Assembly: GCA_050951545.1 (NCBI GenBank)
Contig: JBMNJG010000001.1
Location: 1-64,000, forward strand
Reading direction: 5' to 3'
DNA length: 64,000 nucleotides
From: Limnochordia bacterium
Lineage (GTDB): Bacteria > Bacillota > Limnochordia > DTU080
Shown one piece after another: positions 1 through 64,000 of this stretch (its first letter is position 1; every line of letters starts with the position of its first letter). The position numbers and the translations under genes were made by a program. The notes beneath the pieces are model-generated. The model was not told where the DNA came from and did not search any database. It saw only the letters and a list, made by a program, of their open reading frames with translations.

Positions 1-2
1 TC

Positions 3-305
3 AGTTGGGCTTCTGGGCCCGAAGCCCAACGTCTTGAGGCGGTTACACCGTCTGCTGTGCCCTCTATTCGCGAAGTCGCAACCTCACGGCTGTTTCTTGA
101 TCCTAACCTACCGCCCAAGGGAATGCGGATCTTCCTGGAAGAGATGGATGTAGGAAGACCCATGCCCCAACCAATTCGTTACCCCGACATTGAGCGTGAG
201 ATCAACTCACACTTCGGTCAGATATGGCGGCAGCAGCGCTCTGCACAGGAAGGGCTTGATGCTTTGCAGCGTATTGTCACGGCTATCCTCGACGAAACAC
301 AGTGA
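3..305 (+). CDS. ABC transporter sugar-binding protein, C-terminal part (truncated by window start)
   Basis: Open frame from position 3 (SWASGPEAQRL...PSIREVA...EALDALQRIVTAIL-like ending), typical SBP_bac_1 C-terminus. Confidence 0.7.
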   Translation, partial: SWASGPEAQRLEAVTPSAVPSIREVATSRLFLDPNLPPKGMRIFLEEMDVGRPMPQPIRYPDIEREINSHFGQIWRQQRSAQEGLDALQRIVTAILDETQ

Positions 306-315
306 AGGCAGAATA

Positions 316-339
316 AGTGGGGGGCTTCGGCCTCCCACT
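316..339 (+). terminator. GC-rich hairpin with cUUCGg tetraloop after SBP gene
   Basis: AGTGGGGGGC-TTCG-GCCTCCCACT; no U-tract, so it may be a stabilising hairpin rather than a terminator. Confidence 0.45.
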
Positions 340-412
340 GGGCATTCAACTCGTGGCACTTCCACTTGCGGACCTATTTGAGGGGGGAATCACATAACAT
401 GGGGGGACAGCA

Positions 413-2437
413 TTGGGTTATCATCTGGACACGACTCATGCCCGCTTAACAATTGACACTGACACCGGCCTGATGACCATTGTGGACTTGAAACGCGGAG
501 AAAAGGTTCTTCAAGGCCACTCTCTGTGGCGGGCGATCGCCCGTCACGAGGCTGATTTGGAGATCCCTGTTAGCACTAACTTGAAAAAGGCCACGGTTGT
601 CGCTAAGGCAAATGCACTGGTGATGACTTGGACCGAGGTGCAAGCCCGGGAACAGAGGATTCCGCTGTATGTGCAGGCGAAGGTAAGTGTCAGCGGCGAT
701 GAGTTCATCTGGACCTGCAGGGTCGAAAACACGTCGCGTGTGGAGATCACAGAGTTGTGGTTTCCGTGGCTCCAGGTTGTGGCGTCCGCATCAGATGACG
801 AGCAACTACTGTGGCCTGCTGGCCTTGGCCAGAGGATTCACAGCCCTCGCCAGCGGCTACCTTCTCGTGCGTTCTCCAATTACAGGGGAGATGACGAAGA
901 CGGAAGTGTCTATGCGCTCATGTATCCTGGAAGAGCGTGCATGTCATGGTTCGGCCTCTATGGAGATGGCCGAGGGATCTACGTAGCTTCGTACGATCCG
1001 ACATGGCGTACGACATCACTTGCTGTGCAGCCAGCGGATAGCGGTTTGTGGTTGGGTACTGTGAAGTACCTCTTTCTTCAGCCAGGCGCAGAATGGGCCA
1101 GTACTCAGTATGTAATGGTTGTACACGATAGCGACTGGCACTCGGACGCCAAACGCTATCGATGCTGGGCAGAACAGACCTGGTGGCAGCCTCCGCGTCC
1201 TCACGAGCGTGCTCGGAAGTTTCTAGGCTGGCAACGAACAATTCTCAGGCATCAGTACGGGGAGGTTTTGTTTCCGTATAGTACCATTGCTGAGCAAGGT
1301 GCCAGTGCTCGAGATGCTGGTCTTGATACCCTTCATTTGCTGGGATGGTGGGATGGCGGCATGGATAACCGCTATCCTATGTATGAATATGGGCGGGCCT
1401 TGGGTACTCGCGATGAGCTTGCAGCCCAGCTGACTCATCTGCGAGCCAAAGGTATGCATGCCATACTATATCTCACGGGCCATCTCATAGACCAAGGAAC
1501 CCCGTTCTATCCTGAACGTGGGCATGATATCGCGGCCAAGTCTATCTGGGGTACCCCATATCACGAACCGTACAATTTCTGGGGAACGGGTTCACTGATC
1601 AGACAGCTGAAACCCAAATGGTTTGCGCCGGCTTGCCCTGGTGTGGAGGAATGGTGGGAACTCATACGGCGGCAGATTTCGGAGTGTATCTCTCTTGGCG
1701 CGGATGGCGTACTTATTGATCAGATTGGCGGCATGTCTCCGTACCCTTGCTTCGACGCGGCTCACGAGCACGTATCTCCTGCATTGGCTGCGGGCCCTAA
1801 TAAGGTGACTCATATGCGAGCGCTGCAAGACATGGTGCAAGAATATGACCCGGGCTTTATCTTCGCTACTGAGCATGTGACTGATGTATATGGTCAATTC
1901 TTCGATGTCCTACACAGTTGCGGTATGGGGGCGTCCCCACATGCTGAGGGCTTTCCAGAGCTATTTCGCTACACGTTTCCGGAATATGTTATTACCAACC
2001 GCGATGGCGGTTACGATGAGCGAAACATGGCGGCCGCTGTGCGTCATGCTTGCCTGTACGGCTTGCGTTTTGACATGTCGGTTCAGAGAGGCCGTAGGAC
2101 GCTAAGGACCATGCCCAGGTATGCTCAGACCTTGGCGGTCTGTAATACCTTACGCCGCAGGTACAGCGATTCGCTGCTACGTGGCCGTTTCGAAGATAAC
2201 GAGGGGTTTCGCGTAACCTCTGGCCTGGTCGCGAAAGCGTTTAGGGGTTGTCAGAGTGTGGGGCTCATGGTATGGAATCCAACGGAGGAGCCCCTCATTC
2301 CAACGGTTGAGGCGGATGGCGAACTGGTCCAGGCTGTTCTCATTGATGGTACGCCCTATGCGGAGCATCGACCCTTGCAGCCACACGAAGTAGCCTATTT
2401 CCATTTCGATACGCAAACGGGGGAAGCGTTGGTATGA
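413..2437 (+). CDS. DUF6259-like putative glycoside hydrolase (TIM-barrel)
   Basis: 674-aa ORF; LHLLGWWDGGMDNRYP, GADGVLIDQIG and ELFRYTFPE motifs resemble DUF6259/GH36-like barrels. Confidence 0.6.
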   Translation: MGYHLDTTHARLTIDTDTGLMTIVDLKRGEKVLQGHSLWRAIARHEADLEIPVSTNLKKATVVAKANALVMTWTEVQAREQRIPLYVQAKVSVSGDEFIWTCRVENTSRVEITELWFPWLQVVASASDDEQLLWPAGLGQRIHSPRQRLPSRAFSNYRGDDEDGSVYALMYPGRACMSWFGLYGDGRGIYVASYDPTWRTTSLAVQPADSGLWLGTVKYLFLQPGAEWASTQYVMVVHDSDWHSDAKRYRCWAEQTWWQPPRPHERARKFLGWQRTILRHQYGEVLFPYSTIAEQGASARDAGLDTLHLLGWWDGGMDNRYPMYEYGRALGTRDELAAQLTHLRAKGMHAILYLTGHLIDQGTPFYPERGHDIAAKSIWGTPYHEPYNFWGTGSLIRQLKPKWFAPACPGVEEWWELIRRQISECISLGADGVLIDQIGGMSPYPCFDAAHEHVSPALAAGPNKVTHMRALQDMVQEYDPGFIFATEHVTDVYGQFFDVLHSCGMGASPHAEGFPELFRYTFPEYVITNRDGGYDERNMAAAVRHACLYGLRFDMSVQRGRRTLRTMPRYAQTLAVCNTLRRRYSDSLLRGRFEDNEGFRVTSGLVAKAFRGCQSVGLMVWNPTEEPLIPTVEADGELVQAVLIDGTPYAEHRPLQPHEVAYFHFDTQTGEALV

Positions 2438-3594
2438 AAATAACGGAACTCAAGCCATTTCTGGTGCACTGCTATCGCACAAATTGGGTGTTCGTGAAGG
2501 TCATGACCGACGAAGGGATCGTAGGTGTAGGGGAGGCGACGCTCGAAGGGCGCGAGCCAACAGTTGCGGAAGCCATTCGCGAGTTGGGCCGCTACCTGGT
2601 CGGACAGGATCCATTCGCGATTGAGCGACACAGTATGCGCATGCAGCGCGATAGCTATTGGCGTAGTGGTCCTGTGCTTAGCACAGCTCTCAGCGCCGTG
2701 GAGATGGCTTTGTGGGATATCAAGGGCAAGTCGCTGGGAGTTCCGGTCTACGAGCTGATGGGTGGACTAGCTAATGAGCGTATCAAGGTCTACGCGAATG
2801 GTTGGTTTGCCGGGGCCCAAACGGCTGAGGAGTTTGCCGAGCGAGCAGCAGCTACTGTTGCCTTGGGGTTCCGAGCTCTGAAGTGGGATCCTTTCGGCAG
2901 TGCATACTTGAGCCTATCGACCAGCGAGATCGATGCTGCACTGCAGAAGGTTGCAGCAGTGCGCGAAGCTGTGGGTCCAAGCATTGACCTGCTCATAGAA
3001 GCGCACGGGCGGTTCAATGTGATGACCGCCTGCCAGCTAGGTAGGGAGCTGACCCCTTTTCGTCCCTACTGGTATGAGGAGCCGATCCCGCCTGGAAGTG
3101 CACAATCCCTAGCAGAAGTGCGTCGGGCTGTCCCAATACCGGTTGCTGCAGGTGAGCGCTGCTACTCCCGTTTCGATTGCGCCGAACTGCTTCGGACCGA
3201 TGCTGTAGATGTTCTCCAACCCGATGTGTGTCACGTTGGCGGACTGCTCGAAATGAAACGGGTGGCGGCTATAGCTGATGCTTTCCACGTTCCCATATCG
3301 CCCCATAGCCCCAACGGGCCCGTGTGCCATGCAGCAACCCTTCATTTTGCTGCATCGTGCCATGGTTTCCTCATGCTGGAGACAATGGTTACTGATGCGC
3401 CGTGGCGCCAGGAGGTGGCTACCGAGTGTTGCAGGTTTGCTGACGGATACTTTGAGCCACCGAGCGAGCCAGGTCTGGGGGTGGAGCTTCATGAAGAGGT
3501 CTTCCGACGTTATCCATATAGCCCGAAGGATCTCCGTCATTACGATGGAAGCCTGACAAGCATTCGCCCACCGGACGCCTGTCGGTGGTTCTAG
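2434..3594 (+). CDS. dgoD: galactonate dehydratase-like enolase superfamily enzyme
   Basis: MKITELKPF..NWVFVKV.TDEGIVGVGE, KWDPF, EAHGRF, WYEEP, AAGER, QPDVCHVGG motifs; ATGA overlap with upstream gene. Confidence 0.85.
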   Translation: MKITELKPFLVHCYRTNWVFVKVMTDEGIVGVGEATLEGREPTVAEAIRELGRYLVGQDPFAIERHSMRMQRDSYWRSGPVLSTALSAVEMALWDIKGKSLGVPVYELMGGLANERIKVYANGWFAGAQTAEEFAERAAATVALGFRALKWDPFGSAYLSLSTSEIDAALQKVAAVREAVGPSIDLLIEAHGRFNVMTACQLGRELTPFRPYWYEEPIPPGSAQSLAEVRRAVPIPVAAGERCYSRFDCAELLRTDAVDVLQPDVCHVGGLLEMKRVAAIADAFHVPISPHSPNGPVCHAATLHFAASCHGFLMLETMVTDAPWRQEVATECCRFADGYFEPPSEPGLGVELHEEVFRRYPYSPKDLRHYDGSLTSIRPPDACRWF

Positions 3595-3643
3595 CGCAGC
3601 AGGCTATCTGAGGCAGTATCACAGAGGGTAGGGGGGCCTGTAG

Positions 3644-4396
3644 ATGTATTCGTTAGCAGGGAAGATAGCCTTGGTGACGGGAGCTTCCCGTGGTCTGGGC
3701 GCTGGAATAGCACGAGCGCTGGCTTCGGCTGGAGCCGATGTCGTGGTGAACTACTTGAGCTCGCAGGCTCGGGCAGAGGAAGTGGCAGCCGAGATTCGCC
3801 AGATGGGCAGGCGCTGCCTTGTAATACAGGCTGACGCAGCTGAGGAAGAGGCAGTAGCTGGCCTGTTTTCGGCGATCCGCGACGCCTTTGGTCGCCTGGA
3901 TATTCTGGTGAACAATGCTGGCACGACCAGGGCTGAGGATATCTTCTGCACGGCTCTGGATAGCTGGGAGTTCATTATCCGGAATAACCTAACGAGTACC
4001 TTCCTGTGCTCTAAGTATGCCATGGGGATGATGAAGGAGCAAAAGGGCGGCAGGATTATCAACATCAGCTCTATTGTAGCTCAGAGGGGGGCTCTATTTG
4101 GCCATGTGCACTATGCTGCCACAAAAAGCGGGCAGCTGGGACTTGCCAAGACCCTAGCTCGTACTGCGGCTCCCTATGGAATTACAGTCAACAGCATTGC
4201 TCCAGGGATAATAGAGACAGAATTGCTCATCCAGACACACGGGCCCGAGGAGGTTGCCGCTTTGGCGGAGACAGTTCCTTTGGGCTTAGGCAACGTGAAG
4301 GATGTTGGATTTGCTACCGTCTTCCTGGCTAGTGATGAGGCTCGCTACATCACTGGGGCGACTATCGATGTCAACGGAGGCATGCACATGTGCTAG
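3644..4396 (+). CDS. SDR family oxidoreductase (FabG-like)
   Basis: TGASRGLG, NNAG and YAATK catalytic motif. Confidence 0.9.
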   Translation: MYSLAGKIALVTGASRGLGAGIARALASAGADVVVNYLSSQARAEEVAAEIRQMGRRCLVIQADAAEEEAVAGLFSAIRDAFGRLDILVNNAGTTRAEDIFCTALDSWEFIIRNNLTSTFLCSKYAMGMMKEQKGGRIINISSIVAQRGALFGHVHYAATKSGQLGLAKTLARTAAPYGITVNSIAPGIIETELLIQTHGPEEVAALAETVPLGLGNVKDVGFATVFLASDEARYITGATIDVNGGMHMC

Positions 4397-4499
4397 AGCG
4401 ACCAAAATCAGTCTCACGACGTGACCCCCGCTCTGTTGCGACAAGAGGCAGCGCCCTACCCATACCCAGCGCATGGGCAGGGCGCTGCGGCGTACGAGA

Positions 4500-5780
4500 C
4501 TATTTGAGCCGTTCTGAGCGCACGCGTTCTTCTTCCACGCAGGCCTGCAGATGCAGATGCTGTAGGGCTGTCTCGGGTGACGCCTCTAGACCGGTGACGT
4601 CCCTCCAGGCCTGGCCCACCAAGGAATCGATTATGGCGTCGTTCATCCATGGCACGCCCACAGCTCGAGTCAGCGAGTACATGATATTGAGAGTGTCTGG
4701 ATCCCGTTGGAACTTGGGCTGCTTGATTACCTGCCACCTCGTCGGTAGCTCACCCGTCTCTTCGAGCCAGCGCTCTTGCGACTTCACTGACTGATGATGC
4801 ATAAGCCAGCCTGTGGCTACATCCACATCAGCCTTACGCGTTACCCCCAAGGCCCACGTAGTCACCAAACCAGCTTGGCTACCGTTCTCGACGGGAGCAG
4901 GCATCTCTACGATGCGAAACCGCAGATCAGGATGTGTGCGCAAGAAGCTGCCTTGCATAGCCGGATGCGCATAGACCATTCCGAGTTTTTCGTTACGAAA
5001 AGCGGTCCAGCGGCTGCCGAACGCTCGATCTTCAATTCCGTGCTCAGTCACCAGATCGGTGGCGAATCTGAAACCGTCGGCCACTTCCGGTGTGTTGAAT
5101 ACTGGCAGCCTCGTATCTGAGTCCCACAATGCGGCCCCTGCTTGCACCATAAGGCTCAACAAAACAGGAGCGTACCCGCCTGTGGCGACGCCCATGGTCT
5201 GGGTGGCATTCTCAGCATTTCGCTTGTGAATCTTCCGTGCACACTGTACCAGGTCGGTCCAGGTTTGTGGAGGCCGCTCCGAATCTAGGCCTGCCTCTTC
5301 AAACAGATGGGGTTGGTAGAAAAGCACCACAGTCTGCGTATCAGTAGGAAGCGCGAAGTACTTCCCATCTACGCTCATCGGAGCAATGGCACCAGGAATG
5401 AAGTCTCGCTCCAATTCCTCAGCGGACATGAGCTCAGAACTTAGAGGCTGCAAAGCACCTGACTGAGCCAGCCACGATACCCAGGTGCTGCGCACTTGCA
5501 CGGTATCGGGGCCAGCTCCAGCTGCCAACGACACTGTCAGCTTATCGAGGAATTCGGTCAACGGGAAGGTCTCTACCTCAATTTCGACATCGGGATGCGC
5601 CTGCATATACTCGTGGGCCAGTAACTTGACCATGGTGTCTCTGGCGGGCGAAGTATGCTGCCAGTGAACTAAGCTCGTCTTCGCCGTACCCAGTGATGGC
5701 AACGCGACCATGAGTGCCAAGGCCAGGATCACAGGAAAAATCTGACGTTTCGCGCTCAATCCCTTTGCTTTTCGCAGCAA
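4500..5780 (-). CDS. ABC transporter sugar-binding protein
   Basis: Signal peptide, AAGAGPD, DGKYFALP, PPQTWTDL motifs; TTG start chosen behind GGGAGG. Confidence 0.85.
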   Translation of the reverse strand: MLRKAKGLSAKRQIFPVILALALMVALPSLGTAKTSLVHWQHTSPARDTMVKLLAHEYMQAHPDVEIEVETFPLTEFLDKLTVSLAAGAGPDTVQVRSTWVSWLAQSGALQPLSSELMSAEELERDFIPGAIAPMSVDGKYFALPTDTQTVVLFYQPHLFEEAGLDSERPPQTWTDLVQCARKIHKRNAENATQTMGVATGGYAPVLLSLMVQAGAALWDSDTRLPVFNTPEVADGFRFATDLVTEHGIEDRAFGSRWTAFRNEKLGMVYAHPAMQGSFLRTHPDLRFRIVEMPAPVENGSQAGLVTTWALGVTRKADVDVATGWLMHHQSVKSQERWLEETGELPTRWQVIKQPKFQRDPDTLNIMYSLTRAVGVPWMNDAIIDSLVGQAWRDVTGLEASPETALQHLHLQACVEEERVRSERLK

Positions 5781-6074
5781 TGCCACGACCTCCCTTTTCA
5801 GACGATAGTCATAGTAAGACAATACTGCTTCAATGACCCTCTATCCTGCCATCACTCTGCTAATCAGACATGGATTCGGAGGCGAAAGGCTGCTTCTGCG
5901 AAAAGGAGAACGGAGTCGCGTGGGCAAATCAGCGTGCGGAGCATAGACAATGTAGCTACTGACAGGGGAAGACGGCGCAGCAGACGAAATGACCAGAGGT
6001 ACCGAAGCGGTGCCGTCTGTGCAGTACTGCTTGGGGCCTACAACATGACTCGGTTTTTACAGGGAGCGAGTAGC

Positions 6075-8576
6075 GTGGTTCGCGGATCTCGTCGTATGGC
6101 GGCTTTGCTCGTTGTCTTTGTCTTCGTTGTCGCTGGGGTGATGCCTGTTCAGGGTATGCAGCAGATCACCCCGGATGCTGGTGACTTACTCGCATATGGG
6201 CGTATGGAAAGTGGCCATGGCGGTGGTCAGCTAGTGGTGTCTGCGCCCCTATGCGAGGGTCCCCTGACCATTGTCTCCACGCTGGTCATTGGCGAGGACT
6301 GGGATCTCGATAGCGCTGAACAGATCTGGCTAGCTGGCCTTTCCACAGACCCTGAGGGGATGATGCTGGGCCTGGCCGTGGTTTGGGCTGAGGCTAGTAG
6401 TGGCTGGTTTCCACTATGGAAGGTGCAGCTGCAGAGTCAGCACGGCGAGTTGGTAGAGAGCGTTGATCTCGCCGCGTTATCGCCTGAGGCCGGGCATACA
6501 TACCAATCGGTCTTGAGCTATGATCCTGAAACTGGTGACGGGGCTCTTCAGATCTACGACCAGACTGCACAGCGACAAGTGTTTTCTGGGGGATTTGAAG
6601 CGAAGACGCCTGTTACCGCTCGGTACCCCGCGGCCGGTGCCGTGTGCGGATCGGCAAGCGCTGTCGTGGAGCTTGCTGAACTGGAGGCATACGGGGATTA
6701 CGTTCCCGTGGATGTCGAACTCGAATTGGTGTCCGACTCCCAGCCTGCTATTCTGCGAGGGGGAGGATACGAGCGCACAGAGCAGCCTGCCATGCGTCTT
6801 TCCATCCCAGGTGTATTGCCAGGTGGCGAGTTTTGGGTGCGGGTGTGCCACCACGACACGGGGGTGCTTAAGGAACTCGGACCCTTGCGGGCCACTGCTA
6901 ACGAGATCGTGGTTCCGTTTCCGCCGTTAGAGCTTCCAGGTCAAGCAACCATCACTCTGGAGTATGTGAGTGAAGGCCACCGCTGGTTTTCCCGTACGTG
7001 GGACATCTCAGTAGGCTGGGTCAGTGTGGAGTCTGCTACGGCGCATGTCGATCACCAAGGCGGCACGATTGGGCTGGAGATGAGGCTCCAGAGCGATGCG
7101 CCTACTGCCGCCCTACCGTTGACAGTTACCGGGTCTTTGCATTTCGTGGCCCGTGACAGAAAGACGACCGAGCCGCTGGGGAAGACGCAGGTCTCGCCGC
7201 TCACGTTCCTTAGTAGAGCTGTCGACGTGGGCCCGGAGCCAAGCAGTATCGTTCTTGTTGCCCCTATGCCTGACGAGATGCCATCAGGGCTGTGGGAGAT
7301 CAGTTTGCAGGTGGCATCAGAGTCCTCGGTTGATCTGCGCTGCAGTGCCGCCAAGGTCCCGTTGGCGACAACGCCGTCCTTGAGCCCGGAACAGGTCGTG
7401 GCTGTGTTTTACGTAGCCCCCGAGGCGCGTGGCGCGGCGAATGGATCGAGTATGGAACACGCGGCCAGCTTCCGCGAGCCTCTGTTCTGGCAGCTTGTCC
7501 AACGCAGCTTGCAGAAGGGTGCAGTGACGGTGGAGTTTCTGCCGGGCCAGTATGTGTTCAGCAAGCGCCCGAAGGATGGCCAAAGCCGTGGTACACTGCG
7601 GCTCGAGGGGATGGGCCATGACACACACCAGTTGGTCTTAGAGGGGCTGCATCCCCAAGGCACCGTCTTCATGTCAGATCCAAAGGAAGCAGCGGATCAG
7701 AGCCTATCGATCGATCTGCTTTTCTTCAAGGGCAAGAACACGGTGGTGCGCAATCTGCATTTCACGGGCCAGCAGCATATGGGCTATGCCACTCGCTTCT
7801 ACGGAGAGCATGTGCTTGTCGAGAACTGCAGCTGGGTTGATCTGCCGCGGGTCTACTATGGAGCGACAGGCACGGCTTACGAAGACGCGCACCACATTAC
7901 CTTCAAGGACTGCGTGTTCAAGCGGGTTGGCCTCGATTCGCACGCCCACATGATCTATAACGCCTATGGACCGCAACACATCTATGTGGTCAACTGCCAT
8001 TTTGAAGATAGCTCCGGGGAGTATGTACGCTTTCGCGACCAGACTGATTACGTCGTGGTTTTTGGTTGCACGTTTAAGTCCACAGGGACGTATGTAGGCG
8101 GCAACAATGTCTTCATTTCACTGCCCCTGTTCAACGATGACGATCCCGGCAATCCAGGCCCCAATCCCCGATACGAGTACTTTGGTACGCATGTCTTGGT
8201 CGCCAACAATACCTTCATGTACCCAGACGATTACAGTCGCGGTACGCGTCAGGTGCTACGTTTTCTGCATCGGGGTTTCGATCCTCCCGGGTGTCAGCTG
8301 CTACTCGATCCCAACGAGGCGGCTATCCTTAGGGAGGGCTCGCTTGCCGAGCGTCGGGCATTCATGCAGACTCGTTTGGGCATTGACGGTGCCCAAGTCT
8401 ACTTCTACGGCAACACCTATGAGGGCCGTGGTGCCAAGCATTCGGTGACCTATGACTCGGCTCCAAACTACGGAGCGCAGAGCCGTGGCTGGGCCGGAGC
8501 TGTCGATATCACAGATGCGGTGAACGCCACACCCGTGGTGGCCACAGCCGCTGAAGCACTGCTGTTTTGGGATTAG
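6075..8576 (+). CDS. secreted multidomain protein with C-terminal right-handed beta-helix (pectin-lyase-like)
   Basis: Signal peptide; repeated VENCSW/FKDCVF/VVNCHF/VANNTF rungs; start uncertain (ORF open from 5934). Confidence 0.65.
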   Translation: MVRGSRRMAALLVVFVFVVAGVMPVQGMQQITPDAGDLLAYGRMESGHGGGQLVVSAPLCEGPLTIVSTLVIGEDWDLDSAEQIWLAGLSTDPEGMMLGLAVVWAEASSGWFPLWKVQLQSQHGELVESVDLAALSPEAGHTYQSVLSYDPETGDGALQIYDQTAQRQVFSGGFEAKTPVTARYPAAGAVCGSASAVVELAELEAYGDYVPVDVELELVSDSQPAILRGGGYERTEQPAMRLSIPGVLPGGEFWVRVCHHDTGVLKELGPLRATANEIVVPFPPLELPGQATITLEYVSEGHRWFSRTWDISVGWVSVESATAHVDHQGGTIGLEMRLQSDAPTAALPLTVTGSLHFVARDRKTTEPLGKTQVSPLTFLSRAVDVGPEPSSIVLVAPMPDEMPSGLWEISLQVASESSVDLRCSAAKVPLATTPSLSPEQVVAVFYVAPEARGAANGSSMEHAASFREPLFWQLVQRSLQKGAVTVEFLPGQYVFSKRPKDGQSRGTLRLEGMGHDTHQLVLEGLHPQGTVFMSDPKEAADQSLSIDLLFFKGKNTVVRNLHFTGQQHMGYATRFYGEHVLVENCSWVDLPRVYYGATGTAYEDAHHITFKDCVFKRVGLDSHAHMIYNAYGPQHIYVVNCHFEDSSGEYVRFRDQTDYVVVFGCTFKSTGTYVGGNNVFISLPLFNDDDPGNPGPNPRYEYFGTHVLVANNTFMYPDDYSRGTRQVLRFLHRGFDPPGCQLLLDPNEAAILREGSLAERRAFMQTRLGIDGAQVYFYGNTYEGRGAKHSVTYDSAPNYGAQSRGWAGAVDITDAVNATPVVATAAEALLFWD

Positions 8577-8635
8577 TAGGGGGTCTTCGCTTCATGGCGA
8601 GGATGCAACGTCGAAGTACATATGGAGGCGAACTC

Positions 8636-10807
8636 ATGTTCATGGCAGACCAGCTTGTTGTGTTTATGGTTCTCGCACTCTTTTTTGGTCTCACCGCTAG
8701 TGGACAGGCCCAAATCGCTCGTAACGAAGAAGCAATTGCTGAGGTTCGAGCGGGTGAGCGCACGGAGGCCAATGCTGCTTGGTGGGGTTTTGACCCTGAG
8801 GATGCAACAGAAATCCTACAGGCGGCGATCAACTCGGGAGCGTCCAAACTCATCGTTCCCAACATGGGACAAGAGTGGGTTGTCCGACCGCTTACCTTGC
8901 GAAGCAATCTGGAGATCATCCTCGAGGAGGGCGTCGTTATCGCTGCCAAGCGCGGGGAGTATCATGGCAGCAGTGACTCCGTCTTCAGTGCTACAGGTGC
9001 GGACAACCTGATCATCCGTGGCTATGGTGCTACCATTCGTATGCACAAACAAGACTACATGTCGCCTGAGTATAAGAAGGCCGAATGGCGCATGGGCTTC
9101 AGGCTCTTGGGTTGCAGCAACGTGGAGATTCACGGGGTGACCATACGCGACACAGGCGGGGATGCGATCTACCTCGGGCGTCCCAGTGGTGGGAGCCCAA
9201 ACGAGAATATCGTCATTCGTGATATCGTAGCGGACAACAACTACAGACAGGGCATCAGCGTGATCTCCGCGAGAAACCTGCTCATCGAGCACAGTGTCTT
9301 CAAGAACACCAGTGGCACGGGGCCGTCGGCTGGCATTGATCTGGAACCCAATCGCAGTGACGAGAAGCTGGAGAACATCATCATTCGCAATAACGTGTTT
9401 GAGAACAACGTCTTGGGTATGCACGTCTATCTGAACCACATGACGAGCGCCGCCGAGATATCGGTCCTCTGGGAAAACAACATTGTCCGCGGCGGAGACT
9501 ATGGCATTCATGTGCGCCGAGTGCATCGGGACGGACCGCGTGGGCAAATGACCTTCCGTGGCTGCATCGTTGAAGACTCTCGGGTCAACGGGATTCGCAT
9601 TCGCAGTGTGGACGCGGATGCCCTACACCTTGTCTTCGAAGATTGTCTCCTGGCTAATGTGGCCACTAAGGCTACGCACAGTGAGTTCGGTCGTCCTGTT
9701 CCCTCACCAATAGCCATTATCTCAGAGATTACAGATCCAACCGACGAGAAGCTGGCTTCCCGAGTTGGTGGAGCCGCTTTCAGAAACGTCGTCGTGATTG
9801 ACGCCCGGGAGCGGCCTGCTGTAGCGGGCATCCCACAAGACAAGGATGCGCTCAAGTCGTTTGCCGACATTACGGGCGAAATCCAGGTGCATAACCCCTA
9901 CGGGGCGTGGGCCGAGTGGGACGGCCAGCTTGAGAACGTTGACCTCCAGCTGAGAGCTATCCCGGAGCCCACTTCACTCTATGGAGAGTTACTAGAGCAG
10001 TTCGAGAAAGCCAAGATCGATGCCCGAAAAGCCCCCTACAGCTGGCCCGCCGTCAAGTTCGATGGCGCCATAGCCCGCTCGGGAGTGCAAGGCATGATAG
10101 ATGCGGGCATCAGTCTTGCCCGTGGCGACGCGGAATCTATCGAAAGCGTAGAGATTCTGCTCGATGGAGTGCCGATTTATGCTGCTCCACGCATGCCTGA
10201 AGCAGGCCAGGTGATCGTCGACACCCGGACGCTGACCGATGGCGGACATACCTTGACTGCCACAGTCGCCCTCCGTGATGAGCATGTCGAAGGAGTGAGT
10301 CAGTCTATCACCTTTACGACGCGGAATTTCTGGGAGCTGCGAGACGACTTCACCGCGCCCAAAGAGATGGGAGGATGGTTTGGGGCAATCGACCTCTCCC
10401 AGACGATCGAGGAGTCTGCTGGCTGGCAGTACTCCACAGGGCGAGAGGATGAGTTTCTGGGCGACGATAGCCGTAAGGTGCGACAGGCCAACACTACCGA
10501 GTACCTAGTCTGGGAGACCCCTCTGCTGGGAGAGTTCAGTTTGGCCCTGTATGCGAAAGAGACCGCCATTGACGATATCGTGGAGCTTGCCGTATCGCCT
10601 GATGGCCAGAGCTGGAAGCCCGTCAATCACACCAGAAGCGATGCGGGGCAATCGGGACAAGGCTGGCACAAACTCATGCTGGCGGGCGATGCATCGGGGC
10701 ACGACGACATAGGATTCTTCAAAGTGACCTTGCGAGCATCTGCGGTTCCCGTAGAGATATGCTTGGGCGAAGCGCACTTTCGTGGGATGCGGCCGCAAGC
10801 GCCCTGA
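8636..10807 (+). CDS. secreted right-handed beta-helix protein (putative polysaccharide lyase) with C-terminal Ig-like domains
   Basis: GGAGG RBS before ATG 8636; WWGFDPEDATEILQAAI, DTGGDAIY, NNYRQGISVI, GIDLEPN motifs. Confidence 0.75.
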   Translation: MFMADQLVVFMVLALFFGLTASGQAQIARNEEAIAEVRAGERTEANAAWWGFDPEDATEILQAAINSGASKLIVPNMGQEWVVRPLTLRSNLEIILEEGVVIAAKRGEYHGSSDSVFSATGADNLIIRGYGATIRMHKQDYMSPEYKKAEWRMGFRLLGCSNVEIHGVTIRDTGGDAIYLGRPSGGSPNENIVIRDIVADNNYRQGISVISARNLLIEHSVFKNTSGTGPSAGIDLEPNRSDEKLENIIIRNNVFENNVLGMHVYLNHMTSAAEISVLWENNIVRGGDYGIHVRRVHRDGPRGQMTFRGCIVEDSRVNGIRIRSVDADALHLVFEDCLLANVATKATHSEFGRPVPSPIAIISEITDPTDEKLASRVGGAAFRNVVVIDARERPAVAGIPQDKDALKSFADITGEIQVHNPYGAWAEWDGQLENVDLQLRAIPEPTSLYGELLEQFEKAKIDARKAPYSWPAVKFDGAIARSGVQGMIDAGISLARGDAESIESVEILLDGVPIYAAPRMPEAGQVIVDTRTLTDGGHTLTATVALRDEHVEGVSQSITFTTRNFWELRDDFTAPKEMGGWFGAIDLSQTIEESAGWQYSTGREDEFLGDDSRKVRQANTTEYLVWETPLLGEFSLALYAKETAIDDIVELAVSPDGQSWKPVNHTRSDAGQSGQGWHKLMLAGDASGHDDIGFFKVTLRASAVPVEICLGEAHFRGMRPQAP

Positions 10808-10993
10808 CATGAATCTGATCGAGTAGACGACGAGATCGGTTGCGGCCCTCTAGCCAAGCCGCAACCGATCAACACGGGCAAAGAATCACTCATCCAAAAC
10901 CCGAACCGGGGCTATCGCCCAAAGTCGTCAGTGAGTTCGGAGGTGACATTCGTTCAGCAACTGCCAAGGTTTGCGAAACACGGGTTTTGTAGA

Positions 10994-12283
10994 CTACCTT
11001 GATTGATCTCGTACGACCGCGTTGGCAATGCGCTCGGCCCCTTCAAGGGCGGCCGATATCGCCAAACGTTCTTGTACAGCCTCAACTAGATAGTTGCCTG
11101 CTTCGACTCGGAACTTGGGGAACAACACATGGCAGGCACCAAAGGGTGACAGTGGCGGAACCATCACGCTCATCGCCTCCTTGACAAAGGGACGGCTCAA
11201 CAGGTCGGCATCGCGGATAAGCGATGTGCGAGGAGGGAGTTCCAGTCCGTGAGCCATAAGTGCCCCCTTCATTGACCCAGGATTCGTGAGCACCTCAAGA
11301 GCCCGCCATGCTTCGTCAGGGTTTTGGCTCGTCGAGTTTATCATGAAGGCACTGCCGATGTAATGAACCGATTGTTGGCCAACCGTAGGACCAACGTAGC
11401 GGCGAACCTGGACCCGATTCTCGGCTAGATCCATTCCTCGGCAGGCATCAGCCCACGAGGGATGCCCGAGAGATACCCAATGCATCACACCGACGTTACC
11501 TCTCATGAAGTCAGTGACGGTGCGATTCCGTCTGTCTGGCACCCCGGCTCGATAGAGTTCGACCATGTACTCCAGGACGCGACGCCCCTGGGGTGTATTC
11601 ACAAACACCTCCTTGCCGTCAGGTTCGATGGCGGTTGCCCCAAGCTGCTCTAGAAGCATCTGAAAGCGAATGAAAGCATCCGCGCCTGAGGTGAAATTGC
11701 CACCAAGACCAGCAACCTCCGCGACATTGTCACTGCTCACGCGGTTCAAGTGGCGGACAGCTTGGATCATGTCATCCCAGGTTTCCGGGAGTTGCGTACC
11801 AGTGGTTTCAAAGAGATTCAGATTGTAGGCGTCGGCAAGAGGCCGCACCATAAACGGAATGCCGTACAACTGGCCGTCAAAAGTGAGGTCGCGAATCAGA
11901 TCGGGCAAAAAATCCTTCTTCTCGCTAGCCCGGAAGTATCTATCTAGCGGTAGGGCCAGTCCGTTGCTGACGTACATGGAGAGCACGTTGGTACCTTCAT
12001 TGAAGATGTCCGGTCCGACGCTGGCCGCCGATGCGACGATCACTTTGTCTCGCATCGCCGACACACTACCTTGGCTCAGAATCTCCAGCTCAATCTTGGG
12101 ATTAGCGCGGTTGAACTCATCTTGAAACCGCCCAAACCATGCCAGGGTTTCGTTGGTGTGGGAGCCAACCCACACAGATATCTTCGTTCGACCTATCGAC
12201 GGGAGTGCAAAGAACCCGAGCATGAGGAGTGTAAACACGACAATCGGCAGATGATTAAGAAGATAACCCTTGCTTCGGCACAC
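10994..12283 (-). CDS. ABC transporter sugar-binding protein
   Basis: Signal peptide, VGPDIF, DGQLYGIP, PETWDDM motifs; start approximate. Confidence 0.85.
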   Translation of the reverse strand: MCRSKGYLLNHLPIVVFTLLMLGFFALPSIGRTKISVWVGSHTNETLAWFGRFQDEFNRANPKIELEILSQGSVSAMRDKVIVASAASVGPDIFNEGTNVLSMYVSNGLALPLDRYFRASEKKDFLPDLIRDLTFDGQLYGIPFMVRPLADAYNLNLFETTGTQLPETWDDMIQAVRHLNRVSSDNVAEVAGLGGNFTSGADAFIRFQMLLEQLGATAIEPDGKEVFVNTPQGRRVLEYMVELYRAGVPDRRNRTVTDFMRGNVGVMHWVSLGHPSWADACRGMDLAENRVQVRRYVGPTVGQQSVHYIGSAFMINSTSQNPDEAWRALEVLTNPGSMKGALMAHGLELPPRTSLIRDADLLSRPFVKEAMSVMVPPLSPFGACHVLFPKFRVEAGNYLVEAVQERLAISAALEGAERIANAVVRDQSR

Positions 12284-12569
12284 TGGCCATTCCCCCCAAA
12301 GAGTCAATATACTCCTGTATTGTAGAGGACTCTGCAACGCCTTTCGGCGGGCTAAAGACCTCATTCATGGAGTCTGCATCTGGCACCCGCGTCCAGAACC
12401 TTAAGTTTGTCGCACCTACTGTGGAACAGCGGGTCTATGTCATTGGGGTCTCGCTTCGACACACTTGTTCATTATCCTTCCCGAAACCCGGAAGTTTCCG
12501 ACCACTGCTGACTAGGGGATCAGGTATGGTTTTGGTGACACACACCAAGCGGCGGGGACTAGAAGGGGC

Positions 12570-12598
12570 TTGCTTTGGGCTGCGCTACAGGATATGCT
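12570..12598 (+). promoter_or_regulatory. sigma-A-type promoter of hyd maturation operon leader
   Basis: TTGCTT-N17-TATGCT. Confidence 0.45.
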
Positions 12599-12804
12599 AC
12601 CGCATAGGAGATCGTGGTCACGGTCCTTTGCGTGTCGTGGCCTCGGCAAAATTCATATGGCAGAAGAACGGGTGTACACAGTCTGACGCGGGGCTACGGC
12701 CAGTGAAGGGAAGTGTGCGGCCCGGGGCTTTTGCCCTGACCCAAGGGTACGTCCTGACGGGGAGGGGACAGGCAGCTGACTGGCTCTGCAAGGCTGGCTG
12801 TGTT

Positions 12805-12837
12805 CCGGCGCGACGTATCACGTTGCGTCGGTTTTTT
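12805..12837 (+). terminator. intrinsic terminator within 5' leader of TM1266-hydEGF
   Basis: CCGGCGCGACG-TATCA-CGTTGCGTCGG followed by TTTTTT. Confidence 0.75.
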
Positions 12838-12903
12838 GTGTCCATCAAAACCGAGCCGTGCTGGCTATACCTGGCACGAGCATACCACAGGAGGCAGCAA
12901 ACA

Positions 12904-13194
12904 ATGGCTGATAGCACAGAACAAACCAAGGAACGGCGCTTGGGTGTGATTGGGATCGTCGTCTGCGACAGGGAGCATACGGCAGCCAGAGTGAATCAGG
13001 TGCTTTCAGATCATGCGGAGATCATCGTAGGTCGCATGGGTATCCCCTACCGGGAAGAGGAGCTCGGGGTTATCAGTCTGATCGTCGATGGCAGTACAGA
13101 TGCGGTGGGGGCCCTGAGCGGTCGTCTGGGCGCCATCCGTGGCGTGCATGTGAAGAGTGCTCTGACTACAGTGCGGGTGCGACATGAGCACTGA
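12904..13194 (+). CDS. TM1266 family iron-only hydrogenase system putative regulator
   Basis: AGGAGG RBS; RLGVIGIVV..VNQVLSD..IVGRMGIPY..ALSGRLGAIRGVHVKS; directly upstream of hydE. Confidence 0.88.
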   Translation: MADSTEQTKERRLGVIGIVVCDREHTAARVNQVLSDHAEIIVGRMGIPYREEELGVISLIVDGSTDAVGALSGRLGAIRGVHVKSALTTVRVRHEH

Positions 13195-14260
13195 TGTGTC
13201 GCTGATCTCCTTCGAGACGGCTCTGGCGGCGGCTAGGTCGGGCCAGGCAGCCCCTGCGGATATTCGGCGCCTGCTCTTGGCGACTGGCGACGAGGTGCCA
13301 GCGTTGTACCAGGCAGCCGATGCCACGCGTCAGGCCACGGTTGGTGATGCAGTTCACTTGCGGGCTATCATTGAGTTCTCTAGCTATTGCCATCGCAACT
13401 GCAGCTACTGTGGCCTGCGAGCAGGTAACAAGCAGTTGGCTCGCTACCGGCTGAGTTCTGAAGCGATCGTGGCTGCTGCACAGGAGGCGGACCAGCTAGG
13501 CTACCGGACAGTCGTGTTGCAGTCGGGTGAAGATCCCACCTATACCGTAGACATGCTCTGCGACGTTGTTCGGCAGATTCGACAGCACACTCGCTTGGCG
13601 GTCACCCTTTCCGTGGGTGAGCGTCCGGCAGATGAATATGCTCGCATGATGCAGGCGGGTGGGCAGCGCTACCTGCTGAAGCACGAGACTGCAGATGCGC
13701 AGCTGTATGCTCGCCTACATCCGGGCCATCTGCTGTCTGATCGTCTGGCTGCGCTGCAGTCACTGCGAGAGTTGGGGTTTCAGGTCGGATCAGGGTTCAT
13801 GGTAGGCCTACCCGGGCAGAGTGTGGACACGCTCGTGGCGGACCTCCTGCTATTGCAGCAGATGGATGTGGAGATGGCAGGCATCGGGCCGTTTATCGCG
13901 CATCCGGATACCCCTTTAGGTAAGGCTGAGTCCGGTGGCGCGGAGATGACGCTGAAGTGTGTCGCGGTGGCTCGGCTGCAGATGCCTCTCGCACATCTGC
14001 CAGCAACCACGGCTATTGGTACTATCGATGCGCGTGGGTGGTCAGCCGCCTTGCAGGCCGGGGCCAATGTGGTGATGCCTAACCTGACACCGAAAGAGTA
14101 CCGATCATCGTATGCGATCTACCCAGGCAAGGGTCGTAGTCTCCAAGAGCCTAGGCAGCAGCGCATGGACGTGATCCGGATGGTGACAGCGCTGGGGCGC
14201 ACGGTAGCCCAAGACGCTGGTCATTCTCCGAAGCCTGGCCCTTGGAACAGGAGCCAGTAA
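13184..14260 (+). CDS. hydE: [FeFe]-hydrogenase maturase HydE (radical SAM)
   Basis: CHRNCSYC, VLQSGED, YLLKHET, GIGPFIAHPDTPL, GANVVMPN, YAIYPGK. Confidence 0.93.
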   Translation: MSTDVSLISFETALAAARSGQAAPADIRRLLLATGDEVPALYQAADATRQATVGDAVHLRAIIEFSSYCHRNCSYCGLRAGNKQLARYRLSSEAIVAAAQEADQLGYRTVVLQSGEDPTYTVDMLCDVVRQIRQHTRLAVTLSVGERPADEYARMMQAGGQRYLLKHETADAQLYARLHPGHLLSDRLAALQSLRELGFQVGSGFMVGLPGQSVDTLVADLLLLQQMDVEMAGIGPFIAHPDTPLGKAESGGAEMTLKCVAVARLQMPLAHLPATTAIGTIDARGWSAALQAGANVVMPNLTPKEYRSSYAIYPGKGRSLQEPRQQRMDVIRMVTALGRTVAQDAGHSPKPGPWNRSQ

Positions 14261-14279
14261 CGAAAGGAAGTGTCGTTTG

Positions 14280-15728
14280 ATGCCTATCGATCGCCAAGAG
14301 TGGGAGGCAGCAACCTTTATCGATGAAGCGCGCATCTGCCGCGATCTGTCACAAGCTCGGCAGGCAGATTCTGCGGAGGTGGCCCAGATTCTCCGCAAAG
14401 CTGAACGGGCCGAGGGCCTGTCGCCCTATGAAACAGCTGTCCTGTTGCAGACAGAGGACAGCGAACAAATGGAAGCCATGTATTCTGTTGCCCGTCAAGT
14501 CAAAGAACGCATCTACGGCCGGCGCATTGTTCTTTTTGCACCGCTGTATGTCAGTAACTACTGCGTGAATGCGTGTACCTATTGTGGCTATAGCTGTCGC
14601 CATCAGTTGCATCGACGCAGACTCAGTCAGGAGGAACTAGCAGATGAGGCGCGTCTGCTACAGGCCATGGGCCACAAACGCCTGGCCTTGGAGGCGGGGG
14701 AGGACCCAGCCAATTGTCCCATCGAATACGTGCTGGAATGCATGAAGACCATCTATGCCACGGTCGGCGGACCCGCGGGCAGCGAGCACCTTTCTGACAG
14801 TATTCGCCGGATCAACGTCAACATCGCGGCCACCACCGTCGATGAGTACCGCCAGCTCAAGCGGGCGGGCCTGGGCACCTATATATTGTTTCAGGAGACC
14901 TACCACCGAGAGACCTATCGTCAGATGCACCCGTCTGGACCGAAATCCGATTACGATTGGCACACCACGGCAATGGACCGCGCCATGCAGGCAGGCATTG
15001 ACGATGTCGGTTGCGGTGTGCTGCTGGGTCTGTATGACTTCCGCTTTGAGGTGCTGGGGCTTCTGTATCATGCACGGCATCTGGAGGAACGTTTCGGAGT
15101 GGGCCCGCACACTGTTTCGGTGCCTCGGTTGCGTCCGGCAACAGGTATTGACCTACCGGCATTCCCCCACGTTCTTTCTGATGAAGACTTCCGTCGAGTG
15201 GTGGCGGTACTGCGGCTAGCCATTCCCTATACGGGCATCATTTTGTCTACTCGCGAGCGACCGGGCTTCCGTGATGAGGTTATCGGGCTTGGGGTTTCGC
15301 AGATCAGTGCTGGATCGTGTACAGGAGTGGGTGGTTACCGGCAGGAATTCGAGCACGAGAAAAACGGTACGCCCATCGAGACGGCGCAATTCGACGTAGA
15401 CGACCACCGTGCTCCAGATGAGATCATCCGCATGCTTTGCGGTGCTGGTTACATCCCGAGCTACTGCACAGCCTGCTACCGGCAGGGCCGGACTGGAGAT
15501 CGCTTCATGCAGTTGGCAAAAACGGGCCAGATCCAGAATGTCTGCCAACCCAATGCCCTGTTGACACTGCAGGAGTATGCCTTGGACTACGCCGACGCCG
15601 AGACGCGTCTGCAGATTGAACGGGTTATTGCCCGCGAGCTCGAGACGATACCAGATCCAAAGGTGCGTACCGAGACTCAAGAGCGTCTGACGCGACTGAC
15701 GCAGGGCGAGCGAGATCTGTACTTCTGA
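14280..15728 (+). CDS. hydG: [FeFe]-hydrogenase maturase HydG (radical SAM)
   Basis: FAPLYVSNYCVNACTYC, LFQETYH, SYCTACYR...CQPNA second cluster, GERDLYF end. Confidence 0.95.
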   Translation: MPIDRQEWEAATFIDEARICRDLSQARQADSAEVAQILRKAERAEGLSPYETAVLLQTEDSEQMEAMYSVARQVKERIYGRRIVLFAPLYVSNYCVNACTYCGYSCRHQLHRRRLSQEELADEARLLQAMGHKRLALEAGEDPANCPIEYVLECMKTIYATVGGPAGSEHLSDSIRRINVNIAATTVDEYRQLKRAGLGTYILFQETYHRETYRQMHPSGPKSDYDWHTTAMDRAMQAGIDDVGCGVLLGLYDFRFEVLGLLYHARHLEERFGVGPHTVSVPRLRPATGIDLPAFPHVLSDEDFRRVVAVLRLAIPYTGIILSTRERPGFRDEVIGLGVSQISAGSCTGVGGYRQEFEHEKNGTPIETAQFDVDDHRAPDEIIRMLCGAGYIPSYCTACYRQGRTGDRFMQLAKTGQIQNVCQPNALLTLQEYALDYADAETRLQIERVIARELETIPDPKVRTETQERLTRLTQGERDLYF

Positions 15729-15749
15729 GTCTAGGGGAGGCTTCAGCAC

Positions 15750-17009
15750 ATGCAGAGCACGCCACGTAGTCATCGCATTCATATTACGCTGGTTGGACGA
15801 CGCAACTGTGGCAAGTCGAGTTTGCTCAATGCTTTGACGGGGCAAGACGTGGCCCTAGTCTCGGAGGTGCCCGGCACCACTACTGACCCGGTGTACAAGG
15901 CAGCCGAGTTTCCCCCCCTGGGGCCCGTGGTATGGGTGGACACGGCTGGCTTAGACGATGAGGGGGCTTTGGGCAAGCAGCGAGTAGACCGCACATGGAA
16001 GGCTATCGAGCGCTCGGACATGGTGCTGTTGGTAGTCGATGCGTCCATCGGTGCACTGGAGGAGGATCCATGGTTGGGGGATCTGCTTACGCAGCTGCGT
16101 GAAAGTCGGATTCCGTGCCTGGTGGTCGAGACAAAAGCGGATCTGCTGAGTGATGCGAGTGGCTACGGGCTGCAAGAGGAGCTGCCGGGTGGTGTGATGC
16201 GGGCGCGGGTCAGCGCTCGCACTGGGGCTGGCCTGGGTGTCTTGAAGGAGGCAATTGCCCAGGTTGCCCCGCCGCCGTCGCACCCTGATACTATCGTGGG
16301 CGATCTCATTACACCGGGAGACACGGTGGTCTTGGTCGTTCATCTTGATGCGGAAGCGCCACAGGGCCGCCTGATCTTGCCTCAGGTGCAGGTGTTGCGT
16401 GATCTGCTAGATCATCAAGCCCAAGCTCTCGTAGTGCAAGACCAGCACTTGGCCCATGCGTTAGCCCTGCTCAAGCAGCCGCCACGGCTAGTCATCACGG
16501 ACTCGCAGGTTTTCGGCAAGGTCGCTAGTGTGGTGCCGTCTGATGTACCACTGACCTCGTTCTCTATTCTTTTCGCCCGCTACAAGGGTGATCTGAAAAC
16601 GTTAGTCGCTGGCGTAGAGCACGTGGCGCAGCTGCGTCCCGGCGATCCGGTACTTATCGCCGAAGCATGTACGCACCGACCTGTGGCAGAAGACATCGGC
16701 CGGGTCAAGATACCGCAGTTGCTGACTCGCCATCTGGGGGACTCACCGGACTTCACGTGGTGCAATGGCAACGACTTTCCGCCTGATCTGAATCGTTACA
16801 GGCTGGTGATCCACTGTGGTGGCTGCATGATCCAGGCCACCGAAATGCGCCGTCGTCTCAGAGCTTTAGCAGCTGGGGGAGTACCCGTCGTCAATTACGG
16901 CGTGCTTTTGTCCTACCTGCAGGGCGTGTTACCGAGAGCCTTGTCACCATTCAGCCTGGTGCAGCCTGGAGCAGCGATTGTTGGGAAGGGAATAGCCGCT
17001 GACTCCTGA
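15750..17009 (+). CDS. hydF: [FeFe]-hydrogenase maturation GTPase HydF
   Basis: GRRNCGKS, GTTTDPV, DTAG, EACTH...HCGGCM. Confidence 0.95.
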   Translation: MQSTPRSHRIHITLVGRRNCGKSSLLNALTGQDVALVSEVPGTTTDPVYKAAEFPPLGPVVWVDTAGLDDEGALGKQRVDRTWKAIERSDMVLLVVDASIGALEEDPWLGDLLTQLRESRIPCLVVETKADLLSDASGYGLQEELPGGVMRARVSARTGAGLGVLKEAIAQVAPPPSHPDTIVGDLITPGDTVVLVVHLDAEAPQGRLILPQVQVLRDLLDHQAQALVVQDQHLAHALALLKQPPRLVITDSQVFGKVASVVPSDVPLTSFSILFARYKGDLKTLVAGVEHVAQLRPGDPVLIAEACTHRPVAEDIGRVKIPQLLTRHLGDSPDFTWCNGNDFPPDLNRYRLVIHCGGCMIQATEMRRRLRALAAGGVPVVNYGVLLSYLQGVLPRALSPFSLVQPGAAIVGKGIAADS

Positions 17010-17068
17010 ATCTGGTCGATGAAGGCTGAACTACACAGGAGACTGACACCTGGGTAGCATCGAGGAGG

Positions 17069-17971
17069 ATGGTCATGAAGAATGTGCGTGTGGCTACTGT
17101 ATCGTTTGGACGTGGCTCTGATCGAGAGGCGACAGTACAGAGGGCGCTCAATCTGGTAGAGAGAGCTGGCGAGGGTCGGCCTGATATCATTGTTCTTCCT
17201 GAGGCATGTGTGAATGACTGTGCAACTGCCGAGACAGTCCCGGGGCCGCTCAGCGATCTTTTCGCCGCTCAGGCCCAAAAGCATGGCTGCTATGTTATCC
17301 TTCCCCTTATCAGAAGAGAGGACGATGGCACGCTCTACAACGTAGCCGTACTATTGGATCCTGCGGGGAAGGTGGCAGGCGAGTACAAGAAGATGTTTCC
17401 TACGGACGGCGAGATACGGGATGGCATCATACCCGGCGAGACCACTCCGGTTTTTGACACACCCTTTGGGCGTATCGGCATGTCCATCTGCTTTGACCTC
17501 AATTTCCCTGAGGTTATCCAGGGCTTGTCTGCCCAAGGCGCGGAATTGGTGTTCTTCCTATCAGCTTACGAGGGCGGTCGCCAGCTGCAGCGTTGGGCTC
17601 TGGACTATGGAGTGTATATGGTCTCATCCCATCGGGGTGGGGTCGGTATCTTTGTTGATAAGACTGGTCATGTGCTTCAGAAGGGCGACCCGAACTACCA
17701 CCCAATCGTGGTCCGCGATCTGAATATGGATCGTTACATTTTCCATCTGGACAACAACTGGAAGAAGTTCCAGGCCATGATCGCCAAGTATGGATCAGCC
17801 ATCCATATCGATGTCTGCCGGCCCGAAGCCTTTTTCGCCCTAGAGTCACGGTCACCTGAGGTAAGCGTGGCCGATCTGGCACGCGAGTTTGAGTTAGAGA
17901 CTTTCAAGGAATACATGCAGCGCTCCAGAGAGTGCCGGGCGGCAGCTCTCAATAGGAGGCCGACAACATGA
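17069..17971 (+). CDS. carbon-nitrogen hydrolase family protein
   Basis: E-K-C triad: LPE, YKKMF, ICFDLNFPE. Confidence 0.88.
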   Translation: MVMKNVRVATVSFGRGSDREATVQRALNLVERAGEGRPDIIVLPEACVNDCATAETVPGPLSDLFAAQAQKHGCYVILPLIRREDDGTLYNVAVLLDPAGKVAGEYKKMFPTDGEIRDGIIPGETTPVFDTPFGRIGMSICFDLNFPEVIQGLSAQGAELVFFLSAYEGGRQLQRWALDYGVYMVSSHRGGVGIFVDKTGHVLQKGDPNYHPIVVRDLNMDRYIFHLDNNWKKFQAMIAKYGSAIHIDVCRPEAFFALESRSPEVSVADLAREFELETFKEYMQRSRECRAAALNRRPTT

Positions 17972-18630
17972 ATCGCCTGTCTGTGATGATCATCGTAGGC
18001 ATGGTCTTTGGTGTCTTCATGGCCTGGGCGATAGTGGCTCACGCGCAAGAGGAGATACCCGTCTTCAACGGGAGTTTCGAAGTGCTGCCAGAAGGTGTAC
18101 AGCCCGAAGAGGCCTTAGGCAAGATGCCCTATGGCTGGTCAGCATCGCCCGGATCGTTGGAAGTGACTCAGGCCGTGCTATCGGATGAGAAAGCGTATGA
18201 GGGGAAGTACTCTCTCAAGATCAGTGTCAGTGAGCCAGCCACGATCCTCACCGCTAGTCGGCCGATTCCGATTGAGCCAGGCCAGACCTATGCGGCCATG
18301 TGGCGCATCTACAATGTGCGCGATTTGCCCGTCTACGCCAATCAGCTACATGTTTATATGGAATTCTGGGGCTCCGATGGCGGATGGTGGGGTGATACGG
18401 ACCACTGGTCGCGAGAGAGTTGGGAGGCTCAACGTCGAGGTAGTTGGTCGACGAGCAAACGCTTGTCTACTACTTGGACGACATCGCGGGAATTCGATCA
18501 GTGGGAGGATGTACTGGTCATCGCTCAGGCTCCCGAGAACGCTACGCATGTGACTCTATCGCTGTGGGTGCCTCGGAAAACCCTCATCAGCTACGTCGAT
18601 GATATTCAGTTTGGACTGCTTGACGAGTAG
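17968..18630 (+). CDS. secreted protein with CBM4/9-like jelly-roll domain
   Basis: Signal peptide AHA; NGSFE, AYEGKYSLK, APENAT, YVDDIQF pattern. Confidence 0.6.
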   Translation: MNRLSVMIIVGMVFGVFMAWAIVAHAQEEIPVFNGSFEVLPEGVQPEEALGKMPYGWSASPGSLEVTQAVLSDEKAYEGKYSLKISVSEPATILTASRPIPIEPGQTYAAMWRIYNVRDLPVYANQLHVYMEFWGSDGGWWGDTDHWSRESWEAQRRGSWSTSKRLSTTWTTSREFDQWEDVLVIAQAPENATHVTLSLWVPRKTLISYVDDIQFGLLDE

Positions 18631-18644
18631 AAGGGGAGGCTACA

Positions 18645-20567
18645 GTGATGCGGCGATTCATGGTGCTTATCTGCACGTTTCTCGTCACGGGCGCGGCACA
18701 CGCTGCTGAGCCAGAGAAGGTGGTCTCCTTCACGGACCATGGCGCACCCACCAGAGTGGCCGAACGTCGCGGGGTACTTACTGCCTACGATGCAGATAAC
18801 AGCCCACTGGTTGTGGCGTTGGCCCAAGACAACTACGGCAGCGGCACACGTACTAGCGTGCTGCTGATAAACACTGTCACTGGTAAGAGCGAACAGCACT
18901 GGTATCCGAATAAGTACACCCCGAGCGGAGATCCTTTCTCCTTGCTTATCTCCACCACCAACAAGCTGTATTTCACACCCGGAAATACGCTCGTTGAATT
19001 CGACATCGCCACTCGCCAATGGACCTTTTCAGCGAGTCTTCCTGGCACAGCGATGTCATTTGGCGAAGCGCCTGATGGACGTGTTTTCGTGGCGACTTAT
19101 CCCACGTGTGAGTTGCTCTCTTTTGACCCGGCTACTCGTCGGGTTACACACGAGGTGCGTCTGGATCCGAAAGAGCAGTATCCCTACTCCATGGCGGTCG
19201 ACGACCAGGGTTGGGTCTACGTGGGTATCGGCACGGCTCGTAGCAACCTGGTCGCCTACAACGTGCATTCGCAGACTCTACGCCAGCTGGCCAGTGACAA
19301 CGAGCGCAAGACTGGGTATGGACACGTCATGACGGGTATTGATGGGGTGATCTATGGGACTGCTTCGGATGGCGGCACGTGGTATCAGCTGGCCGACGGT
19401 CAGCGAGCGAAGCCAGCCTACGTTCGCCCAAAGCCTATGCAAAACACGCTGCAGTGGGGTCAGATGGCCGAGCAGTGGCCTGATGGTACCCGTCTGCTAA
19501 GCTTGGATTTCCTGGAGAAGTGGGCGATTGTAGCCCCACCTGGGAAACTGGGCCGGCGTATCGATTTTGATTATGAGGCTGAAGGTGGCCGCATCACCGC
19601 CATAGTGGCCGGGCCAGACGGCAAGATATATGGAAATACCGCTCATCCCATGCGCTTTTTCGCCTACGATCCTGCAAGTGGCCAGATGGAGGATTGGGGG
19701 AGCGTGGGCGGTGTCGGGAACTTCCCTGAGTTCACGGTGCGCAGTGCAGAGGTGGTGGCCGGAGCCTACGCGAATGGCCTGCTTTACGCCATGGATACTC
19801 GCCGCCCCTGGAACAACGGCAAAGGGGCTGACCCGAACCCGCGCATCTTGGCCGATTACTCAGGACCAATCACCAGACCGCGGGCCATTGTCACGCATCC
19901 GGACGGCGATCATGTGATAGTAGCTGGTTTTGCAGGTTACGGCCTGACGGGTGGCGGCCTGGGCATCTACAACATGGCGACGAAGCGTTCTGAGCTGATC
20001 ACCCACGACAGGCTGCTTCCAGGTCACAGCACAATCGGCCTGAGGGCTCTACCCTCTGGTGATCTCGTCGGTGTGACCAGCGTGGAGGCCCCGGGTGGGG
20101 GCTATACCGTCGAGACGCAAGCCGAGCTGTACTTGTTTGACTGGGCGACACGCCAAGTCGTCTTCCGCATGAAACCCTTTGAGACGAAGGTGTTTGGCAC
20201 CACTGTGGCGGGGCCTCGAGAGATTGTGGGCCTGGAGGTGGCCCCAGACGGGTTGGTCTACGCGCTGGGGAAGGACGCTCACCTTGTGGTTTTTGACCCG
20301 GTGAGCAGGAAGACTGTGAAGCGGACCCGTCTCGCCACCTATGGCCAAGCTATGGGTAGGGGCTCCTTGTTTCTTGGCCCGGATGGCAGGGTCTATGTGA
20401 TGCTGCAAAAGGCGCTTCTGGCAGTGGACCCGGAGACCTTTGCTGCTGCCAAGTTGGCAGATCTGCCCGCGGCGGCTACCGCCACTCCTGCGCTGGTCGG
20501 TCATCGCCTTTATTTTGCGAGCGATACTCACCTGTGGAGCTGCGAAGTGAGCCCCACAGGTGAGTAG
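18645..20567 (+). CDS. secreted beta-propeller protein
   Basis: Signal peptide; repeated APDGRVF/GPDGKIY/APDGLVY blades. Confidence 0.7.
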   Translation: MMRRFMVLICTFLVTGAAHAAEPEKVVSFTDHGAPTRVAERRGVLTAYDADNSPLVVALAQDNYGSGTRTSVLLINTVTGKSEQHWYPNKYTPSGDPFSLLISTTNKLYFTPGNTLVEFDIATRQWTFSASLPGTAMSFGEAPDGRVFVATYPTCELLSFDPATRRVTHEVRLDPKEQYPYSMAVDDQGWVYVGIGTARSNLVAYNVHSQTLRQLASDNERKTGYGHVMTGIDGVIYGTASDGGTWYQLADGQRAKPAYVRPKPMQNTLQWGQMAEQWPDGTRLLSLDFLEKWAIVAPPGKLGRRIDFDYEAEGGRITAIVAGPDGKIYGNTAHPMRFFAYDPASGQMEDWGSVGGVGNFPEFTVRSAEVVAGAYANGLLYAMDTRRPWNNGKGADPNPRILADYSGPITRPRAIVTHPDGDHVIVAGFAGYGLTGGGLGIYNMATKRSELITHDRLLPGHSTIGLRALPSGDLVGVTSVEAPGGGYTVETQAELYLFDWATRQVVFRMKPFETKVFGTTVAGPREIVGLEVAPDGLVYALGKDAHLVVFDPVSRKTVKRTRLATYGQAMGRGSLFLGPDGRVYVMLQKALLAVDPETFAAAKLADLPAAATATPALVGHRLYFASDTHLWSCEVSPTGE

Positions 20568-21733
20568 AGTAGGATACTAATCTGGCTGCTCCTGGTTGGT
20601 TGGGATGAGGCCAGCAGCTTCTGCCAGTGCCTGCTCGGTCTCGGGCGGAGTTGGAGGAAGCTGGATTCTGGCCTGTCTTCTCCGGCACGCTCAAGATGAT
20701 CTCCTGCGTAGCCGCATGCCACTCTACCGTGGCCCCAGCGGACTCGGCAAGGAAGCGCAACGGCACCATGGTAATCTCTTCGAAGATGAAGACGGGAAGC
20801 GGCAGCTGGGTGTCGACGCCATCGACCGTAGCTGCCGTGGCCCCGATGTGCGATATAATGTGGTGTGTCTCATCTCGCACTGTGACAGTACGGGTTAGTG
20901 GGTCAAAGGCCACGCTGGCCCCGAGCCACTCCGCCACAGCTCCGCAGCGGAATCAGGGTCACACCAGTGAGTCGCCACGCTGTGATGTCGAGCGTGGGCA
21001 CGTTAGGGGCGACACTCGTCACCTCGATTCTCAGCTCTTCGAGAGCGCCGGCGGCTGCTTCTCGTACGGTGGTGTCGGGGTCAGTCAGGGTGTCGACGAG
21101 CACGTCAACGGTCTCTTCGTTGGGTGAACCGACATGCCCCAACGCTGTGGCGGCCGCCTGACGCACGGCACTGGTGTTGTTGTAATCCGCCAATGACTGG
21201 GCGAGGGCAGGTGCGGCACTGTGGGCAGCTGGTCCCATCGCGCCAAGAGCCTCGGCGGCGGCTTGTCGCAGGTCGCTGCGGTTATGGTAGTTCGTCAGAA
21301 CGCCGATCATCTCTGGAACCGCATCGCCAGCGGCCGGGCCCACGAACCCCAGGGCCCTTACGGCGGCGGCCCGCAGGTCACTGCTGTTGTTTTGGTTGGT
21401 GAACACTTTCGCTAAGGCGGGAACAGCCTCTTCGGCCGCCGGGCCAATATCTCCCACAGCCGTTGCGGCTGCCAGGCGTACTGCTGGTTCTCTGTCGCTG
21501 AGGCATGCAGCTAGCGCCTCAATCACAGACGCATCGGGAGTCAGATCGCCCCAGTCTAAAGCCCCTAGCTGTTTCGCGGCATCACGGCGCACTGTCCAGG
21601 TCGGATGTCGCAGTTCGTCTACCAGGACACTTACGCTTTGCGCGTTGACCACTACACCCCATAGAGGCAGAAACAGACAGAGAGTGACGACGAACAGCTT
21701 GATGCGCAAGGAGTCTGGCAGATAGATACGCAT
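20476..21733 (-). pseudogene. HEAT-repeat plus copper amine oxidase N-terminal (stalk) domain protein, split by +1 frameshift near 20941
   Basis: HEAT repeats (VRLAAATAVGDIG), then LIPLR|AVAEWLGASVAFD restored by removing one base. Confidence 0.65.
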
Positions 21734-21971
21734 TGGTAGCCCTCCTCGATTGGGTCGAGACTAACAGGGTCGCGGCTCATTCTCGGAAGTTGCTCTCAGC
21801 TCTTGGGCACCTCCTGGGTTTCGGGTGTCACGTGTGATCATGTTTTCGCCCGGAAGTACGCGATGCCCTTGTGGGGTTGGCAAGAAAGTGTCACATGGCA
21901 CTAACTCGTCACGAGCTGCGCCTAGCGACAGGAATCCACGTCGGCAGCTAGAATACAAGAGCGACAGCTGA

Positions 21972-22146
21972 ATAGGCGTACGAGGAGCCCCCGGTCTGTG
22001 CAGGGGGATAATAGGGAAGTCGGGCAAGAACCGACGCGGTCCCGCCACTGTAGCCGGGTAAGCACGATGCATACGGCCACTCACTTGACGTGGGGAAGGC
22101 GCATCAACGCAATGATCCGGGAGCCAGGAGACCTGCCTCGTACGTG
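21972..22146 (+). promoter_or_regulatory. cobalamin (AdoCbl) riboswitch
   Basis: AATAGGGAAGTCGG..CGGTCCCGCCACTGTA..GGGAAGGC..GAGCCAGGAGACCTGCC B12 box; P1 CGTACGAGG/CCTCGTACG. Confidence 0.93.
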
Positions 22147-22271
22147 AAGACCATAGTCTCCTTCGCGGAAAGGAAGCGCGGTCGCCCGGGTGTCTGCTTG
22201 TGACAGCAGGTCGTACGCGGGTGTCTTGACTACTGCATCCTCTGCATAAGCCGCAGGGAAGGTAGCTGCGA

Positions 22272-22305
22272 CCCTTCTTTTTCCTAGCGAAAGAGAGGGG
22301 TTTTT
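22272..22305 (+). terminator. riboswitch expression-platform terminator
   Basis: CCCTTCTTTTTC-CTAGC-GAAAGAGAGGGG-TTTTT before btuR. Confidence 0.6.
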
Positions 22306-22396
22306 GCTGGCCGAGAGGAGCTGGCCTCACAGAAGGCAGATCGCTATCTTTCGGTCCACGCGATACACGAGTACGATCTGTGGAGGTGCGTGTCAG

Positions 22397-22981
22397 GTGG
22401 ATGAAGGACGGCAAGCAGGGGCGTCCAGTGATCCAGACCAAGGTGCCAGAGCTAGTACACGCAAGGGCTTGGTCATTGTGCATACCGGAGATGGCAAGGG
22501 CAAGACCACGGCCGCGCTGGGGTTGCTAATGCGGGCTTGGGGACGCGACATGAAAGTAGTCATGTTTCAGTTCATTAAGAACAGAAATGCTCATTGGGGT
22601 GAGATCCGCGCCGCCCGCAAGATGGGAGTAGAGCTTATCCCTCTGGGGGATGGTTTTGTCTTCTCTGCGCAATGTGAGAAAAACAAGAGCTTGGCTCTAG
22701 AGGGATGGGCCCTGTGCAAGGAAAGGATATTGGCTCCCCCAGGCGCCTATGATCTGATTATCCTCGATGAGATCACGTATTTATTCCACTATGGATGGCT
22801 TCCCCTGCAAGAGGTGGTGGAGACACTTGATAGGCGTCCTCCGCTGCGTCATGTGGTCATGACAGGGCGCTATGCTTCTCAGGCGCTGATCAGTTACGCC
22901 GATCTTGTCACAGAGATGCGGATGATCAAGCATCCCTTTGTCGACCAGGGGATCAAGGCCCAGCCCGGAATCGAGTTCTGA
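22397..22981 (+). CDS. cobO: cob(I)yrinic acid a,c-diamide adenosyltransferase (BtuR/CobO/CobA)
   Basis: HTGDGKGKTTAALG, QFIK, ILDEI, TGR, ADLVTEM..KHPF..G..AQPGIEF; GGAGG-GTG start. Confidence 0.92.
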   Translation: MDEGRQAGASSDPDQGARASTRKGLVIVHTGDGKGKTTAALGLLMRAWGRDMKVVMFQFIKNRNAHWGEIRAARKMGVELIPLGDGFVFSAQCEKNKSLALEGWALCKERILAPPGAYDLIILDEITYLFHYGWLPLQEVVETLDRRPPLRHVVMTGRYASQALISYADLVTEMRMIKHPFVDQGIKAQPGIEF

Positions 22982-23002
22982 TGGTAGGGTGCCTGTGCCA
23001 AG

Positions 23003-23836
23003 TCACTCTTTTTTGAGGCCCATGTGTTTGTAGATGGTCTCGAGATTGAGATGCTGCCTTACTATGGAGGCTAGCCGCTCGAAGGACTCATCGAGGAGAT
23101 CGGGCACTTCTGGGCCTTCTGATATGGAGTCTTCAGCGGCGATGCCCAGATTCTCTACATAGGGAAGAACGCCTAGCACTGGTACGCCAGTGCGTTGTTC
23201 AAGAAAATCAAGGCCTGGCTTGAGATAGGTCAGATCCCCTCGAAACTTGTTGATGATGATTCCTCGCACGAATGCCCGCTCCTCAGTAGGCAGCAGATCA
23301 AGCGTGCCCACGACCCAGGCCAGGGCGCCTCCTCGGTCGATGTCGGTGACGAGCAGTACGGGTGCGCCAGTAAGCCGGGCGATGCGCATGTTGACGATAT
23401 CGCCGTCTCTCAGATTCACCTCAGCTGGGCTACCTGCCCCCTCAATGACTATGGTTTCATGGCGCTCCGCTAGACGTCTGTAGGCAGCGAGGCTGCAAGC
23501 CAAGAGCTCGTCGCGCAGTGCGCGGTACTCACCCCAGGGCATGACTCCTCTTGGCTGGCCGTTGACGATCAGCTGTGAGTGCATGTCGCCCGTGGGTTTG
23601 AGCAGAATGGGATTCATGTCTACATGGGGCTCTACACGGGCTGCGTAGGCCTGCATTGCCTGTGCTACGCCCATCTCGCCTCCTCCGGCGGTCAACGTCC
23701 CATGTCCCATGTTTTGGGACTTGAAGGGTGCGACGCGGTAACCATCTTGGGTCATGATGCGACAGAGGGCGGTAGCGACCACACTCTTTCCCACGCTAGA
23801 TCCCGTTCCTTGAATCATGAGGGGTTTTGCCAGCAT
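23003..23836 (-). CDS. cobQ: cobyric acid synthase, short form lacking the glutamine amidotransferase domain
   Basis: MIQGTGSSVGKS, PFKSQNM, MNPILLKP, EGAGSPAEVNL, DIDRGG, INKFRGD, EDS, then directly the C-terminal helix. Confidence 0.85.
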   Translation of the reverse strand: MLAKPLMIQGTGSSVGKSVVATALCRIMTQDGYRVAPFKSQNMGHGTLTAGGGEMGVAQAMQAYAARVEPHVDMNPILLKPTGDMHSQLIVNGQPRGVMPWGEYRALRDELLACSLAAYRRLAERHETIVIEGAGSPAEVNLRDGDIVNMRIARLTGAPVLLVTDIDRGGALAWVVGTLDLLPTEERAFVRGIIINKFRGDLTYLKPGLDFLEQRTGVPVLGVLPYVENLGIAAEDSISEGPEVPDLLDESFERLASIVRQHLNLETIYKHMGLKKE

Positions 23837-24498
23837 GACTCCACCTCCGATAAGTGTGATGTGTCGTTCAGACAACGGATAACAGCCGTTTCGCCGAAAA
23901 GATCCACGACGCTGAGGCTTGCATTGTCAAATGTCAGTCGCAGGGCAAGCGAGGGTTCTGCCGCCAGAAGACAGACAGCAAGGGCCCGCAAGACGCCGCC
24001 ATGGGCCACCACGGCGATGCGAAACGGTCTGCCAAGTGCGGACCCGCGCCCTGTGGCCATACGGGTGAACTCTTCTGGCATGGCGCGCACCCTGGCTACA
24101 CAGGCTAGAAAACTCTCACCTCCCGGGGGAGCGGCTGTCAGCGGGTTGTCCATCCACAGGCGGCAGGCATCTGGGTCGCGGCTGTACACTTCGGCATAGG
24201 TCTTGCCTTCCCAACAGCCAAAAGAGGTCTCCCGTAGAGCATGACACACCGTAGCAACCAAGGGTCGACCAGCGCACAGGAGATCAGCCATAACCTGGGA
24301 CCTCTTGGCCGGGCTGGTGTAGACAGCATCTAAGGCCACGCGCGCCAGACGTTCGCTGGCGGCTTGCGATTGGTGAAGACCCTGCGCTGTCAGTGCGCTA
24401 TCCCGAGACCCGCCGAAGCGGTGGGCCTGATTGTCCATACTCTCTCCATGACGCAGCAGGTAGAGGCGTAATGGTATGTGAGATGTCGGCATGATCAA
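23815..24498 (-). CDS. cobC: histidine phosphatase (alpha-ribazole phosphatase)
   Basis: LLRHGES, E..FG.WEG, PPGGES, VAHGG; located in cob operon. Confidence 0.8.
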   Translation of the reverse strand: MIMPTSHIPLRLYLLRHGESMDNQAHRFGGSRDSALTAQGLHQSQAASERLARVALDAVYTSPAKRSQVMADLLCAGRPLVATVCHALRETSFGCWEGKTYAEVYSRDPDACRLWMDNPLTAAPPGGESFLACVARVRAMPEEFTRMATGRGSALGRPFRIAVVAHGGVLRALAVCLLAAEPSLALRLTFDNASLSVVDLFGETAVIRCLNDTSHLSEVESCWQNPS

Positions 24499-24524
24499 AT
24501 GGCTCCTTCATCGGATGAACTGCA

Positions 24525-25254
24525 CTATGCTGTCGTCCGCGAAAACACCACACCGCCGCCGCAAAGATGGGCCTGCCCCAGCCATCTCAGCCCAGAATGG
24601 AGTCGTAGGCAGTGACGCCGCATCTCCTGCCCGTCAGTATCAGGATCCATAAGCAGCCCGGCGACTGTGCCAGTGTGGGCTACGCAGAGTCCGTAGCCGC
24701 CTGCATCTTTGACTAGCTGTACGAGCTGGGCCAGACCCGGTTTGGGCAGTAGAGCCTGATGGGCTAGGGCACTGTGTGTGGCACCCCAACCTATGAGGGC
24801 TGGCTCCGATCTATACAGTCCAGTACGAATCGCGGCTATGGCTTCTCGGAGCTGGGAGCTAGCTGTCGGTCGGCTTAGCATCGTCTGGTGAAAGGTCTGG
24901 GTGTCTATCGTGCCACCCCAGTCTACGATGCCGAGCATCAGCCGAGGGGGTGCGGGATAAGAATCCAGGGGCTCCCCGGTAGCCAGCCTCTTGCGCTCTA
25001 GCGAGCACTGCATCAGTCTTAGGAAATCCTGGGGCGGCTACTTCCCAGCCGACACCCGATGCGCCGATACCCGGCGAGTCAGCAGGGGACTTCAGCGCTG
25101 CTGCCACACTGTAGCGATCAATGGGCGCGCTAATGACGACGTGTTCACCGTCTAAGAAGCCTTGGGCCAGCTCGCCACAGGTGCAGGGAGCACGAGCCAC
25201 GGCCTTGCGTGTGAAAGGAATAGAGGTCTCGGTTCGGTCGTACTGCTTGTTCAT
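24525..25254 (-). pseudogene. pduX: L-threonine kinase PduX, internally deleted and frameshifted
   Basis: N-terminal APCTCGELAQG..ISAPID and C-terminal GGTIDT..GATHSA..GLCVAHTGTVAGLL lie in different frames; the GHMP GxGxxSS motif is absent. Confidence 0.75.
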
Positions 25255-26066
25255 AGCGCACCTATGCTCACTACCAGAAGCACAGCGAGTTCGACGAGTT
25301 CACTTGTGGCTCCCAGGGTATCACCAGTGAGGCCCCCGATCTTCTTAGTCACGTACCTGCCGAAGAGAAGGGAAATAGCAGGGGCTGTCACCAGGGCTAG
25401 CGTCCATTTGCGGTCGGGAACGCCTGTGGGGCCCAGGGAACCCTTCAAGAACAATGCCGTAGCAACAGCAGCGATCCAGGCCAAGGTAGCCCAAACTAGA
25501 TGGCGAGGGCGAAGGTGCTTGGCGTACGTCCTGCCCAGACCATCCTTGCGGGCCGACGGCTGGCTCTTGGCCATCAGTACGAGGGACCAGCGGCTGGCAC
25601 TCAAAGCCAAAGGAAGCGCCCAAACCAGGCGCTGCGATTGCAGCAGTGCCCATATCAGCGACCACTTTAGAAGCAGCGTGACGATCCCAGCTGCTACGCC
25701 GTGAGCTCCCACACGGCTGTCTCGCATGATCTCCAACCGGCGCTCTCGTGTGTAGCCGCCGTAGAACCCGTCCGCTGTGTCCATCAACCCGTCAAGGTGA
25801 AGGTTGCCGGTGATGATCGACAAAAAGGCCAAGGCCAGGGCAGCAGAGATGTGGGCGGGCAACCAGGCCGTCAGACCGGTAGCGCAGGCGGCCGTGAAAG
25901 CACCGAGAGCGCCGCCCACCAGAGGATACCAACTCATGGCCTCAGCCAAATCCGACTCGGCAACCTGCCCCGAAAGTGTGACGGGCAGACGGGTGAGAAA
26001 CTGTACCGCCAAGAGGGGGTGATACCAACGAGGCACTCTCGCTTGCTTGTGTTGCTTCGTGGTCAT
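25251..26066 (-). CDS. cobS: adenosylcobinamide-GDP ribazoletransferase
   Basis: QFLTRLP, LHLDGLMDTADG, IMRDSRVG, GGLTGDTLGA. Confidence 0.93.
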   Translation of the reverse strand: MTTKQHKQARVPRWYHPLLAVQFLTRLPVTLSGQVAESDLAEAMSWYPLVGGALGAFTAACATGLTAWLPAHISAALALAFLSIITGNLHLDGLMDTADGFYGGYTRERRLEIMRDSRVGAHGVAAGIVTLLLKWSLIWALLQSQRLVWALPLALSASRWSLVLMAKSQPSARKDGLGRTYAKHLRPRHLVWATLAWIAAVATALFLKGSLGPTGVPDRKWTLALVTAPAISLLFGRYVTKKIGGLTGDTLGATSELVELAVLLVVSIGAL

Positions 26067-26111
26067 TGCCGTCGCCTCCAGTGGTGTGAGATCAGGTGCG
26101 TCTGCCGGCTC

Positions 26112-27125
26112 CTAGCGCCCGAGGGCCAGCCCGGCCAGCAAAAACAGGGCCGAAGAGAGCACTGAGGTCACGATCATGATGCTAATCGCCTTAGCTATAT
26201 GGTGCCTTTCGAGCGGCCTCAGCTCCTCGCCGAGCAAGGCTCGCTTCTCGGGGATTCCCTTGTAGAAGTTGATGCCACCGAGCTGTATTCCGAGAGCTCC
26301 AGCTACGGCGGCTTCGGGTATGCCGCTGTTGGGGCTTGGATGCTTGCGCGCATCGCGCAGAATAGCCCGCCAAGACTGGGTTGCACTTCGGCCTACGCAG
26401 GCCGCGGCCAATGGCATTATCAAGGCTGCGAGACGGGCGGGTAGCCAGTTGGCGAGATCGTCCAAACGGGCAGAAGCCCAGCCGAAATGGAGGTAGGTGG
26501 CGTTTTTGTGCCCGAGCATGGAGTCGAGTGTGTTGATGGCGCGATAGGCCATAGCACCGGGCGCCCCACCTAGCAAGGTAAAGAAAAGTGGGGCGACGCA
26601 TGCGTCGACGGTGTTCTCTGCCACGGTTTCCACGGCCGCCCGGGCGATCTCCTGTTCATCTAGCTCGGTGGTGTCGCGGCCCACGATCTCCCCCGCTTTG
26701 CGCCGGGCCAGGGGGAGATCGCCGTGTTCGAGGGGCAGTAGAACCTGGTTTCCTGCTTGGGCGAGACCCTTGGCGGCCACGGTAGTAGATGCCAGCCACG
26801 CCGCCATCAGGGTGCCAGCCATCGGATGCAGGATTTTCGCCAGCCAGACAACGAGGGCTGTACCGCCCCCACTGACGATGGGGACCAGTATGGCCACCAA
26901 AAAGCCCCGACTCCGCTGCCGCCCTGGCGACTGCTGGGGTTGGCGCAGCCTGAGCTCGAGGGCTTGGATCAGGCGGCCTATCTGCACGACAGGATGTGGA
27001 AGCGCGGAGGGGTCGCCCACCACAGCATCGATGACCAATGCCAGAACCACTAGCAGGGCCCTTTCTCGCCAAGCCATGGGCGATGACCACAGTCGCCACG
27101 CTTGCCATACCACGTCAGGCATCAT
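26112..27125 (-). CDS. cbiB: adenosylcobinamide-phosphate synthase
   Basis: GDP..LPHPV, VGRDT, VETVAEN, YRAINTLDSM, RLDD.ANW.PARL, HPSPNSG. Confidence 0.93.
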   Translation of the reverse strand: MMPDVVWQAWRLWSSPMAWRERALLVVLALVIDAVVGDPSALPHPVVQIGRLIQALELRLRQPQQSPGRQRSRGFLVAILVPIVSGGGTALVVWLAKILHPMAGTLMAAWLASTTVAAKGLAQAGNQVLLPLEHGDLPLARRKAGEIVGRDTTELDEQEIARAAVETVAENTVDACVAPLFFTLLGGAPGAMAYRAINTLDSMLGHKNATYLHFGWASARLDDLANWLPARLAALIMPLAAACVGRSATQSWRAILRDARKHPSPNSGIPEAAVAGALGIQLGGINFYKGIPEKRALLGEELRPLERHHIAKAISIMIVTSVLSSALFLLAGLALGR

Positions 27126-27741
27126 GCGCCCCATCCCCTGGCGTGTCGATCTGCTCGGAGAAGCTAGCGAAGGCGTGCTGCAAGCGTTTGAGTTCAACTG
27201 GAATACCAGCGACGCAGTAGAACACCTGCTGAGCCGCAGCCGCTACTCGCTGGTTCGCCCATCCTGCCACGTCCCGGAACAGACGTCCCAGCGGGTAGGC
27301 GGGTACCACGCCTTGGCCGACCTCGTTGCTGACGATCACCACGAGGCCAGGGCAATGGGTAGCGGCCTCGATGAGCGCACTGACCTTCGCCAGACAAGCT
27401 TTCTGCAGATCATCATCCGATAGTCCCTCTTGCTCGAGGGAGAGAAGGCAGTTGCTGAGGTACATGGTGAGACAGTCGACAAGGTAGGCCCGAGGTGAGG
27501 TGCCCCCGATGAGCTCATGGGCACTATGGGGGGCCTCCAGGGTAACCCAACTGGGTGGTCTGCGCTGGCGATGGTGAGCCACCCGCATGCGCATTTCGTC
27601 GTCACCAATCTCCGCCGTGGCTATGTAGGTCACGGGCAGCCCCGACTCCTCCACCAACCGTTCGGCCACAGCGCTCTTGCCGCTGCGGGCACCGCCAAGC
27701 ACGAGAATGAGGCCGCATAGCGCGTCATCCGGCACGCTCAC
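27115..27741 (-). CDS. cobU: bifunctional adenosylcobinamide kinase / phosphate guanylyltransferase
   Basis: GGARSGKS, YIATA..D.EM..R..HR..R, VDCLT, SNEVG.G.VP, FRD..G..NQ. Confidence 0.93.
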   Translation of the reverse strand: MSVPDDALCGLILVLGGARSGKSAVAERLVEESGLPVTYIATAEIGDDEMRMRVAHHRQRRPPSWVTLEAPHSAHELIGGTSPRAYLVDCLTMYLSNCLLSLEQEGLSDDDLQKACLAKVSALIEAATHCPGLVVIVSNEVGQGVVPAYPLGRLFRDVAGWANQRVAAAAQQVFYCVAGIPVELKRLQHAFASFSEQIDTPGDGAHDA

Positions 27742-28798
27742 TCACCCCCGCGTCAGAGAAGGTCGCCATCTCGGTGAGAATCCCAACAGCCGCCTGGAGC
27801 AGGGGCAATGCCAGCACAGCACCTGTTCCTTCGCCAAGACGCATGTCGATGTGGAGCAAGGGGGCGAGCCCCAAATGTTCCAGCATAAGCGCATGTACTG
27901 GTTCGTGCGACAGGTGTGAGGGCACTAGGTAGTCGCGTACGGCAGGGCACAGGTGGAAGGCTACCAGCGCCGCTGCTGTAGAGATGAGGCCGTCGATGAC
28001 TACGGGCCGTCGTAGCTGTGCGCCCTTGATAGCGTACCCGGCCATGGCTGCGATCTCCAGACCACCTACTGCACACAGCGCGCGGAAAGGCTCTTTTGGG
28101 TCTAGCGCATGTACGTCGAGGGCTCGCTCGATGGCGGTCACTTTTCTTTGCCAACCGGCATGATCGACGCCTGTTCCCCTGCCTGTGACCTCCGCCGGAG
28201 CATGGCCATGCAGGGCGCATACGAGAGCCACGGCAGATGTGCTGTTGCCGATGCCCATCTCACCCACGGCCAGTACCCGGGTGCCGTCGCAGGCGACGCG
28301 CTCAGCGATGTCCATACCCACCTGGATGGCCGCCTCAGCCTCAGCGGCAGTCATGGCCAGTCCTTTGGTCATGTTGGCTGTGCCAGGGCAGACCTTGCGG
28401 TCCAGAAAGTCTCTCTGATCCGGATCTACGGTGAGTTTCTCTTTCACACCTACGTCTACGACGTATACACGGGCTCCGACCTGTCGCGAGAAGACATTGA
28501 TGGCGGCCCCGCCCCGCAGGAAATTGTAGACCATTTGGGCCGTCACCTCTGACGGATAGGCAGAGACTCCTTCAGCTGCCACGCCGTGATCAGCGGCCAT
28601 CACTGCCACCGCTGCTGGCGAGGCCACTGGTGTGGCCTGGCCCTGCACCCCAGCGAGTTGCACGGCGAGCTCTTCTAAGCGGCCAAGGCTACCTTGCGGC
28701 TTGGCTAGTAGGTCGAGACGATGTTGGACAGCGGCCATGGCAGAGCGATCAAGTTCCGGAATGGCATGGTCGGCGATAACGGAAGGGATGGTAAACAC
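27725..28798 (-). CDS. cobT: nicotinate-nucleotide--dimethylbenzimidazole phosphoribosyltransferase
   Basis: KPQGSLGRLE, AADHGV, GEMGIGNST, GGLEI, MRLGEGTGA. Confidence 0.95.
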   Translation of the reverse strand: MFTIPSVIADHAIPELDRSAMAAVQHRLDLLAKPQGSLGRLEELAVQLAGVQGQATPVASPAAVAVMAADHGVAAEGVSAYPSEVTAQMVYNFLRGGAAINVFSRQVGARVYVVDVGVKEKLTVDPDQRDFLDRKVCPGTANMTKGLAMTAAEAEAAIQVGMDIAERVACDGTRVLAVGEMGIGNSTSAVALVCALHGHAPAEVTGRGTGVDHAGWQRKVTAIERALDVHALDPKEPFRALCAVGGLEIAAMAGYAIKGAQLRRPVVIDGLISTAAALVAFHLCPAVRDYLVPSHLSHEPVHALMLEHLGLAPLLHIDMRLGEGTGAVLALPLLQAAVGILTEMATFSDAGVSERAG

Positions 28799-28818
28799 GC
28801 AGTAGCCTCCTTAACAGA

Positions 28819-28849
28819 GAAAAACCTCTCTTCCTTCGCGGGAGAGAGG
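28819..28849 (-). terminator. riboswitch expression-platform terminator before cobT
   Basis: Minus strand CCTCTCTCCC-GCG-AAGGAAGAGAGG-TTTTT. Confidence 0.65.
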
Positions 28850-28985
28850 CTGCACTGGCCCGAAAACCTCTGCCTTGAGGGCAGAGGGGCGGTGGCCATC
28901 AGTAACCTTCAGGTGACGAGCTATGTGATGTCGACTCACCTGGGCGACCGCTCCCTTAATCCGCGAAGGAGATGCTGGTACCAAG

Positions 28986-29170
28986 CTACAGGGCAGGTCT
29001 CCTGGCTTCCGGCGTAACGCTTCGTGGTGCGCCTTCCCTGCTTTTCGCAAGTGGCCTTATGCACCTAACTCACCGGCTACAGTGGCGGGACCGCGTCGGC
29101 TCTGCACACGAGATGCTACCCGACTTCCCTATTACCCTCCGATCAACGATCGAAGGCACCCTGTGCTCTA
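28986..29170 (-). promoter_or_regulatory. cobalamin riboswitch
   Basis: Minus strand AATAGGGAAGTCGG..CGGTCCCGCCACTGTA..GGGAAGGC..AAGCCAGGAGACCTGCC. Confidence 0.93.
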
Positions 29171-29312
29171 TTCAGTTCATGTGAATGCTGATTCTCGACC
29201 GCGGGCAGGATCCCTCTTCGCTTTCCAGTTTTCGCGGTGGGAACTCTGTTGGTAACACAGACGCTCACTTCCAGCTTACCCGGGAGCCTGAGATGAGCGC
29301 AAGCGTCCGGAT

Positions 29313-29350
29313 GAAGAGCCCCCGTCTCTACGGAAGAGGCGGGGGCTCTT
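29313..29350 (-). terminator. hairpin terminator after ferritin-like gene
   Basis: AAGAGCCCCCGTCTCT/AGAGGCGGGGGCTCTT inverted repeat. Confidence 0.6.
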
Positions 29351-29393
29351 GTGAAGGCGTCTAGGAGTCTTTCGAGTTAGCGCACCACGCCCA

Positions 29394-29834
29394 CTAGACA
29401 GCGTTGAGCATGGCGGTCCAGATGCCAACGTGCGAAGACTCATCAAGCAGAAGAGCCATGAACAGCAACCGGGTCGTGATGGTTGGGGCACACATGGCAA
29501 GCTGTGCGTAGCGCGTGATGGCTGTGAGTTCCCCATGGATTGCTGTAGCTACGTCTGCAGCGAAGTTGCCAGTGGCCTTGGGGCAAGACGGGGGAGGAGA
29601 AGGGGGTGGTGGGTTGCTCGCCAACAGGGCTTGTTGCAGCTCGGCGTGCCAGAACTCGGTACGGCAGATGGTCCAGGCGATCAGCTTGAGAGTCTCATTG
29701 GGGGCTTCATCGGCAATCTCGGCGTAGAAGCCCGCGTCGCAGATCTCGTCTTGGATTGACTCCTCGATATCGGCTCTGAAGGTCTGACACAGTGACTTGG
29801 TGCAATCGAGGGGGGTTACTGCCACTCGGTTCAT
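29394..29834 (-). CDS. ferritin-like domain protein (duplicated half-domains, YhjR/spore-type)
   Basis: IQDE..D.GFY..IA.EAP...TE.WH and IHGEL.A..RY..LA..AP...DE.SH repeats; AGGAGG RBS. Confidence 0.7.
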   Translation of the reverse strand: MNRVAVTPLDCTKSLCQTFRADIEESIQDEICDAGFYAEIADEAPNETLKLIAWTICRTEFWHAELQQALLASNPPPPSPPPSCPKATGNFAADVATAIHGELTAITRYAQLAMCAPTITTRLLFMALLLDESSHVGIWTAMLNAV

Positions 29835-29956
29835 AGGTGAATACCTCCTGTAGTGTAATCCACTACGATATATGAGGATGAGCAGAGCGGCGCGTAATCT
29901 GCAGGAACCGATATGCCCGATTTCGAGACACGGCTCATGGCCTTTGGCGCTCAGGC

Positions 29957-31786
29957 CTACCGATAGACTAACCCGTGGTGTGCCAGGTATAAGCGATCGC
30001 CTTCTTTTGCTACTGCCTCAAGAACCCGTTCTTGCACATAGTCACTGCTGATATTCGTTACCTTGTAAGACCACCTGTTGCCAATAGCCAGAGGGAAGAA
30101 GCTCTCACTCTGCTCGGCGATATGATATTCATCCAGCTGAAGATCGATATGCACTCCGTCGCCGCGCTGCACTACTAACCTGACCAGCCCAACTCCTGGG
30201 GCGAACCACGCCTGCTTGCTGCCGGTACGGCCGCTGTTCAGCTCTTGCTGAAACTGGTCTGCGCTGTCATTTGGATTGGGTTGGGCAGTCCACTCCACAC
30301 ATACGCAGTTGGTGAAACCACCAGCCAAAACCCTTGTTTGTGATGTAGTGCCTAAGCTCCGGGCGCGACAATCCAAGGGCAGCATGCTATATGAGAAGGC
30401 AGTCCCCTCCCAGGCATGCCCGGGGTGCTTCCAGTGATGGCTCCAGATCATCCCCACCTGTGAGAGCTCGTACAGCGGGCTGATGGTTAGTACTTTGTCG
30501 GTTTTCTGGTTTCCAAAACCCGGTTGCCCTGCGTACTCGATGCCGCCTGTAGCCATCAGAAGAATCTCACAGGTAGCTGCTGTCACTAGCAGGCCCTGCT
30601 GTGTCTTTCCCGTTTCAAGAAGCCCTTGCAGCAGGCGAATGGCCGCCAGACACACAGCATACATGCTACGGCTCTCGGGCATATCAAGAAGCGGCAGTGC
30701 TTTCTCAAAGCGCGGGAGGGCATCTGCCAGGTCATCCATCATATCCAGTTGCCCTAGGCACATCAGGCAGCTACCTTCGCCGCTTCTGTCACCTGTCTCG
30801 CTAAAGAGCACCAGTGCTCGCTCATGGGTGGCGCGTCGCTTATCTCTGTCGACATAGTGGATAGCCAGTGTTTCCAGTTGTTGGGCTAGTGCTGTCTTGT
30901 CGCCTAGCTCATCTCTGATCTGTACAGCCTCCTCCAGGAGTTGGAGTGGCAATGCTTTGCTCTTGGAGACAAGCCACGAGATGTGAGCCTTCGTTGTAAG
31001 TGCCTTGGCTCGCAAGTCTTTGGCTGCCGGGGTATTGCCCATTTCCGCGATCAGCTGCAGTGCCGTATCGCAGTGCTCCAGACTCTGTGCGGTCATTTTC
31101 TCGCCGCGTGCCTTAGCAGCTTTGGCTAGGGCCAGTTGCACCTTGACAGCTAGAGCATCCGATGGCCTCTCTTTAGCCAGTTCATCCTTCATCATGTCCC
31201 ATAGTCCCTCCCTCAACTTGCGTCGGGCCATGTGCAGTCGGCGCTTCACAGTGCCCAAAGGTACGTCTAGAATCCCAGCTACCTCAGACTGGCTATGGCC
31301 ACCTACATAGTACAACACCACAGCCTCTCTCTGTGTCACTGGTAGGGAAGCGATAGCCTGGCGAACCTGGTCACGCAGCTCACTTTTGGCAGCGGCTTCC
31401 TCCACGGCATCTGCCGTGACAGAAGTGATGTCGACCGTCAGATCCAGATGCTGAAAAGGCAGCTCTCTGGATCGACGCCAGCGGTAAGCCCAGTTGATGG
31501 CCCGATGACGAGCGATGCTGCAAAGCCACTGGTTAAGCTTTGCCGGGTTCTCCAATGTGCCGATGTGCAAAAAGGCCTCTAAGAAGGTTTCCTGCACCAC
31601 ATCTTCTGCATCCTGGGTATCTGTCAGGTGCGCCAGTGCTACGGCGTACACTAGGCGCCTGTGGCGTTCCACAATGCTGGTGAATGCCTGAGCACTACCT
31701 TCGTGTGCAAGATGGACCAGCGTTGCGTCGTCGGCGGTGCTGTGAACGGTGGCAGCCAGTGGTATCACTCCCTGTTCATGAGTCAC
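29957..31786 (-). CDS. ECF sigma-70 factor with long C-terminal TPR-like extension
   Basis: DAEDVVQETFL (region 2), LP..QREAVVL.Y..G.S..EVA..L.VPLGTVKRRL (region 4), followed by about 400 extra aa. Confidence 0.85.
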   Translation of the reverse strand: MTHEQGVIPLAATVHSTADDATLVHLAHEGSAQAFTSIVERHRRLVYAVALAHLTDTQDAEDVVQETFLEAFLHIGTLENPAKLNQWLCSIARHRAINWAYRWRRSRELPFQHLDLTVDITSVTADAVEEAAAKSELRDQVRQAIASLPVTQREAVVLYYVGGHSQSEVAGILDVPLGTVKRRLHMARRKLREGLWDMMKDELAKERPSDALAVKVQLALAKAAKARGEKMTAQSLEHCDTALQLIAEMGNTPAAKDLRAKALTTKAHISWLVSKSKALPLQLLEEAVQIRDELGDKTALAQQLETLAIHYVDRDKRRATHERALVLFSETGDRSGEGSCLMCLGQLDMMDDLADALPRFEKALPLLDMPESRSMYAVCLAAIRLLQGLLETGKTQQGLLVTAATCEILLMATGGIEYAGQPGFGNQKTDKVLTISPLYELSQVGMIWSHHWKHPGHAWEGTAFSYSMLPLDCRARSLGTTSQTRVLAGGFTNCVCVEWTAQPNPNDSADQFQQELNSGRTGSKQAWFAPGVGLVRLVVQRGDGVHIDLQLDEYHIAEQSESFFPLAIGNRWSYKVTNISSDYVQERVLEAVAKEGDRLYLAHHGLVYR

Positions 31787-31951
31787 GCAGAAGACGGAAA
31801 AGGTTCGCCTAGGTGGGAACGCATCTGCTTGCCTCAGTCTACCGTACGTTCTTCTGGCCCACTTGCTCTATCGCGACTGACTCTGGCTTTGGTAGAATGG
31901 CCTTGAGGAAAGCCGCCTCATCTGGCCAGATGACGGTGCGGAGGGGAAAAT

Positions 31952-32191
31952 GTGAATAGTCTCTATGATGAGCTATCTGAGAGGCTGAAAAAGGACCCAA
32001 GACTCACAAAGAGGGGTGGTGCGAGGTACGACCTTAGCCTTCTTCTGTTCAACGCGAGGGATTCCTTGCATGAGCTATGGGTAGCGGCCGATCAATGCAT
32101 CCACTCTGGCTGCGATAGTGAGGATCTCGACGCCTTACACGCTGCCGTCGAGAAGCTGCGCCCGGTGTTCGGGGAAAGGAGCAACCCGTGA
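31952..32191 (+). CDS. hypothetical protein
   Basis: 79-aa ORF with GGAGGGG RBS, overlapping the next gene start. Confidence 0.5.
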   Translation: MNSLYDELSERLKKDPRLTKRGGARYDLSLLLFNARDSLHELWVAADQCIHSGCDSEDLDALHAAVEKLRPVFGERSNP

Positions 32192-32463
32192 CCATTAGCG
32201 AGCCACCTCACGCAGTGTTATACGACTTTGATTTCACCCTGGCAGATTCATCTCCAGGGGTGGTGGACTGCGTCAACTGTGCACTCAGGCAGCTTGGTTT
32301 GTCCGCCGCGCCGCCGGACCTGATTCGGCAGACGATTGGGCTGAGCATGTCAGCCACATTGGCCCACCTGACCGGGAGCTGCCCTGGTGTGAAGAAAGCC
32401 GGTGAGGCATGGCTCACCAGCGGAGATCATGGCCTATGTCGGGCGCTATCAGCGATTTACTGA
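32188..32463 (+). pseudogene. HAD hydrolase (phosphoglycolate phosphatase-like) N-terminal fragment
   Basis: VLYDFDFTLADS motif I..IRQTIGL, then homology is lost. Confidence 0.6.
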
Positions 32464-32790
32464 AGCCCAGTAGTCGTCGAGCATCTGCTGCAGCACGAGC
32501 TGTGCGCTTCGAAATCCCTGATCGGGTGGAACCGAGCGTCCCAGCAGCTGGTTGCTGAACTGCATCAGCTGGTTCCAGATATCGACGCCCGGGGGAATCG
32601 CCGTGTCATAGTCGACCGCTTCGATGACGGCACTCCACGATGGATTCTGCCGCAAGTAGTCGGGGTGACGGTTGAATGCTGTGATGGCACTGGGCCGCCC
32701 TTGCACGCGGGTGAACCAACCCGCTGACTCTTGTTTGGTGGTGATCCAGCTCAACAGCAACCAGGCGGCCTCGCGTTTTTCCTGAGGCAC
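32449..32790 (-). pseudogene. ABC sugar-binding protein C-terminal fragment
   Basis: KREAAWLLLSWIT..LQQMLDDYW, typical SBP C-terminus with no N-terminus. Confidence 0.6.
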
Positions 32791-32958
32791 GGTATGCGGG
32801 CATGTCGGCGGCCCCCGATTGCAGTCCAGCGATGGGGTGCCAGCTGTTCTAGATCAGGCACTTGGCTACTTTCAGCCTAAGGCGAAGCCGTTTACCGCAC
32901 AAGGGCAGTCAATACAGGAAAAAAGGTAGCGTCCACCCCTTCGCCAGCGCCGCCTGTC

Positions 32959-34761
32959 TTAGGCCCGTGTTCGCTGCAGATTCTCATAGGCGGCGAGGGC
33001 CCATGCTTGTCGAGTGCACGAGGTCGGATCGACCTCAATGAAGGTGGGGTCGAGGCCCGTTTCCTTCTTGAGGTTCCGACCCCATGTGCAAGCCAGATCG
33101 CCTACAGGTATTTCGGGACAGAACTCCAGCCGGGCCGGGTCTGGGCCAACCACGCCAATGGCAGACAGATACTGCACGGCTTCCCAGGCTGGATGACCAT
33201 CGGGAACATCGGAATACCAGAAAAGTGGTACACCTGCTTGCACCAGCTCGAGCTGAAATGTGCGCAGTAGCGTCTGATCAGCTCGCACTTGATGGGGGCT
33301 CATCTGATGAGCCAAGCAGAAGGCTGCCAGGGAACCTGCTGCTTCGCCTACAGCCCATTCCCCCGGGTGTAGGCGGTAGGCGCCGTTGGCGATGTGCGTG
33401 ACCCCGATGTTCTTGCAGGCAGGCAGGAAATTGCTCCACCCTGGCGCCAGCAGTGCGCCCAGTGGTACTTGGTGCGGTGCCGACTTGATATCCAGGTTGA
33501 AGCGTTGCCCTCCCGAGCAAGCGTGGATATCGATGAAATAGGCACCTAGTCCTACGGAGTCGGGGAAGTGCCGAGCCCGGGCCTGTCCAGGTCGGGCAAA
33601 GCGAGCCAAGTCTTCCTCTCTTACCGTCACTTCTGCTCGGATGCGCCGACTTTCTCGGATATAGGGGTACTTCGATAGGCCATCCTCTGTACCCATCACA
33701 TCGGGGCGTAGCTTCAGCTCAGGGTAGCCATGACCGCCGTCGTCCCGTGGGGCTTCGGTCTGTAACCAGTAGAGTAGACCCAGGCTGAGCAGTTTGGCCT
33801 CTTCTCTGATACGCAGCTGCTCTGCCCAAGGCTTGTCGATCAGGTTCTGTCGGTCGTAGTCGTTGCCGGGCCAGTTAATCATGGCGATGTCATTTGGGTA
33901 GGCCGCATCGGCAAACAGTTCAGCATCGATCAAGCGCCGATAGTTCCAAAAAGTCTTAGGAACCTCCCCGGTGGGAAACACTGGGAAACGCTTGCAGCCT
34001 TGATGTACGTAATACAGGTTAAACGTGTAGGGTTGCGTGTCGCGGAAGTACTCGTAGCCTGCGGGTTTGGGGATCGTGTGGTTCTCTCCTGGGCAGAACT
34101 CCACCGCAAAAGGATAGGTGAAGCTTTGCACCCACTCTGGGTGAGCAGCACCCGGATAGGCATGCGTCTCGCCAGTGTCGCTGACACTTTGGGTGCCAGA
34201 TACGTGATCGACTCCTGCCAGCGGCAGAAGATCGCCTAGTTCTGTGGCATCCAAGACCATGGGGCCTCGCAAGGTAAGCGTGTCGTCACTATCGCCTAGG
34301 GGTGTGACTCGAGTGACTTGCACTTCTTCGATGCGTCCCTGGCTGGTCACAGCTGTCAGGGGTCGGTATCCAGTGAAGATCCGCACCTGGCCAGAGGTCA
34401 CATACGGCTGCAGCATTGCCTCGATGGCAGCAACGCCGACTCGAGGTTCGTAGCACAGCTTGCTTACCCAGGCATTGCCTGGGTTGAGTTTCTGCATGGC
34501 CTTCCCTTTGTCCGACAAGATCGTGTGCTCCTGGTAGTGCTGCCGAATGAGTTGACGAAACTGCGAATAGGCGGCAGTGGCGCCAAACGACTCCACCAAC
34601 CAGAACTCGTCCAAGGCTGAGACCCCCTGTGAGGTAGCCTGTCCCCCCAACCAGTCGGTCTCCTCCGTGATGCAGACTGTTCGGCCTCTTTTGGCTATAG
34701 CGAGGGCCGCGGCCACCCCGCCCAGACTACCACCGACGACTACGCAATCACATAAGGCCAT
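32959..34761 (-). CDS. FAD-dependent oxidoreductase (FAD_oxidored family)
   Basis: VVGGSLGGVAAA, EETDWLGGQATSQGV, DATELGDL, PYIRESRRI, KNIGVTHIANGAYRLHP. Confidence 0.88.
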   Translation of the reverse strand: MALCDCVVVGGSLGGVAAALAIAKRGRTVCITEETDWLGGQATSQGVSALDEFWLVESFGATAAYSQFRQLIRQHYQEHTILSDKGKAMQKLNPGNAWVSKLCYEPRVGVAAIEAMLQPYVTSGQVRIFTGYRPLTAVTSQGRIEEVQVTRVTPLGDSDDTLTLRGPMVLDATELGDLLPLAGVDHVSGTQSVSDTGETHAYPGAAHPEWVQSFTYPFAVEFCPGENHTIPKPAGYEYFRDTQPYTFNLYYVHQGCKRFPVFPTGEVPKTFWNYRRLIDAELFADAAYPNDIAMINWPGNDYDRQNLIDKPWAEQLRIREEAKLLSLGLLYWLQTEAPRDDGGHGYPELKLRPDVMGTEDGLSKYPYIRESRRIRAEVTVREEDLARFARPGQARARHFPDSVGLGAYFIDIHACSGGQRFNLDIKSAPHQVPLGALLAPGWSNFLPACKNIGVTHIANGAYRLHPGEWAVGEAAGSLAAFCLAHQMSPHQVRADQTLLRTFQLELVQAGVPLFWYSDVPDGHPAWEAVQYLSAIGVVGPDPARLEFCPEIPVGDLACTWGRNLKKETGLDPTFIEVDPTSCTRQAWALAAYENLQRTRA

Positions 34762-35078
34762 TCGCTACCTCATCCTTTCTTTTCGCGTTCACCCATCATC
34801 TTTGTGACGAGTGCAGGAAGAAGGGTACGGAGCCGCTCTGCGATGAACAGTCAAAGAGTGTAGGGCCCACGCTACGCATGGCGAGGGCCACGGCAATCCA
34901 GCTGTTTGTCCAACGCGATTCGACACACCACGCTCCCCACCCTGCATCCGCGAAACTTCCCCCCAGTAGCATGTCGCCCATTTCTGCGTGATCTTGGAGG
35001 AATACGCTTCTACTGTGCGAAGGTTATAACTAGTACTTCGGGACAATTCAATACATAAGAAGGAGTTGAGACTGTACC

Positions 35079-36344
35079 ATGGCACGTTATAGAGTGTTGC
35101 TTTGCATCGTGTTCCTAACTGGCCTAGGCATAGCAAGTTTCTCCCTGTGGGTGTATGGCGAGAGCGCTGTAGAGCTTACCTGGTATATCATGCGGAACGT
35201 TGAGGAAATACCGTTTTGGCAAGAGATGGCGGACAGGCACATGGAGAAGAATCCACAGGTGAAGGTCAATGTGATGAACGAGTTGAGTGGCGGCGTAACG
35301 AAGCTGACCACCATGATAGCCAGTGGTGTGGCACCGGATGTCGTCCGCGGCGAAACGAGCTGGATGCCTGAGCACGCAGCCAATGGCTGTTTCGTCAACC
35401 TGGACCCCTACGTCACCCGGGATCGTGCCCAATTGAGGCTGCAGGAGTTCCCACAGGCGGCTATGGATGCATTCAAACTGGATGGTTGGCAATACGCGGT
35501 ACCTATCGTGGTCTCAGCTCTTGCGTTCAACTACAACATCACCATGGTCCAAGACGCAGGCCTACCGGACCCTCAGCCTGGCTGGAACTGGGATGACTTC
35601 GTAACCGTGCTCAAACGGCTTACGCGAGAAGAGGCCGACGGCCGCATCAGCCAGGTTGGAGTGAGTATGGAAAGGTCACTCAACCGCCTGCAGGCTTTCA
35701 TTTTGCAGAATGGCACCGACTTGTTTGATCCGGGCTACAGAAAGGTTCTCATTGATCAGCCAGAGAGTGTCGAAGCTCTCGGCTATGCTCAGGCACTGGT
35801 GAACCAACACAGAGTGGCCAGCTGGGGCGGCAATAACGATTTTACGTCTGGCAGGGCCGCTGCTCAGCTGACTGGGCCATGGCGGCGTGGGGTCCACAAC
35901 GTATTGAAGGATTTGCATTGGGACATTGCACCGCTTCCCCAGAACAAGAGAGCTGCCTCACCTCTTTACGCAGGTGGAATAGCCATACTGGCTGATAGCC
36001 ATCATTACGAAGAATCATGGCAATTGGTCAAGTATCTCACTGGAACAGAGGCTCAACAGATATGGGCCAAGAATGGCCAGTCATGCCCAGCCCGTCTGCC
36101 CGTCGCCTATAGCAGTGCCTTCCTACGAGCTGGCGCTCCTGAACACGCCAAGTACTATGTCGACGCTATCAATACTGGTCACTCAGAACCATCATTTCCA
36201 GGCTGGGCAGATGTGAACTCGGCCATGGGAAGAGCCTTGGCGCCCGTGTTTGCGGGAACGATGCCCGCTCGCATAGGAGCGGAACAGGCCAAGGCCGTAG
36301 CGCAACCCATTCTGGACGAGATCAACAAGGCCAGGGGCAGATGA
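35079..36344 (+). CDS. ABC transporter sugar-binding protein
   Basis: AAGGAG RBS, signal peptide, IASGVAPDV, DGWQYAVP, WNWDDF. Confidence 0.9.
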   Translation: MARYRVLLCIVFLTGLGIASFSLWVYGESAVELTWYIMRNVEEIPFWQEMADRHMEKNPQVKVNVMNELSGGVTKLTTMIASGVAPDVVRGETSWMPEHAANGCFVNLDPYVTRDRAQLRLQEFPQAAMDAFKLDGWQYAVPIVVSALAFNYNITMVQDAGLPDPQPGWNWDDFVTVLKRLTREEADGRISQVGVSMERSLNRLQAFILQNGTDLFDPGYRKVLIDQPESVEALGYAQALVNQHRVASWGGNNDFTSGRAAAQLTGPWRRGVHNVLKDLHWDIAPLPQNKRAASPLYAGGIAILADSHHYEESWQLVKYLTGTEAQQIWAKNGQSCPARLPVAYSSAFLRAGAPEHAKYYVDAINTGHSEPSFPGWADVNSAMGRALAPVFAGTMPARIGAEQAKAVAQPILDEINKARGR

Positions 36345-36499
36345 CGAGCTATCCGGCACTGGGCACCACGAAGTCAGAATTCCTATAGTAAGAAGTCAGA
36401 TTAGAAGAGAAGGACATTTGGCGGCGTATCATGTACTAGTCTTTGAGCGTACAAAGCAAATGAGAGGCGCTCATGTTGAGAGATTGTAGGAGGAGAGGC

Positions 36500-38785
36500 A
36501 TGTCTCTGAAAGAACAGGTGAAAAACTACGCGTACGAGCTCGGTGCTGATCTCATTGGCTTTGGGGGCATTGACCGCTGCAAGCATGCTCCGCCCATGAT
36601 GAGTCCACAAGGCCTGTACCCCGAGGCCAAGACCGTCATTGTGATGGGCATTCACCATCCCGATGCATGCGTGGAGCTGGGTGGTGACAAGCATCCTCAA
36701 GATATGGGGCCCTACAGTGTGCAGGGGACGATGAACAACCGACTCGATGTGTTGTCTTATTCGGTGGCCACCTTCTTGGAGAAAGCAGGCTATGGGGCAG
36801 TACCCATCGTCTCTAGCAACATCTGGCGATACAAGCAGTACAAAAAGCTGGATGCCGTGTTTGCGCCGGATGTGAGCCATATTTACATGGCTGTGGTGGC
36901 AGGCTTATCTGAGATAGGCTACAACGGCATATCGCTCACGCCCGAGTATGGGCCGCGAAATCGCTTCGTTACAGTAATCACGAACGCCGAGATCGAGGAA
37001 GATCCGCTCATCCCTCCCGGTACAGTCTGCGACAATTGCATGTTATGTCGTCAGCACTGCCCCACAGATGCCTTAAGCAAGGAGGTCAATGGCGACAAGG
37101 TCCTGAAAATCGGGCCCTACGAGTACCGTTTCCCCAACAAGAACCTCTGGCGTTGTGCGTGGGGTGAACACTTTGGGGTAGATCTGGACTTGCCCATTCC
37201 CGACGTCGTTACGGAAGAGCTTATACTGGAGAATGTAGCCAAGCATGGCGTCCGTGGCGGAGAGGTGGGTCAATGCCTGAAGTTCTGCGTGCCCAAAGAG
37301 ATGCGCGTCTTCGATCGCAGTTTCGCTAGGTCGCCGTTGCGAAAAGCGGCGGTTACGCTCAATCAGTCAATAGCACCACGAGCACTGGTGGATCGAATCT
37401 TGGCCAAGCCTTTCACCAAGGGAATCGATGAAGTCATCGTCACCAATGTGGAAGAGCTCGCCGCTAAGGGGATCGATCTGGAAGAACAGCTCCCGGGAGC
37501 CAAGAGTGCCGTGACCGTGGTCATGAAGGTGCCCCAGGGGGCCGACCAAGGAGGATTTCGCTCGGGCGCTTCGCACTTGATCAGCTTCTCCTGTTTGGAC
37601 GTAGCGCGTGATTTCGATGCCCTTGGTTTTAAGGCCGTGACCGCGTCACGTGGCACGCGAAGTGTGACTGATAAAGTTCTCGCTGGCATCCCCGATCTCA
37701 CGAACAGCAGGGTAGTAGCGAACACGGTCATCACGCGCATGGATCTTCCCTGTCAACGGCGCGGTAACGGATGCTCAGCCACCATCGATGTCAGTAACGC
37801 CCAAGCCACTCTCACGAATCACATAGAGGAGTATGCTCGCTCATTGGGCGCTGATCTTGTGGGAGTAGCCTCACCGTCGAGGTTTGCTGAACTCGCAGAG
37901 CAGCTACGCCCCGTTTTTGATGGCGAGGAGCTCCTGGCTGCGCGCAATAAGGCCGTCATCTTCAAGCCATGGGATCCAGAGATCACGCGACAAGTGCGTA
38001 CTGTGAGGACGCCTGTGGATTTTCTCCCAGGTGCGAAATCTGTGATTGTGCTCGGTTGGCGTCTGCACGCCGAGGTTCTCCGACAAGCAACGAAGCCGCC
38101 AGCGGAAGCTGTCGGGCCGTTTGCTTTCCAAACATACGTCACAAACTGGATCGGTCAGATGGCCGGAGTGCGGTTGATCAAGCGGCTGGAAGAACTAGGC
38201 TTCAAGGGCGTCTTGGTCGGCGACCTGATGAACACCGCTTCGTTCACCGAAAGCCCCCGCGGTCCGCAGGCAGATCTGCGTTCAAACCGCTTTGCGGCGC
38301 TGGCTGCCGGACTTGGCTATCTCACTGACGCAGGCCATATTGCCACGCCTCAATTTGGTATCAGACAGCGATTTGTAGCTATCGTGACCGATGCACAGCT
38401 CGAAGCATCTCCACTGTATGCTGCGGCTGAAGGCGAAAGGCTGTGCGCCGAATGCGATCATGTCTGCGTAAGCAGCTGTCCAACCCAAGCCTTCGCTGAC
38501 AAGCAAGTTCGTTTAACATGCGAGGGTCATAGCTACGTCTTCACTCCGGTAGACGGTAAGCTGTGTGATTGGTCTAAGCGCTACGTTCTCTCTGGGGATA
38601 GCGGCGCGAAGTACATTGGCTCCGAGCTTGACATTCCACCGGGTGAGGTGACACCCGAAAGCCTGGCCACCGGATTGCGTCAGCATCATCCGATCACGAA
38701 ACAGCGCCATGTCGTGGCTGAACCGTGTGTCATCAAGTGTCCGTACGCCAACGCGGAGATCGACGTGGAGTCTCAGGTTGTGTGA
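36500..38785 (+). CDS. tandem epoxyqueuosine reductase/reductive dehalogenase-like cobalamin/4Fe-4S protein
   Basis: Two modules each with GADL(I/V)G, P.AK(T/S)VIV.G, AGL..G..TP.(Y/F)G.R.RFV..(I/V)T.A and CxxCxx(x)CxxxCP. Confidence 0.75.
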   Translation: MSLKEQVKNYAYELGADLIGFGGIDRCKHAPPMMSPQGLYPEAKTVIVMGIHHPDACVELGGDKHPQDMGPYSVQGTMNNRLDVLSYSVATFLEKAGYGAVPIVSSNIWRYKQYKKLDAVFAPDVSHIYMAVVAGLSEIGYNGISLTPEYGPRNRFVTVITNAEIEEDPLIPPGTVCDNCMLCRQHCPTDALSKEVNGDKVLKIGPYEYRFPNKNLWRCAWGEHFGVDLDLPIPDVVTEELILENVAKHGVRGGEVGQCLKFCVPKEMRVFDRSFARSPLRKAAVTLNQSIAPRALVDRILAKPFTKGIDEVIVTNVEELAAKGIDLEEQLPGAKSAVTVVMKVPQGADQGGFRSGASHLISFSCLDVARDFDALGFKAVTASRGTRSVTDKVLAGIPDLTNSRVVANTVITRMDLPCQRRGNGCSATIDVSNAQATLTNHIEEYARSLGADLVGVASPSRFAELAEQLRPVFDGEELLAARNKAVIFKPWDPEITRQVRTVRTPVDFLPGAKSVIVLGWRLHAEVLRQATKPPAEAVGPFAFQTYVTNWIGQMAGVRLIKRLEELGFKGVLVGDLMNTASFTESPRGPQADLRSNRFAALAAGLGYLTDAGHIATPQFGIRQRFVAIVTDAQLEASPLYAAAEGERLCAECDHVCVSSCPTQAFADKQVRLTCEGHSYVFTPVDGKLCDWSKRYVLSGDSGAKYIGSELDIPPGEVTPESLATGLRQHHPITKQRHVVAEPCVIKCPYANAEIDVESQVV

Positions 38786-38810
38786 ATTGGCTAGTTTCAC
38801 ACGGTTGCCT

Positions 38811-38840
38811 AGCCAGTGGCGGGGGGTCCCGCCACTGGCT
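38811..38840 (+). terminator. hairpin terminator
   Basis: AGCCAGTGGCGGG/CCCGCCACTGGCT perfect stem downstream of stop. Confidence 0.6.
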
Positions 38841-39044
38841 TCGCGTCAGTTGGAGGTTGGGTCGATGTGTCGCCTAGCTCTGATCGGTTGTGTGGGGTTG
38901 ACTAGCGCTTTCGTGTGGCTGAGAAGGAGGCCGTACGCCTCGGACTCCGCTGTAGCGACACAGTTCTATGCGAGCGGCATATGAGAGGGGTCTTATATGA
39001 AGCCGCTTCGCTGAAAGCATAGGCGGCGCGGGTACAATAGGGGC

Positions 39045-39971
39045 ATGGGTATTGGCATCGGCTTCGTCTCAATATGTCTCAGTGAACATGAATGCTCGCC
39101 AGCGGGGACGGTGACTGTGACCCGCATGGCGAAGCTCCCTTCTCGACAGGCGCAACTGCATGAGGTTAAACGGGTTGCCATGCGCAATCTCGAGCGGACG
39201 CGACGCATCATGTGGTTTTTGGAGCCGCATGGGTTTCAGCTCTATCGCATGAGCGCCAACCTCATTCCCTTGGCGACGCATGAGCTCACTGCGGATTGGG
39301 CGTGGTGGGAGGATCCCGATCTCAAAGCGATGGGGGCATCGATTGGGCAGATCGCTGCTGCCAAGGGCTATCGGTTGAGTTCGCACTTGCCGGAGCTTTG
39401 CGGATTGACCGCGGAGCCGGACAAGTTCTGCTGGACGAAGCCTTATCTTGAGTATCACGAGCGACTGTTCTCCATGATGCAGCTACCAGAAGACACGAAG
39501 ATCGTCATGCATCTTGGTGGGGGGTATGGGGACAAGGAGCGTGCTCTGGTCAGAGCTGGTTCATTTGTAGGTGCTCTAGGTGATTGGGCCAGGCGCCATC
39601 TGGTGCTGGAGAACGACGACCGCGTCTATTCTGCCCACGAAACGCTACGGTTCTGCCAAGAGATGGAGCTGCCCATGGTGTTTGATTTCCATCATCATTG
39701 GTGCAACCACGAGGCAGAGCTATCGCCAGAGTTCATAGGCGATGTTTTTGCCACGTGGACGGATCGTCCGCCGAAAGTGCACCTGTCTTCTCCGCGAGAC
39801 GCTAAGCGCCCACGCGCCCACGCTGACTACGTTGATCCCCGCTTTGTGCTGGGGTTCGTCGAACTCGCCTCGTCGTTGGGGCCGTTTGACATCATGGTGG
39901 AGGCCAAGCAGAAAGACTTGGCTGCTTTGCGTCTTAGGGCCGAACTTGACGCAATCATTCAGGCACCATAG
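39045..39971 (+). CDS. uvsE: UV damage endonuclease
   Basis: LYRMSANLIPLATH, HLGGGYGDK, LENDD, VFDFHHH, PKVHLSSP, AHADYV, DIMVEAKQKD. Confidence 0.92.
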   Translation: MGIGIGFVSICLSEHECSPAGTVTVTRMAKLPSRQAQLHEVKRVAMRNLERTRRIMWFLEPHGFQLYRMSANLIPLATHELTADWAWWEDPDLKAMGASIGQIAAAKGYRLSSHLPELCGLTAEPDKFCWTKPYLEYHERLFSMMQLPEDTKIVMHLGGGYGDKERALVRAGSFVGALGDWARRHLVLENDDRVYSAHETLRFCQEMELPMVFDFHHHWCNHEAELSPEFIGDVFATWTDRPPKVHLSSPRDAKRPRAHADYVDPRFVLGFVELASSLGPFDIMVEAKQKDLAALRLRAELDAIIQAP

Positions 39972-40020
39972 TGACCGGAGGGGCGGCGACACGCTGAGGT
40001 GCCGCCGCCCGGGGCGTTGC

Positions 40021-40188
40021 CTACCCGTGCCGTACGCGATCTAACGCGCCCAGAAGCACATGGGCAAGACCGAAGCCCAAGATGCCCGAACCCAACCGTT
40101 CCCGCCTGCGCATGGTTAGCGCACCTGCCGTGGTCACCACAGCCCCTAAGCCTGTGATGATCCAGTCGGTCATCATTCTCTTCCTCAA
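40021..40188 (-). CDS. small two-helix membrane protein (55 aa), below ORF-track cutoff
   Basis: AAGGAGG RBS + TTG; MRKRMMTDWIITGLGAVVTTAGALTMRRRERLGSGILGFGLAHVLLGALDRVRHG. Confidence 0.7.
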   Translation of the reverse strand: MRKRMMTDWIITGLGAVVTTAGALTMRRRERLGSGILGFGLAHVLLGALDRVRHG

Positions 40189-40305
40189 CAGCCCCACCTC
40201 CTTATCTAGTATCTGCGTTTTCCTACGAATTCAAGCAGGTCAGCAGGAATGGTGGCATCGCCACCTAAACTCAGCGTAGTAGGGCCGGCTAGGAGGTTTG
40301 TGTAG

Positions 40306-42549
40306 ATGGTAAACCCTCGCGATTTCCTTGGTCTTCGCTCGATTCTTGATCAGCACCGCGTCGCACTGTCTCCAAGTGGACAGCTGTTGGCCTATGTGGT
40401 ACGCGATCCGGGCCAGGTGCAAGCAACCGGCGATGACTCAGCATCGGCTTACGCCGGAAGTGAGGTGTGGGTGACCGATACTGAGTCGCATGAGACCTGG
40501 GTGCCGCTTCAGGGAGGGAGGTCTTGGAGCCCATGCTGGAGCCCAGATGGCACCAAACTAGCCCTCTGTAGTGACAGCGAGGGGGCGACGCACGTCTACG
40601 TATGGCATGCAGCCACTGGCGACTTACAGCGTGTGTCAGACGAGGTCATCTGGCAAAGCAGTCTGTACGATATCAATCGGCTATGGCTCGACGACGAGCG
40701 TATCTGTGTTCCATTGCCTGTGACGCGCCCTGAGCAGACGAACGACGTTGAAGAGGAAACCGAGCTATCGTCATCTGACAACAGATGCACGGCAGAAGTG
40801 CTGTATTGTCCGCGCCGGGATAAGCCAGGGGCTCAGGCGCCGTCGGCCCCCTTGGCGGACTTAGCGATCATCGACATCTCCACGGGGGACGTGCAGCGTT
40901 TTGCTCTGGGGTTGCCCCAGGCGAAGCTGTACCCATCGCCTGATGGTCAGTACATCGCCGTACAGACCGTGGATGGGCCTGAGCGTTTGGGTGCATTCCG
41001 TTTCCGGGGATCGATTTACGTTGTCGATCCGTCATCGGCTGGTTCACCGAGCGTCATCGCCAAAGACCTGCTCATGGTTAGCATAGGGCGCATACGGCAC
41101 CATCCTGTATGGTCACCAGGAGGTGACAAACTGGCCTTCATCCACGAGAACCGGGTGGCGGTGTGGTCGGCAGGGGGTGCCACGCGCGCGGTGACTCCGG
41201 ACTCCGGCGTTGAGCTGAAAGAGCATTTCCTTTTGTGGAGTCCTGATGGAGCAGCTCTTCTGCTACGCAGTTCGAAGGGGTGGCTGTTGCTAGGTCTGGA
41301 TGGCCAGGACAGGCACCTGGCGGTGCCGTCTGCAAGGAACGTGCGAGGTATCCTCCGTCGTTTTCCTGACGACTGTTTCTGGAGCCGAGACGGGATGTCA
41401 TGTGTTGCCTGGACGCGGGATGACACAACTATGCGCCATGGCTTCTGGCAGGTGCCGCTTGACGGAGACCGTCCCCAGCAGCTTGTCGAGGACAACCGGG
41501 CCTTCTACGCTTCGCCAGCCTGGGAACTCGGGGGATCTATGGCAGACATATCCGCCGGAGGCGAGCGTGTGGTATTTGCTGCAGAGAGTACTGTCTCACC
41601 GAATGAGCTATGGGTGGCAGATGCGTCGTTTAGTAAGCTCAAGCAGGTGACGAAGATCAACCCTCGCTTGCCGCAGTTACCGCTGGGCACCGAGAAGCTC
41701 ATTGCCTGGGTTGACGGAGTCGACCGTCAGCAGCGAGGAATGATCCTGGCCCCGCCGCATGAGCCCGGCGAGAGGCTCCCGGTGGTCATTAGCATCTATC
41801 CTCGACCAGGAGCCCCAGACAGCAGCAAGTTTCGCACCTGGTCTCTGCAGACAGCAAGTGCTATTCTGCCTCCTCAACTGCTGGTGGCCAACGGCTATGC
41901 GGTGTTCGTGCCCGACCTTGACCCGCAAGGCAAGGACTTCGTCGCGGCACTGCACGTGGATGTGCTTCTAGCTGTACGGGCTGCTTTGGCTGAGGGGCTG
42001 TTTGACCCCGACCGTATGGCGATCATGGGCCACAGTTTCGGCGGGTATGCGGTCAACTGCCTGGTCACTCAGACGAACCTGTTCAAAGCGGCCGTGTCCT
42101 GCGCGGGTGTCGGCGACCTGTCAACGCAGTTTGGCGCTTCCTTTGTCGAGGACGGACGGATTGACGCCTATGGGTGCCAGCACGTGGCGACGGGTCAGTT
42201 GGGGATTGGGCTACCATGGGATAATCCGTTGGGGTACCTTACCAACTCGCCTCTTTTTCATCTTGATCGCGTGCAGACGCCTCTGCTGCTGATTGGTGGC
42301 GCTGATGATCCGCTGTTTCAACCGCAAGAGATGCTTGTCGGGTTGGAGCTACTTGACAAACCAGTGCAGTGTGTGCGCTATCGACATGAAGGCCACGTCC
42401 CCTCAGAGTGGAGCTTGCCCAATCAGGAGGATGTCGCCGAGCGGATCCTGAATTGGTTGAGCACGCATCTTGGCGTCGCACAAGCAGAACGTACATCCCA
42501 AACAGGAGGCATCACGAATGGCCTACCAACCAGCGGAGTCTCGGTATAG
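40306..42549 (+). CDS. S9 family prolyl oligopeptidase / acylaminoacyl peptidase
   Basis: WSPDG propeller repeats; GHSFGG nucleophile, GADD, EGH triad. Confidence 0.88.
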   Translation: MVNPRDFLGLRSILDQHRVALSPSGQLLAYVVRDPGQVQATGDDSASAYAGSEVWVTDTESHETWVPLQGGRSWSPCWSPDGTKLALCSDSEGATHVYVWHAATGDLQRVSDEVIWQSSLYDINRLWLDDERICVPLPVTRPEQTNDVEEETELSSSDNRCTAEVLYCPRRDKPGAQAPSAPLADLAIIDISTGDVQRFALGLPQAKLYPSPDGQYIAVQTVDGPERLGAFRFRGSIYVVDPSSAGSPSVIAKDLLMVSIGRIRHHPVWSPGGDKLAFIHENRVAVWSAGGATRAVTPDSGVELKEHFLLWSPDGAALLLRSSKGWLLLGLDGQDRHLAVPSARNVRGILRRFPDDCFWSRDGMSCVAWTRDDTTMRHGFWQVPLDGDRPQQLVEDNRAFYASPAWELGGSMADISAGGERVVFAAESTVSPNELWVADASFSKLKQVTKINPRLPQLPLGTEKLIAWVDGVDRQQRGMILAPPHEPGERLPVVISIYPRPGAPDSSKFRTWSLQTASAILPPQLLVANGYAVFVPDLDPQGKDFVAALHVDVLLAVRAALAEGLFDPDRMAIMGHSFGGYAVNCLVTQTNLFKAAVSCAGVGDLSTQFGASFVEDGRIDAYGCQHVATGQLGIGLPWDNPLGYLTNSPLFHLDRVQTPLLLIGGADDPLFQPQEMLVGLELLDKPVQCVRYRHEGHVPSEWSLPNQEDVAERILNWLSTHLGVAQAERTSQTGGITNGLPTSGVSV

Positions 42550-43510
42550 CAGTCTCGCCTACAGGCGGTGTGGACGCAGTGGGCTGAAACTCCCCGCAAT
42601 CGCCTTAGGCTTCTGGCATAATTTCGGTGGAACAAGCGACTACGACAATGCGCGGGCCATGGTTCGCAAGGCTTTTGATCTTGGAATCACGCACTTGGAC
42701 CTAGCGAACAACTACGGGCCTCCTCCAGGATCTGCGGAAGAGACGTTGGGGCGCATCTTGCGCGACGACCTACGCCCTTGGCGTGATGAGCTGATCATCT
42801 CTACGAAAGCGGGTTATACCATGTGGCCCGGTCCGTACGGTGACTGGGGGTCACGGAAGTACCTGCTAGCGAGTCTGGATCAGAGTCTCCGTCGCATGGG
42901 GCTGGATTACGTCGATATCTTCTACCATCATCGGATGGACCCTGAGACGCCGTTAGAGGAGACGATGGCCGCATTGGCTTCCGCAGTGCAGCAAGGGAAA
43001 GCCCTCTATGTAGGCTTGTCAAACTACGATGCGCCAACTACCCGCAAGGCGGCGGCGCTACTGCGCCAGATGGGCGTGGCCTGCCTCATCCACCAACCCC
43101 GCTACAACATGCTAGACCGGGGGATTGAGCGCTCTCTTCTAGATGCTTTGCATGAGGAAGGCATCGGCTGTATAGCCTTCGTCCCCCTTGCTCAGGGGCT
43201 GCTTACCAGTCGCTACCTAGAGGGCATTCCAGAAGACTCCAGAGCAGCCGGGCCCAGCCCGTTCTTGCGAAGAGAGCGCATCACGCCCGAGCTCCTAGCC
43301 AAGCTGAGGTCCCTAAACGAGCTGGTCCACGCCAGAGGTCAGACTCTTGCGCAGATGGCTCTGGCCTGGGTGTTGAGGGATTCGCGAGTTACCTCAGCGC
43401 TTATTGGTGCGAGTCGTCCGTCGCAGATCGAGGAGAATGTACAGGCTTGTCACAACGTGGAGTTCGGCGCTGAAGAGCTGGCGCAAATCGACGCCATCAC
43501 AGGCGCCTAG
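42518..43510 (+). CDS. mgrA: L-glyceraldehyde 3-phosphate reductase (aldo-keto reductase)
   Basis: YRRCGRSGLKLPAIALGFWHNFG, DLANNYGPPPGSAE, MWPGPYGDWGSRKYL. Confidence 0.9.
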   Translation: MAYQPAESRYSSLAYRRCGRSGLKLPAIALGFWHNFGGTSDYDNARAMVRKAFDLGITHLDLANNYGPPPGSAEETLGRILRDDLRPWRDELIISTKAGYTMWPGPYGDWGSRKYLLASLDQSLRRMGLDYVDIFYHHRMDPETPLEETMAALASAVQQGKALYVGLSNYDAPTTRKAAALLRQMGVACLIHQPRYNMLDRGIERSLLDALHEEGIGCIAFVPLAQGLLTSRYLEGIPEDSRAAGPSPFLRRERITPELLAKLRSLNELVHARGQTLAQMALAWVLRDSRVTSALIGASRPSQIEENVQACHNVEFGAEELAQIDAITGA

Positions 43511-43544
43511 CTATCTTTGAGATAGCACCCAAAGGAGGGTCACC

Positions 43545-44789
43545 ATGACTGTACCCGAGCCGGAACCACGCATCGCTCGTTTCGAACGTCTTGCCTACGG
43601 AATGTTCATTCACTGGGGCCTGTATTCCCAGCTTGGCAAGGGGGAGTGGATCCAGCATCAGGCGCAAATCCCGCAGGCAGAGTATGAGAAGCTGACCGAG
43701 ACATTTACCGCCGATGAGTTTGATGCCCGGGCGATCGCTCGCCTAGCCAAAGACGCTGGCATGAAGTACATCACGATCACCAGTCGGCACCATGATGGCT
43801 TCTCGCTCTACGACACGCGGGGACTGAGCGACTATGATGCCCCTCATTCCGCAGCGAAGCGTGATTTGATCGCCGAGTTCGTTGACGGATGCCGTGCCGA
43901 GGGGATCATTCCTTTCTTTTATCATACGACGCTAGATTGGCGCTGGAAGACCCAGACGCTGGATGACGTGGAGTTTGACAAGTACCTGGACTATCTGCAT
44001 GCATCGGTGGAGATCCTGTGTACCCAGTACGGCCCCATCGGGGGATTATGGTTCGACGGCAACTGGTCTCGCAAGGTCGACTGGAAAGAGGATCGGCTCT
44101 ATGGGATCATCCGCCGTCATCAGCCCGAAGCGATGATCATCAACAATACCGGGCTTGGGGCGCGTGGCGTCGTGGGTCATCCGGAGATCGACAGCACCAC
44201 GTTTGAGCAGGGTCTACCGACCCCAGTCGACCGCCGTGGCTGGCCCAAATACGTGGCTGGTGAGATGTGCCATACGATGAACAGACACTGGGGCTATGCG
44301 AAGGACGATATCAACTACATTTCGCCAGCGCAAGTGGTGGAGAGTCTAGCACTCTGCCGCAAAGTCGGCGCCAACTACCTACTTAACGTGGGTCCTACAC
44401 CGGAAGGTGCCATTCCTGACTATGAGGCGGCGGCACTAAGGCGTGCAGGGGCTTGGGTGAAGATGCAAGGCCAGGTCATCTACGAAGGCCAACCAGCGAC
44501 ATGTAGGGCTCCAGGCAGGGATTTCCTGCTTGAACATGCTGGCCAGCTGTACTGGTTCGTCTTCGATCTCGCCGTCCGGGGTGATGCGCATGTGGTAATG
44601 CCGGGAAGCGGTACGGGTCCCCGTACGATTACAGGCCTTAAGCGTCCAATTCGACAGGTGCGCTGGCTCGACAACAGTGAGTCGCTAGACTTCGTTCAAC
44701 ACACAGGAAAAGGCTTCGCGACAGTGGATCTCACTGGTCAGCCATATGGCACGAATTGGGTGGTTCGCGTCGCTGAGATCTCGTTGTGA
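43545..44789 (+). CDS. alpha-L-fucosidase (GH29)
   Basis: GMFIHWGLYS, RHHDGF, LWFDG, WGY, LLNVGP. Confidence 0.9.
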   Translation: MTVPEPEPRIARFERLAYGMFIHWGLYSQLGKGEWIQHQAQIPQAEYEKLTETFTADEFDARAIARLAKDAGMKYITITSRHHDGFSLYDTRGLSDYDAPHSAAKRDLIAEFVDGCRAEGIIPFFYHTTLDWRWKTQTLDDVEFDKYLDYLHASVEILCTQYGPIGGLWFDGNWSRKVDWKEDRLYGIIRRHQPEAMIINNTGLGARGVVGHPEIDSTTFEQGLPTPVDRRGWPKYVAGEMCHTMNRHWGYAKDDINYISPAQVVESLALCRKVGANYLLNVGPTPEGAIPDYEAAALRRAGAWVKMQGQVIYEGQPATCRAPGRDFLLEHAGQLYWFVFDLAVRGDAHVVMPGSGTGPRTITGLKRPIRQVRWLDNSESLDFVQHTGKGFATVDLTGQPYGTNWVVRVAEISL

Positions 44790-44848
44790 CACATTCACCA
44801 TCCGATTAGTAGGGAGGCGTGCGATGGGACTCAGTGCTAACCAATACC

Positions 44849-45044
44849 GGTCGGTGTCTCGGAGTGTCTATTTGTAGGGGATAACCCCAGAGCGGATGTT
44901 GTGGGAGCACATGAAGCCGGAATGAAGGTAGCATGGTTCCAAGCAAATCAAAGTCAAAGCTGGCCCGAGGAACTTACCTTCAGACCAGTGCACGTTGTGA
45001 GCAATGCCGGAGGCATAATTGAGATAGTTTCTCAAGCGGCGTAG
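44849..45044 (+). pseudogene. HAD hydrolase C-terminal fragment (decayed gene cassette)
   Basis: ECLFVGDNPRADVVGAHEAGMKVAW, stop immediately before an attC R'' box. Confidence 0.6.
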
Positions 45045-45047
45045 ACG

Positions 45048-45121
45048 GCCTAACAAGCGTATCCAGCGGACGAGTCAAGCCAGGTGGTTCGATTGAGACC
45101 ATCGGCCGTCGCCGCTGATAC
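45048..45121 (+). repeat. attC site, truncated (R' missing)
   Basis: GCCTAAC-AAGCGTATCCAGCGG...CCGCTGATAC, then breaks off. Confidence 0.7.
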
Positions 45122-45150
45122 TATGATGACTACATGAAAAAACCGAATGA

Positions 45151-45238
45151 CCATAACTCGCGTTCACTGGCCGGGAGCCAGGTTGGTGCCTTGAACGAAA
45201 CCGGCGACCGCCGCCGCCGATTCGCAAGAACGTTAGAC
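45151..45238 (+). repeat. attC site, degenerate left arm
   Basis: CCATAAC...CCGCCGCCGATTCGCAAGAAC-GTTAGAC. Confidence 0.65.
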
Positions 45239-45239
45239 C

Positions 45240-45606
45240 TAATTCAGTGTTGGTGCCAAACCCGATTCAGACGTAGATTTGCTGGTTATCCGGGCACGGC
45301 CTTTCGATGACGGAAGCGACCGACGCAAGGAAATGGTTCGGATATGGCGAGCCTTGGCACGATTTCCCGTAGCGAAGGACATTCTCGTATATAGGCGAGA
45401 AGAGCTCGAGCGTTGGCGAGGCTCTCGGAACCACATCATTGCAGGGGCCCTGAAAGAGGGGAAGGTTCTGTATGGAAGCATATGAGGAGGCGCGCCATCT
45501 TTTAGCCGCCGCACACAAGGACCTTCGGGCGCTCAAGGCCATGTTTGACAAGGATGAGTACCCCAGAACCCACTCGGTAGTAGGCTCCCTTGTTGATGTT
45601 ACCTGA
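45240..45606 (+). pseudogene. decayed MNT (nucleotidyltransferase)-HEPN toxin-antitoxin cassette
   Basis: KPDSDVDLLVI...ALKEGKVLYG (MNT, N-terminus lost) overlapping MEAYEEARHLLAAAHKDLRAL..YPRTHS (HEPN with deletions). Confidence 0.7.
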
Positions 45607-45623
45607 CACTGTGTGGTGAATAG

Positions 45624-45714
45624 GTCTAACAAGCGCATTCAGCGGACGGAGTGGTAAGTGGGTACCTATCGCGGTAGGTGGGTGCGCCGCCGCTTATACG
45701 CAATGACGCTAGAT
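45624..45714 (+). repeat. attC site (R' = GCTAGAT, non-canonical)
   Basis: GTCTAAC..GCATTCAGCGG...CCGCTTATACGC..GCTAGAT. Confidence 0.8.
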
Positions 45715-45774
45715 GCACATTGTTGACGGTTGGGCAACCTTCGACCAGTGTGTATCTGAGAGAGGTGATATATC

Positions 45775-46236
45775 ATGTCGCGTTTTCGCTACACTATCCG
45801 TAAGGCAGAACGCGCCGATGTTGACCAGCTTATACGCTTGTCCAAGCTCTGGGCAGTTGAAGGCTGTACGCGTGGGTATCCAGCGTTTGACAAAGGCGGT
45901 GATAGGCCCGAAAAATGGTTCACTAGCGGATACATATGGGTTGCAGAGTTGGGTGATACAATCGTAGGTTTTGTTGCTGGTGTTGCTAAAATCGGCCATG
46001 GACAGCCCTTTAATTCGGATGGAGAGCGATACCTGCATATTCATGAAGTCTATGTTGAGCCAGGTCACCGGGGTGACGGCGTAGGAAGCTGCTTAGTGGA
46101 AGCGATTTTGAGCAATGCAAAATCAGATGGGATTCAAAGATCGTTAGTGGCATCTGGCAATGTCGATTGGGAGAACACTTATCGCTTCTATGCGCGACAC
46201 GGTTTTCAGATGCTGTCGATGCAGATGTATCTTTAG
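45775..46236 (+). CDS. GNAT N-acetyltransferase cassette (copy 1)
   Basis: IHEVYVEPGHRGDGVGS, YRFYARHGF. Confidence 0.88.
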   Translation: MSRFRYTIRKAERADVDQLIRLSKLWAVEGCTRGYPAFDKGGDRPEKWFTSGYIWVAELGDTIVGFVAGVAKIGHGQPFNSDGERYLHIHEVYVEPGHRGDGVGSCLVEAILSNAKSDGIQRSLVASGNVDWENTYRFYARHGFQMLSMQMYL

Positions 46237-46275
46237 GTGCTTGTCCTATGCATTTTCACGGAGCGCTTAAGTGGC

Positions 46276-46367
46276 ATCTAACAGGCGTATTAAGCGGCCG
46301 GCGTGGTAGGTTAGGTCTCATTGGCGGTAGGCTTGCGTGCCGCAGCTTATGCGCTAGATCGTTAGGA
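46276..46367 (+). repeat. attC site
   Basis: ATCTAAC...GCAGCTTATGCGC..GTTAGGA. Confidence 0.85.
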
Positions 46368-46432
46368 GCATATGAGATTAAGATGAAGACTGCCGTTGCG
46401 GCGATGGCGCGGAGAGATCGGAGGTGTGCGAT

Positions 46433-46852
46433 GTGGAGATCACTCTGCTGCATGCCACACCCAAGGCGAAGGTTGACATTATCCTCAGGGAGGGACTAAG
46501 GGCCGCTTCGGCGTTCAACGATCTTGGGATACCAATGAGGCGGGGAGTAGTATACTGCTGGCTCCGTCGCGAGCACGACAAGATGTGGGGGAACAATACC
46601 GATTATACCTACATCGAGGTTACCGTTGACCGCTCCAGGTGCCGAGTTGCTGACATGGAGTGGAGCTCACTGGCTCTCATGTACTTGCAGGGTAACCTGA
46701 AACCAGAGCATTCCGAGGCAGCTAGCCTTCTTGCCAGGTTGTATGAAGTGACGGCTGTCTCACTGGACAACTACCGTGAGGGCATGTTCTTCACACCGGA
46801 AGTCTTGGTGTCGGGTGATGTGAGCGCCAACAAGCTCGCTCCGGTTGACTGA
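46433..46852 (+). CDS. cassette protein, putative ADP-ribosyltransferase-fold (copy 1, full length)
   Basis: LLHATP...ILREGL, GVVYC, PEVLV; GGAGG RBS before GTG. Confidence 0.55.
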   Translation: MEITLLHATPKAKVDIILREGLRAASAFNDLGIPMRRGVVYCWLRREHDKMWGNNTDYTYIEVTVDRSRCRVADMEWSSLALMYLQGNLKPEHSEAASLLARLYEVTAVSLDNYREGMFFTPEVLVSGDVSANKLAPVD

Positions 46853-46893
46853 GCGTGTCCAGTTTGCCACCGGACTCACCAGGAATGACGAAC

Positions 46894-46987
46894 TCCTAAC
46901 AGGCGCATTCAGCGGCCGGAGTGGCAGGCTGGTACTCTTGGCGGAACCGACGACCGCCGCCGCAGCTGATGCGCTAGATCGTTAGGT
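46894..46987 (+). repeat. attC site
   Basis: TCCTAAC..GCATTCAGCGG...GCAGCTGATGCGC..GTTAGGT. Confidence 0.85.
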
Positions 46988-47064
46988 GGACATGTAGATG
47001 GAGCAGAGCCTGTTGAAAATGCGTACAACGACGGCGTAGGCCAGTAGCGAGGTGCACCATGTAT

Positions 47065-48932
47065 CTTGTTTTCCGCAGCCCCTAGGATGGGCCTAGGGGT
47101 TTACCTGAACTCGTAGCAGGAGATATCTTCCAAATCGCGAATCCTTCAGAAATGCCGTAATGAAGGGACGCGTGGCGAATGGACGACATCGAAATCACGC
47201 CAGTTCATGTGGGCGCAAGCGGATTCATTGCAGCGATCTGCCGAGAACTTGGGATCGCGGGGATGATCAACCGTTCCGTGCGTTGGGATGAGAAACAGTG
47301 GAAGGTGTCGCCGGGCACCCGGGCGGTTGCTCTAATCATCAACATTTTAGTGGCGCGGCGCCCCCTTTACCGCGTATGGGAGTCTTTCGAGCGGCTTGAC
47401 CTCCCCGTTTTGTTTGACGAGCCCGTGGAATTGAATGACCTCAATGATGATAGGTTTGGACGTACGCTCGACAGGTTGCATGAGTCGGATGAGCTACGCA
47501 AGATCACCAGCTCGGTAGCGTTGGCTGCTACCAGGCGGTTGCCTTTCGGGATCAGATCCGTTCATGCCGATACGACCACCCTATCGCTGGCCGGCAGATT
47601 CGAGCCGACCGAGAGTGACTTGGCCTTTTTGGAGGAGAATCCAGATCGCTCTTTGCTGAACATCACCTACGGCCACAGCAAGGATAAGCGGCCGGATCTG
47701 AAGCAAGTCTCCTATGGGCTCGTGGTCACTAGCGAAGGCATGCCTGTCTTGGGCAACGTCAACGACGGCAACCTGAGCGACAAGGTGTGGAACAGTGAGG
47801 TTCTCGGTGAGATCGAGACGAGCTTCCTTGATCCGGGACAGATCGTGTACGTAGCTGATTCTGCCTTGATCACTACGGGTAATCTGGAACAGATGGCCGA
47901 GCAAAAGATCCGTTTCATCTCCCGGCTGCCAGGGACGTATGGCCTAGTTGATGAGCTGAAAGAGAAGGCCTGGAAGCAGGGCCGTTGGGAATTCATTGGC
48001 CGAGTTAGCCTTAGCGAAAAAGGCGCCAAGTACCGGGCGCAAAGCCACATGGATACATTAGGGGGTCGCCCCTACCGTTTCGTCGTAGTCCATTCTGACG
48101 CCCTGGAAAAGCAGAAGGGCAGAAGCCTGCAACAGGCGGTAAAGCGGGAGTCTCAGCTAATTGAGAAGGCACAGGCCAAGCTGCAGAAGCAACGCTTCGA
48201 GTGTATGGGCGACGCTCAGAAAGCCCTTGACGATTTCTGCAACGAACATCGCCGATCGCGTCACCAACTCAAAGGTCGTGTCATCGCCGAGAATGTCGTA
48301 AAGCGACCTCCGGGGCGCCCTGCCAAAGACGCCAAACCGCCAACGGTTGTCGAGTACAGCGTTGAAGTACAGGTAGTCGCACCATCGGAGACGGCACTAC
48401 GTGTCGAGCAGGAACTGGCCGGGACCTTTGTCCTCATCACTACTTTGCCGGAGGATGAATGGAGCAACACGGAGATTCTTGAGGAGTACAAGGGCCAGAC
48501 CAGCGTGGAAACCCGCTTCCGCAACCTCAAAGCCGACCCATGTATCGTGGACACCCTATACGTCAACTCATCTCGCCGGGCGGAAGCACTCGCCTACCTG
48601 TTTCTCTTGGCTTTGATTGTGGCTTCGTATATCGAAGTGCGGGTCCGCCAGGAGCTCAAAAAACGCCAAAGACCCTTTCTGGTTCCAGGGAACCGTTGGA
48701 CCGAACGCCCAACGATGAGCATCATTTTCGACATTCTCAGTGGCGTTCAGATCCTCAAACTCTGCAACGGCACAACAACTCGAAGAAGGTTGCCTTCGAA
48801 CATCGATCCGCGCGTGTACGAGCTCCTGGAACTCACGGGCCTTGATCACAGGGCCTACACCCATGTGAGCTATGCTACGTAACCCGTGGCCAAAAACCAG
48901 GGGGGGTCAGGTAGAAGGGTGCGGAAAACCAG
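47065..48932 (+). mobile_element. IS1634 family insertion sequence
   Basis: Terminal IRs CTTGTTTTCCGCAGCC and reverse complement of right end CTGGTTTTCCGCACCC (14/16); no target duplication seen. Confidence 0.85.
47179..48882 (+). CDS. IS1634 family DDE transposase
   Basis: LNDDRFGRTLD, HADTTT, YGHSKDKRPDLKQ, DGNLSD, VADSAL, YKGQ..VE..FR.LK. Confidence 0.92.
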   Translation: MDDIEITPVHVGASGFIAAICRELGIAGMINRSVRWDEKQWKVSPGTRAVALIINILVARRPLYRVWESFERLDLPVLFDEPVELNDLNDDRFGRTLDRLHESDELRKITSSVALAATRRLPFGIRSVHADTTTLSLAGRFEPTESDLAFLEENPDRSLLNITYGHSKDKRPDLKQVSYGLVVTSEGMPVLGNVNDGNLSDKVWNSEVLGEIETSFLDPGQIVYVADSALITTGNLEQMAEQKIRFISRLPGTYGLVDELKEKAWKQGRWEFIGRVSLSEKGAKYRAQSHMDTLGGRPYRFVVVHSDALEKQKGRSLQQAVKRESQLIEKAQAKLQKQRFECMGDAQKALDDFCNEHRRSRHQLKGRVIAENVVKRPPGRPAKDAKPPTVVEYSVEVQVVAPSETALRVEQELAGTFVLITTLPEDEWSNTEILEEYKGQTSVETRFRNLKADPCIVDTLYVNSSRRAEALAYLFLLALIVASYIEVRVRQELKKRQRPFLVPGNRWTERPTMSIIFDILSGVQILKLCNGTTTRRRLPSNIDPRVYELLELTGLDHRAYTHVSYAT

Positions 48933-48936
48933 TAGG

Positions 48937-49023
48937 ATGAGGGTCTTTGTGCTGAACAGGACGAAGGAGCCCATGATGCTCTGCCATCGGGCTAGGACGG
49001 GAATAGGGTCAACCCTGGAATAA
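48937..49023 (+). pseudogene. IscB/RRXRR N-terminal PLMP-like remnant (28 aa)
   Basis: MRVFVLNRTKEPMMLCHRART resembles the IscB consensus VFVLD..xxPLMPCHPARAR. Confidence 0.5.
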
Positions 49024-49095
49024 GGACGGAGGGCTCGAAGGGTCATGTTCATGCAGCCGGTGCCTAGCGGATTCGGGTGATGTGTTGCAGTAAGG

Positions 49096-49124
49096 TGGAC
49101 CTTCCTTCGTAGATAGTATACAAT
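49096..49124 (+). promoter_or_regulatory. putative intI promoter
   Basis: TGGACC-N17-TACAAT. Confidence 0.4.
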
Positions 49125-49201
49125 TGAGCATATGATTCGAGCACCATACCGTGAGGGTTCGAGCAGGGGTGGTGCTGTTGGGTTCTTCGAGTCAAGGCGA
49201 T

Positions 49202-50218
49202 ATGAGGAGACGGCAGTCGAACGAGGAAGGACGCGCTCCACAGCGGTTGGAGAGCAAACCCAAGCTTCTCGACCAGCTCCGAGAAGCCCTGCGTTCCCGA
49301 CACTACAGTCGTAGCACTGAACAGAGCTATTGCCTTTGGGTGAAGCGGTACGTATTCTTCCATGGCGTGCGTCACCCAGCTGAGATGGCGGAGCCAGAGA
49401 TCAACGCGTTCCTCAGCCATCTGGCAGTCGAGAAGAAGGTAAGCTCTTCGACACAGAACCAGGCTCTTAGCGCACTCTTGTTCTTGTACCGACATGTGCT
49501 TCACCGGCAAGTTGGCGAACTGGGAGAGGTCATTCGGGCTCGAAGGTCGCACCGACTTCCGGTGGTCATGAGCCGCGAGGAGGTTAGGGCAGTGCTGGAC
49601 AAGCTCCACGGCCAAAACTGGCTGTTGGCCTCCCTGTTGTACGGCACCGGGATGCGCGTTATGGAAACCTTAAGACTTCGAATCCAGGATATCGATTTCG
49701 CTAGTCATGAGATCGTAGTGCGGGATGGCAAGGGTTCACAGGACCGGGTAACGATGCTACCTGCGACGCTGGTGGCAGATCTGAAACGGCACTTAAGGTC
49801 GGTTAAGGCGGTCCATGAGAGCGATCTGCGCGACGGTTGGGGCCAGGTGGTATTGCCCTCTGCACTGTTGCGCAAATACCCGAATGCCGCCAGGGAATGG
49901 AGTTGGCAGTGGGTCTTTCCGCAGGCAACGCGCTGGCGGAACCATCAGACAGGCGAGCAAGGGCGTCATCATATCGATCCATCGATACTGCAGAAGGCTG
50001 TGCGAGGAGCAGTTCAGCAGGCGGGTTTGACCAAGTCGGCATCGTGCCATACCTTTCGGCATTCGTTTGCCACGCATCTTCTTGCGGATGGCTATGACAT
50101 CCGAACGGTGCAGGAGTTGCTCGGTCATAAGGATGTCAGGACGACCATGATCTATACTCATGTCCTGAATCGCGGAGGTAGGGGTGTACGAAGCCCGTTC
50201 GATGCGTTGCAGCAGTGA
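49202..50218 (+). CDS. intI: integron integrase
   Basis: Tyrosine recombinase R-K-H-R-H-Y ([25 protein letters not shown]) plus the IntI-specific insertion [33 protein letters not shown]; ORF open from 49151. Confidence 0.96.
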
Positions 50219-50375
50219 GGAGTTATGCGGAACCGCGTAAGCCGCCTCACTAGGGGGTCCGTTGGCGCAGTAACCGCCATGAGCTGGTCCTTTTGGGGCG
50301 CTTGGCACGGGCTGTTATGTGGCTACGCTGCCGTAGAATAGGCATTACGTGGAACGGTGTAAGCGCTAGTTAGGT
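50219..50375 (+). other. attI region 3' of intI; core site GTTAGGT at 50369-50375
   Basis: GTTAGGT is the exact complement of first-cassette R'' ACCTAAC (51286); no attC left arm upstream. Confidence 0.7.
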
Positions 50376-50409
50376 TGTCAATTAACTCAGATGAGAACGG
50401 GGGCGTGAA

Positions 50410-51282
50410 ATGATGAAGCTCACATACACACAACCCGAAATAATATCGCTAAAGACTCATCCGGATTTCGGTGAGAAGTGGCTTCAGGAGCGAATTGCGG
50501 AGGATCCGTCGATTCTAGGGCTTGGGGAGCTTGTTTTGAAGGATAAGGAGCGTGCTCAGCCCAACGCGGGGCGACTTGATCTATTGCTTCAAGACGCTGA
50601 AACATTCAGGAGATACGAAGTCGAAATACAGCTTGGCAAGACAGACGAGTCCCATATCATTCGAACAATTGAGTACTGGGATATTGAACGACGCCGATAC
50701 CCCCAGTATGAACATTGTGCTGTCATTGTTGCAGAAGATATCACTTCGAGATTTTTAAACGTCATAAGCCTATTCAATGGATTTATTCCCTTGATTGCGA
50801 TTCAACTACGTGCAATAGCGGTTGAGGATAAGATCGGTCTAGTATTTACCCGCGTGGTCGATGAACTACCGTTGGGCCTAACCGAAGACGATGAAATCAG
50901 TGAAGTAACTGACCGAGAGTACTGGGAGCAAAAACGAGGAACTAAACAAACGGTTGCCCTGGCCGACCGAATGCTTGAGCTTGTCCATACGTTCGCTCCT
51001 GGTTATGAACTCAAATATAACAAGTTCTATATTGGTCTCGCTCGTGACGGGCAGGCGAACAATTTTGCCGTTTTTCGACCGCAAAAAGCGGCATTGCGTT
51101 TTGAGATCTCTTTGGAGGAATCCGAAGAAGTAAGCAAGCGGTTGGAAGAGTCGGGTTTAGATGTCTTGGATTACGACCGACGTTGGCGGCGATATCGCAT
51201 TAAGCTATCCAAGTCAGACATTGACTCAAATCGCGAATTGCTGGTCGAACTACTTAAGGTTGCTTTTGAGGCTCGAGGTTGA
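50410..51282 (+). CDS. cassette 1: PD-(D/E)xK (NucS/DUF91-like) nuclease with DUF5655-like C-terminus
   Basis: E.WLQE.I..DPS.LGL, GRLDLLL, YEVEIQ motif. Confidence 0.65.
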   Translation: MMKLTYTQPEIISLKTHPDFGEKWLQERIAEDPSILGLGELVLKDKERAQPNAGRLDLLLQDAETFRRYEVEIQLGKTDESHIIRTIEYWDIERRRYPQYEHCAVIVAEDITSRFLNVISLFNGFIPLIAIQLRAIAVEDKIGLVFTRVVDELPLGLTEDDEISEVTDREYWEQKRGTKQTVALADRMLELVHTFAPGYELKYNKFYIGLARDGQANNFAVFRPQKAALRFEISLEESEEVSKRLEESGLDVLDYDRRWRRYRIKLSKSDIDSNRELLVELLKVAFEARG

Positions 51283-51285
51283 GCA

Positions 51286-51374
51286 ACCTAACAAGCGTAT
51301 CCAGCGGACGGGTGATAGTGCGCAGTTATGTTGAGGGCGAAAGCTTCCGCCGCTGATACGCAAGATCGTTGGGC
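51286..51374 (+). repeat. attC site
   Basis: ACCTAAC-AAGCGTATCCAGCGG...CCGCTGATACGC-AAGATC-GTTGGGC. Confidence 0.9.
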
Positions 51375-51424
51375 TGACCAGCCGCAACACTTGAGTGAAT
51401 GCCAGGAGAGGAGGGTTCGGTTCC

Positions 51425-51988
51425 ATGGCTGCCCCTGAGATCACGACTGTGCGCGAGCAGATAGCTTGGTCCTATGCCAACTTAGCTATGGCAGACGCTG
51501 CACTCGGCGACAGTGCAGAACGGTACGAGAGGAACCACTATGCCATCCGTAACAGGCTATATCACGGACTTATGTCAGGCAGGATGTCAATGCGTTCACT
51601 GTATCATGACGAACGGCTCAAGATGACGATGCCCCAGGCATGCTACTACTGTGGTAGCGATGATAGCCTTGCTGTCGATCATCTGATTCCTCGCATCAAA
51701 GGCGGGCGGGATGAGGCGGGAAATCTTGTATGGGCTTGTCGTTCCTGCAATAGCTCTAAGCAAGGCCGTGACATGCTCGAGTGGATGAAGCTCAAGTGCC
51801 GCTTTCCCTCTGTACTGCTTCTGAGGCGATACATTAAGGTTGTCGCCGGTCACTGTGAGCTGCATGGATGTATGGATGTCACGCTGGCTGAAGCACAACA
51901 TTTGGAGTTGCCCTTCGATTTGCGGCTTCTTCCCACTCAGTTTCCGCCATTGAACGGGCTCCAGCGATGGGTCCACCCAGCTACGTGA
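51425..51988 (+). CDS. cassette 2: HNH endonuclease
   Basis: CYYCG..DHLIP..GG..NLVWAC.SCNSSK. Confidence 0.88.
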   Translation: MAAPEITTVREQIAWSYANLAMADAALGDSAERYERNHYAIRNRLYHGLMSGRMSMRSLYHDERLKMTMPQACYYCGSDDSLAVDHLIPRIKGGRDEAGNLVWACRSCNSSKQGRDMLEWMKLKCRFPSVLLLRRYIKVVAGHCELHGCMDVTLAEAQHLELPFDLRLLPTQFPPLNGLQRWVHPAT

Positions 51989-51997
51989 ACAACGTCA

Positions 51998-52087
51998 GCC
52001 CAACAAGCGTATTCAGCAGACGGGTGGGAGTACGGTGCCTCTGACGGAACCTGTGGCCGCCGCCGCTGACACGCGAGGACGTTAGGC
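51998..52087 (+). repeat. attC site
   Basis: GCCCAAC...CCGCTGACACGC..GTTAGGC; R'' complements the upstream GTTGGGC. Confidence 0.9.
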
Positions 52088-52108
52088 CTATTGGAGGCAT
52101 GCACTCGG

Positions 52109-52807
52109 ATGCAGACCCTATATGACATCATTGTTGCCTACCAGGATCTATACGACAAGGCGCTTGATCTCTACTACGTATTCGAGGACGCGGACGTACC
52201 CGAGTTGAAGCAGAGATTGGGTGAGTTGAACAGGTTGGTGGAGGGTTTCCTCAGCATTGCGGGCCTCGAGTGGAGTGACTGTGGCAACTTGGGCAGGCAT
52301 CTGCATTTCATGGCGTACTACCTTGACCGAAATGACAAAGCCGCCAGTTACGCCGATGCCAAGGACATAGTATTCTCCGACCTTCCCACAGGGCTTAGGA
52401 AACTTATCAAGGATAACCCTGAGGAGAGCCACCTTGACGAGAGGCTGAATGCTTCGGTAATGCCGCTGGTCCGGGGGGGCTACTATGATTCGGCGATCAG
52501 GAAGGCATTCGTTGTTCTGACAGATCGGCTTAGGCGGTCGTTCGGCCCGGACGATGCACTGGACGGCGAACTGCTCGTGAACGCGGTGTTTGGAGGCAAG
52601 GGCACAGTTGACATCAGCCTTGATGACGCGACGAAGCAGGCATATAGAAACCTCTTCAGTGGTTTCTACGGTGTGTATCGTAATCGGTATGCGCACGGCG
52701 ACCCCGACACATCGCTTGCCGAGGTCAAGGCGGTCATCGAAATGACCAACAACCTGCTTCGGGAGATCGAACACATCGCATCAAGACCGGTTAGCAGCCA
52801 GGCCTAA
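52109..52807 (+). CDS. cassette 3: TIGR02391 family protein
   Basis: YDSAIRKAF.VL..RLR, DGE.LV..VF, LF.G.....RNRYAH; stop codon lies within attC R''. Confidence 0.75.
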   Translation: MQTLYDIIVAYQDLYDKALDLYYVFEDADVPELKQRLGELNRLVEGFLSIAGLEWSDCGNLGRHLHFMAYYLDRNDKAASYADAKDIVFSDLPTGLRKLIKDNPEESHLDERLNASVMPLVRGGYYDSAIRKAFVVLTDRLRRSFGPDDALDGELLVNAVFGGKGTVDISLDDATKQAYRNLFSGFYGVYRNRYAHGDPDTSLAEVKAVIEMTNNLLREIEHIASRPVSSQA

Positions 52808-52893
52808 CAAGCGTATTCAGCGGGCGCAGTGGTAGGTTTGGTTGTGTTGGCGGCAGGTTGCGGCGCCGCCGCTGACACGCGAGGACGTTAGGC
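52802..52893 (+). repeat. attC site
   Basis: GCCTAAC...CCGCTGACACGC..GTTAGGC. Confidence 0.9.
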
Positions 52894-52942
52894 AGCGAAT
52901 TGCAGACTCCTAAGCTGTGAGTCAGGGGGAGCGAACGTTGGC

Positions 52943-53893
52943 ATGACGCACCTGCACAAGGAATACACTCGCACAACATGCTGTTATAAAAAGGTCGGAA
53001 ATGTGGAGCTACAGCTAGACGCCTACCAGCTGGCCGGGAGCGCAGGTAGGCCTGCTATTCTTTGGATTCACGGCGGTGCCCTTATTTTCGGCAATCGGAG
53101 GCAGTTGCCCAGCGACCAGGTGGAGTTCTATCTTTCGCGTGGATACACGGTGATCTCCATCGACTATCGACTTGCTCCAGAGGCCAAGCTTCCAGAGATT
53201 GTCGATGATGTGCAGTGCGCGTACAGATGGATACAAGACCAAGCTGATTTGCTTAAAGTGGCGCGAGATCGTATGGCAATCGTAGGGCATTCGGCCGGAG
53301 GCTACCTTGCGCTTCTTACTGGGGCTCTTCAAAAACCGAGAGCTATCGTGTCGTTTTATGGATACGGTGACATTACATCAGACTGGTATTACAGAGCTGA
53401 TCCCCATTACCTGCAGGCCGGGTCAATCGACCCGAAAGCAGCCTACGCCTCGATCCGAGAGAGTGTCCTAGCTGGCAGTCCAATAACTCCCCGGAATACG
53501 TATTACAGGTACTGCCGTCAAAATGGTCTGTGGCCGACGTCTGTTTGTGGGTTTGACCCCAGAGTTGAAACAGCTCGGAGTGAGCCGCTTTGCCCAATCC
53601 GATTGGTCTCAAACACATACCCGCCTACGCTACTCATCCACGGTAAGAAGGATACAGACGTGCCGTTTGAAGAGTCAATCCGGATGGGTGAGGAACTAGA
53701 AAAACACAACGTTCCATATTCGATCATGCTTTTGGACGGTCGTGATCACTTATTTGACATATATCCCGAAGGTCTGCCGCCATTGGGGGAACCTATCGGC
53801 TTGGCACATCCTGAAGTTTGCGGCGTGTTTAGCAAGGTAGGGGCGTTTCTAGACGAGCACTTGGGGGCCAAGTCGCAGCTAGCGCAGCTTTGA
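52943..53893 (+). CDS. cassette 4: alpha/beta hydrolase (HSL-type esterase)
   Basis: HGGA, DYRLAPE, GHSAGG, HG..D.DVP, DHLF. Confidence 0.9.
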   Translation: MTHLHKEYTRTTCCYKKVGNVELQLDAYQLAGSAGRPAILWIHGGALIFGNRRQLPSDQVEFYLSRGYTVISIDYRLAPEAKLPEIVDDVQCAYRWIQDQADLLKVARDRMAIVGHSAGGYLALLTGALQKPRAIVSFYGYGDITSDWYYRADPHYLQAGSIDPKAAYASIRESVLAGSPITPRNTYYRYCRQNGLWPTSVCGFDPRVETARSEPLCPIRLVSNTYPPTLLIHGKKDTDVPFEESIRMGEELEKHNVPYSIMLLDGRDHLFDIYPEGLPPLGEPIGLAHPEVCGVFSKVGAFLDEHLGAKSQLAQL

Positions 53894-53921
53894 ATCCGGT
53901 GTAAATAGTGCTAAGATCCTA

Positions 53922-54012
53922 GTCTAACAAGCGCATCCACCGGACGGGTGATGGAGCAGCTGCGTTGACTAGAAGGCTGTACCGCCGCAGCTTATGCGCA
54001 AGGTCGTTAGGC
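53922..54012 (+). repeat. attC site
   Basis: GTCTAAC...GCAGCTTATGCGC..GTTAGGC. Confidence 0.85.
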
Positions 54013-54043
54013 ATAGTCTAGGCGGGGTTTAGGAGGTGAATAC

Positions 54044-54541
54044 ATGCGAGTCGTCGTGCTTCGTGGACCGATTGCCGTTGGCAAGACCAGCGTTGCTCAG
54101 GAACTTACCAGGTTCTTCGACAAGTCCGCTATTGTACCAGTTGACTGGCTACGACACATGGTTGGTGGATGGAGACCGGAGAGCGAATCGGAAATGCTGC
54201 TTGCTGCCAAGAATGCGGCAGCCCTTGCTCAAAACTTCGCCGCAGCGGGTTATTGCGCAATAATCGATGGCCCGTTCGACTATAGTGAGGCTCTTTCGGA
54301 GCTACTATCCGGGCTGGGCGGCCAACAGGTAGAGGTAGTCACGCTCATCGCTAGTTGGGACGAGGTTTTGCGTCGACATAACAAAAGGCCTGAGAACCAC
54401 CGGGCTGAACTCTCACGGGTGACTTCTGTATATCAGCACATTGTCGACAACCGAGATATCGGCGGGGTCTGGGTCAATACCGATAGCACTTCGGCTGCTG
54501 AGATAGCAAAGAAGATTGCTGCAAGGTATGTCCATGCCTAA
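54044..54541 (+). CDS. cassette 5: AAA/P-loop nucleotide kinase
   Basis: GPIAVGKT Walker A, D.LR; stop codon in attC. Confidence 0.8.
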   Translation: MRVVVLRGPIAVGKTSVAQELTRFFDKSAIVPVDWLRHMVGGWRPESESEMLLAAKNAAALAQNFAAAGYCAIIDGPFDYSEALSELLSGLGGQQVEVVTLIASWDEVLRRHNKRPENHRAELSRVTSVYQHIVDNRDIGGVWVNTDSTSAAEIAKKIAARYVHA

Positions 54542-54592
54542 CAGGCGTATTCATCGGACGCAGTGCGCCGCTTATACGCAATGACGCTAGAT
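54536..54592 (+). repeat. short chimeric attC (57 bp), R' GCTAGAT
   Basis: GCCTAAC..ATTCATCGGACGCAGTGCGCCGCTTATACGC..GCTAGAT. Confidence 0.75.
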
Positions 54593-54652
54593 GCACATTG
54601 TTGACGGTTGGGCAACCTTCGACCAGTGTGTATCTGAGAGAGGTGATATATC

Positions 54653-55114
54653 ATGTCGCGTTTTCGCTACACTATCCGTAAGGCAGAACGCGCCGATGTT
54701 GACCAGCTTATACGCTTGTCCAAGCTCTGGGCAGTTGAAGGCTGTACGCGTGGGTATCCAGCGTTTGACAAAGGCGGTGATAGGCCCGAAAAATGGTTCA
54801 CTAGCGGATACATATGGGTTGCAGAGTTGGGTGATACAATCGTAGGTTTTGTTGCTGGTGTTGCTAAAATCGGCCATGGACAGCCCTTTAATTCGGATGG
54901 AGAGCGATACCTGCATATTCATGAAGTCTATGTTGAGCCAGGTCACCGGGGTGACGGCGTAGGAAGCTGCTTAGTGGAAGCGATTTTGAGCAATGCAAAA
55001 TCAGATGGGATTCAAAGATCGTTAGTGGCATCTGGCAATGTCGATTGGGAGAACACTTATCGCTTCTATGCGCGACACGGTTTTCAGATGCTGTCGATGC
55101 AGATGTATCTTTAG
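54653..55114 (+). CDS. cassette 6: GNAT N-acetyltransferase (copy 2)
   Basis: Protein identical to 45775-46236. Confidence 0.88.
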   Translation: MSRFRYTIRKAERADVDQLIRLSKLWAVEGCTRGYPAFDKGGDRPEKWFTSGYIWVAELGDTIVGFVAGVAKIGHGQPFNSDGERYLHIHEVYVEPGHRGDGVGSCLVEAILSNAKSDGIQRSLVASGNVDWENTYRFYARHGFQMLSMQMYL

Positions 55115-55153
55115 GTGCTTGTCCTATGCATTTTCACGGAGCGCTTAAGTGGC

Positions 55154-55245
55154 ATCTAACAGGCGTATTAAGCGGCCGGCGTGGTAGGTTAGGTCTCATT
55201 GGCGGTAGGCTTGCGTGCCGCAGCTTATGCGCTAGATCGTTAGGA
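55154..55245 (+). repeat. attC site
   Basis: ATCTAAC...GTTAGGA, same as 46276-46367. Confidence 0.85.
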
Positions 55246-55310
55246 GCATATGAGATTAAGATGAAGACTGCCATTGCGGCGATGGTGCGGAGAGATCGGA
55301 GGTGTGCGAT

Positions 55311-55625
55311 GTGGAGATCACTCTGCTGCATGCCACACCCAAGGCGAAGGTTGACATTATCCTCAGGGAGGGACTAAGGGCCGCTTCGGCGTTCAACGAT
55401 CTTGGGATACCAATGAGGCGGGGAGTAGTATACTGCTGGCTCCGTCGCGAGCACGACAAGATGTGGGGGAACAATACCGATTATACCTACATCGAGGTTA
55501 CCGTTGACCGTTCCAGGTGCCGAGTTGCTGACATGGAGTGGAGCTCACTGGCTCTCATGTACTTGCAGGGTAACCTGAAACCAGAGCATTCCGAGGCAGC
55601 TAGCCTTCTCGCTCCGGTTGACTGA
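55311..55625 (+). pseudogene. cassette 7: putative ADP-ribosyltransferase copy 2 with 105-bp in-frame deletion
   Basis: Same as 46433-46852 but lacks the RLYEV...PEVLV...NKL segment. Confidence 0.6.
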
Positions 55626-55666
55626 GCGTGTCCAGTTTGCCACCGGACTCACCAGGAATGACGAAC

Positions 55667-55760
55667 TCCTAACAGGCGCATTCAGCGGCCGTAGTGGCAG
55701 GCTGGTACTCTTAGCGGAACCGACGACCGCCGCAGCAGCTTATACGCAAGATCGTTAGGT
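55667..55760 (+). repeat. attC site
   Basis: TCCTAAC...GCAGCTTATACGC..GTTAGGT. Confidence 0.85.
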
Positions 55761-55831
55761 GGACATATAGATGGAGCAGAGCCTGTTGAAAATGCGTACA
55801 ACGACGGCGTAGGCCAGTAGCGAGGTGCACC

Positions 55832-56572
55832 ATGTATCTCCATGCTGATGTTGTCACTGTGAACGGGGTTGCAGTTATTGCCGTTGCTGATCGTGAAACA
55901 GCGGGTAACCTCAAGGTGATTCGTGATTATGCCATTGATGTGGTGGGTTTCTACAACTCCTTGCTCGGCTTCTATCCACACCCATATATAGTGATCATTC
56001 CTGGCGCCGAGCCTCCAACGGGCGGTTGTCCAGTTGATACTGGCGTGATTAGAATCCATGGGTTGGGTGCTTTGGCAGATAAGAGTCCCAACTATTGGAA
56101 GTGGCTAGTGGCTCATGAGGTTGCACATATGTACTGGGGCTATTACGTTCGCGACGCTGAAAAGACAAGCTGGAGTCAGTTGGGATGGCTGACGATAGGG
56201 TTAGGAATGTATCTTGATAAGCAATTTATAGAAGCAAGAAGCATCGACTACAGGGTACACGATAGCCTGGTAGCGGCTTTCCGAAAAGCCGAGAAGGATG
56301 GACTGGAAGTTGCGTTTGGGAAAACTGACAATGAAATAAGGCGGATGAGCTTTGACTACAACACTATCGTTCTCCACGGGCGCTCCTTTGCTATTGTTGA
56401 GGAAATCGAGATGCATATAGGTAAGACTGTGTTCGACCAAGTCTTCAGAGCCGTGTTACAAGAGTATGCATATAAAGAGATCTCATTCCCATTGTTGAGA
56501 GAGTTCATTTTCAAGAGTACAGGCAAAGACATCGGTTTCATCGTTAGGGAGTACGCCGATATGGGTGTGTAG
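55832..56572 (+). CDS. cassette 8: M1-family-like zinc metallopeptidase domain
   Basis: VAHEVAHMYWG HEXXH motif; the distal Glu ligand (WL.EG) appears replaced (WLTIG). Confidence 0.65.
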   Translation: MYLHADVVTVNGVAVIAVADRETAGNLKVIRDYAIDVVGFYNSLLGFYPHPYIVIIPGAEPPTGGCPVDTGVIRIHGLGALADKSPNYWKWLVAHEVAHMYWGYYVRDAEKTSWSQLGWLTIGLGMYLDKQFIEARSIDYRVHDSLVAAFRKAEKDGLEVAFGKTDNEIRRMSFDYNTIVLHGRSFAIVEEIEMHIGKTVFDQVFRAVLQEYAYKEISFPLLREFIFKSTGKDIGFIVREYADMGV

Positions 56573-56603
56573 GAACTAGTCTGTCCGTTGTCTCGAGTCT
56601 GCC

Positions 56604-56697
56604 TCCTAACAAGCGCATGCAGCGGACGCATGGTTGGCCTGGGGGCGGTACGGTGGCTGGGTGGTGCGCCGCTGATGCGCAAGATCGATCGTTCGCC
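56604..56697 (+). repeat. attC site with GATC duplication and non-canonical R' (GTTCGCC)
   Basis: TCCTAAC..GCATGCAGCGG...CCGCTGATGCGC-AAGATCGATC-GTTCGCC. Confidence 0.75.
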
Positions 56698-57187
56698 CGA
56701 TATAGGAGATCGTGTCCATGGCTCTTGACTTGAAGGGGCTTGCACAGCGAGTTGAAGATGTACTGCCTGACCGGGTTGCCCGTGCTGCTCAGCTAACCGC
56801 ACTGGCTGATTCACTGGTATACATCAATGCCCGGAATCCATCAATCTGGCTGGTGCACGTGCTCTCGGATCGTGTTCGGTTGTTCGCAGGGCGTCTGATC
56901 GTCCTGACGCTGCAGCGCCAGAGCCTTTGGGTTACCGTGGAGGACGCCAAAGGGGTTGACGAACTCGCCGCTCTGTGTTCGTGGCAGTGGGACACAGAAT
57001 CATATCCGAGATACCGACGCCCCCCTTCTCGGAACGGATTCTACAGCCCAATGCGAGATCAAGATCAAGACTGGCAAGCAATCCAGAAGGTACACTTCGA
57101 CGTAACCGTCCAATAGTACCCACGTTGAACGGGTCATCGTGAGACCCCATACTGGGATTGAGATCACTGTATGGGGGTTGGTTCCTG

Positions 57188-57520
57188 ATGAAAAGGCCCG
57201 GGTTACGTGAACTGTGGCGTGAGCGAGTGAAGGCCTTCCGCACGAGCGGTCTCAACGGGGTCGCTTGGTGCGCCCAAGAGGGTGTTAGTAGAGATCAGCT
57301 GTACTACTGGCTGAAGAAATTCGAGAATGAACCGACCCCGGACAACGCCCCGGCGGCGGAGCCCAATGGGTGGCTTCCTGTAACCATAGACGTCGCAGAG
57401 AATCCGGGCCAGGCACAGCCTCTTACCGTTCGAATAGGCCACGCCGTCATAGAAGTGCAGTCGGGTTTCGATCAGAACTTATTTGCCGACGTAGCCAAAG
57501 CCCTGGTGGCGCTATGTTGA
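57188..57520 (+). CDS. tnpA: IS66 accessory protein TnpA
   Basis: W.ERV..F..SGL...WC..EGVS..QLYYW.KKF. Confidence 0.85.
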   Translation: MKRPGLRELWRERVKAFRTSGLNGVAWCAQEGVSRDQLYYWLKKFENEPTPDNAPAAEPNGWLPVTIDVAENPGQAQPLTVRIGHAVIEVQSGFDQNLFADVAKALVALC

Positions 57521-57867
57521 TGGACACCGGGGCGAGGAGAGTCTATCTGGCATGTGGATGCACCGATTTGCGCAAATCCATCGATGGTCTGGCGGCTTTG
57601 GTGAGTGAAGCGTTTGCGCTAGATCCGTTTGCGCCGTGTCTGTTTGTCTTCTGCAATAGACAGCGAGATAAGATCAAGATCCTTGAGTGGGATCATAATG
57701 GTTTCTGGCTTTACTACCGTCGGCTTGAACGGGGGCGTTTTCAATGGCCCAGCTCCCCGGAGGCCACGATGTCTGTGAGTCGTCGCCAACTGCAGTGGTT
57801 ACTTGATGGATTGTCGCTCGAACAGCACCAGGCTCATCCTGTTGTGAGAGCGCGCGAAGTCATCTAG
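57514..57867 (+). CDS. tnpB: IS66 accessory protein TnpB
   Basis: TDLRKSIDGL, FVFCNRQRDKIKIL.WD.NGF.L.YRRLERG.F.WP. Confidence 0.92.
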   Translation: MLMDTGARRVYLACGCTDLRKSIDGLAALVSEAFALDPFAPCLFVFCNRQRDKIKILEWDHNGFWLYYRRLERGRFQWPSSPEATMSVSRRQLQWLLDGLSLEQHQAHPVVRAREVI

Positions 57868-57949
57868 ACCGCGGCTTTTTTGCACGAACACGTCATTTTT
57901 TGCCATCCTGGTAAGAGGGAAATGGACTGGGATGGCGAAGTAAACATGC

Positions 57950-59608
57950 ATGGAAACGCCAGCTCACGCCACAAATGAGAGCCTCCGTATGCGGTGTGCC
58001 GAATTGGAGATGCTCAATCATAATCTAGAGTTGCTCAACACCGAGTTGAAGCAGCAGATCATCGAGATCAGCGACAAAACACGCTGGTTAGAGGAGCAAT
58101 TGCGCCTTGCTGTGCATCGCCGATACAGCCCTTCCAGCGAACGCTATTGTTCAGGACAAATGCTGCTTGACTTGTGCGAGGATGTGGCGTCCGCCCAGGC
58201 AGCAACTGTGCAAGCCGAGCTGGTATCCGCGGACGAGGAAGAAAAGACTACCCGTTCCCCCCGCAAATGGCGCAAACAACGCGAGGCGAAGCTCAAGAAT
58301 CTTGAGGTGGAAACGGTCGAGTACCGGTTACCCGAGCATGAATGCGTTTGCCCGTACTGCGACGGTGCTTTGCACGAGATGAGCAAAGAGATCCGGCGAG
58401 AACTGAAGATCACTCCGCCTGAGGTAAGCGTCGTTGAGCACACGTGTTATGTATATAGCTGTCGCCACTGTGAGAGCAACCATATAGAGACGCCCATTCT
58501 CACGGCACCGATGCCAGACCCTGTGATTTCAGGAAGCTTGGCTTCTCCATCGGCGCTAGCCTATATTATGTCCCAGAAATTCGTCGATGGGTTGCCGCTA
58601 TATCGCCAAGAGAAGCAGCTGCAGCGCTTTGGAGTAGAGTTGTCGCGACAAACCATGGCCAACTGGATGTTGCGCGGCGCGCGATGGCTTGATGTACTCC
58701 ATGACCGGCTGCACCATGAGTTGCTGCAACGTGATGTCCTGCATGCAGATGAGACTCATCTTCAGGTGTTGCGCGAACCCGGACGATCGGCAAAGACCAA
58801 TTCATATCTGTGGCTTTACCGGAGTAGTCGCGCCGGGCCGGCGATCATCTTGTTTGACTACCAACAGACGCGTGCGGCTGAACACCCTCGCCGATTTCTT
58901 TCAGGTTTCTCTGGCTACCTGCATGCAGATGGCTATGTAGGCTATGAAGGATTGCCTAACGTCGAGTTGGTGGGTTGCTGGGCCCATGCGCGTCGCAAAT
59001 TCGCAGAGGCGGCCAAGAGCTTGCCGCCATCATCGAAATCGAGTACTTCCGTCAAACCGGCGGCGCTTGAGGGTCTGGAACTCTGTCAGGCGCTCTTCAA
59101 AATCGAAAAGGAGCTGAAGGATCTCACGGATGAAGAACGGCATGCTGCTCGACAGGAACGTAGCCGTCCTATCGTAGAGAGATTCCGCCAGTGGTTGGAG
59201 CAGAAATCTCACTCCGTGCTGCCCAAGGGGCTCTTGGGTACTGCCGTCGGCTACTGCCTCAACCAATGGGACAAGCTAACCACTTTTCTTAAGGATGGAC
59301 GGCTAGAACTTAGCAACAACCGGGCTGAAAACAGCATCCGTCCTGTTGTGGTCGGCCGGAAGAATTGGCTATTCGCCAACACCCCCGAGGGAGCTCGGGC
59401 CAGTGCCACCATCTACAGCATCGTTGAGACGGCTAAGGAAAACGGTGTGAACCCGCTCAGTTACCTAACATACCTCTTTGAGCAGTTACCCAACCAGAAC
59501 CTTGATGACCCGGCCGTTGTAGGTGAGCTGTTGCCGTGGTCACCCACCATAAAGGCTAAGTGCCAACTCATACCCGATGATTCAAGACAAGACGCCCCTG
59601 CCAAGTAA
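57950..59608 (+). CDS. tnpC: IS66 family transposase TnpC
   Basis: CPYC zinc finger, [28 protein letters not shown]...GRKNWLF. Confidence 0.95.
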
Positions 59609-60156
59609 GGCAGGGGTTATCTGATGCTACCTCTGCTTAGTAAGGTGGCCTGATTTGACGCTTACACTTCGACTACCTTGATCGCGTGTTAGCCAGTTAC
59701 CATGCTGTCGATCCTCGCAGTGCCGCTAGGCATGAGCCCCTCATCGTGGAGTACCTAAGTATCGTTTTGGGGCGTTCCATGCCGGGCACGCAGACAGCCG
59801 TTTCGTCCGAGGAGGTTTTGGACGCTGCCAGTTACTGGGAGGGCTCCACAACTCGTGTACCAGTGAACCGGTTTGAGCGAGACCGGCGTGCGCGCGACGC
59901 GTGCGTACTTCAGCAGGGTAGTAGGTGTGCGGCATGCGGGATGGCGTTCGGTGAGCGCTATGGCTCGGAGGTAGAGGGTTTCATCCACGTTCATCATCTT
60001 GTTCCGCTTGCCGAGATACGCGATGGGTACTCCCCTAATCCTGTACGTGATCTCGTACCCGTATGCCCCAACTGCCACGCGGTGATACACGCAGGAGGAG
60101 GCACCATACGAAGCGTGGAGCAGGTGCGGGAGATGCTGAGGCGGCAGACAGAGACG

Positions 60157-60250
60157 GCCCAACAAGCGCATTCAGCGGACGGGTGATGGTGTGGGTGCCT
60201 CTGGCGGAGACGGCGACCACCGCCGCAGCCTATACGCAAGATCGTTGTAC
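60157..60250 (+). repeat. attC site
   Basis: GCCCAAC..GCATTCAGCGG...GCAGCCTATACGC..GTTGTAC. Confidence 0.85.
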
Positions 60251-60276
60251 GGACTTGGTTTGTCGGGGGTGTCGGG

Positions 60277-60768
60277 TTGGCTTCTAGGGATGAGTTCATT
60301 TACCAGTGGGAGTACAACGGGCGGACCATTACGTTTTCTTGGGTTGGGAATGTAGATGTTGTACCTAGTCGTGTATATGCCCTGGCTTTCTCTGCGGAAG
60401 GGCGAATGTTGCTCGTCGGAGGTGGACCGGACGATCCTGATTTCTGGCTCCCCGGAGGCGGGATCGAGGAAGGCGAGACTCCCGAAGAGGCCTTGATCCG
60501 CGAGCTTTCTGAAGAGGCTGCAGCGACGGTTCAAAGGATGAAAATCATAGGTGCTCAACGGGTGGATGATTCCGATGGTGCCTGCGAGTATCACGCCTTC
60601 TTTTGGTGCCGTGTGACATTGGCGGATGAGTTTATCCCTCAATATGAGGTTGTTGAGCGCCGGCTTGTTGACCCTAAATACTTCTTGGATACGTTGTTCT
60701 GGGGGCGATCCGATCCCAAGGCTGAGATGCTGTTCGAGACTGCCCTCAAGCTGGAACACGGGGCATGA
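60277..60768 (+). CDS. cassette 10: NUDIX hydrolase
   Basis: GGGIEEGETPEEALIRELSEEA Nudix box. Confidence 0.88.
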   Translation: MASRDEFIYQWEYNGRTITFSWVGNVDVVPSRVYALAFSAEGRMLLVGGGPDDPDFWLPGGGIEEGETPEEALIRELSEEAAATVQRMKIIGAQRVDDSDGACEYHAFFWCRVTLADEFIPQYEVVERRLVDPKYFLDTLFWGRSDPKAEMLFETALKLEHGA

Positions 60769-60799
60769 CATATGTGGGCCGTAACACTCGGCGGGAGCC

Positions 60800-60887
60800 G
60801 TATAACAAGCGCATCCAGCGGACGGGTCATGGCGGCTGATTCCTTCGAGACTACGACCGCCGCCGGTGGTACGCAAGATCGTTAGGC
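60800..60887 (+). repeat. attC site
   Basis: GTATAAC..GCATCCAGCGG...CCGGTGGTACGC..GTTAGGC. Confidence 0.85.
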
Positions 60888-60913
60888 CCATTCCCAGCGG
60901 AGGTGTTTGGCCA

Positions 60914-61426
60914 ATGAAGTGGTGCATTACTGAGGATCTTGAGCTTCGGTTAGTGAATGAGCTCGATGCCCTGGCGATGTCCGAAGTTACGGGCGAGGTA
61001 CCGCATGAGGAGTGCCTATCATGGATACGCACTCTTCTCGACTACCATGCCAAGGGAGAGGGCATTCCGTGTGGTATCTGGGTGAGAGGGGAGTTGGCGG
61101 GATACCTTATTCTCGAGATACACGCCAATCGCAACGGCCTGTTTCACTATGGCCTTTTGCCTGCCTTCAGGGGTCAAGGATGGGTGACGCTGGCCTGCTC
61201 ATTCATGGTTGAGTACGCGTTTAACGAGCTAGGCCTTGACGTTGTTAAGGTTGATCCACTAGCTGCCAACATGGCCTCGTGTCGAGTTGCCGAACGGATC
61301 GGCTTTAGGAGAGTTGGGACTATGACTGTTCCATCTGGGGACGGCGGCACGCTCGACATTGCGCGGTATCGGTTGACCGCGCCGGAGTGGCAACACTTAT
61401 CCGTAGCTTCAAGAAATGCCCCTTGA
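60914..61426 (+). CDS. cassette 11: RimJ/RimL-type GNAT acetyltransferase
   Basis: YGLLPAFRGQG, YAFNELGL, N.AS.RVAERIGF; GGAGG RBS. Confidence 0.85.
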   Translation: MKWCITEDLELRLVNELDALAMSEVTGEVPHEECLSWIRTLLDYHAKGEGIPCGIWVRGELAGYLILEIHANRNGLFHYGLLPAFRGQGWVTLACSFMVEYAFNELGLDVVKVDPLAANMASCRVAERIGFRRVGTMTVPSGDGGTLDIARYRLTAPEWQHLSVASRNAP

Positions 61427-61490
61427 ATGTCGGAACAGAGGCTCTGATCTCCTTACCAGGTTAGCGGTCTGCCGTTGCCATAGTCGACGG

Positions 61491-61610
61491 GCCTAACAGG
61501 CGCATTAAGCTGATGTCCGCCCAGGTTGCAGTAGCCTGCTACCCCGTGCCTCATTTGTTGCCGGCGGCAATATCGGGGGCGGCCACAGCTTCTGCACAAA
61601 ATTGCCAGGC
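61491..61610 (+). repeat. divergent 120-bp attC, R' degenerate (GCCAGGC)
   Basis: GCCTAAC..GCATTAAGCTG..CCGCCC...GGGCGG..CAGCTTCTGC..GCCAGGC. Confidence 0.65.
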
Positions 61611-61633
61611 ATTCAGAAGGGACGGCTGCTTGA

Positions 61634-62754
61634 ATGAGCGCGTTCGAGATCGAAGAGAGAGTGTTCAGGCACATCGTGGCTGAAGGTACACCCTATGAGG
61701 TTGGATCGCAGTTGGCACAGGCGATCGAGGACGATCCTGGATTGGTGGCCCGCTATTCGTCGGGGGAGCCTGAACTTGCGGGGCAAGGCTTCGGGGGGCT
61801 AAAGGGCGTCATGTCCCTATGTGACCAGTACTGCCCAAGCCTGAACGAAGGAATCTGCGGTTTTGCTGATGCGGCAGGGATCCACCCTGGTAAGGTGCCA
61901 TTCTACCAAGCGATGACCATCGCTCCGTCGAAACCTAGCCATCGAGGTTGCAGCCACATAGCGGTACTACCGTCGGCTACCGAAATCGGTCATACTCTTG
62001 TCGCCCGAACTCATGAATTCAGCCTTGTTGGCAGGACCTGTGCTTGATCGTGGCCCGCAAGACAGGAGTGCCTTCTCATCTCGGGTATTCCGATCTGCTC
62101 TTCGGTCGGAGCGATGGCATGAACGAGTATGGACTATGTGTAACCACCTCTTCTGGTGGTGACAACAGGGCCCCAGCATCGATGGGGCTCTCAGAGATCT
62201 TCATAGTTCGAGCTATCCTCGATCGTTGTAGATCAGTCGATGAAGCGCTCGCTATCCTGCAGGAGCTAACACCAGCGGGTAGTATCAACGTATCCGTCGC
62301 CGATGCAGAGGGTCGCGCGGCACTATACGAGGCCAACGGCGGCACCCACGCGGCAAGGCAGGTGGCCGCTGGAGACAGTACCGAACCGTACCTTTTCTCC
62401 ACCAATCACACCAGCCTGCCAGGCATGACTGAGTACAACGAGAACTCCAATCCAAGTATGCTCGCAAACTCAAGAGCTAGAATGTGTTTGATCAGTTCTC
62501 GCCTAGGTGCGGTGCGGCCGAAGATCACCCGAGAGACCTTACGCGGCATGCTCTCTACACATATCCCCGATGGTCTGTGTGCGCACTTCTATAGCCGCGG
62601 ATTCGGCACTGTTTTCCAGATGATTTATGACGCTTCATCGCTCAACGCGGACGTGTGCTTTGGTGCACCAACCCACAACCAGTGGCGATCCGTAAGCTTG
62701 GCTGATCCCGTTGGACTGGTAAGGGTTGTTTCCGTGTTTCCCAACAAACGGTAG
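61634..62754 (+). pseudogene. cassette 12: C45 family (acyl-CoA:6-APA acyltransferase-like) Ntn hydrolase, frameshifted near 62030
   Basis: GTPYEVG, GCSH autoproteolysis site; DGMNEYGL and TNH motifs in the second frame. Confidence 0.75.
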
Positions 62755-62828
62755 CTGCCAGGTTCTGAAGACCGCTTTACCTTTGCGCGGGGAATCTTCG
62801 CGATCTCCTTTGTGCAGTACTTGAAGAT

Positions 62829-62919
62829 GCCTAACAAGCGCATCCGGCGGACGGGCGATGATGTGGTTGCCTCCAGCGGTATCGGCGACCGCCTCCGCTG
62901 ATACGCGAGAACGTTAGGC
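62829..62919 (+). repeat. attC site
   Basis: GCCTAAC..GCATCCGGCGG...CCGCTGATACGC..GTTAGGC. Confidence 0.88.
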
Positions 62920-62940
62920 GCATCTGGAGGGGGAGCAAGT

Positions 62941-63843
62941 ATGCTGGATGATCCGTTCGGTCGCGCGAGGAGTTTCATGTACTCCCATGCGCGGCTTCTT
63001 GAGAGGCTCCTTTTCGCCGTGAAGTTCGAGGGGGCAGCACCGGTAGCTGTCGGGAGGCTCGTCTCGGCCTACCAGCACCCTGACGGCGGACTTGGCCATG
63101 CCTTGGAACCGGATGTGCGCTGTCCGGAAAGTCAACCCCTGTTTGCCGAGATCGGTCTGAGCGCGATGCATGATGCTCAGTGGCGTGACCGCGATCTCTC
63201 GCTATCGATCTGTTCGTTCCTGGAAGGAGTCAGTAACACTAAAGGGCTTGTTCCCATCCTCTTGCCGAGCGCACTCCGCTCACCACATGCTGCACACTGG
63301 ACCTCTACCGGGGAACCCGGGATCAACCCTACTGCCAGCATCTGCGGTTTGCTACATTACCAGGGCGTCGAGCATCCCTGGTTGTCGCGCGCGACTCGCA
63401 CATGCTGTGAGCTTCTTCTACAAAACCCGCCGCGCGACGCGCATTCGTTACTATGTGCGGCACGCCTTGTCGAGCACCTTCCTGACCAACAACTAGCCGC
63501 GGATCTGGCCGACCGAATCGCCATGGCACTCCCTGACGCCCGTTTCTTTGTCTCGTCAGCACCTGTTACCACGTACGGGCTGACCCCGTTGCACTTTGCG
63601 CCATCTCCGGCGTCACCGTTGCGGAGGCTGTTCACGCGGGAGCAGATGGAAGGACATCTGGCGGATCTCATGGTAAGACAACAGGAAGACGGTGGTTGGC
63701 CGATAAGCTGGGATCCACCGGGATCGGCGTCCCGGAGCGAATGGAGAGGCAAGTGGACGCTTGAGGCGCTCTCGGTTCTTGTGGCCTACGGACGAATCAC
63801 AAACGCTCACTTGACACTCGAACACGAAAATGGACACGCCTAA
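62941..63843 (+). CDS. cassette 13: prenyltransferase/squalene-cyclase repeat (alpha-alpha toroid) protein
   Basis: ARLLER, YQHPDGGLGHALEPD.R.P.SQP, QQEDGGW.I.W; stop codon in attC. Confidence 0.7.
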   Translation: MLDDPFGRARSFMYSHARLLERLLFAVKFEGAAPVAVGRLVSAYQHPDGGLGHALEPDVRCPESQPLFAEIGLSAMHDAQWRDRDLSLSICSFLEGVSNTKGLVPILLPSALRSPHAAHWTSTGEPGINPTASICGLLHYQGVEHPWLSRATRTCCELLLQNPPRDAHSLLCAARLVEHLPDQQLAADLADRIAMALPDARFFVSSAPVTTYGLTPLHFAPSPASPLRRLFTREQMEGHLADLMVRQQEDGGWPISWDPPGSASRSEWRGKWTLEALSVLVAYGRITNAHLTLEHENGHA

Positions 63844-63926
63844 CAAGCGTATCCAGGGGACGGGAGTCGGCGGGCGGATCCGTTGAGAGTGGAGTCCGCC
63901 GCCGCTGGTACGCAAGGACGTTAGAC
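63838..63926 (+). repeat. attC site
   Basis: GCCTAAC-AAGCGTATCCAG...CCGCTGGTACGC..GTTAGAC. Confidence 0.88.
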
Positions 63927-64000
63927 AGACTTGCGCTGGTAGCGCCAACTGGTTCCTAGACCTGCAGGTCAGAGGGGAGACATCTTGCGTGAGAGAACGA

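Follow-up and report, generated by a model that had tools for sequence, protein, structure and literature searches.

A probable complete inverted-integrase integron on the chromosome of an anaerobic member of the Limnochordia

Inverted-integrase chromosomal integrons were reportedly first described in Treponema denticola, by Coleman et al. in 2004, and the integron of Vibrio has the classical divergent orientation. The bottom strand of an attC site forms a hairpin in which the R and L boxes are paired and two bases bulge out. The inverted-integrase group is discussed in PMC4889954, and the only complete integron that IntegronFinder 2.0 reported from Firmicutes is that of Limnochorda pilosa. 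Here we describe a window of 64,000 nucleotides (the whole stretch of DNA that was analysed) which belongs to an anaerobic member of the Limnochordia (Bacillota) and very probably carries a complete inverted-integrase integron on the chromosome, with recombination activity predicted from its sequence. Integrons are rare in the phylum, yet one from Limnochordia has already been published, as has the same-direction layout, and the novelty is therefore smaller than an earlier note on this DNA had claimed.

The Bacillota host assumed in that note is borne out by RpoB of the genome and by the HydG encoded in the window, whose best named hits were both 'Limnochordia bacterium' (93% and 78%, respectively). 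The next named hits of HydG were to Bacillota (60–65%), among others that included Syntrophorhabdus and a Deltaproteobacteria MAG. The source habitats are anaerobic digester, bioreactor, landfill, and sludge metagenomes. To the left of the integron lie 44 kb of ordinary genes, including HydG, a sigma factor, and two cobalamin riboswitches. The TIGR02249 profile scored above its cut-off in three of 401 sampled genomes of the phylum, this one included, in keeping with the supposed rarity of integrons in Bacillota, and integron integrases were found in 4 of 41 class relatives. A tblastn search revealed no second intI in the 16-contig genome.

The integrase gene intI (49151–50218, + strand) is intact, with no stop codon in frame; the ATG at 49199 may be an alternative start. 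Its product scored 476.6 bits against TIGR02249 'integron integrase' (cut-off 265), and the XerC and XerD models reached 147 and 142 bits, both below their cut-offs of about 330. Residues 40–351 align without gaps to residues 6–318 of VchIntIA (2a3v; E 1e-84), while Xer structures cover the protein only up to about residue 217 and then again from about residue 277, which indicates that the IntI-specific segment between the patches of the catalytic domain is present. The intact integrase with the integron-specific insertion was thus read correctly from the letters. The blocks GMRv... and IYTHV are kept relative to 2a3v, and we take the conserved blocks to hold the residues (R, K, H-x-x-R, H, and Y) that carry out catalysis in tyrosine recombinases. 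A sigma-70-like site precedes intI at 49096–49124, within what is expected by chance (3 found, 1.4 expected), and no sigma-70-like candidate for the cassette promoter Pc was found between the end of intI at 50218 and the start of the first-cassette ORF at 50410.

Downstream of intI, a candidate attI region (50219–50375, + strand) ends in the core AAGCGCTA-GTTAGGT, whose R' box (50369–50375) is followed by 13 co-oriented attC sites. All 13 share the + strand with intI, which is therefore transcribed toward the array and in the same direction, as the earlier note had it. The GTTAGGT of the attI core is the exact complement of the R'' of the first-cassette attC (ACCTAAC; 7/7). A core of the form TAAGC-NN-TAGTTRG recurs 150–240 nt past the intI stop codon in three of the four intI copies of Limnochordia relatives (L092, L093, and L095), and was not seen after that of the fourth, degraded copy (L094). 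Of 16 comparisons along the array, 12 showed R'' to be a better complement to the R' of the site before it than to the R' of its own site; two were ties and two were opposite. This count takes in the pair of attI and first cassette as well as two duplicated sites, so that the independent count is 10 of 14. Such offset complementarity is expected if the integrase exchanges cassettes at G|TT, and the pattern is a historical footprint of that exchange.

The cassettes each carry one + strand ORF per unit, ending between 29 nt inside and 75 nt before the attC, with contents such as GNAT, HNH, NUDIX, and hydrolases and similar families (Pfam). Cassettes 1–4 (50376–54012, + strand) each have one ORF that ends within 29 nt of the attC start, before it or just overlapping, and encode a protein of unknown family (50410–51282; attC 51286–51374), an HNH protein (51395–51988; attC 51998–52087), a Hypoth_Ymh protein (52091–52807; attC 52802–52893), and an alpha/beta hydrolase (52943–53893; attC 53922–54012), the last three named by Pfam; their attC sites scored 79.9–83.2 bits with R1, the covariance model described below. 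Cassette 5 (54013–54592, +) holds a P-loop kinase-like ORF (54044–54541; PF13671 AAA_33, E 2e-10) and a 57-bp hybrid attC (54536–54592, +; 48.4 bits) whose final 27 nt are identical to the 3' end of the attC at 45624–45714. This ORF has a weak match to PF07931 (chloramphenicol-phosphotransferase-like; 22.8 bits, cut-off 22) and scored 359.7 bits against the NF011946 equivalog, below the cut-off of 435. No resistance cassette was recognised, and no cassette ORF passed the cut-off of a Pfam resistance family.

Cassettes 6–8 (54593–56693, +; Pfam; attC 73.0–79.9 bits) contain the second copy of a GNAT gene (54653–55114; attC 55154–55245), an ORF of 107 aa (55302–55625; attC 55667–55760), and a peptidase-M1-like ORF (55832–56572) whose attC (56604–56693) has a degenerate R'. 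The HNH-type ORF of cassette 9 (+; attC 60157–60250) is split into 56712–57090 and 59663–60186 by an IS66-family element (57091–59662, +; PF05717 TnpB_IS66 and PF03050 DDE_Tnp_IS66, E 9e-103). All four other samples compared (X1, X2, X9, and X5) include contigs in which this site is empty and 57090 joins 59663 with an 11-nt overlap, so that at least the IS66 damage is recent. Also on the + strand, there follow a NUDIX ORF (cassette 10, 60277–60768; attC 60800–60887), a GNAT ORF (cassette 11, 60866–61426) with a divergent attC of 120 bp (61491–61610), an ORF (61634–62047) together with an AAT-family acyltransferase (62044–62754; cassette 12, attC 62829–62919), and an ORF of unknown family (cassette 13, 62941–63843; attC 63838–63926). 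The attC sites of 60157–63926 scored 24.5–89.8 bits. There are at least 13 downstream cassettes, and the array continues to the contig end at 65015, the contig stopping inside it. The GC content is 0.51–0.58 in the array and 0.54–0.63 in the flank.

Repeat finding in the window returned the 5' half of attC in 17 copies and the 3' half in 16, and the covariance model R1 was built from 13 of the window's own attC repeats, with hits counted at E<=0.01. Within the whole 3.64-Mb genome it found 26 hits, 18 of which fall in 45048–63926, all on the + strand, which is the number of sites counted from the letters. The other eight form three clusters on contigs C4 and C13. There were none in positions 1–45047 of the window and none on the − strand in the whole genome, so R1 tells the strands apart. 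Thirteen of the 18 sites are full length at 88–94 bp, in line with the length of about 87–94 bp given before for most; the exceptions are a composite site, the 57-bp hybrid, the 120-bp divergent site, and the site at 56604–56693 with its degenerate R'. The derived consensus, RYYYAAC-AAGCGYAT-Y-CAGCGG-A-CGG ... CCG-CCGCTG-ATRCGC-AAGATC-GTTRRRY, agrees with the one given before. Two unpaired top-strand positions are present, as proposed, and the second (column 23) is mostly A (9 of 13 rows, the others having C three times and G once), but the supposed C at the first (column 16) is T in 7 rows, C in 5, and G in 1.

The named attC structure is paired in 86.7% of cells, versus 24–45% when the partner column is slid by 1–3, and mean column identity is 72%. 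Dot-brackets read by eye show that 12 of 15 folds of the bottom strand form the outer L stem, and that the bulges on the 3' arm are single bases. Because the family is nearly uniform, stem covariation did not exceed that of shuffled columns (the observed value was reached in 85 to 125 of 500 shuffles, across five measures). Folding energies of single sites were unremarkable, with z < −1.5 in 7 of 15 sites and z > 0 in 5 of 15.

One correction to the first reading concerns the position of intI, which is surrounded by attC sites and does not stand at the edge of the array: five R1 hits (four sites) lie upstream of it, against 13 downstream. That attC sites flank intI on both sides, across an IS, had been missed. 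The upstream cluster begins directly after a fucosidase gene (43545–44789; PF01120, E 2e-65), where the remaining C-terminal part of a cassette ORF for a HAD-type hydrolase (44841–45044, +; stop-to-stop frame; PF13242 Hydrolase_like, E 4.9e-08, profile positions 22–71 of 75 only) marks its truncated left edge. Next is a composite attC (45048–45238, +), counted as two hits, with a 5' part (45048–45130; 33.0 bits) and a 3' part (45151–45238; 39.2 bits), the attC-like portions of which are separated by about 40 unrelated bases. It is followed on the + strand by a 91-bp attC (45624–45714; R' GCTAGAT; 87.4 bits), a GNAT acetyltransferase cassette gene (45775–46236; PF13508/PF00583, E ~1e-14), a 92-bp attC (46276–46367; 78.0 bits; repeat family D9) identical to that at 55154–55245, a 142-aa cassette ORF with no Pfam hit (46424–46852) whose downstream copy at 55302–55625 is 105 bp shorter, and a 94-bp attC (46894–46987; 86.0 bits). 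The block 45688–47066, which contains the GNAT gene, recurs at 54566–55839; the identity is 100% over 300 nt for repeat D4 and 97% over 232 nt for repeat D7. The last cassette start (46988–47064, +), which matches 55761–55839, is cut by an IS right after ATGTAT, and D7 ends at 47066/55839.

This IS (47065–48932, +; 1868 bp) encodes a 567-aa transposase (47179–48882; PF14104 DUF4277 and PF01609 DDE_Tnp_1) between 16-nt terminal inverted repeats (47065–47080 and 48917–48932), and the genome has four copies at 98–99% identity. Complete sister copies on C10 and C2 carry 6-bp target duplications (ATACAC and ATCAAG), whereas the copy here has none (flanks ATGTAT and TAGGAT), which points to a rearrangement junction, or possibly to an assembly join. 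No orphan partner junction was found in any of the 16 contigs. The four upstream sites would be a displaced piece of the cassette array, truncated on the left and joined to the intI side through the IS, most likely by recombination between two IS copies. A chimera at about 44.8 kb, which the earlier note had raised against its own reading, is contradicted by contigs of four runs from four studies that bridge 44001 to 45623–45717. Both the hybrid attC at 54536 and the array variants of other samples have their joins within attC loops and not at G|TT, so these are not IntI-type events.

Four other intI copies occur in three Limnochordia genomes (G003, G009, and G030), which share the inverted layout and the attC family; R1 hits at these copies are downstream and co-oriented only, at 38.9–83.8 bits except for two (27.7 bits, and 13.7 bits at E 0.19). 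The intI of G003 has an in-frame TGA and the second copy of G030 is cut short, so that two of the five Limnochordia copies are degraded. A genome of the same family holds the nearest IntI, with 77.6% identity over the tblastn match and 83% over 316 columns of the tree, where the branch support is 100. Among 80 named IntI-relative loci, 19 have co-oriented downstream R1 hits (inverted), 8 are classical with hits upstream, and 53 carry no orientation label. These loci come from many phyla, contrary to the idea that the inverted layout is mainly spirochaetal. On an 86-row IntI tree the inverted label needs one change (none of 500 shuffles was as low; branch support only 58), the window IntI lies in a part where every locus with R1 hits is inverted, and a Treponema-labelled MAG locus (L081) sits near the base of that part. 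Subject to this low branch support and to the 53 of 80 loci that are unlabelled, IntI groups with inverted-type integrases.

These data bear on several other readings. One would have no integron here, only a Xer-type recombinase beside an unrelated family of palindromic repeats. Many bacterial genomes contain such families, and the folds of single sites do not stand out; yet the protein exceeds the cut-off of the curated integron model by 210 bits where the XerC and XerD models fail, and the repeats keep to one strand, are bounded by RYYYAAC/GTTRRRY, and accompany one ORF each. We regard this reading as extremely improbable and effectively refuted by the integrase scores, the R''/R' complementarity, and the R1 hits. 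That the element is instead a decaying relic, with integrase or sites nonfunctional and the array changing only by IS, homologous recombination, and slippage, is unlikely. Two IS elements, the composite and hybrid sites, the degenerate R', joins inside attC loops in other samples, and the degraded intI copies of G003 and G030 would fit it, but the reading frame of intI is uninterrupted and every block is conserved, the 13 full-length sites remain, the complementarity of attI and first cassette is perfect, and other samples include contigs with an empty IS66 site.

We also consider it improbable that the contig was mis-joined through the repeated 1.9-kb IS, which would make the upstream attC cluster a separate, integrase-less one not adjacent to intI. 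The near-identical IS copies and the missing target duplication allow for this, and loose ends at ~47062–47065 and 48932–48933 carry non-window flanks, as IS copies at other loci would. No contig bridging 47064/47065 or 48932/48933 was among the matches listed from other samples, which is weak evidence; the assembly, for its part, passes cleanly through two other complete copies, each with its duplication, and no contig end shows the partner junctions expected from a mis-join, with an IS end followed by ATGTAT or preceded by TAGGAT. That the integron reached this genome only recently by horizontal transfer, and is not a long-term resident of Limnochordia, can be entertained only tentatively. 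IntI is about as similar to Nitrospirota, Omnitrophota, and Thermodesulfobacteriota MAG proteins (69–71%) as to those of G009 and G030 (63–69%), the integron loci of the relatives showed neither synteny nor cassettes in common with this one, the two same-genus genomes lack intI, and such rare cases 'may represent recent acquisitions' (PMC9024848). On the other hand, the nearest IntI is in the same family, and holding the five Limnochordia IntI together gave a better tree than leaving them free (lnL +12.3, p-AU 0.71). R1 likewise reaches 83.8 bits in Limnochordia relatives versus at most 56.1 in any other group, the candidate attI core is shared with relatives, and array and flank are close in GC. 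On the preferred reading, the element is part of a lineage of integrons that Limnochordia have in common.

Given the intI gene, the sites, and their architecture, the preferred reading is an inverted-integrase integron in which IntI is transcribed towards a putative attI about 150 nt past its stop codon, and presumably promoterless single-gene cassettes, each with an attC of about 90 bp, follow this site in the same orientation. Under the mechanism established for integrons, IntI would recombine the attC hairpin with attI at G|TT, so that new cassettes would enter beside intI. Present activity, the extent of attI, and cassette expression by read-through from intI are what we infer.

The element is chromosomal, with many cassettes, a homogeneous attC family, and no transposon or plasmid backbone, as in a sedentary chromosomal integron. 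It resembles the integron of Limnochorda pilosa in host class and in completeness (intI and attC) within an integron-poor phylum, but its host is of a different family and genus, and the part of that report considered here gives neither orientation nor site count for L. pilosa. The array is larger than that beside the intact intI copy of G030 (2–3 attC sites) and has sites on both sides of intI. Treponema-type inverted integrons differ in host phylum; IntI is only 60% identical to that of L081, in which R1 had no hit. The Vibrio cholerae superintegron is likewise sedentary and chromosomal, its attC family is homogeneous, and VchIntIA aligns end to end, but its array is far larger and its attC consensus differs. 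Class 1 mobile integrons share IntI, attC-bounded cassettes, and, given the candidate site, attI with the element described here, which, by contrast, is not on a transposon or plasmid and has the opposite orientation.

The window covers positions 1-64000 of a 65015-bp contig (C1) in a genome of 3.64 Mb and 16 contigs (GC ~57%), and it carries a real sedentary chromosomal integron of the inverted type, belonging to a Limnochordia bacterium of anaerobic digesters. The product of the integrase gene, intI (49151-50218, + strand), scored 476.6 bits with the TIGR02249 'integron integrase' model (cut-off 265) and only about 145 bits with the XerC and XerD models (cut-offs ~330). IntI residues 40-351 were aligned without gaps to residues 6-318 of VchIntIA (PDB 2a3v; E 1e-84), and the conserved catalytic blocks were also present. 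Since Xer structures align with IntI only to about residue 217 and then again from about residue 277, the integron-specific insert is present, in agreement with the intact IntI described in an earlier note made from the sequence alone. A single intI copy was found in the genome by tblastn. On the + strand, intI is followed by an attI candidate and 13 downstream attC sites. The gene and these sites are all on the + strand, which bears out the reverse orientation proposed in the same note, with intI transcribed toward the array and in the same direction.

From 44841 to the contig end, the sequence is built of short units, each made up of a single + strand ORF and, behind it, a ~90-bp palindromic repeat; a repeat search returned 17 copies of its 5' half and 16 of its 3' half. 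A covariance model (R1) was built on 13 aligned full-length copies with a mean column identity of 72%, the structure being read from the alignment. It was preferred to a scanner for AAC...GTT pairs combined with folding, which gave 37 candidates, passed five through the stem filter and missed most true sites. Over the whole genome, R1 gave 26 matches at E<=0.01. Of these, 18 fell within 45048-63926 (all on the + strand), and the rest were on contigs C4 (three) and C13 (five), with none elsewhere. This clustering is far from chance, and it reproduces the previous count of 18 attC-like sites. The eight matches on other contigs (C13:23125-42758, C4:718-2939 and C4:55880-55970) belong to the same family, share the + strand and have no intI nearby; they represent either clusters without an integrase or pieces detached from the array. 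C4 begins within an attC cluster; the end of C1 had no suffix-prefix overlap of at least 12 nt with any contig end, and its last ORF is not continued by the first ORF of C4.

Read on the + strand, a site consists of RYYYAAC, AA, GCGYAT, an extra base, CAGCGG, an extra base, CGG, a variable loop, CCG, CCGCTG, ATRCGC, AAGATC, and GTTRRRY. Standard pairs occupied 86.7% of the structure cells, compared with 24-45% when the 3' partner was slid by 1-3 columns. Covariation in the stem was not above that of column shuffles (85 to 125 of 500 reached the observed values), which is expected because the family is so uniform. When the bottom strands were folded as DNA, 12 of 15 sites formed the outer L stem and eight formed the R-box stem, with single-base bulges on the 3' arm (dot-brackets read by eye). 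Single-site folding energies were unremarkable against shuffles (z < -1.5 in 7/15 sites, > 0 in 5/15); the z-scores are neutral and do not separate the sites from shuffles. The extrahelical bases had been given as C and A on the top strand. Among 13 rows, the second position agrees with this (A 9, C 3, G 1), and the first does so only partly (T 7, C 5, G 1). Four bases at 56683-56686, in a GATC repeat within the degenerate R' of the attC at 56604-56693, are absent in two metagenome runs (X1 and X9).

The recombination mechanism is that of established integron biology. Exchange occurs between the G and TT of R', so that the last six bases of R' belong to the next cassette and are expected to complement the R'' of that cassette. 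Of 16 comparisons, 12 showed a better fit of a site's R'' to the preceding R' than to its own R', two were ties and two went the other way; duplicated sites account for two of the 12, leaving 10 of 14 independent comparisons. The informative one is that between attI and the first cassette. Specifically, GTTAGGT (50369-50375), which lies 150 nt past the end of intI, complements all seven bases of ACCTAAC, the R'' in the attC of the first cassette, and we take 50219-50375 as the candidate attI region. Of the four integrons of relatives that were aligned, three (L092, L093, and L095) have a core, TAAGC-NN-TAGTTRG, at a similar distance past the intI stop; in the stretch examined of the degraded copy L094, it was not seen. 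The integron is probably functional or was so recently.

Cassettes are 515-1309 bp long, and their + strand ORFs end from 29 nt inside to 75 nt before their attC. Pfam assigned three cassette genes to GNAT acetyltransferases (two of them copies of one gene), two to HNH proteins, and one each to a NUDIX hydrolase, an alpha/beta hydrolase, a P-loop kinase-like protein, a peptidase-M1-like protein, an AAT-family acyltransferase, and a Hypoth_Ymh protein; several ORFs had no family match. No cassette ORF exceeded the Pfam cut-off of a resistance family, and no resistance cassette was recognised. For the P-loop ORF (54044-54541), the match to the chloramphenicol-phosphotransferase-like family (PF07931, 22.8 bits, cut-off 22) is weak. 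One HNH gene is split by an IS66-family element (57091-59662); each of the four other samples examined yielded a contig with the empty site (joint 57090->59663). Contig C7 (676216-678338) carries a second, partial copy from the IS66 family (98% identity to 57098-58586), and the final 644 nt of the 1868-bp IS described below come immediately after it, near the contig end, an arrangement that looks like one IS inserted into another.

Promoter scanning detected no sigma-70-like promoter between intI and cassette 1. A candidate before intI (49096-49124) was within chance, as was the promoter and terminator scan. The layout suggests that cassettes would be expressed by read-through from intI. No Gram-positive LexA (Cheo) box was found upstream of intI in 48933-49150, and the window had 29 matches to this motif at <=2 mismatches versus 26.3 expected; no sign of SOS control of intI could be read from the DNA.

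The earlier note overlooked that attC sites flank intI on both sides. [quoted passage not shown] Right after the fucosidase gene, this cluster opens with a HAD-type hydrolase ORF of which only the final 67 codons are present; the left end of the cluster is thus truncated. The block 45688-47066 is repeated at 54566-55839 (100% and 97% identity, one 105-bp difference), and its depth in run X1 was ~2x that of the flank (21.7 vs 10.5). The left end of the repeat falls inside an attC loop, creating a 57-bp hybrid site at 54536; therefore, the duplication was not a clean integrase event.

The right end of the upstream cluster is cut by a copy of the 1868-bp IS (47065-48932). The two remaining complete copies of this IS are flanked by 6-bp target duplications (ATACAC and ATCAAG), and the copy beside the cluster by ATGTAT and TAGGAT, which are unmatched and form no target duplication. 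Most likely, two IS copies recombined with each other, one located in the cassette and one upstream of intI, with the DNA between them being lost. The cluster could also adjoin intI through a mis-join of the assembly at the repeated IS and, among the contig rows listed, none bridges the IS junctions; however, the partner junctions of a mis-join are found at no contig end, and we regard such an artefact as unlikely. Besides recombination between IS copies, the complete genome of a relative of the same class (G030) offers a parallel: it carries two co-oriented integrons 88 kb apart, a pair that by analogy shows how one array can come to stand upstream of another intI.

The suspicion of a chimera at 44.8 kb was dispelled by contigs of four runs from four studies, which span 44001 to 45623-45717 and cross the fucosidase/array junction. 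The region 44300-54200 was present, at at least half of the sampled words, in 20 runs from 17 studies, all of them anaerobic digester, bioreactor, landfill, or sludge metagenomes. In run X9, one contig of 1765 nt joined the attI side (to 50374) to 51290-51340 and then to 52863-53901, and another had cassette 1 as in the window; therefore, array content differs between or within populations. These joints are no proof of integrase activity because they fall inside attC loops. Three other joints (45652->56667, 45653->46957, and 53948->56667) were rejected as deletions, with 30-36 other letters between the two sides, and are read as other members of the attC family. Contigs of all four runs also joined 49481 to 49742 within intI (short sides of 30-34 nt); those samples may carry a related intI or a divergent allele.

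An anaerobic Bacillota host had been inferred correctly, and RpoB and HydG place it in the class Limnochordia. RpoB (encoded on C4) had its best named match in 'Limnochordia bacterium' (93%), and the next names, at 79-85%, were those of Limnochordia and Firmicutes. HydG, the gene of which lies in the window, also matched 'Limnochordia bacterium' best (78%), followed at 60-65% mostly by Bacillota (Desulfofundulus, Clostridia, Peptococcaceae, and others), along with Syntrophorhabdus and a Deltaproteobacteria MAG. C1 is tied to the rest of the genome because IS copies and the attC family are shared with other contigs. Side features of the chromosomal part include two cobalamin riboswitches (RF00174; 21966-22154, + strand, 111.9 bits, and 28975-29178, - strand, 106.6 bits), the only hits of the Rfam scan of the window (Rfam being without an attC family), and a 770-aa ORF (36473-38785) with weak reductive dehalogenase and QueG matches (71 and 49 bits, far under the cut-offs).

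The expected rarity of integrons in Bacillota was confirmed: of 401 genomes sampled from the phylum, three were over the TIGR02249 cut-off, compared with 4 of 41 in a nearer sample of class relatives, the window's genome being included in both. Therefore, Limnochordia is the place to ask how an integron persists in Bacillota. The other carriers in the nearer sample were a genome of the same family (G003), one of the same order (G009), and G030, with two copies; none was found in the two same-genus genomes. One match in the phylum sample came from another class (G172:C123:3188-4054; 375.2 bits, model positions 2-289, over the cut-off). Searches of the literature on integrons in Limnochordia or Limnochorda returned nothing beyond PMC9024848 and ARG surveys, and those on 'inverted integron' only PMC4889954; the part of the latter consulted describes Firmicutes as without a complete integron as of 2016. 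Since then, IntegronFinder 2.0 reported a single complete integron from Firmicutes, that of Limnochorda pilosa.

All four other Limnochordia intI copies had R1 matches downstream only and co-oriented (10 in G009, 11 plus 2-3 in G030, and 3 in G003), with none upstream. Scores were 38.9-83.8 bits, except for 27.7 in G003 and 13.7 (E 0.19) in G030. Neither cassettes nor flanking genes were common with these relatives, as tblastx of their four loci against C1 returned intI and one attC-level match. Likewise, when 40300-44800 was searched as DNA against five genomes of the family, two gave single-gene matches (70-71%), and no shared neighbourhood was found. The intI of G003 (L095) has an in-frame TGA where, in the KDVRTT block, the window has AGG (Arg), and the second intI of G030 (L094) is truncated and frame-shifted. 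Degraded genes thus make up two of the five Limnochordia copies seen.

Outside the class, IntI homologues were 55-71% identical and came from MAGs of many phyla. Among 80 named loci, R1 (E<0.01) matched downstream and co-oriented in 19 (inverted) and upstream on the other strand in eight (classical), with no match in 53; the model is biased to the window's attC family, so these counts are minimum values and may be skewed towards near relatives. In a quick maximum-likelihood tree of 86 rows, the window's IntI paired with that of G003 (support 100). The inverted label required one change, as low as in none of 500 shuffles, on a branch with support 58. Classical loci occupied a derived part of the tree with Pseudomonadota and Verrucomicrobiota, and a Treponema-labelled MAG locus was placed near the base. 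Constraining the five Limnochordia IntI together gave lnL +12.3 over the free quick search (p-AU 0.71); a single Limnochordia clade is allowed. Five loci (L021, on a 1.06-Mb contig, L022, L025, on a 503-kb contig, L026, and L032) are on MAG contigs labelled Coriobacteriia (Actinomycetota). Their IntI are 62-68% identical to that of the window, with co-oriented downstream attC of the same family (R1 36-56 bits), and R1 predicts them to be complete inverted integrons; complete genomes of Actinobacteria are without complete integrons according to the excerpts of PMC9024848 at hand.

The window leaves the knowledge of how integrons work unchanged, and both the layout and a Limnochordia integron are already described. 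What is worth keeping is the evidence for a class-specific lineage (the attC family, the attI core candidate, and the allowed IntI clade) and the two-sided arrangement, most likely produced by an IS. It is possible, if somewhat short of probable, that Limnochordia have their own old integron lineage, with an IntI clade, the attI core TAAGC-NN-TAGTTRG, and a ~90-bp attC family, kept across family-, order-, and class-level relatives. If so, the window would show its remodelling, in which a cassette block was duplicated and moved upstream of intI by IS recombination, and the array variants between digester populations would be part of the same picture. In that case, one Bacillota class would have harboured integrons for a long time, instead of receiving them recently and on occasion. 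This would run counter to the published view, as worded in the part of PMC9024848 consulted, that such rare cases 'may represent recent acquisitions'. Integrons are reported to be nearly absent from Gram-positive phyla and, next to that of Limnochorda pilosa, the window provides a second, larger, and well-documented Limnochordia case.
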